Source: Desulfobacterales bacterium (lineage in GTDB: Bacteria > Desulfobacterota > Desulfobacteria > Desulfobacterales > C00003106). From it: a DNA stretch of 29,376 bases. The DNA lies in contig DAOVGD010000040.1 in NCBI GenBank assembly GCA_030672555.1, forward strand, positions 1-29,376. Reading direction: 5' to 3'. The notes beneath the pieces were generated by a model. The model worked only from the letters and a program-made list of their open reading frames with translations. It was not told where the DNA came from and made no database searches. Below, in pieces: positions 1 to 29,376 of this stretch; position 1 is the stretch's first letter, and each line of letters begins with the position of its first letter. Both the position numbers and the translations under genes were made by a program.

Positions 1-106
1 TTCCTTACATTTTTGTAGTGGACACTATTTTAAACTCCTTTTGCAAATATAGCCCCCAGACTCGTTACTGTCAATTCAATTCTAACCCCTTCAATTGTAT
101 CCTTTT

Positions 107-134
107 GTCTGATTTGAACTGTCTGATTTGAACT
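107..134. repeat. Perfect tandem duplication of the 14-mer GTCTGATTTGAACT
   Basis: Copies at 107-120 and 121-134, read directly. Confidence 0.9.
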
Positions 135-160
135 TGACACAATCACCTTTTTGCTATATT
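134..160 (+). promoter_or_regulatory. Possible sigma70 promoter for the methyltransferase-kinase pair
   Basis: TTGACA 134-139 and TGnTATATT 152-160; the 15-nt spacer is short for sigma70. Confidence 0.35.
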
Positions 161-346
161 GCCAAAATGGTTTCTTATCACTTACCACTGAAAGTCTCAA
201 GAAGTGTAAAATGCCTAAAATGATCTAATATGTCTGAGGTTAAGGATAATATCTATTTTTATATATTAACATTTCCACAGCGAATTTTCATTTTTCGTTG
301 AGGCCATAGAGGATGGTTGTTAGTGAATAAAAAAAAGGGATTTTCA

Positions 347-919
347 ATGTCAAAAGATATTGGATTACAAAAATTACTTCATGATATTCGATACCGCCGG
401 GATCGCTTCCGCCAGTTTCTTGGCATCGCCTTTATTATACTGGTCAGCGCTGCAGGCGAACCTAAGAAAATTTGGTTCGTTCTCGGTGCAGCGCTGGTTC
501 TCCTCGGTATTTCAGTACGGTTGTGGGCATCGGGACATATCAAGAAAAACAAAGTCCTTGCCACCGACGGGCCTTATTCCTTTGTCAGGCATCCGCTATA
601 TGTGGGCAATATCACGCTGGGATTTGGTTTTGCTCTTGCCTCCGGATTGTGGTGGAGTCTTCTCCTGCTGATAGGGCTCTTGATCGGCTTTTACCCGCCC
701 GCCATCCGTCACGAAGATGAAAAACTTCACCGCTTGTTTAAAGAGGTGTGGGAGCAATGGCGCAGAGAAACCCGGGCGCTTATTCCACGTTTTGTCCACT
801 TCCGGCAAGATCAGCGCGGGCGCTGGTCGTTCTGGCAAAGTTTGCGGCAGAATGGAGAGCCCCTCATTGCTCTTTTTCTTCTGGGCTGTTTATACTGCCT
901 ATATTTGAAGATTGTTTGA
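347..919 (+). CDS. Isoprenylcysteine carboxyl methyltransferase (ICMT/Ste14/PEMT)-like membrane methyltransferase
   Basis: Hydrophobic protein with LATDGPYSFVRHPLYVGN and a C-terminal EDEKL...F...W...R...PRF segment. The ORF opens at TTG 317; ATG 347 follows AAGGGA and is preferred. Confidence 0.8.
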   Translation: MSKDIGLQKLLHDIRYRRDRFRQFLGIAFIILVSAAGEPKKIWFVLGAALVLLGISVRLWASGHIKKNKVLATDGPYSFVRHPLYVGNITLGFGFALASGLWWSLLLLIGLLIGFYPPAIRHEDEKLHRLFKEVWEQWRRETRALIPRFVHFRQDQRGRWSFWQSLRQNGEPLIALFLLGCLYCLYLKIV

Positions 920-947
920 GCCCGGGGTGATGCCAGTGCGGAAAGAC

Positions 948-1631
948 ATGAATGACCTCACAGAAGGCGAGCTCCTTCAGTGGATCAGGAGTAGCGTTAA
1001 AAACAGGTCGAACATTTTTAGCTATGGTTATCAAGGAAATATCTACATTTATGAAAATAAAGGTCAACGCTTGATCATCAAGGCATCGATGGGATGGGGG
1101 GCAGGTAACCTTATCCGGCGGGCAATGTTGTACAACGAGTATCGGGTATATTCAAGACTTTCTGCCATTCACGGAATACCTCGCTGCTTCGGGTTCCTAA
1201 AAAGGCGCTACCTCGTACTCCAATTTCTCGATGGGGTCTCCATCCGAAATGCCCGAATTAGGGATCGAGAATTGTTTTTCGAAAGGCTATTGAACCTGAT
1301 CAAAGCCTTGCATAAGGCGGGTGTGGCGCATGGAGATCTCAAAAAAAAGGATAATCTTCTCGTTGTCGAAGAACAGGACCCCTATGTGATCGACTTCGGG
1401 GTAGCGATTGTTAGGAAACCGGGTTTTGCGCCTTTAAATCATTTTCTGTATAACATTGCCACAAAATTTGATTTCAACGCCTGGGCGAAATTGAAGTATA
1501 ATAAGAAGTACGATAACATATTTGAAAATATAACCGACGAAGACAGACAATATTACAACAGGACAGGTATTGAAAAGATAACACACCGGATCAAACGGAT
1601 TTATCGAAGATTTAGAAGAACCTTATCTTAG
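948..1631 (+). CDS. Protein-kinase-like fold protein (RIO1/Kdo-kinase-like)
   Basis: Catalytic loop HGDLKKKDN and IDFG motif. The ORF opens at 912; ATG 948 follows GGAAAG. Confidence 0.75.
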   Translation: MNDLTEGELLQWIRSSVKNRSNIFSYGYQGNIYIYENKGQRLIIKASMGWGAGNLIRRAMLYNEYRVYSRLSAIHGIPRCFGFLKRRYLVLQFLDGVSIRNARIRDRELFFERLLNLIKALHKAGVAHGDLKKKDNLLVVEEQDPYVIDFGVAIVRKPGFAPLNHFLYNIATKFDFNAWAKLKYNKKYDNIFENITDEDRQYYNRTGIEKITHRIKRIYRRFRRTLS

Positions 1632-1662
1632 CGGGCGCAGGGAATACGGACACCGACAACGA

Positions 1663-2709
1663 TCAACGGACATTACTTATAATTTTGGATACGGAATTCA
1701 ATACTTCATCCACTTCGATCCCATCCATACAATCCAACTGTGTGCATTTTTTTTTAAAGCATGGACTGCACGGAATACTTTTTCGGATAATGGTATGTCC
1801 GTTTCCGAATGGAGCGGTCCTCCATGGGGCAGTGGGGCCGAAGAGGGCTATTACTGTCGTCCCCATTGCTGCTGCCACATGCATGGGGCCTGTATCGGTT
1901 GAGATGAGACAATCGGCCTTTTCATAGAGCGCGGCAAGGGTGAGGAGATCGGTCTCACCTGACAGGTCGATTCCTTTTTCTTGCATAAGAGATGTAATTT
2001 CTTGAACTGCTTTTCGATCTTCCTTGCTTCCCGTAAAGACAACGGTAATTTTATGTTTCTTTATAATCCGATCGGCCAACTCAGCAAATTTTCGACCATT
2101 CCAGAGCTTTGTCTCCCATCTTGCCATAGGATTTACTGCAATGAAACGATCCCTTTCATTCCATTGATGTTGTTTCAAGAGAAGATGAGCCCCCTTTCTT
2201 TCCTGGTCCCTCACAGGTATCCCAAAGGTAATATCAACGGTAGTTATAATCCCAGCGGCCTTAAGGAGGTTGAGATATCTCAGGATAGCGTGTTGGTTCA
2301 AGTCAAAAGGGGGGATCCGTTCGGTCAGAAATCGGCAACTCTCTTCCCTGGTTTTATCATATCCGATTTTACGGTCTCCTTTGCACAGGGCAACCAGTAT
2401 CCCGCTTTTTAACAGCCCCTGAAAGTCGATCACCATATCATACCGTGTATTGCGCAGGGTTCTAACAAAAGCAGTTATATCTTTACTTGTGCTTAGCCAT
2501 TTCCCTTCCTGGATATCCCGTATCCATTTCTTCCTCTTGGACACAATAATTGTATCGAGAGCAGGGTGATTGCGTATAATATCTGCTGCTGCTTCTTCCA
2601 CCAGCCATGTGATGTGGGCTTGGGGATACTCCTTGCGAAGTGCATTTAAGGCAGGGAGCGTGTGAATGACGTCTCCGATAGCGCTCAATTTAACGATAAG
2701 AATGTTCAT
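1663..2709 (-). CDS. waaC: LPS heptosyltransferase I (GT9)
   Basis: N-terminus MNILIVKLSAIGDVIHTLPAL...ITWLVEE; DTGPMHVAAA and LFGPT motifs. Confidence 0.8.
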   Translation of the reverse strand: MNILIVKLSAIGDVIHTLPALNALRKEYPQAHITWLVEEAAADIIRNHPALDTIIVSKRKKWIRDIQEGKWLSTSKDITAFVRTLRNTRYDMVIDFQGLLKSGILVALCKGDRKIGYDKTREESCRFLTERIPPFDLNQHAILRYLNLLKAAGIITTVDITFGIPVRDQERKGAHLLLKQHQWNERDRFIAVNPMARWETKLWNGRKFAELADRIIKKHKITVVFTGSKEDRKAVQEITSLMQEKGIDLSGETDLLTLAALYEKADCLISTDTGPMHVAAAMGTTVIALFGPTAPWRTAPFGNGHTIIRKSIPCSPCFKKKCTQLDCMDGIEVDEVLNSVSKIISNVR

Positions 2710-2728
2710 TATAAAAAATTTCTATTTT

Positions 2729-2827
2729 GGACACAGACGAACACAGATTGTCAGGATATTTATAAAGTAAGGTATTCGATAATTATAAAAAATAAGCACC
2801 TGTGTTTATCTGTGAAAATCTGTGTCC
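2729..2827. repeat. Inverted tandem-arm element with about 9-nt CACAGA units
   Basis: Left arm GGACACAGACGAACACAGATT 2729-2749; right arm CTGTGTTTATCTGTGAAAATCTGTGTCC 2800-2827; AT-rich spacer. Confidence 0.8.
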
Positions 2828-2851
2828 CAGTTTAATAATATGTCAGACTGA

Positions 2852-3925
2852 TTAAACCAGTGTCCTTACTATGTCAAATACCATATCTACACTGATTTCC
2901 TTCATACACCCATGATCTTTTGGACACTCCGGTTGCAAGCAGGGACTGCAGGGGACATGGATGCGCACAATCTTGCTTTTTGTTCCGATCGGCCCTGTAG
3001 TTTTAGGGTTTGTGGGGCCGAATATAGCGACCAGCGGGGTGTCGAGCGCTGCGGCAACATGCATCAACCCTGAGTCGTTGGTAATAAATAGATTACATCT
3101 GCTAATCAAGGCGATGGCCTCCCCCAGGGTTGTACGTCCGCATAAGTTGATGGCCGATTTTTTTATCAATTGTGTAACCTTTTGACCTATCTCTTTTTCA
3201 CCAGGAGCCCCGAAGATAAGGATATGCGCTCCGTAGCGTTCTTGTATCTTATCTGCCAAGGCCGCGTATCGTTCAGGAAACCAACGTTTGGCAGACCCGT
3301 AGGTTGCCCCTGGATTGATCCCTACGATTTGGTCACTCTCGCCAATCCCGTATCCTGTAAGAAGCTTATCGGCAGACCTATGGTTTGATTCGCTGATCTT
3401 TAATGTGAGTCCTGTGCCGTCATGAGTTAAACCGAATGGAGTAAGTATACCCAGATAATAATCGGTTTCGTGGATATCTTTGAACTTGGCATTGCGTGTC
3501 ACCGAAACGCTGTGAGTGAGAAAAAGACCTCGCCTGTCTGTATCGTATCCAATCCTGATAGGGATACGGCTGAAAAATGCGACAATTGCGGCCTCAATGG
3601 CATTTTGAAATAGTATGGCCACGTCAAACTCTCTTTTTTTTATATCTTTGATTAATCGAATTTTGCCGCGCCATCCTTTATGACGATTATTCGCATCATA
3701 GATCATGATACGATCCACATGGGGATTTTCCTCAAAAACAGGCACAACCCACGGCTTCGCCAGTATAGTAATTTCACTGTGGGGGAAATTTCCCCGTATC
3801 GCTCGGATGGCCGGAGTAGTCAGAATAGCGTCCCCTACCCAGTTAGTGGAACGAATTAGGATACGTCTGATTGTATCGGGATCGAGTTTTTTGCTGATCT
3901 TTATTTTTGGGTTATTATCATTCAT
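2852..3925 (-). CDS. waaF: LPS heptosyltransferase II (GT9)
   Basis: RILIRSTNWVGDAILTTPAI, NPGATYGSAKRW and TNDSGLMHVAAA motifs. Confidence 0.9.
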   Translation of the reverse strand: MNDNNPKIKISKKLDPDTIRRILIRSTNWVGDAILTTPAIRAIRGNFPHSEITILAKPWVVPVFEENPHVDRIMIYDANNRHKGWRGKIRLIKDIKKREFDVAILFQNAIEAAIVAFFSRIPIRIGYDTDRRGLFLTHSVSVTRNAKFKDIHETDYYLGILTPFGLTHDGTGLTLKISESNHRSADKLLTGYGIGESDQIVGINPGATYGSAKRWFPERYAALADKIQERYGAHILIFGAPGEKEIGQKVTQLIKKSAINLCGRTTLGEAIALISRCNLFITNDSGLMHVAAALDTPLVAIFGPTNPKTTGPIGTKSKIVRIHVPCSPCLQPECPKDHGCMKEISVDMVFDIVRTLV

Positions 3926-3931
3926 GACTTT

Positions 3932-4022
3932 TTAGCAAAGCGCAAGGCGCAAGGCGCAGAGAGTAAATTGATGGTTTCGAAAAAACAAAAAAACCTTTGC
4001 TTTATGCTATGCGCTTTGCTAA
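3932..4022. repeat. Inverted heptamer-arm element with a perfect 13-bp terminal inverted repeat
   Basis: TTAGCAAAGCGCA 3932-3944 pairs with TGCGCTTTGCTAA 4010-4022; GCGCAAG units in the left arm; the right end contains the lpxL stop. Confidence 0.85.
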
Positions 4023-4921
4023 CTCTTCGGCCGTGGCCGATGACGCTTGGTTTTCCATCGTCGATGCAACCAGAACCACTGATCAGGATATTGGCGCACT
4101 ACCGATTCTATAATCTTTGTATATAGTTGAGTATTGGTTTCTACATCCTTTGCTTTGTCTCCGGTCCTGATCAGAGGGACTTCAGGGGCGCACAATATCT
4201 TGTAATGCGAACCATCGCGTACTAAAAATATAGGGACTATCGGCGCTTCGGTCTTAAGGGCAAGAAGCGCCAGGCCTTTGGTGGTAGAGGCCGGACGTCC
4301 AAAGAAATCTACGAACACACCATCACGCCTGTTAGCATTTTGGTCGAGTAAAACTCCCACCAATTTTCCTTGCTTCAGGCGTTTTAAGACCGTGCGCATG
4401 GAAGACTTCTTGGGGATTATGCCTCCTCCGTGCCATGTCCTGAGTTTGGAAACAAAGATATCCAATGGCTTAGAATCAAGCGGTCGCGCTATACTATCGG
4501 GAGGATATCCCAAGAGGGATAAAACTGCTGGGAGTAATTCCCAACTCCCTACATGAGCGCTTAGACACAATATCCCCCTCCTTTTTTGGTAGGCGGCCTG
4601 AAGGTGGTGCAATCCCTCTACCGTGATGAGACTTCCCAAGCCTTTGCGTCGAAGCTTAGGAATCAGGGTCAGCTCAAATGGAGTTTGCATCAGGTTTTCA
4701 AAGACCTTGCAGGCAATATTTCGTATCTCCCCGGGATTCTTTTCACGTCCAAAGGCATGAGTTAAATTTTCTATTGTTATGTTTCGATGCCTTTTATCAA
4801 TCAGAAAAAAAAGCCGTCCTATCAGACGTCCCAATTTACGCAACCACGTTAAGGGGATTAGTCCGAGGAGATTGAAAAATATTGTGATTATCCGATAAAT
4901 TATTTTTTCAGTGCTGTTCAT
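4019..4921 (-). CDS. lpxL: Lipid A late (lauroyl-type) acyltransferase, HtrB/LpxL family
   Basis: SAHVGSWE, LLDQ and QWFWLHRRWK motifs. Confidence 0.85.
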   Translation of the reverse strand: MNSTEKIIYRIITIFFNLLGLIPLTWLRKLGRLIGRLFFLIDKRHRNITIENLTHAFGREKNPGEIRNIACKVFENLMQTPFELTLIPKLRRKGLGSLITVEGLHHLQAAYQKRRGILCLSAHVGSWELLPAVLSLLGYPPDSIARPLDSKPLDIFVSKLRTWHGGGIIPKKSSMRTVLKRLKQGKLVGVLLDQNANRRDGVFVDFFGRPASTTKGLALLALKTEAPIVPIFLVRDGSHYKILCAPEVPLIRTGDKAKDVETNTQLYTKIIESVVRQYPDQWFWLHRRWKTKRHRPRPKS

Positions 4922-4931
4922 GTGTCATGAA

Positions 4932-5060
4932 AATTTAGGAATTTAGGAATTTAGGAATTTAGGAATTGGGGAATTAGAATCATAAAATTCGTTTAATTCG
5001 GAATCCCTAAATTCCTGAATTCGCAATTAAGCGAAGCGGCATTCGCAATTCCTCAATCCC
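4932..5060. repeat. Inverted octamer-arm element (AATTTAGG family)
   Basis: Four perfect AATTTAGG units 4932-4963 plus AATTGGGG; the right arm of AATTCCTN-type units at 5002-5060 is interrupted by GCGAAGC (5031-5037) and contains the lpxK stop. Confidence 0.9.
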
Positions 5061-6192
5061 CCGATTTGCTTTTAATAAAATTTTCGAAAGCCGGTGTATC
5101 TTCTCCAAATGATATAGATATCACAAGAATCAATGTAGGAAAAGATGCCGGGAGTCTGTTTCCGATTCTTACGTAATCCTTTTCTGTAGTAACGATATAA
5201 TCAACGTTAAGTCCCTTTGCTGTTTGCAAAATTTTTGTCACATCGCTGTTCGAATACCGGTAGTGGTCCGGGAATGGTATAAATTTTACAATAGTAGTCC
5301 CGAGTTCGGCAAGCAGGGCAGCAAAATCTTCATTTTTGGCAATTCCAGAAAAAGCAAGAACCGTTCGGCCTGTGAGAATCTCTACATTATGGGTTTTGCC
5401 GGTTGCCGGCTCTCTTAATTCGCTTGGGATGTGAGAACATCTGAAAATAGGTCTCCCGGGTAGATATTTTTGGATATCCCGAACACTATTGGTTGAGCCC
5501 TTTAGTGTTTTATGCCGGGTCAGAACAACAGCGTCTGCGCGTCTTAAGTGCTCAACAGGTTCCCGCAGCGGTCCTCTTGGGATAAGATACCCGTTTCCAA
5601 ACGGTTTTTCTGCGTCGCACAGACAAAGATTAAGATCACGTTCCAATTGAATGTGCTGAAAGGCATCATCAAGGAGTAAAATGTCGGGGTTGAATGTACT
5701 AATAGCCTTGTTCCCGGCCCGATTCCGATTACTTCCCACAACGACTGGAATTCCTTCTAGCCTGGTTGCCATCAGATAGGGCTCGTCACCGGCCTGTTCC
5801 ACTTCCATCCGGATCGTTTTTTCATTGGAAACAATCCCACCAGTCTTTTCAGCGCTCCCTCCATATCCCCGGCTGACTACGGCCACCCGGTATCCGGATC
5901 GTTTCAGCAGATCTGCTATATATATGGCAAGAGGGGTCTTGCCGGTACCCCCAACCGTCAAATTCCCGATTGAGATCACCTTGCACGGCAACTGGTTTGA
6001 TTTTATAATTCCATTTTTATAAAAGGAGGTTTTTATACGAACAATAGCACTATAGGCAAGTGAAAAAAGATAGAGGATAAACTCCAACACGGACGAAAAA
6101 GGGGCAGTATCCTCCTTTTTCATGATCGCTTCAATTTTTCTTTGTAATAGTTCACCGCAAAGACGCAAAGATCGCAAAGTCTTAAGACCCAT
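5053..6192 (-). CDS. lpxK: Tetraacyldisaccharide 4'-kinase (start uncertain: 6192 or 6123)
   Basis: VISIGNLTVGGTGKTP, SRGYG, GDEP, LDDAFQH, GPLREP and FPDHYRY motifs. Confidence 0.95.
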   Translation of the reverse strand: MGLKTLRSLRLCGELLQRKIEAIMKKEDTAPFSSVLEFILYLFSLAYSAIVRIKTSFYKNGIIKSNQLPCKVISIGNLTVGGTGKTPLAIYIADLLKRSGYRVAVVSRGYGGSAEKTGGIVSNEKTIRMEVEQAGDEPYLMATRLEGIPVVVGSNRNRAGNKAISTFNPDILLLDDAFQHIQLERDLNLCLCDAEKPFGNGYLIPRGPLREPVEHLRRADAVVLTRHKTLKGSTNSVRDIQKYLPGRPIFRCSHIPSELREPATGKTHNVEILTGRTVLAFSGIAKNEDFAALLAELGTTIVKFIPFPDHYRYSNSDVTKILQTAKGLNVDYIVTTEKDYVRIGNRLPASFPTLILVISISFGEDTPAFENFIKSKSGD

Positions 6193-6225
6193 TCAATTCC
6201 CCAATTCCTCAATTCCTCAATTCCT
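6153..6225. repeat. Chimeric junction: CGCAAAGA-unit arm next to a CAATTCCT-unit arm
   Basis: CGCAAAG x3 at 6156-6179; CAATTCC(C/T) x4 at 6194-6225, containing the waaA stop at 6209-6211. Confidence 0.85.
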
Positions 6226-7525
6226 TTTCAATCACTTTCAGTGTTTTTTCTACCGCTCCTCTATTTTCTTGAAGTACTTTGTACGCTTGATCTCCAACGG
6301 TTTTTGCTGCTGTGGGATCAGACAGAATAGTAGTAGCTGCTTTCAGAAGATGATTGGCATCTTCCACCATTATAGCGCCTTGTGCCTGTACAAGGGTATT
6401 GGCAATCCATTCAAAGTTGTGCATATGAGGGCCAAAAAGTATCGGTTTTTTAAACATCGCAGGTTCTATGGGGTTGTGACCCCCGTGTTTTATCAAACTG
6501 CCCCCCACAAAAACCGTGTCAGCGATCGCATAGAGCCTTCTCAGTTCCCCAAGGGTGTCCACAATAATTACTTCTGGAGGAATGCCGTGAGCCCCGCCGG
6601 GGCGGGGTTTAAGGGCGGTTTTTAAAGTTGAGGGAAGGTCTGCGTCCGCCAATAATCTTTTTATAGATTCGGCTCGATCAGGATGCCTTGGCACAATAAG
6701 GGTCACCAAATCGGGAAATCTTTGTTTCAACTCCTTGAGGGGATGTGCGAGGAGCTCTTCTTCCCCCGTGTGAGTACTTCCGGCCAAAAATATCTTACTG
6801 TTTTTTGCGATACCAAGCGATTCCCTTAACCGCATCCGTTCTGCGTCCGGCATTGTTTCAAGGGGGAGGTCAAATTTTATATTCCCTGTGACTTCAATTC
6901 TTTTCCGTGGCGCGCCAATCTCTGCGAAGCGATCTGCATCTTTTTGGGTTTGCAGGCATAGCCAGGAGAGATTGGAAAATACCCACTCCATAAAAAAGGA
7001 GATCTTTTTGTACCTCTTGAATGAACGCGGAGAAATCCTTCCATTCACAAAGAGCGCGGGTGTCCCGCGTTTTCTTATTTCAAAGAGGAAATTCGGCCAA
7101 ATATCTGACTCAAACAGGATAAAGATAGCAGGATCTATCCCCTTTATAATCCTTTTTACACTCCAGACAAAATCGTACGGAAATAAAACGATTGCATCGC
7201 ATGTCTTTGCCAATCGTTTTTTCGCGATTTCAAACCCGGTGTGGGTGGAGGCGGAGACAACAAGGGGATAATCAGGGAAACGGCTTTTGATCGATTGTGC
7301 CAATGGAATGGCCGATAGTATTTCTCCTACTGAAATGGCATGAAGCCAGATCGGTCTGCGTGAAAATCGATGAGGGCGGAAGCCGATTCCAAGCCGTTTT
7401 AGTACGGTCTTTTGCCTCTTTTCAAGGGTCAGGGCGCTTACTATGGTAACAGGAAGCGAGAGTACCATACCTACAACAAGGAGGAGGTTATACAGAAGCG
7501 AGAGCATTGTTGACTTTGTGTTCAC
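6209..7525 (-). CDS. waaA: Kdo transferase
   Basis: IWLHAISVGE, ESDIWPN, TGNIKFD, AGSTH, IVPRHPDR, DTLGEL and GGHNPIEPA motifs; GTG start 7525 or ATG 7507. Confidence 0.95.
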   Translation of the reverse strand: MNTKSTMLSLLYNLLLVVGMVLSLPVTIVSALTLEKRQKTVLKRLGIGFRPHRFSRRPIWLHAISVGEILSAIPLAQSIKSRFPDYPLVVSASTHTGFEIAKKRLAKTCDAIVLFPYDFVWSVKRIIKGIDPAIFILFESDIWPNFLFEIRKRGTPALFVNGRISPRSFKRYKKISFFMEWVFSNLSWLCLQTQKDADRFAEIGAPRKRIEVTGNIKFDLPLETMPDAERMRLRESLGIAKNSKIFLAGSTHTGEEELLAHPLKELKQRFPDLVTLIVPRHPDRAESIKRLLADADLPSTLKTALKPRPGGAHGIPPEVIIVDTLGELRRLYAIADTVFVGGSLIKHGGHNPIEPAMFKKPILFGPHMHNFEWIANTLVQAQGAIMVEDANHLLKAATTILSDPTAAKTVGDQAYKVLQENRGAVEKTLKVIEKELRN

Positions 7526-7551
7526 CAGTTCACGTCCTTTTTGGTTTTATA

Positions 7552-7644
7552 GATTTAGGAATTTAGGGATTCAGGAATTGTTTGGATCTCGGTCTATTCT
7601 AATTCACAATTCCCCAATTCCTTAATCCTTAAATTCCCCAATTC
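7552..7644. repeat. Inverted octamer-arm element (AATTTAGG family)
   Basis: Left arm GATTTAGG AATTTAGG GATTCAGG AATTG 7552-7580; right arm CAATTCCC CAATTCCT TAATCCTT AAATTCCC CAATT(C) from 7608. Confidence 0.85.
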
Positions 7645-7647
7645 ATA

Positions 7648-8724
7648 CTATTGTTTCGTGTTTACAAGTAAGAACAAACCAATGGTCCCGAAAAGGATAT
7701 TGGCAAACCAGGCTGCCACAACCGCTGGAACAACCCCTGAATAACCAAGCGTTCGCGCTACTACAAGGGTTACCAAATAGAGGAGCGTAATCCCAAGGCT
7801 TATTCCGATTCCTGTTGCTGTACCGACCCCTTTTTCTTTGCGGAGAGCAAGCGGAATGCCGATCAGGCTCATTATTACACATATAAATGGGAAAGATAGC
7901 TTTATATGCATATCAACCAGATACCGGCATGCGTCGTATCCTTCGTTAATAATCTTTTTCGCATATTCGCGTAACTCTGCGAACCCCATTTCATCTGAGT
8001 ATTTCACTTCCCTTTTAAAGTCGTTTGGGGTTTCGACGAGGTCGAAAATCTTCTCTTTAAAAGTGATTATTTTGTAAGAGCCGTTTTTGTCTGCCTCCTT
8101 TACAATCCCATTGTGAAAGGACCAGTGGTCTTTCTCCCAGGTTGCGCTGTGAGCCTGGATACGACGGATTAATCTGAAATTGCTGTCAAATTGATTGATG
8201 ATTACACCTTCTAAGGTTTTCGTCCTGCTGTTGAAACTTCGGATATTATAGATGGCGTTTTCCCCTTTATACCACAGTTGTTTGGATTTATAGATGAGTT
8301 CATGTGGTTTCTTTTTCACATGGCTTCTCCATATGGTATTCACCTTGCGATTGGCATAGGGAACGATAAATTCGCTGGTAATAAAGCTTATTGTTGTGAT
8401 TATAAGTGCAATAGCAATAAAAGGGGCGCCGATCCGGAAAAGACTGATCCCATTTGCCTTCATGGCAATAATTTCATGGTTCCTGGAAAATATACCCAAC
8501 GTAATAATTGTGGACATCAAGGCTGCCATGGGAGCCATTTGTACACTAACGAAAGGGACCTTATATATAAAATAGGTTAGTGCATGTTCGGTTGCCTTAG
8601 CTTCGATAAAGTCATCGATTTTTTCAAAGAAGTCGACCAGCATATATAGCATGACAAACGCCGAGAATGTGATGGCAAATAATTTAAGAAATTCTTTGCT
8701 TATATATCGCGTGATAATTGTCAT
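7648..8724 (-). CDS. lptG: LPS export ABC transporter permease LptG
   Basis: YjgP/YjgQ architecture; SRNHEIIAMKANGISL; second of the tandem permease pair. Confidence 0.85.
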   Translation of the reverse strand: MTIITRYISKEFLKLFAITFSAFVMLYMLVDFFEKIDDFIEAKATEHALTYFIYKVPFVSVQMAPMAALMSTIITLGIFSRNHEIIAMKANGISLFRIGAPFIAIALIITTISFITSEFIVPYANRKVNTIWRSHVKKKPHELIYKSKQLWYKGENAIYNIRSFNSRTKTLEGVIINQFDSNFRLIRRIQAHSATWEKDHWSFHNGIVKEADKNGSYKIITFKEKIFDLVETPNDFKREVKYSDEMGFAELREYAKKIINEGYDACRYLVDMHIKLSFPFICVIMSLIGIPLALRKEKGVGTATGIGISLGITLLYLVTLVVARTLGYSGVVPAVVAAWFANILFGTIGLFLLVNTKQ

Positions 8725-8747
8725 AGTAACAGTTCAGCTATTCTCTT

Positions 8748-8834
8748 GAGAGGATAAACAGAAACGGCGGGATAATTTTTTGTCCTGTTTTTGGATTAAC
8801 TGGATTTATATCATGTCTATCCTGTTATCCTGTC
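8748..8834. repeat. Degenerate inverted element with CAGGAT-type units
   Basis: GAGAGGATAAACAG 8748-8761 and GGATTAACTGGATT 8793-8806 oppose ATCCTGTTATCCTGTC 8819-8834. Confidence 0.45.
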
Positions 8835-8873
8835 AAAATATTTTTTATCTGGTGAATTATTACTTTCATATAA

Positions 8874-10052
8874 TCAACTTTCGTCCCGTGAGCGCACAAG
8901 TTGGCGAAGGCGTTCAGACAGACGATTAAAAAGACTCAAAAGCTTTATAGGCTCTTCTCTTGATGCCTTTCGCACCATAAAGATTGTCAGCGCTCCGAGA
9001 AAGATATTTGGGAACCAAATCCCCAGCGCTGGGGGATAAATACCGGAGTCATCGAAGCTCTTCCCCGCAGCAAAAAGGATATAATAAAGGAGAAAAATTC
9101 CAAGGCCGAATGATACACCCCCGGGCGAGCCGGAGATTTTCGTCTGCATCCCCAGAGGTACGGCAATCAGGCCGAGAATAATACAGGACAGAGGAAACGC
9201 AAATTTCTTGTGAAGCTCCATTAAGTAAAGATTATATTCTATGTCCTTGCTCTTGCATGATTTGAGCTTTGCAATAAGTTCTGAGATAGACATTTCGCTC
9301 TTTCTAATCCCTCTCTCTTCCCGGGTTTTCGCCAATTGCTGCAGATCGAGGGATAATTCATACGTGCTGAACCAAATAGTATCAGAACTCGTCATGTCTT
9401 GGCTGTCGTAGTGAATATTGCCTTCGATCAGTTTAAGCGCCAATCTCTTTTGCTCGGGGTCTGACACTATAACCCCCTTTTTAGCAATGATAGTATTTGA
9501 GAGACGCGGATCTCTTTTGTCCGAAATAAAAATGTCTTGTAGAAATTTTCCTGAAACATCTACTTCATTGGCATAAAGGACTATATCTTTAAAGTCGTCA
9601 TTGAAATGGCGGGGTTTTATCCCAGCGTATGCCCTTTCACTTGCCACTGAATAAACCAGCTCATTGAAGGCTCGTTTCCCTTTTGGCATGGCATAGATAG
9701 CCATATAGCTTGCGCATAGATAAGCAAATACAGAAAGAACAAAAACCGGAGGAAGGATCTGGTAAAGGCTGATGCCGGAAGCCTTGATTGCAGTCATTTC
9801 GTTATCATGAGAAAGCCTTAAAAAAGTCAAAAGCACGGCCAATAGCGTGGAAATCGGCAATGTAAATACAAAGGAATAGGGGAGGGTATATAGAATTAAA
9901 AGACCTATTGCGGATGGTGGCACCCCTTTGTTTATTATGAGATCTGTAAAGGTAAATACCTTTGTGACGAGGAGAACGAAAGTAAAGGTGATGATGCTGA
10001 CAGTAAAAAACTGAAAAAGTTCTTTTAAAATATATCGATGAAGGATGGTCAT
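8874..10052 (-). CDS. lptF: LPS export ABC transporter permease LptF
   Basis: RLSHDNEMTAIKASGISL and ELHKKFAFPLSC motifs; first of the pair, directly after msbA. Confidence 0.85.
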   Translation of the reverse strand: MTILHRYILKELFQFFTVSIITFTFVLLVTKVFTFTDLIINKGVPPSAIGLLILYTLPYSFVFTLPISTLLAVLLTFLRLSHDNEMTAIKASGISLYQILPPVFVLSVFAYLCASYMAIYAMPKGKRAFNELVYSVASERAYAGIKPRHFNDDFKDIVLYANEVDVSGKFLQDIFISDKRDPRLSNTIIAKKGVIVSDPEQKRLALKLIEGNIHYDSQDMTSSDTIWFSTYELSLDLQQLAKTREERGIRKSEMSISELIAKLKSCKSKDIEYNLYLMELHKKFAFPLSCIILGLIAVPLGMQTKISGSPGGVSFGLGIFLLYYILFAAGKSFDDSGIYPPALGIWFPNIFLGALTIFMVRKASREEPIKLLSLFNRLSERLRQLVRSRDES

Positions 10053-10183
10053 TTGTCATTTATCATTAGTCATTTGACATCTGTCATTTATCATTTAAGA
10101 ATCCCGGTTTGGAGGGCTTATATTCCAAGCGAGAATCAATGCGATTTTCAATGATAAATGATAAATGAGAGATGATCAATGAT
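10049..10183. repeat. Inverted heptamer-arm element (TCATTTG / AAATGAT)
   Basis: Seven TCATTTR-like units 10049-10097 and five AAATGAT-like units 10149-10183; contains the lptF ATG and the msbA TGA. Confidence 0.9.
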
Positions 10184-11927
10184 CATTTTTAAACTGCAAT
10201 TCGTGCAGCTTGAAATATTCGCCTTTTGCGGCAATCAGTTCTTCGTGTTTTCCTTCCTCTACAATCTTTCCGGCTACGATGACAATGATCCTGTCTGCGT
10301 TGCGGATGGTAGAAAGGCGATGCGCAATTACGAAAGTGCTGCGTCCTTTCATTAGATTTTCAAGGGCCTTTTGCACAGCAAGCTCTGACTCTGTATCGAG
10401 TGCAGACGTCGCCTCATCTAAAATTAGAATAGGGGAATTCTTTAAGAGAGCGCGGGCGATGCAGGTTCGCTGTTTTTCGCCGCCGGAAAGACGGGCTCCC
10501 ATTTCTCCAACTATTGTGTCGAAACCATTAGGAAGGGTTTTAATGAAATCATACGCATAAGCAGCCTTGGCAACCTGGATGATATCTTCCTCTGAAGCGT
10601 TCAAGTTCCCGTAGGCAATATTGTTTCGAATGGTATCGTTAAACAGAACGGTGTCTTGTGTAACCATAGCAATCTGCTTGCGCAATGAGGCGAGAGTGAT
10701 ATCCTTGATGTCCGTGCCGTCGATCATGATCGAGCCTTCGAATACATCGTAGAAGCGCGGGATCAGATTGACAAGAGATGTTTTTCCCCCGCCGCTCATT
10801 CCTACAAGAGCCAGCACCTCGCCGGCAGACACATGGAGATTGATATTTTTCAACACGAGATCGTTCTCATATTTAAACGATACATTACGAAAAGTTACAG
10901 AATGTCTTCCGAGCGGGATATCTTTGGCGTTCTCCTTTTCCCGGACTTCCGGTTTTGTGTCCATGATATCATAAATCCGTACTGCAGCAGACAGTCCCTC
11001 CTGCAGCGTATTGTTTAGTTTGCTCATCCTTTTTACCGGTTCATAGAGCATCAATACCGCAGCCATAAAGGAAAAAAAGGTTCCGGGGGTTGCATTTCCT
11101 TTGATGACATTGTATCCGCCATAAAAAACGACAAGGGCTATGCCCCCTGCCCCCAGTAGGTCCATGACGGACGGGGACAGAGCACGTATTGTAACGGCCT
11201 TTATTTCGTTACGAAACAGACGGCATGTCTTCTGAAAAAACCGCTTATTTTCATAATCTTCCCTCCCGAACACCTTTACGATTCTTGTCCCTGTGAAGGT
11301 TTCGTGCAGGAGGACGTTCATGTCGCCGATTGCTTCCTGGCACCTTGTTCTGGCACGGCGCATCCTGCGGCCGAATTTTACAATGGGGATGACTGCTATC
11401 GGAAAGATGATAATTGCCAAAAATGCAAGCTTCCAGTCACGATAGAATACCACGAAGAGGAGACATATGATGGTAAAAAAGTCTTTAAGAACACCGGTGA
11501 TGGCATCGGAAACCATCATCTTAACGAGACCGACGTCATTGGTTATCCTGGACATTAGAATGCCTGTTCTGTTCCTGGCAAAGAATGATAACGAGAGAAC
11601 CTGTATATGAGAATAAAGATCGTCTCGTATTCGTTTGATAATCTTTTGTCCCACATAATTCATCAGGTAAGCCTGACCAAAGTGGCAAGTCCCCTTAATG
11701 ATATAGATGCCAATAACAGCAAGTGGGAGCAATTTGAGCATATAGGCATCTTTGCTGATAAAGATGTCGTCTATTACGGGCTTGAATAAAAATGCAATTG
11801 CCGATGTTGTGCCTGCGACCCCAATCATACATATCATCGCAAATGCCAGACGCATCCAGTGGCCCTTTACCATGGGTAGGAGTCGTTTTAAGAGATCTAT
11901 ATCGGAAGATTTAACTTTTTTGTCCAT
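10176..11927 (-). CDS. msbA: Lipid A flippase ABC transporter MsbA
   Basis: TMD plus NBD; GMSGGGKTS, LSGGEKQR, ILDEATSALD and IAHRLST motifs; lies within the LPS operon. Confidence 0.9.
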   Translation of the reverse strand: MDKKVKSSDIDLLKRLLPMVKGHWMRLAFAMICMIGVAGTTSAIAFLFKPVIDDIFISKDAYMLKLLPLAVIGIYIIKGTCHFGQAYLMNYVGQKIIKRIRDDLYSHIQVLSLSFFARNRTGILMSRITNDVGLVKMMVSDAITGVLKDFFTIICLLFVVFYRDWKLAFLAIIIFPIAVIPIVKFGRRMRRARTRCQEAIGDMNVLLHETFTGTRIVKVFGREDYENKRFFQKTCRLFRNEIKAVTIRALSPSVMDLLGAGGIALVVFYGGYNVIKGNATPGTFFSFMAAVLMLYEPVKRMSKLNNTLQEGLSAAVRIYDIMDTKPEVREKENAKDIPLGRHSVTFRNVSFKYENDLVLKNINLHVSAGEVLALVGMSGGGKTSLVNLIPRFYDVFEGSIMIDGTDIKDITLASLRKQIAMVTQDTVLFNDTIRNNIAYGNLNASEEDIIQVAKAAYAYDFIKTLPNGFDTIVGEMGARLSGGEKQRTCIARALLKNSPILILDEATSALDTESELAVQKALENLMKGRSTFVIAHRLSTIRNADRIIVIVAGKIVEEGKHEELIAAKGEYFKLHELQFKNDH

Positions 11928-11933
11928 CTGTTA

Positions 11934-12122
11934 CTGGTTACTGGTTTCTGGTTTCTGGTTGCTGGTTTCTGACCTCTGACTTCTGACTTCTGACCTCTGA
12001 TTTCTGACTTCTGACTTCTGACCCCTGACTTCTGACCTCTGACCTCTGACCTCTGACCTCTGATTTCTGACCTCTGACTTCTGACCTCTGACTTCTGACC
12101 TCTGACCTCTGACTTCTGGTTA
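11934..12122. repeat. 27 x 7-nt tandem array (CTGACYT / CTGGTTN)
   Basis: Five CTGGTTN units 11934-11968, 21 CTGAYYY units 11969-12115 and one CTGGTTA unit 12116-12122; 189 bp in total. Confidence 0.95.
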
Positions 12123-12785
12123 CAAGATCTCATGTCCATAGTAACCGTCTACATGTTTTGTGATACGATTCAATTCTTTTTCCAGCCGGACACAAAGTTC
12201 TTTTTCCTCTTTGGGCGTATTATCTTTTGGAACAAAAATCGGGTCCCCGTAGATAAACATTCCTTTTGTAAACGGATAGGGGATTACGAACCGGTCCCAA
12301 CTGTTGAATGCCTTGATCTTTCGGGCGCTATAGCTTATTGGGATAATCGGATAACCGGTCTTCTTTCCCAGGGCAATGACACCAGGTTGTACCTTATTGC
12401 GGGGCCCCCGAGGGCCGTCTGGTATTATGCCGCCGGTACAGCCCTCCTTTTTAAGAATTCGGATCATATTTACCATGGCGCGCGCCCCCCCTCGTGAAGT
12501 GGACCCGCGCACAATACGATGTCCCTGTCGGATTAAAATTCGGGCAATGAGCTCCCCGTCTTTTGATTGGCTCGCCATAATGACCGCTCCCCACCCTTGA
12601 TAGAGATAATTGATCATAAGCATTCTAGAATGCCAGAATGCAAAAATGATCTTCTTGGATTCAACCAGTTTCTGAACCGCTTCAAATCCAATGACCTGAA
12701 TCTTTATGGTTCCAAATAGTAGTTTAATAAGGCTATTGCCTGTGAGACCTATAAGATTGTATTTTAGTTTCTCCAATTGTTCCAT
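12120..12785 (-). CDS. DUF374 lysophospholipid-acyltransferase family protein (LpxJ-like candidate)
   Basis: FWHSR, SQSKDGELI, RGSTSRGG and PDGPRGP motifs; ATG 12785 overlaps the lpxB TGA. Confidence 0.85.
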   Translation of the reverse strand: MEQLEKLKYNLIGLTGNSLIKLLFGTIKIQVIGFEAVQKLVESKKIIFAFWHSRMLMINYLYQGWGAVIMASQSKDGELIARILIRQGHRIVRGSTSRGGARAMVNMIRILKKEGCTGGIIPDGPRGPRNKVQPGVIALGKKTGYPIIPISYSARKIKAFNSWDRFVIPYPFTKGMFIYGDPIFVPKDNTPKEEKELCVRLEKELNRITKHVDGYYGHEIL

Positions 12786-13909
12786 CACGAAAGCATCCTC
12801 AGCGCCACTTTGGCAGCCATATCTGATGCGCCGGGGGAGCCCAGCTCTTTTCTGATAGCATTAAGTTGCTGTTGCATTTCAGCACGAGCTTTTTTATCTC
12901 TAAGAAGCCTTAAAGCATGGTCAGCAATATTTTCAGGAGATGCCTTTTCCTGAATCAGTTCCGGAACGATCTCTTTGCCGGCTATGAGGTTGGCCAGCCC
13001 GGCATACTTTACCCGTATCAGTTTTGTTCCCAGCCAGTAACTGAACGGAGATACTTTATATACAATGATCATCGGCGTACCAAATATAGCTCCCTCCAGA
13101 GTGGCCGTTCCGGATGCCGAGATTACAAGCGCGGCCGACTTAAGTACTTCATAAACATTACCCTGTACAATCGATAGGTCGACCCTTCTTCCCTCTACCA
13201 TTTGTTCCACATTGTACTTGGTGAGGGATGGGGCTACAGGGATGATGAATTTAACTTCTCGGACCTCTTCTGAGATTATTTCGGCTGCCTCTATCATCAC
13301 AGGGAGGAGACGTGCAACCTCCTCGTTGCGACTCCCCGGAAGAAGGCCTATGATCGGTAGCCCCTCTTTGTTTAGAGTATTGTTAGAATTATCCGGTGAT
13401 ATATTGTCTAACAGGGGATGACCTACAAAGGTTACAGATATATCATGTTCTTTATAAAAATCAGCCTCAAAAGGGAGAATGACCACCATCTCATTAACCA
13501 GCCTGCGGATTTTTTTAACGCGGCCTGTTCTCCACGCCCATACCTGCGGGCTGATATAATACATGACCGGGATGTTCAATTTTTTTGCCGCCGCAGCCAG
13601 CTTGAGATTGAAGTCGGGAAAATCGATCAGTATGAGGAGATCAGGGCGTAGCATCTTTAGATCTTTTTTCAAAAGAGAGAGCGCCTTAAGAATTTTCCCG
13701 ATTTTTGAAAAGACTTCGGAAAGACCTACTACTGAAAGCTCTTCAGAATTGACCCGGATAGTGACCCCGGCCCCTTTAAGAGCAGTGCCCCCTACCCCAA
13801 AAAAGGAGATAGCAGAATCATGTGCCTGTATTGCCTTGACCAGATTAGCTCCATGCAGGTCGCCGGAGGCCTCCCCAGCGATGATCATTATTCTTTTGCC
13901 TTTATTCAT
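12785..13909 (-). CDS. lpxB: Lipid-A-disaccharide synthase
   Basis: IAGEASGDLHG, LIDFPDFN, YISPQVWAWR, FVGHPL, LPGSR and SGTATLE motifs. Confidence 0.97.
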   Translation of the reverse strand: MNKGKRIMIIAGEASGDLHGANLVKAIQAHDSAISFFGVGGTALKGAGVTIRVNSEELSVVGLSEVFSKIGKILKALSLLKKDLKMLRPDLLILIDFPDFNLKLAAAAKKLNIPVMYYISPQVWAWRTGRVKKIRRLVNEMVVILPFEADFYKEHDISVTFVGHPLLDNISPDNSNNTLNKEGLPIIGLLPGSRNEEVARLLPVMIEAAEIISEEVREVKFIIPVAPSLTKYNVEQMVEGRRVDLSIVQGNVYEVLKSAALVISASGTATLEGAIFGTPMIIVYKVSPFSYWLGTKLIRVKYAGLANLIAGKEIVPELIQEKASPENIADHALRLLRDKKARAEMQQQLNAIRKELGSPGASDMAAKVALRMLS

Positions 13910-13913
13910 CTAA

Positions 13914-14015
13914 GCTTCGCTTTGCTTCGCAATTGGTCGAGTTGTTAAATCGTCGAGTGGTCGAGTCGGATATTGGTTGCCCACTCAACAACTCGACAAC
14001 TATACCACTCGACTA
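13914..14015. repeat. Inverted octamer-arm element (GAGTnGTY family) with terminal GCGAAGC motif
   Basis: TGGTCGAG-type units 13934-13965; CCACTCGA-type units 13981-14015 ending in the stop of the upstream gene; GCTTCGC x2 at 13914-13930. Confidence 0.85.
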
Positions 14016-14960
14016 AACCCACTTTGCTTTCTTTATTTGATCTATAACGCTCAGGGCCACTTTAAGGGCGTTTCTCCCGTCACGGCCTGAGACTGCAGGC
14101 ACTTCTCGGTTTGATACACAACGTATGAACGATCGTAATTCCGCGTCTAAGGGGTCTGCCTGTGTGAAATTCATCCGCTTTATATCCATTCCGGGGATAA
14201 GACCAGACGAATTGTTATTATACCGTTTTACCACGGTGATATCATGATTTGCATAATCCACAGATACATATGCGTCATTTTGAAAAATGCGGATCTTACG
14301 CATCGTTTTCATGGAGATACGGCTTGCTGTTATATTGGCGACGCAGTTGTTTGCAAATGTCAGTCTGGCGTTTGCTATATCTATGTTGGGAGACACCACC
14401 GATACCCCGACCGCATCGATGTCTTTGATTTCTGATTTAACAAAATTTAATATGATATCAATATCATGAATCATTAAATCGAGAACTACGTCGACATCGG
14501 TGCCCCTTTCCTGATAGGCGCTCAAGCGATGAGATTCAATGAACATCGGTTGGTTGATAACACCTTCAAGCGCTATGACCGCAGGATTAAACCGTTCTAA
14601 GTGGCCGACCTGAATAATCGGTCCCCGTGCATCAGCGATGTCGACCAAGGTGTTGGCCTCTTCCAGGGTTGTCGTTATGGGCTTTTCTATCAATACATCA
14701 ACATCATTTTCCAAAAAGTCTTTACTGATATCGAAATGATACGGTGTTTGAGTTACAACACTCACGGCATCTACCTTGCCAATAAGGTTCTTATAGTTCG
14801 TAAACGCCGCGGTATTGAATTTATGGGCAACTGACTGAGTCTTGCCTGGGTCTCTATCTACAACCCCGACCAACTCTACGTCGTCCATGCGAGCATACTT
14901 TTCAGCATGAAACTTACCAAGATATCCAACACCTACTACGCCAACCTTTATTTTTTCCAT
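14013..14960 (-). CDS. Gfo/Idh/MocA oxidoreductase, probable GnnA-type UDP-GlcNAc 3-dehydrogenase
   Basis: GVVGVGYLG, LIEKPI, QVGHLERFNPA and LDLMIHDIDI motifs; immediately upstream of lpxB. Confidence 0.8.
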   Translation of the reverse strand: MEKIKVGVVGVGYLGKFHAEKYARMDDVELVGVVDRDPGKTQSVAHKFNTAAFTNYKNLIGKVDAVSVVTQTPYHFDISKDFLENDVDVLIEKPITTTLEEANTLVDIADARGPIIQVGHLERFNPAVIALEGVINQPMFIESHRLSAYQERGTDVDVVLDLMIHDIDIILNFVKSEIKDIDAVGVSVVSPNIDIANARLTFANNCVANITASRISMKTMRKIRIFQNDAYVSVDYANHDITVVKRYNNNSSGLIPGMDIKRMNFTQADPLDAELRSFIRCVSNREVPAVSGRDGRNALKVALSVIDQIKKAKWV

Positions 14961-15111
14961 TTTTGCAATTTGCTCCTGTCTATAGATTTTAAGATAAAGT
15001 TTTTGGGGTTCATAATCATTCTATTATCACGGATAATTTAGGGATTTCGAATTAGAGGAATTCTATATCTTACGTTTCGATAGTTTTTATTGTATTCTTC
15101 GAATTAAATAC

Positions 15112-15127
15112 ACACTATATCTTGTGT
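15112..15127. promoter_or_regulatory. NrdR-box-like operator
   Basis: ACACTATATCTTGTGT matches the consensus acaCwAtATaTwGtgt at 15 of 16 positions; single copy, with no ribonucleotide reductase gene in the window. Confidence 0.35.
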
Positions 15128-15200
15128 CTGGCTCGAAATACGCGCGATAGGTAATGTGTCTCTCGTTGGATTCTTGGGTTATTACTCGCGAAACCCGGCT

Positions 15201-15264
15201 GTTAAGCCGTTGAGTTGCTGATCTACGATACGTTGCCGTTGGTCCATAAACTCAGCCACTTAAC
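15201..15264. repeat. Imperfect hairpin with two octamer-like units per arm
   Basis: GTTAAGCCGTTGAGTT 15201-15216 pairs with AACTCAGCCACTTAAC 15249-15264 at 14 of 16 positions (one G-T pair). Confidence 0.6.
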
Positions 15265-15343
15265 GGTGGGCAATGCCCACCCTACAGTATTGCAAATAAC
15301 ACTCTGAAATGGCTAATCTTTCGTAGGGTGGGCATTGCCCACC
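15265..15343. repeat. GTAG-type REP doublet (REPIN-like)
   Basis: GGTGGGCAATGCCCACCCTAC 15265-15285 and its exact reverse complement GTAGGGTGGGCATTGCCCACC 15323-15343; each has an internal palindrome and a GTAG foot. Confidence 0.85.
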
Positions 15344-15570
15344 ATTTTCGGCTATTAAATTAGATTTGACCATTTAAAACTAGCGAAACGTATGCTATAT
15401 GGTTCTAATTCCTAAATTCCTGAATCCCTCAATTCCTTTTAGTACAAAACGGTACTATTATCAGAATTACAACAAAATGAAAACAGCTATCACTGAAATC
15501 TGTGAATTGACGGGGCTAAGTTCCCTTTTTCAAGGAAAAATGTTATCTCTCTTTTAAGAAAAAAGTGTTA

Positions 15571-16806
<1,236 letters not shown>

Positions 16807-16814
16807 TAAGTTAA

Positions 16815-17075
16815 TTATTCCGAAGAAGCTTTCTTAGAATCGGTTGACTTGGAAGTGTTATCCTGCTTTTTTGAAGAAGAAGAATTGCCCGGAGATTTCC
16901 CTGCGTAATCCGTTACATACCACCCACTTCCTTTAAGATGGAATGTGGATTGAGAAATAAATTTGTGGAGTTTCCCTTTACAAGCCTTGCATATGGATAG
17001 GGGTTTGTCGGAAAATTTCTGGAATGCCTCTTCAATAGCGCCACATTTTTCGCATTCATACTCGTATATGGGCAT
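16815..17075 (-). CDS. FmdB-family zinc ribbon protein
   Basis: MPIYEYECEKCG...CKAC...FHLKGSGWYVTDY; GGAGG Shine-Dalgarno upstream. Confidence 0.9.
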   Translation of the reverse strand: MPIYEYECEKCGAIEEAFQKFSDKPLSICKACKGKLHKFISQSTFHLKGSGWYVTDYAGKSPGNSSSSKKQDNTSKSTDSKKASSE

Positions 17076-17117
17076 TTTTAAAGATCCTCCTCGAAATAAT
17101 TAATTTTATATGTTACC

Positions 17118-17145
17118 AATATAATCTCCTCTTCTTGTTTGTCAA
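17118..17145 (-). promoter_or_regulatory. Sigma70-type promoter for the FmdB-family gene
   Basis: Minus strand reads TTGACA-N16-TATATT. Confidence 0.6.
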
Positions 17146-17274
17146 GCAATTAAATCGGCATAAAGATGAAGGATCTTGACTTTTTAATGAAAGGTTACTA
17201 ATGAATATACCATAATCATGTAAAATTTTTCACTATAATTATTTTTTTATGCGTCGAATAGTAAAAGGAATGTT

Positions 17275-17574
17275 ATGCTTATATTTGCCAATTTTTTGAG
17301 CGCGGTTGCAACGGTTTTGGATATTGTTTTGACTATATTTATGTGGATCGTTATTGCCCGGGCTGTTCTGTCCTGGGTCAATCCGGATCCGTACAATCCG
17401 ATAGTCCGCTTTATTCACAACATCACCGAGCCGGTACTATATCGGGTCCGAAGGCTACTCCCTGTGAGTTTTGGTGGAATCGATATTTCACCGATTTTAG
17501 TATTTTTGGCAATAATATTTTTGCAGACATTTGTGGTGAAGAGTCTAAAGATGTTGGCAATGCGGTTACTTTGA
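17275..17574 (+). CDS. yggT: YggT family membrane protein
   Basis: LSWVNPDPYNPIVRF...TEPVL...GIDISPI. Confidence 0.92.
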   Translation: MLIFANFLSAVATVLDIVLTIFMWIVIARAVLSWVNPDPYNPIVRFIHNITEPVLYRVRRLLPVSFGGIDISPILVFLAIIFLQTFVVKSLKMLAMRLL

Positions 17575-17585
17575 GAGGTGATAAA

Positions 17586-18086
17586 ATGAAGATTACTCCT
17601 GTAGATGTTCAGCAAAAACAATTTCGTATGCGTTTTAGAGGCTTTGATGTTCATGAGGTGGACAACTTTCTGGAAGAGATAGCAGAAGCCCTGGAAGAAT
17701 TTTGTCGAGAGAACAAACTTCAAAAGGAGGAGATCCAGAGACTAAGAAGAGAAGTTCAGCAATACGAAGAACGTGAAAAGGGCTTTAAGCGCGCCATGAT
17801 GAATGCGCAAAAGGTCCTGGATGAGATGAAGGGAAACGCCGAAAAAGAAGCGGAGCTTGTAGTTTCGGAAGCTGAGATAAAGGCCGAAAAGATTCTTAAT
17901 GCTGCCCATAACCGTCTTGCCCAGATTCACGAGGATATTTCAGAACTGAAACGTCAGCGTGTACAGTTCGAAGTGCAGTTTCGTTCCCTGCTGGACTCGT
18001 ATGCAAAAGTCTTGGATGTGGATAAGGAAGATATTGAAGCCCTTGAGGCCGCTGAAGACAAGCTGAAGTTTCTGAAAAAAGGATAG
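17586..18086 (+). CDS. DivIVA domain coiled-coil protein
   Basis: MKITPVDVQQKQF...FRGFDVHEVDNFL followed by coiled coil; GAGGTG Shine-Dalgarno before ATG 17586 (the ORF track start at 17343 is an upstream extension). Confidence 0.9.
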   Translation: MKITPVDVQQKQFRMRFRGFDVHEVDNFLEEIAEALEEFCRENKLQKEEIQRLRREVQQYEEREKGFKRAMMNAQKVLDEMKGNAEKEAELVVSEAEIKAEKILNAAHNRLAQIHEDISELKRQRVQFEVQFRSLLDSYAKVLDVDKEDIEALEAAEDKLKFLKKG

Positions 18087-18089
18087 CAC

Positions 18090-18138
18090 GGATTGAGGAT
18101 TGACGATTGACGATTGAAGATTGAGGATTGAAGATTGA
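18090..18138 (+). repeat. 7 x 7-nt tandem array VGATTGA
   Basis: GGATTGA GGATTGA CGATTGA CGATTGA AGATTGA GGATTGA AGATTGA; one more AGATTGA unit follows at 18345-18351. Confidence 0.95.
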
Positions 18139-18163
18139 TGGTTTCGTAAAAAGTCTCGGTAGC

Positions 18164-18311
18164 TTGTCATTTCGAGCGACCTGCCCGCCATAGCCATGTA
18201 TGCCGGCATTGTGGTTGCCAAGCTAACTAGGCGTTGGCAGGCGGGAGCGAGAAATCTTTATCCTGTAATATGCTGAAAATATAAGATTTCTTCCCGCGGT
18301 CGAAATGACAA
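18164..18311. repeat. REP-like palindrome TGTCATTTCGA...AGAAATCT / AGATTTCT...TCGAAATGACA
   Basis: Perfect 12-bp IR at 18164-18175 / 18300-18311 and 8-bp IR at 18250-18257 / 18284-18291. Confidence 0.8.
18180..18245. mobile_element. 66-bp GC-rich hairpin insert splitting a GCGAAGC motif
   Basis: Ends CCTGCCCGCC / GGCAGGCGGG; removing the insert restores TCGAGCGAAGCGAGAAATCT, matching the length of the opposite arm. Confidence 0.6.
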
Positions 18312-18360
18312 ATTCGTTGAATCCGACTTTTTACGAGATCATCAAGATTGACCAATAACT

Positions 18361-18654
18361 GTGAAATTATCAATACAAGAAACCGGAAAAGGTGTTTTAT
18401 TTAAAGCGGTTATTCAACCCAGATCTTCCAAAAACATTATTGTAGGCATCCATGGTGATGCGTTAAAGATCAAATTGACGGCTCCCCCGGTTGAGGGCGC
18501 GGCGAACAAGCTTTGCGTCAAGTTCCTTGCATCCATATTAAAAGTATCCCCATCTGATATAGAGATTGTCAGCGGACAGAGCGGACGAAAGAAAAAGATC
18601 CTTGTTCATTCGGTAACTCGCAAGTATTTAGAGTCAAAACTATCCCTTATTTAA
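18361..18654 (+). CDS. DUF167 / YggU family protein
   Basis: IQPRSSKN...LKIKLTAPPVEGAANK...IVSGQSGRKK; GTG start. Confidence 0.9.
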   Translation: MKLSIQETGKGVLFKAVIQPRSSKNIIVGIHGDALKIKLTAPPVEGAANKLCVKFLASILKVSPSDIEIVSGQSGRKKKILVHSVTRKYLESKLSLI

Positions 18655-18695
18655 CCACTCGACCACTCGACTACTCGACCACTCGACCCGAAGCG
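18653..18695. repeat. Solo octamer arm (GACYACTC) with shortened terminal motif
   Basis: AACCACTC GACCACTC GACTACTC GACCACTC GACC, then CGAAGCG; overlaps the DUF167 stop. Confidence 0.85.
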
Positions 18696-18737
18696 TTTCC
18701 CTTGACTCCTTACTATCCTTTTGATAATCATTTTCAC

Positions 18738-21700
18738 ATGTCAACTTCTGATTTCATTCATCTCCATGTCCATACCGAATACAGCCTTTTGGATGGAGCA
18801 ATCCGTCTGGACGACCTGATTCATAAGGCAGAATCGTATGGGATGTCTGCCGTGACCATGACCGATCATGGAACCATGTTCGGTGCGCTGTCATTTTATA
18901 AAAAGGTATCTAAAGCAGGGATGCGGCCGATTATAGGGTGTGAGGTTTATGTTGCACCCAAGAGCCGATTTGATAAAAATCCTCATGATAAGTCCGGTGG
19001 GTCCTACCATCTTGTCTTGTTGGCACGAAACAAAAAAGGATATCAAAATCTTTGCCGGCTTGCCACCATCGCACAATTGGAAGGGTTTTATTACAAACCA
19101 CGTATAGACAAAGAAGTGCTTAGGGAACATAGCGAGGGGCTTATTGCATTGAGCGCATGTCTGCACGGCGAGATCCCTCGTCTTATACAGAAAGATCGTA
19201 TAGATCTGGCAAAGGAAGTAGCGCTCTTTTACCAGTCACTTTTTGGAGAGGGACGATTTTATCTGGAGGTACAGGCGAATGGGATTGCTGAACAGGAGAA
19301 GGTCAATGCAGCTCTGCTTGAGATGAGTCGGGAACTTTCAATCCCTCTTGTAGCCACCAACGACTGTCACTATCTTAATTCCCAGGATGTCCGGGCTCAC
19401 GAGATCCTTCTGTGTATTCAGACCGGAAAGACTATTCACGATGAAAAGCGGTTCAGATTCAGGACCGACCAGCTTTACTTTAAGTCTCCGGATGAGATGA
19501 AAAAAGATTTTGCAAGTTATCCGGGTGCCATAGAAAATTCGGTGCATATTGCCGGCCAATGCAATGTAGAACTTGAATTCGGAAAGTATCATTTTCCAAA
19601 ATTTCCAATTGACCCTGGTGAAACAGCGGCTGAAAGAATGGCCCGTAACGCAGAAACCGGGTTAAAACAACGGTTACAAGAGATAGGTGAGCGACACCAG
19701 GGGCCTGTAGATGAAGAACAGTACCGGAAGCGTTTAAGATATGAGATCGATGTAATCCAGAAGATGGGTTTCCCCGGCTATTTTTTGGTAGTTGCCGATT
19801 TTATACGTTATGCCAAAGAGGCAGGTGTTCCGGTAGGACCGGGTCGCGGCTCGGCTGCAGGGAGCTTGGTGGCCTATTCTCTCGGAATCACAGAACTCGA
19901 CCCCATCGAATACGGGCTGATCTTCGAACGGTTTTTGAACCCTGGAAGACAGAGTATGCCCGATATTGATGTGGATTTCTGTATGGATAAACGTGAGGCG
20001 GTTTTCAAGTATGTATTAGACAAATACGGCGGTCCTGATCACGTTGCTCAGATTATCACATTCGGAAAACTGCAGGCCCGCGCGGTGATCCGTGATGTGG
20101 GACGAGCCCTTGATATCCCCCTTCGAGAAGTCGACGTTATTGCCAAATTGATTCCTGATGTCCTGAAGATTACCATTGAGCAGGCGATTCAACAGGAGCC
20201 TAGACTGCGGAAGATGGAGCGGGAAGATCCCCGGGTAAAAGAACTTCTTTCCATTGCGCGTGTTTTGGAAGGGCTTCCCAGGCATGCATCCACGCATGCG
20301 GCAGGTGTCGTGATTTCAGGCAGACCGCTGGTCGAATATCTTCCCCTTTACAAAGGCTCAAAGGGTGAGGTGGTCACCCAGTATGACATGAAGTGTGTGG
20401 AGGCTATCGGGCTGATTAAGTTCGACTTTTTAGGGCTCCGCACATTGACCGTAATAGACCATGCCCTAAAGCTCATACGAGAAAGACATGGTAATGCCCC
20501 GGACATTTCCAGGCTTGATATGGAAGACACCAAGACCTTTGAGCTTTTGTGTGCGGGGAAGACCACCGGCGTATTTCAGCTGGAAAGTTCGGGCATGAAG
20601 GACATTTTGGTCAAGTTGAAGCCCGAATCGTTCAATGAGATCATTGCGCTGGTGGCCCTTTACAGGCCTGGACCGTTGGAAAGCGGAATGGTCGATGATT
20701 TTATTAAACGGAAACACGGCAAGGTGGAAGTCGCTTATCTTGTACCCGAGCTTGAACCTATCCTGAAAGATACCTATGGCGTTATCCTCTACCAGGAGCA
20801 GGCAATGAAAATAGCTTCTGTTCTTGCGAACTATTCCATGGCCGAGGCGGATAATCTCAGGAAGGCCATGGGCAAGAAGGTCTCAGAGATTATGGTACAG
20901 GAGAGGAAGCGCTTCTTAGAAGGGGCAAATGATAACGGAATTGATCTGAAAAAGGCCGAAGCCATATTCGATCTAATCGAAAAGTTCGGGGGGTACGGCT
21001 TTAATAAGTCACATAGCGCAGCATATGCACTTATCGTCTATCAGACCGCTTATCTAAAGGCCAACTATCCGATCGAGTTTATGGCATCCGTGCTTACCAG
21101 TGAAATGGGAACCACAGACAATGTGGTCAAGTATATTACCGAGTGTCGCAATCAGGGAATTCCCGTCCTTCCGCCTGACATTAATGAGAGTGGGAAGGAT
21201 TTTACAGTGGTGGAACAAAGTATTCGATTCGGACTTGCCGCGATAAAAAACGTGGGTGAGGGTGCGATCGAATCGATTATTGCTGCCAGAGAGACGGATG
21301 GCTCTTTTAAATCAATTTATGATTTTTGTGAGCGGGTTGATTTACGTAGGGTTAACAAACGGGTAGTTGAGAGCCTTATAAAATGCGGCGCTTTTGATTC
21401 CACAGGCGCAAAACGCTCACAGATGTTGTATGTGATGGAAGATGCCTTAGAGATCGGGCAGAAAAGGCAAAAAGACAGGATAAGCGGGCAATTTAACCTG
21501 TTCGGCGCTACAGCCCAGGAGGGCGGGGTACAGCCGACACTACCGGACATGGAGGAATGGCCGGAGAATCAACGATTAGCCTTTGAAAAAGAGACATTAG
21601 GTTTTTTCGTTACCGGCCACCCCTTGGCCAAGTATGAAAAGATCCTCTCCAAATATACCTCTGCTGATACGCTGAAAATTTTGGATTTTCCAGATGGCAG

Positions 21701-22214
21701 ACAGGTGAGAATCGGAGGAGTAGTAAGTAGCTTTAAGGTGATTACTGACCGAAAAGGGGGGAGGATGGCGTTTGTAACATTAGAGGATCTGCACGGCTTC
21801 GTGGAAGTGACCCTCTTTGCTTCGGTCTATGAGAAGGTATCGGAATTCATAGATACGGATGTCCCTATTTTGGTAGACGGTCATATAACCAAGGACGAAA
21901 AGTCAGTAAAAATATTAGCAGATTCCGTAAGCCCGCTTTCAAAAGCAGAAGAGCTGAGCGCCACAGCAGTAAATTTTAATATTGATGTAACAGGGATTGA
22001 TAAGGAGCAACTAAAAGAGTTTCGTTCAATATTGGGCAACTATAAAGGGGAATGCCCCGCCTTTATCAATCTGCGAATTCCACGAAAGTCAGAGACTGTA
22101 ATCGCGCTCCCCGATTCACTGAGAGTACAACCAGGACACGCGCTTTCCGAAGCAGTGGATCGTTATTTCGGGCAAGAAGTAGTTGAAATCGTGTTTCAAG
22201 GGACCGCTAAATGA
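18738..22214 (+). CDS. dnaE: DNA polymerase III alpha subunit
   Basis: PHP domain FIHLHVHTEYSLLDG, GPGRGSAAGSLVAY, MPDIDVDF, KFDFLGL, GYGFNKSHS and OB fold; ATG 18738 preferred over TTG 18702. Confidence 0.98.
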   Translation: MSTSDFIHLHVHTEYSLLDGAIRLDDLIHKAESYGMSAVTMTDHGTMFGALSFYKKVSKAGMRPIIGCEVYVAPKSRFDKNPHDKSGGSYHLVLLARNKKGYQNLCRLATIAQLEGFYYKPRIDKEVLREHSEGLIALSACLHGEIPRLIQKDRIDLAKEVALFYQSLFGEGRFYLEVQANGIAEQEKVNAALLEMSRELSIPLVATNDCHYLNSQDVRAHEILLCIQTGKTIHDEKRFRFRTDQLYFKSPDEMKKDFASYPGAIENSVHIAGQCNVELEFGKYHFPKFPIDPGETAAERMARNAETGLKQRLQEIGERHQGPVDEEQYRKRLRYEIDVIQKMGFPGYFLVVADFIRYAKEAGVPVGPGRGSAAGSLVAYSLGITELDPIEYGLIFERFLNPGRQSMPDIDVDFCMDKREAVFKYVLDKYGGPDHVAQIITFGKLQARAVIRDVGRALDIPLREVDVIAKLIPDVLKITIEQAIQQEPRLRKMEREDPRVKELLSIARVLEGLPRHASTHAAGVVISGRPLVEYLPLYKGSKGEVVTQYDMKCVEAIGLIKFDFLGLRTLTVIDHALKLIRERHGNAPDISRLDMEDTKTFELLCAGKTTGVFQLESSGMKDILVKLKPESFNEIIALVALYRPGPLESGMVDDFIKRKHGKVEVAYLVPELEPILKDTYGVILYQEQAMKIASVLANYSMAEADNLRKAMGKKVSEIMVQERKRFLEGANDNGIDLKKAEAIFDLIEKFGGYGFNKSHSAAYALIVYQTAYLKANYPIEFMASVLTSEMGTTDNVVKYITECRNQGIPVLPPDINESGKDFTVVEQSIRFGLAAIKNVGEGAIESIIAARETDGSFKSIYDFCERVDLRRVNKRVVESLIKCGAFDSTGAKRSQMLYVMEDALEIGQKRQKDRISGQFNLFGATAQEGGVQPTLPDMEEWPENQRLAFEKETLGFFVTGHPLAKYEKILSKYTSADTLKILDFPDGRQVRIGGVVSSFKVITDRKGGRMAFVTLEDLHGFVEVTLFASVYEKVSEFIDTDVPILVDGHITKDEKSVKILADSVSPLSKAEELSATAVNFNIDVTGIDKEQLKEFRSILGNYKGECPAFINLRIPRKSETVIALPDSLRVQPGHALSEAVDRYFGQEVVEIVFQGTAK

Positions 22215-22942
22215 AAGCCTACACTGAGAGAACATATCGGAATATTATTTCTGAAAACAAGCTTACATCGTTTCGGGTCGTTGTCAAGGAGACCGATCTG
22301 TTGGTGAGAGCGGATCGGGAATTGGTAGCTGAAACAGAAAAAAGTGTTATAAGGCATCGTAGACTTATAGAGGAATATATGGATCGATTCCCCTCTTTTT
22401 TACATACATTGACTCCCTTTCCGGATGACCAATTTGCGCCTCCTGTTGTTCGGGACATGGTCGAGGCGGGAAAGCTTGCCGGTGTGGGCCCAATGGCATC
22501 TGTTGCGGGTGCAATTGCAGAATGGGTTGGACGTGATCTTTTAAATTATTCCCAAGAGATTGTCGTGGAGAATGGTGGGGATATTTTTATAAAAACAGAC
22601 AAGCCGTTTACGGCGGGAATTTTTGCCGGGTCCTCACCGTTGAGTAATAAAGTGGGGCTCGAAATAGACCCCGGAGATAAGCAGATTGCGGTCTGTACTT
22701 CTTCCGGAACAGTGGGACATTCTCTTAGTATGGGTAAATCTGATGCCGTAACAGTGGTGTCTCGTTCCGCATCCCTGGCAGATGCGACCGCTACCGCTGT
22801 CGGGAATCTGATTTCTGATAAAAAGGCTATAGACAAGGGGCTAACATTTGCGGAGTCGATCGCAGGGGTAATAGGCGTTGTAATTGTGGTCGGCGACAGA
22901 CTCGGTGTAAGGGGGGATCTGAAGCTGGTACGGACTGGTTGA
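22211..22942 (+). CDS. UPF0280 family (ApbE-like) protein
   Basis: ETDLLV, VGPMASVAGAI, ENGGDI, CTSSGTVGHSLS and ADATATA motifs; ATGA overlap with dnaE. Confidence 0.9.
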   Translation: MKAYTERTYRNIISENKLTSFRVVVKETDLLVRADRELVAETEKSVIRHRRLIEEYMDRFPSFLHTLTPFPDDQFAPPVVRDMVEAGKLAGVGPMASVAGAIAEWVGRDLLNYSQEIVVENGGDIFIKTDKPFTAGIFAGSSPLSNKVGLEIDPGDKQIAVCTSSGTVGHSLSMGKSDAVTVVSRSASLADATATAVGNLISDKKAIDKGLTFAESIAGVIGVVIVVGDRLGVRGDLKLVRTG

Positions 22943-23060
22943 GTCGTCGAATGGTCAAATGGTTGAGTGGTTTGTTTCTAACAACTTGACGACTTGACGA
23001 TTTGACCACTTGACCATTTAACGACTTGACCGCTTAACCAATTGCGAAACGAAGTGGAGC
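22933..23060. repeat. Inverted octamer-arm element (GAGTnGTY family) with terminal motif
   Basis: Five left units 22933-22972, eight right units 22980-23043, and TTGCGAAACGAAGTGGAGC 23042-23060; contains the UPF0280 stop. Confidence 0.9.
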
Positions 23061-23078
23061 AATTTTCTCGGAGGAAAT

Positions 23079-23462
23079 ATGAAGAAATTTAAACTGATAC
23101 TCTTGTTGATTATTGCCGCCTTTATAGGCCTTTTTGTATATCAAAATTTGGCGGTTTTTACACATCTCTTTGACTTGAAACTCAATATCGGGATTAAGCG
23201 CTACGAGATGCTTAATATTCAATCTTCTCTTATCCTTTTAAGTTTGTTTCTGCTTGGATTTTTACTTGCCTATTTTCTCAGCCTGGGAGAACGTTTGAAA
23301 GCAAGAAGGGCTCTGAAGTCGAACAGTGAGAAGATAAAGGACCTGGAAGAAGAGTTAAATATGCTTAAGGGCGTGTCTGCAACCGTTGAAAGCGCCACAG
23401 ATGAAGATACTGCACCGGAAGACGTTGTTTCTGAAGAGCCTCCCTCAGAAGGAAGAACTTAG
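23079..23462 (+). CDS. LapA-domain (DUF1049-like) membrane protein
   Basis: Two hydrophobic helices with the FVYQN motif, then coiled coil and an acidic tail; GGAGG Shine-Dalgarno. Confidence 0.7.
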   Translation: MKKFKLILLLIIAAFIGLFVYQNLAVFTHLFDLKLNIGIKRYEMLNIQSSLILLSLFLLGFLLAYFLSLGERLKARRALKSNSEKIKDLEEELNMLKGVSATVESATDEDTAPEDVVSEEPPSEGRT

Positions 23463-23471
23463 GGGGACAAA

Positions 23472-23498
23472 ATGGAGTAATGGACTCCAATACTCCAT
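23472..23498. repeat. Minimal collapsed element with GGAGTAAT-type units
   Basis: ATGGAGTAATGGA-C-TCCAATACTCCAT: a 12/13 inverted repeat around a 1-nt centre. Confidence 0.75.
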
Positions 23499-23564
23499 GT
23501 CCATGGCAGAAACACGCTATTTCAATAAGCTTAAAAATTTGTAAGCATTTAAAAGTGTCCGTCC

Positions 23565-26180
23565 ATGTCGGTTAAAATCACTCCAATGGTACAGCAGTAC
23601 CATTCTATAAAAAAGGAGTATCCTGACGCACTCCTTTTTTATAGAATGGGCGATTTTTATGAGATGTTCTTTGAAGATGCTGAGATTGCCTCCCGTATCC
23701 TCGACATTACCTTAACATCCCGAAATAAAAAAGATGACAAACCTATTCCAATGTGTGGAGTCCCATATCACGCCGCACAGAGATATATTGCGCGCTTGAT
23801 AGAGAATGGATACAAGGTTGCTGTCTGTGAACAGGTCGAAGATCCACGTCAAGCAAAAGGGCTAGTAAAGCGGGATGTGGTCCGTGTAGTGACTCCGGGT
23901 GTGGTTATTGATACGGAACTATTGGATGCCAAATCAAACAATTTTATTATGGCGCTGTTCCGTTACAAAGGTTATTTTGGGCTTGCTTGTCTTGACATCT
24001 CTACTGGTGACTTTCGAGTAACCGAGTCGGATTCCTTCAATGCTGTCGTTGACGAGTCTTTGCGTATAGATCCGAGCGAGATTCTTATTCCAGGATCGAT
24101 TCGAGAGGATTCGGAAATCAAGGTCCTTCTATCCTATTTGAACGAAAGAACGGTCTCTCTATTAGACGATTCCCTGTTTGAATTAGATAGAGCTCAAACC
24201 GCACTTTTAAAACAATTCAATACCCATTCCCTGGAGGGGTTCGGATGTGATGAAATGCATGCGGGGATCTCGGCTGCAGGAGCCCTTTTTCAATATATTC
24301 ACGAAACGCAAAAGGGTATAGTCCCGCATGTCAATCATATTGTCGCATATTTTCTTGCGGACTATATGGTGCTGGATGATACCACAAAGAGAAACCTGGA
24401 ACTTTTTGAGACCATACGTACCCGTTCAAGGACAGGAACACTCCTTTGGGTACTTGATAAGACCATGACTTCCATGGGTGGTCGGATGATTCGTCAATGG
24501 TTGAATTATCCTCTCCTTGACGCGGAAAAGTTAAGGCTCCGGCTGGACGCAGTGGAAGAGGCAAAGGAAAATATAACATTGCGTGGGGCACTGCGTGATG
24601 CACTTTCAGGTGTTTATGACCTGGAGCGTCTGAACTCGAGAATTGTCTTAGCTCACTCCAATGCCCGGGATCTTATTGCCCTGAAGCGTTCTGTTAGAAA
24701 AATCCCGGAGATTAGCACCTTGATAGAAACATTTCAATCCGATCTGTTTCGGCAAATCCAGATAGAGTTGGATGACCTGGCCGATGTGGGGGATATGATC
24801 GAAGAGTCGATTTGCGATGACCCGCCACATACCATTCATGAAGGTGGGATGATCAAGCCCGGGTGCAATGCAGAGCTGGATGAGATTGTAAGTATCTGTA
24901 AAGGCGGCAAAGAGTGGATCGCGAGTTTAGAAGCAAAGGAGCGGGAGACAACCGGAATAAATTCATTAAAAGTCGGTTTTAATAAGGTCTTTGGATACTA
25001 TATTGAAGTTTCAAAAACCCATATCAAATCAGTTCCTTCTTATTACGTTCGCAGGCAGACATTGGTGAATGCAGAGAGATATATTACAGAAGACCTAAAG
25101 AGATACGAAACTAAGGTGTTAACTGCCGAGGAGAGACGGGCTGCGCTGGAATATGACCTCTTTAATGGAATAAGGGGAAAGATAATACAAAACAACCTCC
25201 GAATTCAAAAGACCGCAACTCTGTTGGCAAAGTTGGATGTCCTTTGTTCTTTAGCAGAGGTGGCGGACAAAAATGGTTACGTAAAACCGGGGATCAAGGA
25301 AGACGGAATACTCTTTATGGAAGATGTCCGTCATCCGGTGATCGAGAAGATGATGGCAGGGGAACGGTTCGTTCCCAACACAATAAAGATGGATGATGAA
25401 GACCGGCAGGTCTTGATTGTTACGGGCCCTAATATGGCCGGCAAATCAACGATCTTACGTCAGGTTGCGTTAGTGGTGTTGATGGCACAGGTCGGCTCGT
25501 TTGTCCCTGCCGAATCTGCTTCCCTAAGTATTGTAGATCGTATATTTACACGAGTCGGAGCGCTTGACAACTTGGGGCAGGGAGAGAGTACTTTTATGGT
25601 GGAAATGCAGGAGACTGCCAGGATTTTGAATGCTGCTACAGAAAAAAGCCTGATTATACTTGATGAGATCGGAAGGGGGACCAGTACCTTTGACGGGCTT
25701 AGTATCGCATGGGCTGTTGCCGAATACCTTCATGACAGGAAGGGGAGGGGTATTAAAACCATTTTTGCCACCCATTATCATGAACTGACCGATCTTGCCG
25801 CTACCAAGTCGCGAGTAAAAAATTACAATGTTGCTGTAAGAGAGTGGAATGGGGAGATCATTTTTTTAAGAAAGCTGATCGAAGGCGGAACAAATAGAAG
25901 TTATGGAATCCAAGTAGCAAGGTTGGCCGGCATTCCCAAAGATGTTGTAGAAAGAGCAAAAGAGGTCCTCAAAAATATTGAAAAAGGCGAGCTGAACGAA
26001 GAAGGAGAACCAAACATTGCTCGCTCCAAAAAAAGACCGAAAAAACATGCTGATGTGCAGTTAACACTTTTTAAAACTTCCAATCATGCATTGGTGGATA
26101 AACTGGAACAGATAGACGTTTCCAACACGACACCTCTTGAAGCTCTAAATGTGCTGAATGAATTAAAGCAGATGATTTAA
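23565..26180 (+). CDS. mutS: DNA mismatch repair protein MutS
   Basis: TPMVQQY, FYRMGDFYEMF, PMCGVP, TGPNMAGKST, STFMVEM, DEIGRGTST, FATHYHEL and SYGIQVA motifs. Confidence 0.98.
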   Translation: MSVKITPMVQQYHSIKKEYPDALLFYRMGDFYEMFFEDAEIASRILDITLTSRNKKDDKPIPMCGVPYHAAQRYIARLIENGYKVAVCEQVEDPRQAKGLVKRDVVRVVTPGVVIDTELLDAKSNNFIMALFRYKGYFGLACLDISTGDFRVTESDSFNAVVDESLRIDPSEILIPGSIREDSEIKVLLSYLNERTVSLLDDSLFELDRAQTALLKQFNTHSLEGFGCDEMHAGISAAGALFQYIHETQKGIVPHVNHIVAYFLADYMVLDDTTKRNLELFETIRTRSRTGTLLWVLDKTMTSMGGRMIRQWLNYPLLDAEKLRLRLDAVEEAKENITLRGALRDALSGVYDLERLNSRIVLAHSNARDLIALKRSVRKIPEISTLIETFQSDLFRQIQIELDDLADVGDMIEESICDDPPHTIHEGGMIKPGCNAELDEIVSICKGGKEWIASLEAKERETTGINSLKVGFNKVFGYYIEVSKTHIKSVPSYYVRRQTLVNAERYITEDLKRYETKVLTAEERRAALEYDLFNGIRGKIIQNNLRIQKTATLLAKLDVLCSLAEVADKNGYVKPGIKEDGILFMEDVRHPVIEKMMAGERFVPNTIKMDDEDRQVLIVTGPNMAGKSTILRQVALVVLMAQVGSFVPAESASLSIVDRIFTRVGALDNLGQGESTFMVEMQETARILNAATEKSLIILDEIGRGTSTFDGLSIAWAVAEYLHDRKGRGIKTIFATHYHELTDLAATKSRVKNYNVAVREWNGEIIFLRKLIEGGTNRSYGIQVARLAGIPKDVVERAKEVLKNIEKGELNEEGEPNIARSKKRPKKHADVQLTLFKTSNHALVDKLEQIDVSNTTPLEALNVLNELKQMI

Positions 26181-26255
26181 CAGGGCATCTGGACAATATG
26201 TAGTTAATATGATATATCGATTCACAACATCTTGTATGTTTTATTGGGGGGTATC

Positions 26256-26765
26256 TTGAGAGAGGTTGCATCCTGTTATCGTATTTTTGGACTGGATGAA
26301 AGAGCGACATTTAATGATATTAAATTGGCCTACCGAAAATTGGCAAAGAGGTATCATCCGGATATTGTCTCAAACAGAAATGGATCTAACAATTTTGCAG
26401 GCGTGGAAAGACTCAAAAAGATCAATAGCGCCTATGACTATCTCCGACGCAGACATATTGAAAGTAGACGTAATCTCTACTCAGGATGGTTGGGATTTAG
26501 CATCATTATGGGAAGGTTCAACAATAAGACGTGTCCAGTGGTATCTCACGTGTCGGAATGCTCTCCGGCAGTGCTCGCAGGGCTTTGTGTTGATGATTAT
26601 ATAATCGGTTTTAATGATTGTAACACACTTGGAATGGCAAGGGAGGAGATCGTTAAGATTTTTTCAGGAAAAGCCGGAATTCCGGTAAAAATGAAGGTTT
26701 ATCGTAAAACCAAAGAAACTATATACACGCTATATGCAATACGTCTACCGCGTCCTCATCGTTAG
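26256..26765 (+). CDS. J-domain (DnaJ-like) plus PDZ-like domain protein
   Basis: IKLAYRKLAKRYHPD J-domain; C-terminal GWLGFSI...SPAVLAGL...DDYII...G...PVKMKVYR PDZ-like pattern. The ORF opens at 26232; TTG 26256 follows GGGGG. Confidence 0.7.
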   Translation: MREVASCYRIFGLDERATFNDIKLAYRKLAKRYHPDIVSNRNGSNNFAGVERLKKINSAYDYLRRRHIESRRNLYSGWLGFSIIMGRFNNKTCPVVSHVSECSPAVLAGLCVDDYIIGFNDCNTLGMAREEIVKIFSGKAGIPVKMKVYRKTKETIYTLYAIRLPRPHR

Positions 26766-26870
26766 TCGAGTAGTCAAGGTTAGTCGAGTAGTCAAATCGT
26801 TAAGTGGTCAAGTCGTTAAATTTTACCTGCCTGACCATTTGACCACTCGACTACTCAACCACTTGACCAA
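26761..26870. repeat. Inverted octamer-arm element (GAGTnGTY family) between convergent genes
   Basis: GTTAGTCGAGTAGTCAA twice (26761-26777, 26779-26795), further left units to 26820, right units 26833-26870. Confidence 0.85.
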
Positions 26871-26876
26871 TAAAAG

Positions 26877-27188
26877 TTACGCAAAGTCGTCAAACATTGT
26901 GCCTACAATCTTTTCCGCAACTTTATCATGATCTATCTTATAGGTATTATTATTGACTTGTGTCTTTATGGCCTCTACTTTTTCTGCCCTTATATCAGTT
27001 GTTTCTTCAACAGCCTTTTGGGCGATTTGAACTTCCTTAGAGGCTTGTGACAAATTGACAACAGCATCTGTGTTAGGTGCATTACCCGTATTCTGGATAG
27101 ATTTTTTATCCGTTTCCACTTCCTGGTTTGCTGTTGTTTTGTCGATATATTTATTGGCTTCGTAGCCTATACCGTTTGTTATCTTCAT
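26877..27188 (-). CDS. flgM: Anti-sigma28 factor FlgM
   Basis: DAVVNLSQASKE...DIRAEKVEAIKTQV...YKIDHDKVAEKI; AGGAGGT Shine-Dalgarno; sigma28 promoter upstream of the operon. Confidence 0.88.
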   Translation of the reverse strand: MKITNGIGYEANKYIDKTTANQEVETDKKSIQNTGNAPNTDAVVNLSQASKEVQIAQKAVEETTDIRAEKVEAIKTQVNNNTYKIDHDKVAEKIVGTMFDDFA

Positions 27189-27217
27189 TTCACACCTCCT
27201 GACCCTGGAGCCCCTCC

Positions 27218-27640
27218 TTATGAGAACATATTGTCATCGATCCTGCTTTTTGCGATTTCTTCTAATCGTTGTTTCAAAAAATCAGAGTCTTCCGAAGAGA
27301 CAACTTCAATTGTCTCATTTTTCTGTTTGTCAATTACCTTGAAAACCAACTTGTTAGTTGACTCGTCCTTCACCACACTGAGGTTTCTTCCATATTCCTC
27401 TTCCAATTCCTTAAGTGTATTAGCCTCGATATCATTACTGGGGCCTGAATGAGCTATTTTATCAACAACTTCTGCTGCCAGCTTCTTAATAATAGCAGTT
27501 CTTTTCCCCTCAGTAGAAATATCAATCTTGTCTTGAGGACTCTCCGTTGAAGGAAGCTGTCGTTTTAGAGTTTTGCCTTGACGAAGCTGTTTCCCATAGA
27601 CCCTCAATACATTTTGTATTTGATAGGTAGATATAGTCAT
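27218..27640 (-). CDS. FlgM-associated protein (DVU0524-like family)
   Basis: N-terminus MTISTYQIQNVLRVYGKQL; cotranscribed upstream of flgM. Confidence 0.7.
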   Translation of the reverse strand: MTISTYQIQNVLRVYGKQLRQGKTLKRQLPSTESPQDKIDISTEGKRTAIIKKLAAEVVDKIAHSGPSNDIEANTLKELEEEYGRNLSVVKDESTNKLVFKVIDKQKNETIEVVSSEDSDFLKQRLEEIAKSRIDDNMFS

Positions 27641-27659
27641 GGAATTCCTCCTGACTATG

Positions 27660-27686
27660 TTATCGGCATATCATAGAAATACTTTA
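27660..27686 (-). promoter_or_regulatory. Sigma28 (FliA) promoter
   Basis: Minus strand reads TAAA-N15-GCCGATAA, an exact consensus match, followed by AGGAGG and the ATG at 27640. Confidence 0.92.
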
Positions 27687-28023
27687 GGCAAAAGGCAATA
27701 AAATTTAATTTTTATCAATATATCGTTCAATAGGCTGGAAATGTTTAACGATAAAATAAGATGGTTGTCTCGAAATATGAAAGGTGTAGGTCAAGGATTT
27801 TCTCTGTTGCTGAATGCAAATCCATCTAACGTGCAACACGCAGCGCCGGACTGTCAATCAAAAGAATCTTTATCGACTTCTAAAGGGTTTTGAATTTCTG
27901 TCATCCGATAAGGCAAGGCACCGACTACATCACAAAGATTGGATAAGATGCGGTTCCTGCTTGAATGTTTCATGATTATACTGTATATATACATGCATAA
28001 TTAAGGCGGTGTTTTAAATATAC

Positions 28024-29181
28024 ATGTATAAGCGGATACAAGATTTAAAGTTGAGTTCCCAAGAAACTTGTTTTCTTTGGGGACCCCGTCAAGCCGGGAA
28101 AAGCACGCTGCTAAAAATGCTTTTTCGTCAAGCCGTGCGTTATGATCTCTTGCTGTCGACGGAATATCAGCGGCTATTACGCGAGCCTAACCTGATTCGT
28201 GAAGAATGCCTGGCAGCTGGACTCGATGCAAATTCTCAGCGCGATCCTATTATAATAGATGAAATCCAAAAACTCCCCGCCCTTCTTGATGAAGTCCATT
28301 GGTTAATGGAAAATAAGGGGTTGCGGTTTATCCTGTGCGGATCGAGTGCTCGAAAATTAAAGCGAGGTCATGGTAATTTGCTTGGCGGGCGTGCCGTTCG
28401 CTATGAACTGCATCCATTGGTTTTTCCAGAAGTCTCCGATTTCTCGTTGAAAAAGGCGCTGAATTCCGGATTGATTCCTCGTCACTATGATAGTGCGAAC
28501 CCGCTGCGATTAATCCAGTCGTACGTCGGGGATTATCTTAAGGAAGAGATTGTAGCAGAGGCTTTAACACGCAATATTCCTGCATTCAGCCGGTTTCTTG
28601 AAGTGGCTGCACTCTCGAATGGGGAGGTACTTAATTACACCAATATAGCCCGTGAGTGTGGCATTTCCAGCCCAACGGTCAAGGACTATTTCCAGATTCT
28701 AGAAGACACTCTGATCGGACGGCATTTACCGGCTTTCCGAAAAAGGAGAAAACGGCGGTTAGTAGGAAGTCCCAAATTCTATTTCTTTGACCTCTCACCG
28801 GTGATCTACCTCAGTCGCCGGGGTAAAGTAGTGCCTGGATCTGAGCTTTTCGGTCGAGCTTTTGAGCATTTTATATGGATGGAAATCGTGGCGCACTCTA
28901 GTTATTCTGAATTGTTTTACCCGATCACCTATTGGAGGACCTCTTCCGGGATTGAGGTTGATTTCGTTCTAGGCGATAATGAAATTGTGATCGAGGTAAA
29001 ATCGGCCGAGGTAACTGGTAAGATGCATTTGAAAGGAGTGAGAAGATTCAAGGAAGAATATTCAACTCGGCGAAGCATACTGGTATCAATGGATTCAAAA
29101 CCTCGTAAAACGGAAGACCAAATTGAAATACTTCCCTGGCAGATATTTCTTAAGCAACTCTGGGGTGGGGAAGTTATCTGA
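28024..29181 (+). CDS. AAA+ ATPase (AAA_14) with DUF4143 and a C-terminal PD-(D/E)XK-like motif
   Basis: Walker A GPRQAGKST, Walker B IIIDEIQK, LCGSSA, KFYFFD and EVDFV...IEVKS. Confidence 0.85.
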   Translation: MYKRIQDLKLSSQETCFLWGPRQAGKSTLLKMLFRQAVRYDLLLSTEYQRLLREPNLIREECLAAGLDANSQRDPIIIDEIQKLPALLDEVHWLMENKGLRFILCGSSARKLKRGHGNLLGGRAVRYELHPLVFPEVSDFSLKKALNSGLIPRHYDSANPLRLIQSYVGDYLKEEIVAEALTRNIPAFSRFLEVAALSNGEVLNYTNIARECGISSPTVKDYFQILEDTLIGRHLPAFRKRRKRRLVGSPKFYFFDLSPVIYLSRRGKVVPGSELFGRAFEHFIWMEIVAHSSYSELFYPITYWRTSSGIEVDFVLGDNEIVIEVKSAEVTGKMHLKGVRRFKEEYSTRRSILVSMDSKPRKTEDQIEILPWQIFLKQLWGGEVI

Positions 29182-29192
29182 AACAGGATTGA

Positions 29193-29242
29193 CCCCGGTA
29201 CGGTCCCGCCTCGGCGGATCTCCGACGTTTCTCTTTACGGGG
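29193..29242. repeat. Small GC-rich composite hairpin
   Basis: CCCCG 29193-29197 / CGGGG 29238-29242 enclosing CCGCC-TC-GGCGG 29206-29217. Confidence 0.4.
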
Positions 29243-29376
29243 CAGCCCCGAAGTTATAAAAGAATCTATGCAGGTTGTCCCTAAGTATGGAGGTAAACTG
29301 AAGTTGTTAAAAACCTCGGTTTCTTTGCCGCAGTCTGTTATAGATGACCTACGTCAAAATCCTGACCGTTCCTTCC

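What the first reader, a model, noticed from the sequence alone, without database searches (positions are those of the whole stretch)
2729..26870. A system of tandem-arm inverted elements occupying almost every gene junction
Seen: about 18 intergenic elements made of degenerate 7-, 8- or about 9-nt tandem units, usually a purine-rich arm and a complementary pyrimidine-rich arm around a short spacer. Families recur: GAGTnGTY (13934, 16703, 18653, 22933, 26761), AATTTAGG (4932, 6194, 7552, 15035), GCGCAAG/GAGCATA (3932, 15583), plus TCATTTG, CTGACYT, VGATTGA, CACAGA, CGCAAAGA, CAGGAT and GGAGTAAT types. They fill 9 of the 10 junctions in the LPS operon; the exception is lpxB/DUF374, where the genes overlap. 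Much of the unit variation is A/G in purine arms and C/T in pyrimidine arms, which preserves pairing through G-T. Inference: different unit sequences sharing one architecture and one genomic niche suggest non-autonomous selfish elements with a common mobilisation mechanism acting on folded ssDNA or RNA. From memory, and not checkable here, similar arms flank small cargo genes such as four-helix-bundle (23S_rRNA_IVP) and GxxExxY (PDDEXK_3) proteins in other genomes, so these may be the empty forms. No mobilising enzyme is encoded in the window.
Basis: partly seen in the sequence, partly recalled or inferred. Interest (0 to 1): 0.88.

Follow-up and report, generated by a model that had tools for sequence, protein, structure and literature searches.

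The report
Mobile repeat-armed hairpins at gene junctions
Almost every gap between genes in this marine-sediment sulfate-reducer relative holds a small hairpin whose arms are runs of 7-9-base repeats; these are mostly gene-less leftovers of small mobile cassettes carrying a four-helix-bundle or small nuclease gene, which may explain a kind of bacterial repeat whose origin has been unclear since 1990.

Summary
Sixteen of 20 junctions between 2710 and 26876 carry tandem 7-9-nt arrays, and about 11 of these form paired hairpins.

Genome-wide (a 1.79 Mb MAG; its relatives are Desulfobacterales MAGs), I find 288 such hairpins. 457 of 694 intergenic arrays have an inverted partner, against 12 in a non-complement control.

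The selfish-DNA reading is largely supported:
- Orthologous junctions in congeners are empty, or hold a different unit family, or differ in unit number.
- Elements nest inside one another.
- All seven small cargo genes found in this genome (five four-helix-bundle 23S_rRNA_IVP genes, two GxxExxY genes, one of them next to a GIY-YIG-like ORF) sit flush between arms of the same unit families.
- In two families the gene-less hairpins still hold pieces of the cargo ORF, with shared deletion breakpoints. They are deletion derivatives that went on multiplying.

The proposed ssDNA/RNA mobilisation is not supported. The one family whose ends can be read (AGGTTCA) has GTAAC... terminal repeats identical to those of IS66-family transposase elements in relatives, plus 8-bp target duplications. 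Y1/HUH transposase counts do not track repeat density; four-helix-bundle gene counts do. Only about 4% of hairpins, and none in the window, have such ends, so the mobiliser of most families is unknown.

This scan has reported the same cassette type on other DNA, in at least 41 genomes.

The parts
2729..2827 (.). CACAGA-type palindromic element between two heptosyltransferase genes (GGACACAGACGAACACAGA ... TCTGTGAAAATCTGTGTCC).
   Evidence: Sequence. Folds at z -6.2 (+) and -4.3 (-). G001 and G002 hold a GTTGCGA hairpin at this junction instead. The same element, with the same loop start, sits at another junction in G003.
3932..4018 (.). GCGCAAG arm (3935-3958) with a degenerate complementary arm (about 3995-4018).
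   Evidence: The fold is weak (z -1.5). G001 and G002 each hold a different family here.
4932..5022 (.). AATTTAGG octamer hairpin (arms 4932-4975 and 5002-5022).
   Evidence: z -4.4/-6.3. G001 has an AATATCG/AAATCCG element and G002 a CGCAAAG hairpin at this junction.
6156..6225 (.). Two unpaired arms of different families: CGCAAAGAT (6156-6179, inside the lpxK 5' end) and AATTCCCC (6193-6225).
   Evidence: No significant fold. G001 has a 0-nt spacer and G002 a 124-nt unrelated element.
7553..7644 (.). AATTTAGG-family hairpin (arms 7553-7580 and 7607-7644).
   Evidence: z -3.7. G001 has a CGCAGAT hairpin, and G002 has only a 30-nt remnant.
8750..8834 (.). CAGGAT/ATCCTGT-type hairpin between lptF and lptG.
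   Evidence: z -3.8. In G003 the two genes are 4 nt apart, an empty site.
10048..10183 (.). GTCATTT/AATGATA heptamer hairpin with a 52-nt loop, between msbA and lptF/G.
   Evidence: z -5.5. It is 96% identical in G001 and present in G002. G003 holds a nested CACAGA+GTTGCGA composite instead, and G005 is empty with 2 nt.
11930..12118 (.). One-sided heptamer array, GTTWCTG x6 then TCTGACY x21.6, that fills the DUF374-msbA spacer.
   Evidence: G001 has the same array with only about 7+2 units, G002 a CGCAAAGA hairpin and G005 a GTTCACG array.
13910..14013 (.). GGTCGAGT-family (GAGTnGTY) hairpin (arms 13934-13966 and 13983-14013) with a cap motif at 13910-13932.
   Evidence: z -4.5/-5.7. Absent in G001 and G002 (23-nt spacer) and in G003 (0 nt). 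The cap occurs 11 times in the genome.
15035..15437 (.). AATTTAGG-family arms about 345 nt apart (about 15035-15062 and 15407-15437) that enclose other repeats, including a REP-like inverted pair at 15265-15343.
   Evidence: G001 has a 350-nt spacer without these arms.
15571..15624 (.). Single GAGCATA arm (15583-15611) flanked by a 12-nt direct duplication, GTATGTCAATAT, that includes the tgt start codon.
   Evidence: G001 has a related array at the same place.
16700..16806 (.). GGTCGAGT-family hairpin (arms 16700-16738 and 16750-16788) plus the cap TTGCGAAACGAAGTGGAGC. The left arm supplies the last codons and the stop codon of tgt.
   Evidence: z -6.9/-7.4. Absent in G001, and G002 holds a CGCAAAG remnant.
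18090..18351 (.). GGATTGA heptamer array (18090-18138) interrupted by a 211-nt MITE with TGATGGTTTCGTAAAAAGTC... terminal repeats (18139-18350).
   Evidence: G002 has the array without the MITE, G001 an AAATCCG-family element, and G005 a 16-nt spacer. The MITE is multicopy in the genus.
18654..18688 (.). Single ACCACTCG arm (4.4 units) after the DUF167 gene.
   Evidence: G001 and G002 have 2 units; G004 has 0 nt.
22936..23060 (.). GGTCGAGT-family hairpin (arms 22936-22972 and 22984-23040) plus the cap motif.
   Evidence: z -5.4. G001 has no hairpin, G002 a nested CGCAGA+GTTGCGA composite, and G003 and G005 other palindromes.
23463..23502 (.). Small GGAGTAAT hairpin after the lapA-like gene.
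   Evidence: z -2.9/-4.9. G001 has a longer version with a nested GGGTTGCG hairpin, G002 has a 12-nt spacer, and G003 lacks it.
26761..26869 (.). GGTCGAGT-family hairpin in a convergent junction. The left arm overlaps the stop codon of the DnaJ-PDZ gene.
   Evidence: z -5.4/-9.7. Present in G001, G002 and G003 with different unit numbers: 79, 49 and about 60 nt.

Best explanation
The junction elements are a population of small palindromic mobile cassettes and their gene-less derivatives.

A full cassette is one small gene set flush between two inverted arms, each arm a run of a 7-9-nt unit. The gene encodes a four-helix-bundle protein of the 23S_rRNA_IVP/Avd-like family or a GxxExxY PD-(D/E)XK protein (in one case next to a GIY-YIG-like ORF). 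Internal deletion of the gene leaves a hairpin, and the hairpin goes on spreading like a MITE.

Shown here:
- Insertion, loss and replacement at orthologous junctions.
- Dispersal of identical deletion derivatives.
- Nesting of elements inside one another.
- Unit gain and loss within arrays.
- For the AGGTTCA family, terminal repeats shared with IS66-family transposase elements, plus 8-bp target duplications.

Inferred:
- An IS66-type DDE transposase moves that family in trans.
- Copies survive at gene ends because only the few non-coding bases there tolerate insertion.
- Arm complementarity mainly reflects shared unit and origin rather than selection for pairing.

Unknown: what moves the other families, including all those in the window, and what the cargo proteins do.
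For: Architecture:
- 457 of 694 intergenic arrays have an inverted partner, against 12 in the control.
- This gives 288 hairpins with a median length of 103 nt.

Turnover, across 20 junctions and up to 5 congeners at 70-90% coding identity:
- Empty sites exist at 8725, 10053, 13910, 18087 and 23463.
- The window is itself the empty allele at 22214, where G001 and G003 carry an AATTGAGG hairpin.
- Three different families occupy junctions 3926 and 4922.
- Unit number changes at 11928, 18655 and 26766.

Cargo:
- All 5 four-helix-bundle genes and both GxxExxY genes (one next to a GIY-YIG-like ORF) in G000 are flush between complementary arms.
- So are 7 of 8 more in G001, G002, G003 and G028.
- So are 4 of 4 in a Chitinophagaceae MAG and a Tissierellales MAG.

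Derivation of the empty forms:
- C175 and C213 keep the leader plus the first 30 nt of the four-helix-bundle ORF, with the same breakpoint.
- C19, C96, C122 and a G001 copy share a second breakpoint.
- At least 8 CGCAAAGA hairpins keep the last 45 nt or so of the GxxExxY ORF.

Mobility of the full cassette:
- The same gene (85-93% aa identity) with the same arms and termini sits between aroA and aroK in one organism, between two epimerase genes in another, and elsewhere in G000.

Mechanism for one family:
- Of 16 AGGTTCA copies, 5 have perfect and 4 near-perfect 8-bp target duplications.
- A blind search finds 9 GTAA-ended elements with 8-bp duplications, against 0 in a displaced control.
- An IS66-family transposase element in G028 has the terminal repeat GTAACTACTCAGG, identical over 13 nt.
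- IS66-family hallmarks are GTAA-initial terminal repeats and 8-bp direct repeats (PMC11946415; PMC12888890).

Co-occurrence:
- Array density tracks four-helix-bundle genes per Mb (rho 0.57-0.60, p about 0.003) but not Y1 transposases.
Against: - Only 11 of 273 hairpins have GTAA-type complementary ends, and none in the window does.
- Generic target duplications are not seen for most elements.
- No IS66 transposase was found in G000 itself, which is 81% complete.
- For short-loop hairpins like those in the window, the evidence for movement is indirect (junction polymorphism and family sharing), and no clean excision footprint was found.
- The 10053 hairpin is better conserved than its flanking genes (96% vs 87%), which hints at function or recent exchange rather than junk.
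- Elements sit closer to stop codons than to start codons and are depleted in divergent spacers. This fits a host RNA role as well as a selection filter.
- Array density in relatives was measured on 10-20 kb samples only.
Confidence: 0.75

Rival explanations
1. Host-beneficial RNA elements. The hairpins are kept by selection as mRNA 3'-end stabilisers, RNase III processing sites or insulators that uncouple genes within operons. Their mobility is secondary.
For: - Occupancy is 30-33% of co-directional and convergent spacers of at least 40 nt, against 13% of divergent ones.
- The median distance to the upstream stop is 17 nt, against 39 nt to the next start; 124 elements lie nearer the stop and 65 nearer the start.
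- Sense RNA folds slightly better than antisense (108 vs 79, p = 0.014).
- The hairpin at 10053 is 96% conserved between species.
- The literature proposes transcript stabilisation for cyanobacterial STRR hairpins (PMC2670836).
Against: - The same junction is empty, or holds unrelated families, in sister species with no change in gene order.
- G.U pairs are not significantly biased to the sense strand.
- The excess from mirror-order pairing is small (z 0.6).
- No junction stem with a U-tract was found on the sense strand of the LPS operon.
- There are no Rfam matches.
- Many elements contain dead ORF fragments.
Confidence: 0.1
2. In-place origin. Any 7-9-nt seed expands by replication slippage, and template switching makes it palindromic, so each hairpin arose at its own junction and nothing moves.
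For: - Unit number changes between species at 11928, 18655 and 26766, so slippage does act.
- Arms are barely more complementary in mirror order than unit-shuffled arms.
- Heptamers are the commonest long simple repeats in many bacteria (Mrazek 2007, as cited in PMC4679880).
Against: - The same unit families recur at many junctions, in other families of the order (G028, G023, G018), and around cargo genes.
- 73 of 172 long loops have a similar loop elsewhere.
- Deletion breakpoints are shared between copies at different loci.
- Target-site duplications are present.
- Sister species hold different families at one junction.
Confidence: 0.07
3. One reading: hairpins mobilised as folded single strands by a HUH/Y1 (RAYT- or IS200-like) enzyme, as for REPINs.
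For: - G000 encodes two 350-aa proteins with a RAYT-like Y1 domain fused to a DnaA C-terminal-like part.
- A GTAG-footed REP pair lies at 15265-15343 (note e1-5333866).
- Most hairpins show no target duplication, as expected for HUH transposition.
Against: - Y1 gene counts do not track array density across 26 genomes (rho -0.06). G003 and G018 have arrays but no Y1 match, while G010 has 18 matches and no arrays in the sample.
- The Y1 proteins score below the curated RAYT cut-off and are not flanked by arrays.
- The arms have no conserved foot motif.
- The one readable family has DDE-type hallmarks.
Confidence: 0.08

Closest known systems
ORF-bearing intervening sequences (IVS) of 23S rRNA (Coxiella burnetii, Leptospira; PMC4990558)
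   Same: Both are small selfish inserts bounded by inverted repeats that form a long stem, with an optional ORF of the same 23S_rRNA_IVP / S23p four-helix-bundle family. ORF-less versions exist in both cases.
   Different: Here the inserts lie between, or at the ends of, protein-coding genes rather than in rRNA helices. Their arms are tandem 7-9-nt units. Some carry GxxExxY or GIY-YIG-like genes instead. RNase III excision was not tested.
Short tandemly repeated repetitive (STRR) sequences and STRR hairpins of filamentous cyanobacteria (Mazel 1990, as cited in PMC2670836)
   Same: Both are intergenic tandem heptamers that often form hairpins between co-transcribed genes such as hupS-hupL. Their function is unknown.
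   Different: The host here is a Desulfobacterales lineage. Octamers and nonamers are as common as heptamers. The arrays are tied here to cargo genes, deletion derivatives and insertion polymorphism, a link that the papers I searched do not make.
MITEs derived from IS elements, here the IS66 family (PMC11946415, PMC12888890)
   Same: The AGGTTCA family has GTAAC-initial terminal inverted repeats identical to those of IS66-family transposase elements in relatives. It also has 8-bp target duplications, no transposase of its own, and many copies.
   Different: The internal part is not a deleted transposase gene but a four-helix-bundle cassette with heptamer arms. Only about 4% of hairpins have such ends.
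REP / REPIN elements with RAYT transposases (PMC3116915, PMC3733652)
   Same: Both are abundant extragenic palindromes at gene ends that are non-autonomous and form families.
   Different: There is no conserved GTAG/CGTC foot in the arms. The arms are tandem arrays. Abundance does not follow Y1 genes. Target duplications are present in one family.
TAACTGA heptamer repeats of marine Beggiatoaceae, cyanobacteria and Bacteroidetes (PMC4679880)
   Same: Both are intergenic heptamer arrays with a patchy, cross-phylum distribution that suggests horizontal spread.
   Different: Those are mostly direct repeats of a single unit upstream of start codons. Here there are many unit families, mostly in inverted pairs and closer to stop codons.

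Membership tests
MITE (IS66-derived) | Terminal inverted repeats shared with a transposase-encoding IS. | tested here: met
   Met for the AGGTTCA family only. GTAACTACTCAGG is identical over 13 nt to the ends of the IS66-type element in G028:C37. It is not met for the window's own elements.
MITE (IS66-derived) | Target-site duplication of the length typical for the IS family (8 bp). | tested here: met
   Among 16 AGGTTCA copies, 5 have perfect and 4 near-perfect 8-bp duplications. A blind search finds 9 GTAA-ended elements with 8-bp duplications, against 0 in a displaced control. For the remaining hairpins no duplication is seen.
MITE (IS66-derived) | A transposase present in the same genome to act in trans. 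| tested here: inconclusive
   PF03050 gives 0 matches in G000 (81% complete, 213 contigs), 5 in G001 and 3 in G028. IS copies are often left unassembled in MAGs.
23S rRNA intervening sequence (IVS) | Carries, or derives from a form carrying, a 23S_rRNA_IVP four-helix-bundle ORF between inverted repeats. | tested here: met
   See (TIGR02436).
23S rRNA intervening sequence (IVS) | Inserted in an rRNA helix and excised from the transcript by RNase III. | tested here: not met
   All copies seen lie between protein-coding genes. RNase III cleavage cannot be tested with these tools, and no RNA runs hold the sequence.
Cyanobacterial STRR | Intergenic tandem heptamer arrays, often hairpin-forming. 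| tested here: met
   
Cyanobacterial STRR | Occurs in heterocystous or filamentous cyanobacteria. | tested here: not met
   The nearest genomes are titled Desulfobacterales, Deltaproteobacteria or Candidatus Desulfaltia MAGs.
REP/REPIN-RAYT | A conserved palindrome with a GTAG/CGTC foot, and a RAYT gene whose presence goes with the repeats. | tested here: not met
   The arms have no common foot. Y1 counts are uncorrelated with array density. The Y1 genes are not flanked by arrays.

The most novel reading that the evidence does not exclude
Tandem-arm cassettes may be one widespread, undescribed class of mobile element found across phyla. On this reading the four-helix-bundle (Avd-like) or small nuclease cargo works with its own repeat arms, for example with each unit acting as a binding site. 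The rRNA intervening sequences would be the same elements landed in rRNA, and the STRR and heptamer arrays of cyanobacteria, Beggiatoaceae and Bacteroidota would be their gene-less remains. IS66-type ends would then be one of several vehicles these cassettes have captured. The strand-symmetric order, purine-rich arm first and pyrimidine-rich arm second (79% of hairpins, and all the cargo forms I looked at), would be a mark of the unknown insertion or arm-building chemistry.
Probability: 0.3. Interest if true: 0.85.

Novelty: new variant of a known kind. Interest (0 to 1): 0.7.

Why it matters
**Origin of a long-known repeat class.** Short tandem heptamer and octamer arrays between bacterial genes have been known since 1990. 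They are used for strain typing, but their origin and role are still called unknown in the papers I read. Here the arrays can be traced in two families to mobile cassettes that carry a gene of the equally unexplained "23S rRNA intervening-sequence protein" family or a GxxExxY nuclease-fold gene.

**A concrete enzyme for one family.** For the AGGTTCA family a specific transposase type (IS66) can be named. That turns two loose ends of genome annotation into one testable system.

**Practical consequences.**
- These elements rewrite gene ends. They supply stop codons, split overlapping genes and fill operon spacers.
- They probably contribute to the fragmentation of metagenome assemblies of this lineage (not tested here).
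- They differ between close species, so they could serve as markers.

Tried and rejected
- **Cyanobacterial origin.** I first took the window for a Nostocales genome because of the STRR-like repeats. Titles of related genome records show Desulfobacterales.
- **Stop codons as the reason for arm order.** The first arm met by a reader has stops in all three frames in only 18% of cases, the same as the second arm. Only 50 of 1339 genes end inside an arm. This is a by-product, not a design.
- **RNA-level selection through G.U pairs.** The sense/antisense difference is small. In the window's LPS operon the antisense strand folds better at 7 of 8 hairpins.
- **True mirror palindromy.** Shuffling unit order lowers complementarity only slightly (mean z 0.6).
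- **Long-range arm pairs (250-2500 nt).** Inverted and direct matches are equally common (42 vs 40). The exception is a class 360-520 nt apart, which are the cargo cassettes.
- **Generic target-duplication scan on all 288 hairpins.** There is no clear signal: k = 8 gives 2 hits, and k = 4 gives 25 against 10 in the control.
- **IS66-type ends for all families.** Only 11 of 273 have them.
- **Other searches.** Rfam gave no match. The intrinsic-terminator scan found no junction stem with a U-tract on the operon's sense strand. No RNA sequencing runs hold the stretch, so no reads were laid.
- **Literature.** Searches for a description of repeat-armed four-helix-bundle cassettes found none. Elhai et al. 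2008 on small dispersed repeats is not held in the library.
Full report
**What is in the window**

The window is contig C147 of a 1.79 Mb, 213-contig MAG. It came from marine sediment. Its genes are ordinary housekeeping genes:
- An 11-gene LPS operon on the minus strand: two heptosyltransferases, a lipid A acyltransferase, lpxK, kdtA, lptF, lptG, msbA, DUF374, lpxB and a GFO/IDH/MocA oxidoreductase.
- Then tgt, a zinc-ribbon gene, divIVA, a DUF167 gene, dnaE, an unknown gene, a lapA-like gene, mutS, a DnaJ-PDZ gene and flgM.
- No transposase.

The nearest public genomes are titled Desulfobacterales, Deltaproteobacteria and Candidatus Desulfaltia MAGs. This is not a cyanobacterium, although the repeats look like cyanobacterial STRRs.

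Tandem Repeats Finder and direct reading show period-7 to period-9 arrays at 16 of 20 junctions between 2710 and 26876, and at 9 of the 10 LPS-operon junctions. About 11 junctions are two-arm hairpins that fold far better than dinucleotide shuffles, with z down to -9.7. Four sites are single arms or one-sided arrays: 6156/6193, 11930-12118, 15583 and 18654.

Genome-wide:
- There are 433 period-7, 312 period-8 and 140 period-9 arrays.
- 704 of 1016 arrays of period 6-10 are intergenic, in a genome that is about 85% ORF.
- 457 of 694 intergenic arrays have an inverted partner within 250 nt, against 70 direct partners and 12 in a reversed, non-complement control.
- Merging these gives 288 hairpins with a median length of 103 nt and a median loop of 35 nt.

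**Position and shape**
- Hairpins occupy 30-33% of co-directional and convergent spacers of at least 40 nt, but only 13% of divergent ones, even though divergent spacers are the longest.
- They lie nearer the upstream stop codon (median 17 nt) than the next start codon (median 39 nt).
- The 5' arm is purine-rich in 221 of 280 hairpins. This property reads the same on both strands, and I could not explain it.
- It is not explained by stop-codon supply: only 18% of first arms have stops in all three frames, the same as second arms.
- Arms are 87% Watson-Crick paired in their best register. Mismatches are 276 transitions to 324 transversions, and G.U pairs show no significant bias to the sense strand.
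- Shuffling unit order lowers complementarity only a little (mean z 0.6).
- So the arms pair chiefly because they are inverted arrays of one unit, not because each pair is maintained.

**The elements come and go**

I compared 20 junctions with up to five congeners at 70-91% coding identity.
- The same junction holds different unit families in different species. At 2710 the window has CACAGA and G001/G002 have GTTGCGA. Junctions 3926 and 4922 each hold three different families.
- Some alleles are empty. At 8725, G003 has 4 nt. At 10053, G005 has 2 nt. At 13910, G001 and G002 have 23 nt and G003 has 0. At 23463, G002 has 12 nt.
- At 22214 the window itself is the empty allele, with dnaE and the next gene overlapping in ATGA. 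G001 and G003 carry an AATTGAGG hairpin there that replaces the last dnaE codons and supplies its stop codon.
- Unit numbers change at 11928 (27 vs 9 units), 18655 and 26766.
- Elements nest. G003 has a GTTGCGA hairpin inside the loop of a CACAGA element whose loop matches the window's 2729 element. G003 also has a MITE inside an AATTGAGG hairpin.
- One hairpin, at 10053, is 96% identical between G000 and G001 although the flanking genes are about 87% identical.

- All five 23S_rRNA_IVP (TIGR02436 four-helix-bundle) genes in G000 sit flush between complementary tandem arms. So does a GxxExxY gene next to a GIY-YIG-like ORF (named from its motif; no family match), and so does a second GxxExxY gene.
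- The arm units are the same families as in the empty hairpins: AGGTTCA, GTTACGG, GGTCGAGT, AATTGAT, GAGTGAA, CACAAAGA and CGCAAAGA.
- 7 of 8 further four-helix-bundle genes in G001, G002, G003 and G028 are framed the same way.
- So are 4 of 4 in a Chitinophagaceae MAG and a Tissierellales MAG.
- Across 26 genomes of the order, array density in 10-20 kb samples follows the number of four-helix-bundle genes per Mb (rho 0.57; 0.60 with one genome per genus; p about 0.003). It does not follow Y1 transposase genes (rho about 0).

**Empty hairpins are deletion derivatives**

In the AGGTTCA family the full cassette has this order: GTAACTACTCAGGTT, then heptamers, then the leader AAGGTTAGAGAGCG, then ATG and the ORF, then heptamers, then AACCTGAGTAGTTAC.
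- Copies in C175 and C213 keep the leader and the first 30 nt of the ORF and then jump to the right arm, with the same breakpoint.
- Copies in C19, C96, C122 and G001 share a second breakpoint.
- Copies in C149 and C189 keep an internal 72-nt ORF piece.

In the CGCAAAGA family, at least eight gene-less hairpins keep the last 45 nt or so of the GxxExxY ORF. Shared breakpoints at different loci mean that the derivatives themselves multiplied.

The full AGGTTCA cassette also moves between genomes. Its protein has more than 120 homologues at 85-93% identity. These sit between aroA and aroK in one organism and between two epimerase genes in Eth-SRB2-like genomes, always with the same arms and termini.

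**Mechanism**

For the AGGTTCA family:
- Of 16 copies, five have perfect 8-bp target duplications (CATTTTTT, TTTTTTTT, CGGAGACT, TAAGGAGG, TACGAATA) and four have near-perfect ones.
- A blind search for GTAA...TTAC-ended palindromic pairs finds nine with 8-bp duplications, against none in a displaced control and 0-2 for other end motifs. The hits include elements with TTTGTGAC arrays and ACTTTAG-like ends.
- IS66-family DDE transposase elements in G028 and G001 carry the same kind of ends. G028:C37 has GTAACTACTCAGG, identical over 13 nt.
- GTAA-initial terminal repeats and 8-bp direct repeats are the published hallmarks of the IS66 family (PMC11946415; PMC12888890).

So this family is best read as a cargo-bearing MITE moved in trans by an IS66-type transposase. 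This is inferred, not shown, and no such transposase was found in the 81%-complete G000.

This does not generalise. Only 11 of 273 hairpins have such ends, none of them in the window, and a generic duplication scan is negative. Other hairpin modules sit inside MITEs with different ends, such as ATAAGCGCTCAAATAAG... and TGATGGTTTCGTAAAAAGTC....

It is not excluded for the families that lack duplications.

**Comparison with what is known**
- STRR hairpins between co-transcribed genes are called "not unusual" in filamentous cyanobacteria, with unknown function (PMC2670836).
- Heptamer arrays are reported in Beggiatoaceae, cyanobacteria and Bacteroidetes (PMC4679880).
- 23S rRNA intervening sequences with an S23p ORF are treated as selfish elements (PMC4990558).
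- I found no paper that links these three things, or that describes repeat-armed four-helix-bundle or GxxExxY cassettes at gene junctions. The library is incomplete: Elhai 2008 is not held.
- This scan has reported the same cassette type on other DNA in at least 41 genomes. I reached the cargo result before reading those notes, and tested the cross-phylum claim only on four genes.

**Verdict**

The feature is real and genome-wide. It is best explained as mobile IVS-like cassettes and their MITE-like derivatives (confidence 0.75). One family is tied to IS66-type transposition. What moves the other families is unknown, and so is the role of the cargo proteins.

Noticed in passing
window 10053-10175: This hairpin differs at only 5 of 123 positions between G000 and G001, while the flanking lptF/G and msbA genes are about 87% identical. 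G002 also keeps it. This points to either recent exchange or a constrained RNA or DNA element.
   Followed up: partly
window 18139-18350, and G003/G001 loci L084 and L080: A 211-nt MITE with terminal repeats TGATGGTTTCGTAAAAAGTC...GACTTTTTACGAGATCATCA is inserted in the GGATTGA array. Relatives of it sit in hairpin loops and spacers of G003, and it gives dozens of hits across the genus.
   Followed up: partly
window 15265-15343; G000 C45:1701-2759 and C29:357-1391: There is a perfect 21-nt REP-like inverted pair ending in GTAG (GGTGGGCAATGCCCACCCTAC). The genome also encodes two 350-aa proteins with a RAYT-like Y1 domain fused to a DnaA C-terminal-like part. Such fusions occur 1-6 times per genome throughout the order.
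   Followed up: partly
window 15571-15624: A 12-nt direct duplication, GTATGTCAATAT, which includes the tgt start codon, brackets a single 30-nt GAGCATA arm. G001 has a related array at the same place, so the event predates the species split.
   Followed up: partly
window 13910-13932, 16788-16806 and 23042-23060, plus 8 other G000 sites: A 19-nt cap, TTGCGAAACGAAGTGGAGC, followed by TAAGTT, sits at one end only of GGTCGAGT-family hairpins. There are 11 copies in the genome. This is a possible end-recognition site for that family.
   Followed up: partly
G000 C54:3583, C80:9143, C115:11932, C132:2855, C155:1176: Five near-identical MITEs of about 215 nt have terminal repeats ATAAGCGCTCAAATAAG and an internal AATTGAC hairpin. 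Three are flanked by long C-rich direct repeats of 11-17 nt, which may be part of a host element they inserted into.
   Followed up: no
genome-wide (G000): The purine- or G-rich arm comes first on both strands in 79% of hairpins and in every cargo cassette I inspected. This is a strand-symmetric polarity with no explanation so far.
   Followed up: partly
window 28024-29181: An AAA_14 + DUF4143 ATPase gene lies at the window's end, just after a 383-nt spacer that has no arrays. I did not connect it with the repeats.
   Followed up: no

Follow-up and report, generated by a model that had tools for sequence, protein, structure and literature searches.

Direct repeats of the heptamer TAACTGA occur in marine Beggiatoaceae, cyanobacteria and Bacteroidetes (MacGregor, 2015; PMC4679880). 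In forward orientation they stop all three reading frames, they overlap ORF ends by at most 18 nt, and 13 sets lie over the stop codon of the upstream gene (PMC4679880). Geobacter metallireducens carries sites of paired tandem repeats, namely four copies of GTTGCTYN, three of TCTCCGTS(Y) and five of MTYCTGA (Aklujkar, 2009; PMC2700814), which have been read as binding sites for a global regulator, with stop codons unmentioned in the main text of that report (PMC2700814). Long simple sequence repeats (LSSR) and STRR heptamers include G-rich heptamers from Xanthomonas and Nostoc (Rehm, 2015; PMC4692102).

The arrays described here belong to this known class, that of the LSSR/STRR heptamers and the paired repeats of Geobacter. 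As in LSSR/STRR, the arrays, in which a 7-8-nt unit is repeated about three times or more, are abundant, mostly intergenic and subject to rapid turnover. They resemble the TAACTGA repeats as intergenic heptamers that close all frames and overlap upstream stops, a likeness of behaviour and not of membership: one unit dominates there, whereas 243 distinct 7/8-nt units are found in this genome, most arrays here are inverted pairs that form hairpins, and ortholog comparison shows that C-termini have been replaced. Neither strand of this genome has TAACTGA even twice in tandem. With the sites of Geobacter, also a former deltaproteobacterium, they share octamer or heptamer arrays that occur in pairs, one on each strand, with a variable distance between the partners; only the array at 11968-12118 has a variant, CTTCTGA, that matches the MTYCTGA consensus, of which two threefold runs, (MTYCTGA)x3, are present in this genome, and the other families differ from the Geobacter units. 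The Xanthomonas and Nostoc repeats are likewise abundant 7-nt arrays between co-oriented genes, strongly biased to positions near a stop or over the ORF; those units, however, are G-rich, quadruplex-forming and under-represented between divergent genes, whereas the present ones are AT-rich, diverse, hairpin-forming and equally common between divergent genes.

Structured intergenic repeats of operons that lie at or over upstream stop codons also include REP/BIME/REPIN sequences and MIRUs. A REP is a single palindrome, 20-40 nt long, that has a conserved head and is moved by a RAYT (Y1) transposase, and mycobacterial MIRUs have units of 46-101 bp; unlike either, the arms found here consist of 7-8-nt units in tandem and are not single palindromes. 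Y1_Tnp is matched twice in the genome, by open frames 356-368 aa long. Five or six genes for S23p, the small four-helix-bundle 23S rRNA intervening-sequence protein, are bracketed by inverted heptamer or octamer arrays (C111, C125, C139, C146, C182), with at least two of these genes ending inside the array. Those cassettes carry a gene, whereas the elements at the ten gene ends described below carry none.

Arrays and Hairpins in the Genome

The genome is a fragmented, 81%-complete MAG of an uncultured marine-sediment Desulfobacterales, in which arrays at contig ends are under-sampled because repeats probably break the contigs. Within its 1.79 Mb, 914 arrays of period 6-9 were found, 744 of them with period 7 or 8; a congener (412 kb) has 208. 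Gene calls were crude (ORFs of at least 90 aa, picked greedily by length, with unreliable start codons); by these calls, 76% of array bases lie outside genes, and period 9 is the commonest (52) among the 120 mid-gene arrays. Placement is mainly intergenic, and units that are not a multiple of three are kept out of gene bodies, as in the LSSR/STRR class. Arrays occupy tandem, convergent and divergent junctions alike (28, 29 and 26%, respectively). The median spacer is 30 nt when array-free and 181 nt when array-bearing, the native median being 30-35 nt. Genes ending in an array number 84 among 1529 crude calls (5.5%), and 23 among 353 in the congener (412 kb).

Paired arms fold into hairpins of -29 to -50 kcal/mol (z -3.1 to -6.8). 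In the window, the whole stretch of 29,376 nt that was analysed, inverted arm pairs lie at 3932/4010, 4932/5000, 7553/7607, 10048/10150, 13934/13983, 16703/16750, 22936/22984 and 26763/26833. Unit families with an inverted partner arm, one of them with a conserved 19-nt tail, are found at many loci and in other species. The tail-motif family has the orientation of the flanking genes in all ten cases and lies 4-24 nt from the start of the next gene in seven of them. Between close relatives, with genes 85-90% identical, orthologous junctions differ in the family, the copy number or the very presence of an array.

Ten Gene Ends in the Window

The original prediction held that the stop codons of ten genes lie inside repeat units. 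Each of the ten positions was verified: on the minus strand, TAG 4019 (lpxL), TGA 5053 (lpxK), TGA 6209 (waaA), TGA 10176 (msbA), TAA 12120 (DUF374) and TAG 14013 (gnnA-like); on the plus strand, TAG 16722 (tgt), TAA 18652 (DUF167), TGA 22940 (UPF0280) and TAG 26763 (J-PDZ). The features at these ends are as follows.

3932-3944: lpxL partner arm, within the GCAAGGC array 3935-3958
4010..4022, minus strand: lpxL proximal hairpin arm with TAG 4019-4021, a perfect 13-bp inverted repeat in the element downstream of lpxL
5041..5062, minus strand: degenerate AATTCCnn units holding the lpxK stop, TGA 5053-5055, from sequence reading and fold
6193..6225, minus strand: TCAATTCC octamer array between the lpxK start and the waaA stop (TRF)
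10150..10183, minus strand: AATGATA heptamer arm over the last codon and TGA 10176-10178 of msbA (TRF); partner arm 10048-10096
11930..12122, minus strand: DUF374-msbA spacer of about 27 heptamers, GTTWCTG then TCTGACY (TRF)
13983..14015, minus strand: ACTCGACA-type arm with the gnnA-like TAG at its foot; partner arm 13934-13966, tail motif 13914-13932
16703..16738, plus strand: GAGTAGTY octamer arm coding the last seven Tgt residues and TAG 16722-16724; partner arm 16750-16781, tail motif 16788-16806
18654..18688, plus strand: ACCACTCG octamer array from the last base of the DUF167 TAA (TRF)
22936..22972, plus strand: TGGTYGAR octamer arm with the UPF0280 stop, TGA 22940-22942, inside the stem; partner arm 22984-23031, tail motif 23042-23060
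26763..26793, plus strand: TAGTCGAG octamer arm opening with the J-PDZ stop, TAG 26763-26765 (TRF); partner arm 26833-26869

Placement inside a unit was borne out for most of these stops: seven of the ten overlap TRF arrays, that of lpxL lies in the inverted repeat and that of lpxK in degenerate units. The stops of DUF374 and DUF167, on the other hand, merely adjoin their arrays, TAA 12120-12122 of DUF374 being next to the last heptamer. The array extends upstream of the stop by 19 nt in tgt, 14 nt in waaA, 5 nt in msbA, 4 nt in UPF0280 and 0 nt in J-PDZ (TRF), and at the gnnA-like gene and DUF167 it touches only the last base of the stop. The units at the lpxK stop are degenerate GGGATTGA/GGAATTGC, were not called by TRF, and form the distal part of an arm whose pairing partner is the AATTTAGG array at 4932-4975 (-39.5 kcal/mol, z -5.5). 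The other hairpins fold at -29.3 kcal/mol for lpxL (z -3.8), -43.9 for the gnnA-like gene (z -6.4), -44.3 for tgt (z -5.7) and -39.8 for J-PDZ (z -6.5); in the UPF0280 stem, GGTTGAGTCGT at 22937 pairs with ACGACTTGACC at 23021.

It had also been proposed that stop triplets cycle through the frames in units of 7 or 8 nt, and each of the three triplet sets put forward indeed hits frames 0, 1 and 2. The CTGACYT array, which belongs to the DUF374-msbA spacer and was named as an exception, has no minus-strand stop inside the repeat proper and seven stops per frame on the plus strand.

C-termini of Orthologs

Comparison with same-genus orthologs, unpolarised as to element gain, shows that the native tail and stop have been replaced in lpxK, waaA, the gnnA-like gene and tgt, but the native stop position is kept in four of the ten genes (msbA, DUF374, UPF0280 and J-PDZ). 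Between 5 and 16 native codons are lost in tgt, the gnnA-like gene and lpxK. The Tgt tail of G000 is unlike those of G001 (..LRKEYCEVRIA*) and G002 (..LRKEYCV*), and relative to the same two genomes six codons, the stop and the spacer of the gnnA-like gene have been replaced by the element. After FENFIK, the LpxK tail is different in every congener, two such tails being array-coded, and the LpxL tail also varies among congeners. The array at waaA codes the final residues ELRN and TGA 6209-6211; the G001 ortholog has one extra unit within the coding sequence (ELGELRN*), and the G002 tail is unrelated. In G002, J-PDZ has lost its first TAG and terminates at the TAG of the following unit. With a stop in a 7/8-nt unit, each of the three frames is closed, and therefore translation still terminates after copy-number change, as these two genes illustrate. 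The DnaE-like gene, conversely, is element-free in G000 and arm-terminated in G001-G003.

Among the genes with unchanged ends, the msbA stop is placed as in the element-free G005 (KNDH* vs KNDK*), the DUF374 C-terminus is equally long in array-free congeners, and the UPF0280 stop has the same position as in orthologs, including G003, where it reads ggtTGAgtg and the array is absent. The DUF167 stop position is common to G001 and G002, whose arrays are shorter; its arm is not the source of the stop, because the unit ACCACTCG has no sense-strand stop.

In 16 ortholog pairs, only one partner ends in an array. C-termini diverge in 14 of them, as against 32% of controls, and the alignment reaches both C-termini in 2/16 pairs compared with 102/151 controls (Fisher p = 2.6e-5). 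The unaligned tail averages about 5 aa, divergent tails reach 13 aa, and protein length is equal in 7 of these 16 informative pairs. Pfam domains stop just short of the replaced residues. With orthologs as controls, abundant short tandem repeats are seen to keep rewriting the last residues and the stops of conserved genes in a Desulfobacterales genus, tgt and genes for lipid A/LPS among them. Neither annotation nor inference from alignments can rely on C-termini in such genomes, and the observation has a bearing on ideas about the role of these unexplained repeats.

Stop Codons in Repeat Units

Checked against composition-matched shuffles, the units are not enriched in stop triplets: the content is 0.359 per strand vs 0.401 +/- 0.009, 0.368 vs 0.400 +/- 0.017 at the level of families, and 0.315 vs 0.406 +/- 0.018 in G001. 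Both strands are stop-free in 41% of arrays, and all three frames are closed by just 24% of array strands. In non-intruding arrays located 0-60 nt past a gene's stop, stop triplets are about as common on the sense strand (0.31-0.39) as on the antisense strand (0.34-0.39).

Among arrays that intrude into genes, 71/115 have a sense-strand stop (0.62, p = 3e-6 vs 0.40; baseline 36%), a share that may be inflated, as TRF may extend arrays over native stops that match the unit by chance. It drops to 0.56 if the array has to extend 6 nt or more upstream of the stop, a threshold that is not a fair correction because it preferentially removes stop-bearing arrays. A further 31/115 intruders are read straight through. 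Array length upstream of the stop is near-uniform over 0-23 nt, as random entry phase would give. Overlap beyond chance placement was not found either: the intruding fraction, 15-23%, is that expected if the last 12-21 nt (4-7 codons) are expendable, and no targeting is needed. A strong preference for arrays starting at the stop was considered and set aside (17/60 within 0-3 nt, p = 0.06). An apparent enrichment of sense stops beside ORF 5' ends was put down to the longest-ORF calling rule and left unused.

Origin of the Overlap with Stop Codons

These findings are probably best explained by crowded, fast-turnover arrays that intrude into expendable gene ends and are then filtered by selection on the host genes. 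The genome is saturated with such arrays (about 900 in 1.8 Mb, of 7-9-nt units), many of them inverted pairs giving long hairpins, and because native spacers are tiny, a new or expanding array would often enter the few expendable codons at the end of the gene upstream. The first in-frame stop met in the arm would then end the reading frame, and since neither 7 nor 8 is divisible by 3, any stop-containing unit closes three frames within three units; the outcome would be tails that are short and stereotyped, ..EELRN* being one. Host-gene selection would retain mainly the intrusions that stop early, outside the conserved domain. The enrichment of stop-bearing units in intruding arrays only is consistent with such selection. 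Arrays, hairpins, replaced C-termini and the absence of stop enrichment in units are observed; the order of events, insertion or expansion followed by selective filtering, and the manner in which arrays would spread are inferred. The equal-length pairs (7/16) and kept stops (4/10) exceed what simple random intrusion would give, and hint at seeding at stop codons.

Arrays might instead have grown where they stand, slippage extending a short seed in which the native stop was present from the outset, so that the array merely took in that stop. The unchanged stop positions of msbA, DUF374, UPF0280 and J-PDZ and the equal-length ends speak for such a course, as do the slight excess of array starts 0-3 nt before the stop, the ggtTGAgtg at the array-free UPF0280 stop of G003, and the copy-number variation of orthologous arrays (DUF167, waaA). 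It is nevertheless unlikely in view of the divergent tails of 14/16 pairs and the native codons gone from tgt, the gnnA-like gene and lpxK; moreover, the recurrence of unit families with inverted partner arms, one with its 19-nt tail, points to the copying of pre-formed elements.

A functional contact with the stop, in hairpins retained for a role at the RNA level (REP-like mRNA stabilisation, control of termination or coupling, or regulator binding), appears quite improbable. The hairpins fold strongly and have the stop inside the stem or at its foot, the tail-motif family follows transcription and sits close to the next start, and heptamer repeats have been proposed as regulator binding sites (PMC4679880, PMC2700814); array occupancy, however, is alike at all junction types, and no site-specific function is conserved, because orthologous junctions hold unrelated families or no element. 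It is similarly doubtful that there is active preference for stop-bearing arms (TGA, TAG or TAA) at gene ends, beyond tolerance, whether by microhomology copying into stop contexts or by selection for frame-independent stop cassettes. The former route, if real, would account for the kept stop positions and the equal-length tails; under the latter, stereotyped tails (..EELRN*, ..LKIED*) would buffer slippage or mark proteins.

That the arms are adapted as all-frame, built-in terminators, allowing a mobile element to colonise the ends of even essential genes cheaply, is very improbable, for although arms do terminate reading frames, even after copy-number change, intruders are enriched in sense stops and the tail-motif family is co-oriented with its neighbours, the units are slightly stop-depleted in two genomes and at family level, many arrays are stop-free, arrays just past stops show no strand bias, 31/115 intruders are read through, and junctions of divergent genes, which contain no gene 3' end, have arrays equally often. 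The original prediction of terminators that minimise host damage thus stands as to the ending of reading frames by arms but not as to design, given unit stop content, strand symmetry and read-through. The outcomes named beforehand as refuting it are found in part: short spacers account for the overlap, and at four of the ten genes the stop sits where element-free orthologs have it. Crowding and selection in a known repeat class appear to produce the stop overlap as a side effect, with no sign of a purpose-built terminator. No new mechanism is revealed: the effect on stops follows from arithmetic and selection, and is already described for the TAACTGA repeats (MacGregor, 2015; PMC4679880).

Occurrence in Sequencing Runs

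Among public sequencing runs, the full stretch was found only in its probable source sample, a marine sediment metagenome, and no RNA run is listed as containing it. In contigs of four runs, word depth over arrays is very high, and cold-seep relatives carry a shorter sequence in place of 7526-7650.

Arrays and Gene Ends

Tandem repeats (TRF) in the window occupied 38 rows, nearly every one intergenic with a period of 7 or 8, and the genome-wide run gave 1467 rows, or 914 arrays of period 6-9 once redundancy was removed. In its assembly, a fragmented MAG (G000; 1.79 Mb, 213 contigs, 81% complete), the window makes up contig C147. Its closest public records are uncultured Desulfobacterales MAGs, and the full-length stretch is present in one public run only, a marine sediment metagenome.

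The ten genes whose stop codons had been predicted to be supplied by repeat arms are real genes. Pfam matches confirm the LpxL-type acyltransferase, LpxK, the Kdo transferase, the MsbA-like ABC exporter and DUF374, as well as the GFO/IDH/MocA oxidoreductase, Tgt, DUF167 and the DnaJ-PDZ protein; for the UPF0280 candidate, the Pfam search of the window genes gave no match. All ten stop coordinates of the original prediction are correct, and its three sets of frame-cycling triplets each span three frames. Seven of the ten stops overlap a TRF array, and the other three are placed as follows:

lpxL stop: within a perfect 13-bp inverted repeat, 4010-4022 versus 3932-3944
lpxK stop: within degenerate GGGATTGA/GGAATTGC units
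DUF374 stop: adjoins an array

At DUF167, only the last base of the stop overlaps the arm ACCACTCG, which has no sense-strand stop and thus cannot count as supplying one. The elements are predicted to form long hairpins (-29 to -50 kcal/mol; z -3.1 to -6.8) in which the stop is located at the stem foot or inside the stem.

Repeats of this kind and their effect on stops are already known. For forward TAACTGA heptamer repeats, MacGregor (2015; PMC4679880) described stops in each of the three frames, a possible overlap with ORF ends of no more than 18 nt and 13 instances of actual overlap with the upstream stop, and heptamer repeats are strongly biased toward adjoining or overlapping the stop codon (Rehm, 2015; PMC4692102). 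Geobacter harbors paired octamer and heptamer tandem sites, including MTYCTGA (Aklujkar, 2009; PMC2700814), a consensus fitted by one array variant in the window. What is new is the organism, the array density and the ortholog-controlled evidence of C-terminal rewriting.

The cumulative GC skew of the window reaches its minimum at ~14-15 kb, with a switch near 14000-15600; every gene left of the minimum is minus-strand, and nearly every gene right of it is plus-strand. The point of divergence is a possible replication origin region, and the gene layout around it is a confounder in any comparison of element orientation with transcription.

Replacement of C-Termini

Five same-genus genomes exist, and syntenic regions were compared from four of them (G001, G002, G003, and G005). 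The comparison indicates replacement of the native stop by an arm in lpxK, waaA, the gnnA-like gene and tgt, and not in msbA, DUF374, UPF0280 and the J-PDZ gene, whose stop positions are the same as in element-free orthologs; the core observation is thus valid for most of the listed genes, not all. Tgt ends in ..LRKEYCEVRIA in G001 and ..LRKEYCV in G002, and its ending in G000 differs from both; the last seven codons of tgt and its stop appear to have been replaced by the arm. In the gnnA-like gene, the element by the same comparison apparently took the place of six codons together with the stop and spacer. After FENFIK, the LpxK tail differs in every species compared and is plainly array-coded in two cases (AKAQRTQRKN, EIEELRD, each followed by the stop). 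WaaA ends in ..EKELRN in G000 and ..ERLMMT in G002; in G001, where the gene contains one extra repeat unit, the ending is ..EKELGELRN. The gene for a 1170-aa protein (18702-22214) is element-free in G000 and has an ATGA overlap with the next gene, and its orthologs in G001-G003 end in GGAATTGA- or GAGCTGA-type arms.

A wider comparison of 412 kb of G001 with the whole of G000, based as elsewhere on crude ORF calls, yielded 193 ortholog pairs. With an array at the end of one partner only, 2 of 16 pairs align to both C-termini, versus 102 of 151 controls in which both 3' ends are array-free (Fisher p = 2.6e-5); on average, ~5 aa of tail remain unaligned. Repeats at contig ends are under-sampled because both genomes are MAGs.

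The tails themselves are stereotyped. Those of the GGAATTGA family end, at the stop, in ..EELRN or ..EELRD and that of the GATTGAA family in ..LKIED, one tail per stop-bearing family, because the stop triplet of the unit dictates in which frame the codons before it are read. Genome-wide, the array-encoded endings ..EELRN, ..EELRD, ..ELGN and ..LKIED are common to many unrelated proteins (window example, 6209-6225). A long tail added by a stop-free arm is exemplified by the lpxL ortholog of G002 (syntenic locus L015, contig C96), whose frame continues across a GAGCAGA-type array (..AESREQRAESK..) before terminating ~28 residues later.

Proposed Terminator Device and Probable Selective Filtering

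The arms had been proposed to be built-in terminators that minimize damage to the host; five tests speak against such a device. Stop triplets are present in 0.359 of units per strand over all arrays, versus 0.401 +/- 0.009 in composition-matched shuffles, and the values are 0.368 versus 0.400 +/- 0.017 for the 243 distinct 7/8-nt units and 0.315 versus 0.406 +/- 0.018 for the units of G001; no excess over composition-matched shuffles was therefore found in either genome. As many as 41% of G000 arrays are stop-free on both strands, and the proportion of array strands with a stop in every frame is only 24%. Among arrays 0-60 nt past stops, there is no strand bias of stop-bearing units in G000 (0.31-0.39 sense, 0.34-0.39 antisense) or G001 (0.29 and 0.34). 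Arrays are found at 28% of tandem junctions, 29% of convergent ones and 26% of divergent ones, near-equal shares which argue that they have no preference for gene 3' ends. Spacers without arrays have a median of 30-35 nt, and the share of intruding arrays, i.e., those entered by the reading frame of the upstream gene (62/269 tandem junctions, or 115/741 array-end pairs), equals the random-landing expectation provided that genes can spare their last 12-21 nt, a figure that agrees with the size of the replaced tails. Array lengths upstream of the stop are spread roughly evenly from 0 to 23 nt, the pattern expected of a random entry phase.

Sense-strand stops are found in 62% of intruding arrays (71/115; p = 3e-6 versus 0.40) and in 55% of the 31 of G001. 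Of the 115, 84 end the reading frame and 31 are read through. The enrichment could be due in part to TRF extending arrays across matching native stops; the share is 56% among intruding arrays with at least 6 nt upstream of the stop. We read the enrichment as filtering by selection on host genes, whereby intrusions would survive if termination is early and the conserved domain is untouched. Consistent with such filtering, Pfam domains end immediately ahead of the replaced residues.

Associated Elements

A 19-nt tail motif, TTGCGAARCRAAGYGRAGC, has 12 copies in the genome, including those on contigs C34, C81, C101, C117, C143, C175 and C212 and three in the window:

13914-13932, minus strand, tail motif
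16788-16806, plus strand, tail motif
23042-23060, plus strand, tail motif

It forms a small stem-loop that includes GGAG. All 10 informative copies are flanked by co-oriented genes and run in their direction, and for seven of the ten the start of the next ORF is 4-24 nt away.

Five or six S23p genes (23S rRNA intervening-sequence protein, PF05635) have heptamer/octamer arrays on both sides, some clearly inverted (AGGTTCA versus AACCCTG), and at least two end inside an array. These cassettes, of which the gene-free hairpin elements may be empty relatives, are located in G000 at:

C111:1526-1955
C125:6151-6550
C146:3436-3861
C139:3200-3830
C182:529-978

At the J-PDZ ortholog of G003 (syntenic locus L023, contig C34), a distinct 40-nt palindrome, AGACCTTTGAAAAAC..GTTTTTCAAAGGTCT, separates the octamer arm from the TAG stop; with TAG on its left flank and TTAG on its right, it resembles a nested insertion that duplicated a short target. 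A short insert, ATGCCGCTTCGCTTAAT, interrupts a GGGATTGAGG arm in two places, the lpxK end (4998-5062) and G000 contig C58, so that composite nested elements recur. Two matches to Y1_Tnp (PF01797) in G000 (C45:2397-2720, C29:1029-1352) fall in open frames of 356-368 aa, and their products are candidate enzymes for mobilizing hairpin elements.

Follow-up and report, generated by a model that had tools for sequence, protein, structure and literature searches.

The ends of IS200/IS605 elements are not inverted and carry subterminal hairpins, and a strict target word of 4-5 nt lies 5' of the left end. The small dispersed repeats (SDR) of Nostoc, which Elhai and colleagues reportedly described in 2008, are said to be cyanobacterial sequences of 21-27 nt that sit in or beside heptamer repeats, are nested and cause no target duplication. 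The HIP1 palindrome serves SDR5 as an insertion site (PMC5861425). Among hairpin repeats of the REP type, one class is defined by a terminal CGTC, TGTC or CCTC tag (Di Nocera, De Gregorio & Rocco, 2013; PMC3733652). CGTC/TGTC REPs have a stem of 8-9 bp that opens with two A-T pairs, a loop of 4-5 nt and a 3-nt tail; they occur mostly as inverted dimers, have already been reported within longer palindromes, and form a class without a dedicated transposase (PMC3733652). The REPINs of the RAYT system are small hairpin doublets without target duplication, in genomes that carry Y1 HUH genes (Bertels & Rainey, 2011, PMC3116915; Ton-Hoang et al., 2012, PMC3333891). MITEs and insertion sequences land in REP or palindromic repeats, as reported by Tobes & Pareja (2006; PMC1525189) and cited in PMC3116915. 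Intergenic tandem arrays are described from Geobacter metallireducens, as paired 'global regulator binding sites' (PMC2700814), and from Beggiatoaceae, as TAACTGA repeats (PMC4679880).

The spacer considered here separates divIVA from a DUF167 gene in an uncultured Desulfobacterales bacterium. It is 274 bases long and is filled by four gene-less repeat kinds nested one inside another (Table 1). The window, i.e., the whole stretch of 29,376 nt that was analysed, corresponds to contig C147 of a MAG of 1.79 Mb that is 81% complete (G000; other genomes are likewise given as G, contigs as C and further loci as L), and a PHP-domain, DnaE-like gene comes after DUF167. A preliminary description had placed four nested layers in this spacer, and all four were confirmed by the TRF array, the heptamer AGATTGA at 18345-18351 and the sequence of layers 2-4. 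Its view that the layers are unrelated, nested elements that also occur separately elsewhere agrees with the independent copies found for each layer, and these copies, together with empty sites, rule out a composite that exists only as a fixed unit. The best explanation is that four independent repeat families, none with a gene, piled up in the spacer by successive insertion, a reading to which we assign a probability of about 85%. Since a heptamer array, a TIR/TSD MITE and a TGTC-tagged REP dimer are known kinds of repeat, most of the apparent mystery is gone. The three outer layers belong to those kinds or vary closely on them, and the new part is the family of layer 4 together with the landing bond that it shares.

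Table 1. Features of the divIVA-DUF167 spacer and its flanking genes (window coordinates).
Feature	Position	Strand	Remarks
DivIVA-domain protein gene, upstream	17343..18086	+	Pfam DivIVA E = 5e-39; true start possibly later in frame
Layer 1, tandem heptamer array (GATTGAN) x7	18090..18138	+	TRF period 7, 7.0 copies, consensus GGATTGA
Layer-2 target-site duplication AGAT, left copy	18132..18135	.	sequence
Layer 2, MITE shell, 209 bp cargo included	18136..18344	+	TIRs 18136-18158 and 18322-18344
Layer 3, inverted dimer of TGTC-tagged REP-like hairpins	18165..18310	+	80 nt minus guest
Layer-3 left unit	18165-18179 plus 18246-18258	.	interrupted by layer 4
Layer 4, 66-nt GC-rich element CCTGCCCGCC...GGCAGGCGGG	18180..18245	+	in GCGA^AGC loop of left REP unit, without target duplication
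Layer-3 right unit	18283-18310	.	sequence
Layer-2 target-site duplication AGAT, right copy	18345..18348	.	sequence
DUF167 (YggU family) gene, downstream	18361..18654	+	Pfam DUF167 E = 3.5e-22

Array, MITE shell and REP dimer

The array of layer 1 is intergenic like the heptamer-octamer arrays of G. metallireducens and Beggiatoaceae, but its unit sequence differs. Layer 2 interrupts its last unit, and AGATTGA is present again to the right of the insertion. This heptamer had been described as a reappearance of the last unit; it is explained by the AGAT duplication of layer 2 and the following TGA of the layer-2 end. Orthologous spacers in three congeners lack the composite or have other repeats in its place. 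In G002 (C205, divIVA 94% identical) a GATTGAN array is followed by ACCAATAA... without the inner layers, G001 has another inverted array of the CCGAAAT type, and the G005 spacer measures 22 nt and has no array. The array is thus older than the insertion, and the differences among these spacers indicate a rapid turnover of intergenic arrays in the genus. Across the whole window, TRF lists 38 rows of arrays with 7-8-nt units, located at gene junctions. An octamer array at 18654-18688 (ACCACTCG x4.4) runs from the DUF167 stop codon to 13 nt before the dnaE-like start.

Layer 2 had been described as an element of 211 bp with 21-bp inverted repeats; the element stands, with its size corrected to 209 bp and its arms to 23 nt. 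In the window 18 of the 23 arm positions are complementary, and sister copies match better. The core word TTCGTAAAAAGTC occurs 184 times in G000 (at most two mismatches). Each of five relatives has 68-242 occurrences of it and 3-18 of the reversed control word. Approximately 100 copies of the TIR are present in G000, and 37-40 pairs of them enclose diverse interiors of 37-278 bp. A perfect 4-bp duplication flanks 16 of 37 non-redundant end pairs, where 0.14 are expected and a shifted control gives none. With its TIRs, fixed-length target duplication, small size, non-coding interior and many copies, layer 2 is a conventional TIR/TSD MITE. The proposal of structure-directed insertion consequently fails for this layer, and an HUH or single-strand mechanism is excluded for it. 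The enzyme is probably of the DDE type, and the TG...CA termini and 4-bp duplication would fit an IS3-like DDE enzyme, although this last step is a guess.

An autonomous partner of layer 2, with ends 0.7-3 kb apart, was not found in G000, nor was a plus/minus pair at that distance among the G001 matches listed; the rve-type transposase genes of G001, G012 and G028 have no flanking layer-2 ends (all of these being fragmented MAGs). The sole far-apart TIR pair in G000, in C74, proved to be two separate elements around an ordinary gene.

The cargo of layer 2 varies. In addition to layer 3, it can be an inverted array of GTCATYT heptamers, as in C106, or a CGTC REP dimer of the classical kind, as in C9; still other shells hold different sequences or merely 4-13 nt. 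The copies in C9 and C106 are likewise inserted at GATTGAAGAT^TGA in arrays, and the heptamer runs at these sister loci are inverted arms on opposite strands. The window shell is 93-97% identical to shells free of layer 4 (C197, G003:C122), whereas its identity to the G002:C216 shell is only about 80%. MITEs are again nested with repeats here, as in the findings of Tobes & Pareja (PMC1525189) cited in PMC3116915, but with the roles reversed, the MITE being the outer shell and the REP dimer its cargo.

Three further observations concern such shells. At G000:C9:7287-7421 the shell surrounds a textbook CGTC REP dimer (CGTCATTCCCGCGAAAGCGGGAATCCA ... TGGACTCCCGCCTGCGCGGGAGTGACA) in the same register of a GATTGAA array, with the duplication AGAT. 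At G000:C106:5487-5656 the right end of layer 2 runs into a complementary heptamer array (...ATCTTCA ATCGTCA ATCTTCA), a merger which suggests that array units can overwrite, or grow out of, element ends. A second MITE family, with ends AGTGCCTGAACGAAAAC...GTTTTCGTTCAGGCACT and 4-bp flanking repeats of the AATT/ATTT type (C92:3763-3890, C56:10966-11094, C113:3470-3682, C144:6505-6703), has layer 3 or an inverted octamer array as its interior and is another shell with exchangeable cargo.

The palindrome of layer 3, TGTCATTTCGA...TCGAAATGACA, had been placed at 18164-18311 and its bounds are corrected to 18165-18310. Each arm has a TGTC tag (18165-18168, with its complement at 18307-18310), an eight-position stem that opens with an A-T and a T-A pair, the 5-nt loop CGAAG and a 3-nt tail. 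The stem, ATTTCGAG / CGAGAAAT, has six Watson-Crick and two G.A pairs, and the tail reads CTT, not CCA. Uninterrupted copies have the sequence TGTCATTTCGAGCGAAGCGAGAAATCTT...AAGATTTCTCCCTNCGGTCGAAATGACA; one of them folds at -21.1 kcal/mol (z = -7.3 against shuffles), and the predicted uninterrupted reading GAGCGAAGCGAG was found in G000 copies. There are ten layer-3 copies in G000, in three kinds of context: within layer-2 shells (C197, C195, C193), within the second MITE family with its AGTGCCTGAACGAAAAC ends and AATT-type duplications (C92, C56, C90), and without a recognised shell (C12, C154, C23). Nine of the ten are inverted dimers, C90 being a truncated left arm alone, and none has a gene attached. 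No target duplication was found around layer 3 and no linked enzyme gene; judged from its distribution, it is probably mobile.

By its sequence, layer 3 appears to be a member or close variant of the CGTC/TGTC-tagged REP class (PMC3733652), which it matches in tag, spacered inverted dimer and lack of a transposase gene. Its hairpin agrees with the class in part: the lengths of stem, loop and tail and the two opening A-T pairs correspond, but G.A pairs take up two positions of the stem and CTT stands where a CCA tail is described. The loop also receives further elements; most described families are alphaproteobacterial, whereas the host of layer 3 belongs to the Desulfobacterales. Three-armed variants, in which the left unit is followed by a further partial REP arm of 21 nt (CTTGTTTCGACGACAGGAGAAATC), occur in G028 (C13:60320-60640, C94, C63), and the TGTCATT termini of layer 3 equal one unit of the GTCATTT arrays at window 10048-10183.

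The 66-nt family and its landing sites

The innermost layer had been called a 66-bp hairpin. The 66-nt segment is real, but its fold by itself is unremarkable (z = -1.2 to -1.5 against shuffles), so that the term hairpin overstates its structure; what is conserved is its ends, 16-nt imperfect inverted repeats that reach the termini. Near-invariance extends to positions 13-16 and 51-54, which the search words did not cover; further inside, TGCCGGCA shows moderate conservation, and the remaining interior is free. Covariation within layer 4 gave a subfamily signal only, with no clean helix past the ends.

A scan of one genome per species returned at least 136 copies in at least 119 loci of other genomes. 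Nearly all of the matches listed are exactly 66 nt long and nearly all come from Desulfobacterales-type MAGs; records of related repeats are Desulfobacterales or Desulfobacteria MAGs, many of them from cold-seep studies. In one related genome, G031 (MAG CSMAG_2677, 3.8 Mb), 862 end-words against 9 control words correspond to about 430 copies. Many of the G031 copies are nested two or three deep. Approximately 27 members of the wider family are present in G000, including 39-nt, 75-78-nt and ~100-nt forms and a triple self-nest in C113, and a 33-nt form in G002 consists of the two ends alone. The family is very abundant and apparently undescribed, and its distribution suggests that it is mobile.

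End pairs 0.25-3.2 kb apart enclose ordinary genes in the loci examined, and no autonomous partner with layer-4 ends was found in the G000, G001, G028 and G031 loci, all from fragmented MAGs. 'Orphan' ends in G031 were considered as ends of such a partner and turned out to be point-mutated ordinary copies. More generally, no layer could be tied to a transposase gene in the G000, G001, G012, G028 and G031 loci (fragmented MAGs).

As had been noted, removing layer 4 restores the GCGA^AGC word: it gives back GAGCGA^AGCGAG, which is how the uninterrupted copies in C197, C195 and C193 of G000 read. Comparison of filled with empty sites shows that layer 4 duplicates no bases. The targets were summarised from 74 context clusters among the matches listed in other genomes, some of which may represent one event even where they look independent, as copying also multiplies whole composites. 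In these contexts the base before the insertion point (position -1) is A in 61% and G in 26%, and T follows the point (position +1) in 57%; positions -2 to -4 look almost random, and the others are weakly biased. Layer 4 inserts mostly at A^T steps, with favoured places inside other repeats. One of these is bond 21^22 of another layer-4 copy (GCCAGAGA^TGCCGGCA), with at least 13 nests and at least six distinct guest clusters, all co-oriented and none opposite among the matches listed. Further favoured places include bonds beside TGGCRGGCRGG and the octamer array TTTCGA^TATTCGG. TGGCRGGCRGG forms the 3' flank in 16 cases and its complement stands on the 5' side in 0-3 (again among the matches listed), and the commonest context was found uninterrupted in G001.

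The word GCGAAGC constitutes the loop region of the left layer-3 unit, and with 158 occurrences observed and 158 expected it is not enriched in G000. The bond GCGA^AGC holds layer 4 in two diverged layer-2 shells, those of the window and of G002:C216, whose layer-4 copies belong to the same subfamily and are 91% identical; layer 4 has thus either arrived twice independently or been lost precisely from sister copies. In a host without layer 3 (L132), this subfamily occupies GGAGCGA^AGCGGAG, and a 39-nt relative of layer 4 lies in GACGCGA^AGCGGAC (C17, C91), for which C68 and C187 have the empty form. G000 has 158 oriented GCGAAGC sites among 3.6 million oriented positions; for the ~16 family contexts of this genome that are independent, the chance of two insertions at such a site is ~2e-7.

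An unrelated 39-nt hairpin of the GTAG type (GCCGACTTCGCC...GTAGCC..GGCTAC...GGCTGAA), with about ten copies in G000, occupies the layer-3 GCGA^AGC bond in two shells of G003, which have an empty sister in C29, and also in G339. Copies of this element (GCCGACTTCGCCATAGTAGCCTTGGCTACGACGGCTGAA), without duplication, lie in G000 at C107:723, C113, C151, C170:11686, C175:12824, C44:4350 and C205:121 and in G003 at C24 and C204, and a CCCTCTCCC/GGGAGGGG hairpin also has it in its loop. When metagenomes were scanned for inserts of 36-66 nt at precisely the GCGA^AGC bond, at least eight unrelated and mostly self-complementary guests were returned besides trivial tandem-unit matches; these figures cover this one bond.

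The claim that layer 4 targets GCGA^AGC therefore holds as recurrence and fails as a sole preference. The bond accounts for one of the 74 outside contexts among the matches listed, and layer 4 also lies in the other layer-3 arm at TCGA^AATGACA (C193, G028:C94, L078), so that the layer-3 loop is preferred and not obligatory. GCGA^AGC is supported as a recurrent landing site, one recurrent word among RA^T targets.

Assembly of the stack and the candidate enzymes

Probably a single event took place at this locus, in which a cut-and-paste transposase of the DDE type, acting in trans, would have put the layer-2 MITE into the last unit of the heptamer array already there and so duplicated AGAT. The inserting MITE may already have carried layers 3 and 4, or may have gained layer 4 soon after. 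Layer 3 is carried in at least two kinds of MITE shell and also stands alone. Layer 4 would be recognised by an enzyme through its 16-nt ends and be inserted without target duplication, in a fixed orientation to short words (RA^T, with GCGA^AGCG recurrent), mostly in other repeats, its own copies included. The composite is probably neutral for the flanking genes.

Proteins that might move layer 4 are encoded in the genome. G000 has two proteins of 344-352 aa with an N-terminal IS200-like Y1_Tnp domain (C45:2397-2720 and C29:1029-1352; loci L022, L023), one of which also matches DnaA_C, a C-terminal helix-turn-helix. Against the NCBIfam RAYT model they score 66.6 and 58.5, below the curated cut-off of 80. 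Genomes rich in layer 4 have 6-17 Y1-family matches each, mostly in frames of ~320-360 aa. Neither the two G000 genes nor ten from the layer-4-rich genomes are flanked by layer-3 or layer-4 words. A 136-aa frame near layer-4 copies in L025 (JAUWXF010000255.1, minus strand near 2600) looks, by eye, like the C-terminal zinc-ribbon part of an IS91-type (Y2 HUH) transposase.

The most serious rival reading, that of the preliminary description, holds that layer 4 and the 39-nt GTAG-hairpin element move single-stranded via an HUH Y1-type enzyme (RAYT or IS200/IS605-like) aimed at extruded hairpins, the loop of the GCGAAGC mini-hairpin being its target. The lack of target duplication, the precise empty sites and the fixed orientation to the target word all speak for it, as do the landing bond common to two unrelated guests and to the metagenome inserts, the documented stability of d(GCGAAGC) as DNA (PMC13037366) and the Y1 genes themselves. 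However, these genes are not flanked by the repeats and fall short of the RAYT cut-off, and they are found in 39 of 41 relatives irrespective of layer-4 load (rho = 0.28, p = 0.07, uncorrected for kinship), so that their presence cannot discriminate; the HUH reading draws its strength solely from the absent duplication, the exact junctions and the orientation bias. The metagenome scan lacked a positional control, and GCGA^AGC is rare among the outside contexts. The structure-directed insertion proposed in the preliminary description fares poorly: hairpin tips (stem of at least 5 bp around the bond, loops of at most 6 nt) hold two of the 74 layer-4 sites among the matches listed, no more than random A^T steps (p = 0.44). 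Like IS200/IS605 elements and their miniature derivatives, layer 4 inserts without target duplication and in one orientation beside a short word, but its 16-nt inverted ends reach the termini and its target is merely RA^T. REPINs (PMC3116915, PMC3333891) carry a GTAG tag that layers 3 and 4 lack, although the unrelated 39-nt guest contains GTAGCC..GGCTAC, and the Y1 genes here differ from RAYT genes in score, in the lack of flanking repeats and in the DnaA_C domain of one of the two G000 proteins. An HUH or single-strand mechanism for layer 4 is possible, and a strand-specific single-strand enzyme (HUH Y1-like) is our best single guess, a tentative one; the fuller reading with hairpin targeting is rather doubtful. 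The Nostoc SDR, as reportedly described, are also very small, nested, without duplication and possibly aimed at a short palindrome, but layer 4 is 66 nt long (relatives 33-39 nt), has 16-nt inverted ends and shares no sequence similarity with them.

A second reading dispenses with a dedicated enzyme for the inner layers. Host structure-specific nucleases (SbcCD-like) would nick extruded palindromes at or near their tips, and repair would copy in abundant hairpins by template switching. Landing bonds common to guests of unrelated sequence, the central position of layer 3 and of heptamer inverted arrays in MITE shells, and the failure to find an enzyme gene would all agree with this, but layer-4 ends that are near-invariant over 16 nt around a free interior are as expected for protein recognition; moreover, the junctions are base-exact in dozens of copies, microhomology and filler bases were not seen, and the strict orientation bias and the copy number of G031 are hard to obtain in this way. 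We regard nuclease action as improbable. A selected regulatory or RNA element between divIVA and DUF167 (terminator, attenuator or mRNA-stabilising hairpin) seems more improbable still. REP-type hairpins can stabilise or terminate transcripts (PMC3733652), and the whole composite, as single-stranded DNA, has a very stable predicted fold (-50.2 kcal/mol, z = -8.2); yet the orthologous spacers of the three congeners do without it, its copies adjoin unrelated genes, and a permissive Rfam scan of 17000-19500 returned zero families at E <= 1. That the layers lack independence, the composite being a single fixed unit or a product of misassembly, is scarcely credible. The entire composite does recur as a unit, in G002:C216, and the short-read contigs of the source sample end at these repeats, but every layer has independent copies and empty sites, and the G002:C216 copy lies at a non-orthologous site with different flanks and the duplication ATAT. 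Since the same composite was assembled independently in G002, a chimeric assembly is unlikely. Contigs from other sequencing runs contain layer-3 copies without layer 4, and none crosses the divIVA-DUF167 locus.

The remaining interest lies in the layer-4 family, with some 430 copies within 3.8 Mb, conserved 16-nt ends around a free interior, insertion without target duplication, oriented self-nesting and a bond shared with an unrelated element. As a speculative extension, layer 4 and the 39-nt GTAG-hairpin element could be substrates of an unrecognised strand-specific system that reads words like GCGA^AGCG, makes no duplication and allows precise loss, with the multi-copy Y1_Tnp-DnaA_C proteins as its enzyme. 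If this were true, layer 4 would be among the smallest inverted-end mobile elements known, and the loops of CGTC/TGTC REPs would be shared landing pads. For cold-seep Desulfobacterales, these repeats fragment short-read assemblies and produce spurious small ORFs, and the exact shared bond in the CGTC-type REP loop offers a concrete starting point in the search for whatever enzyme or enzymes mobilise mini-elements of this kind.
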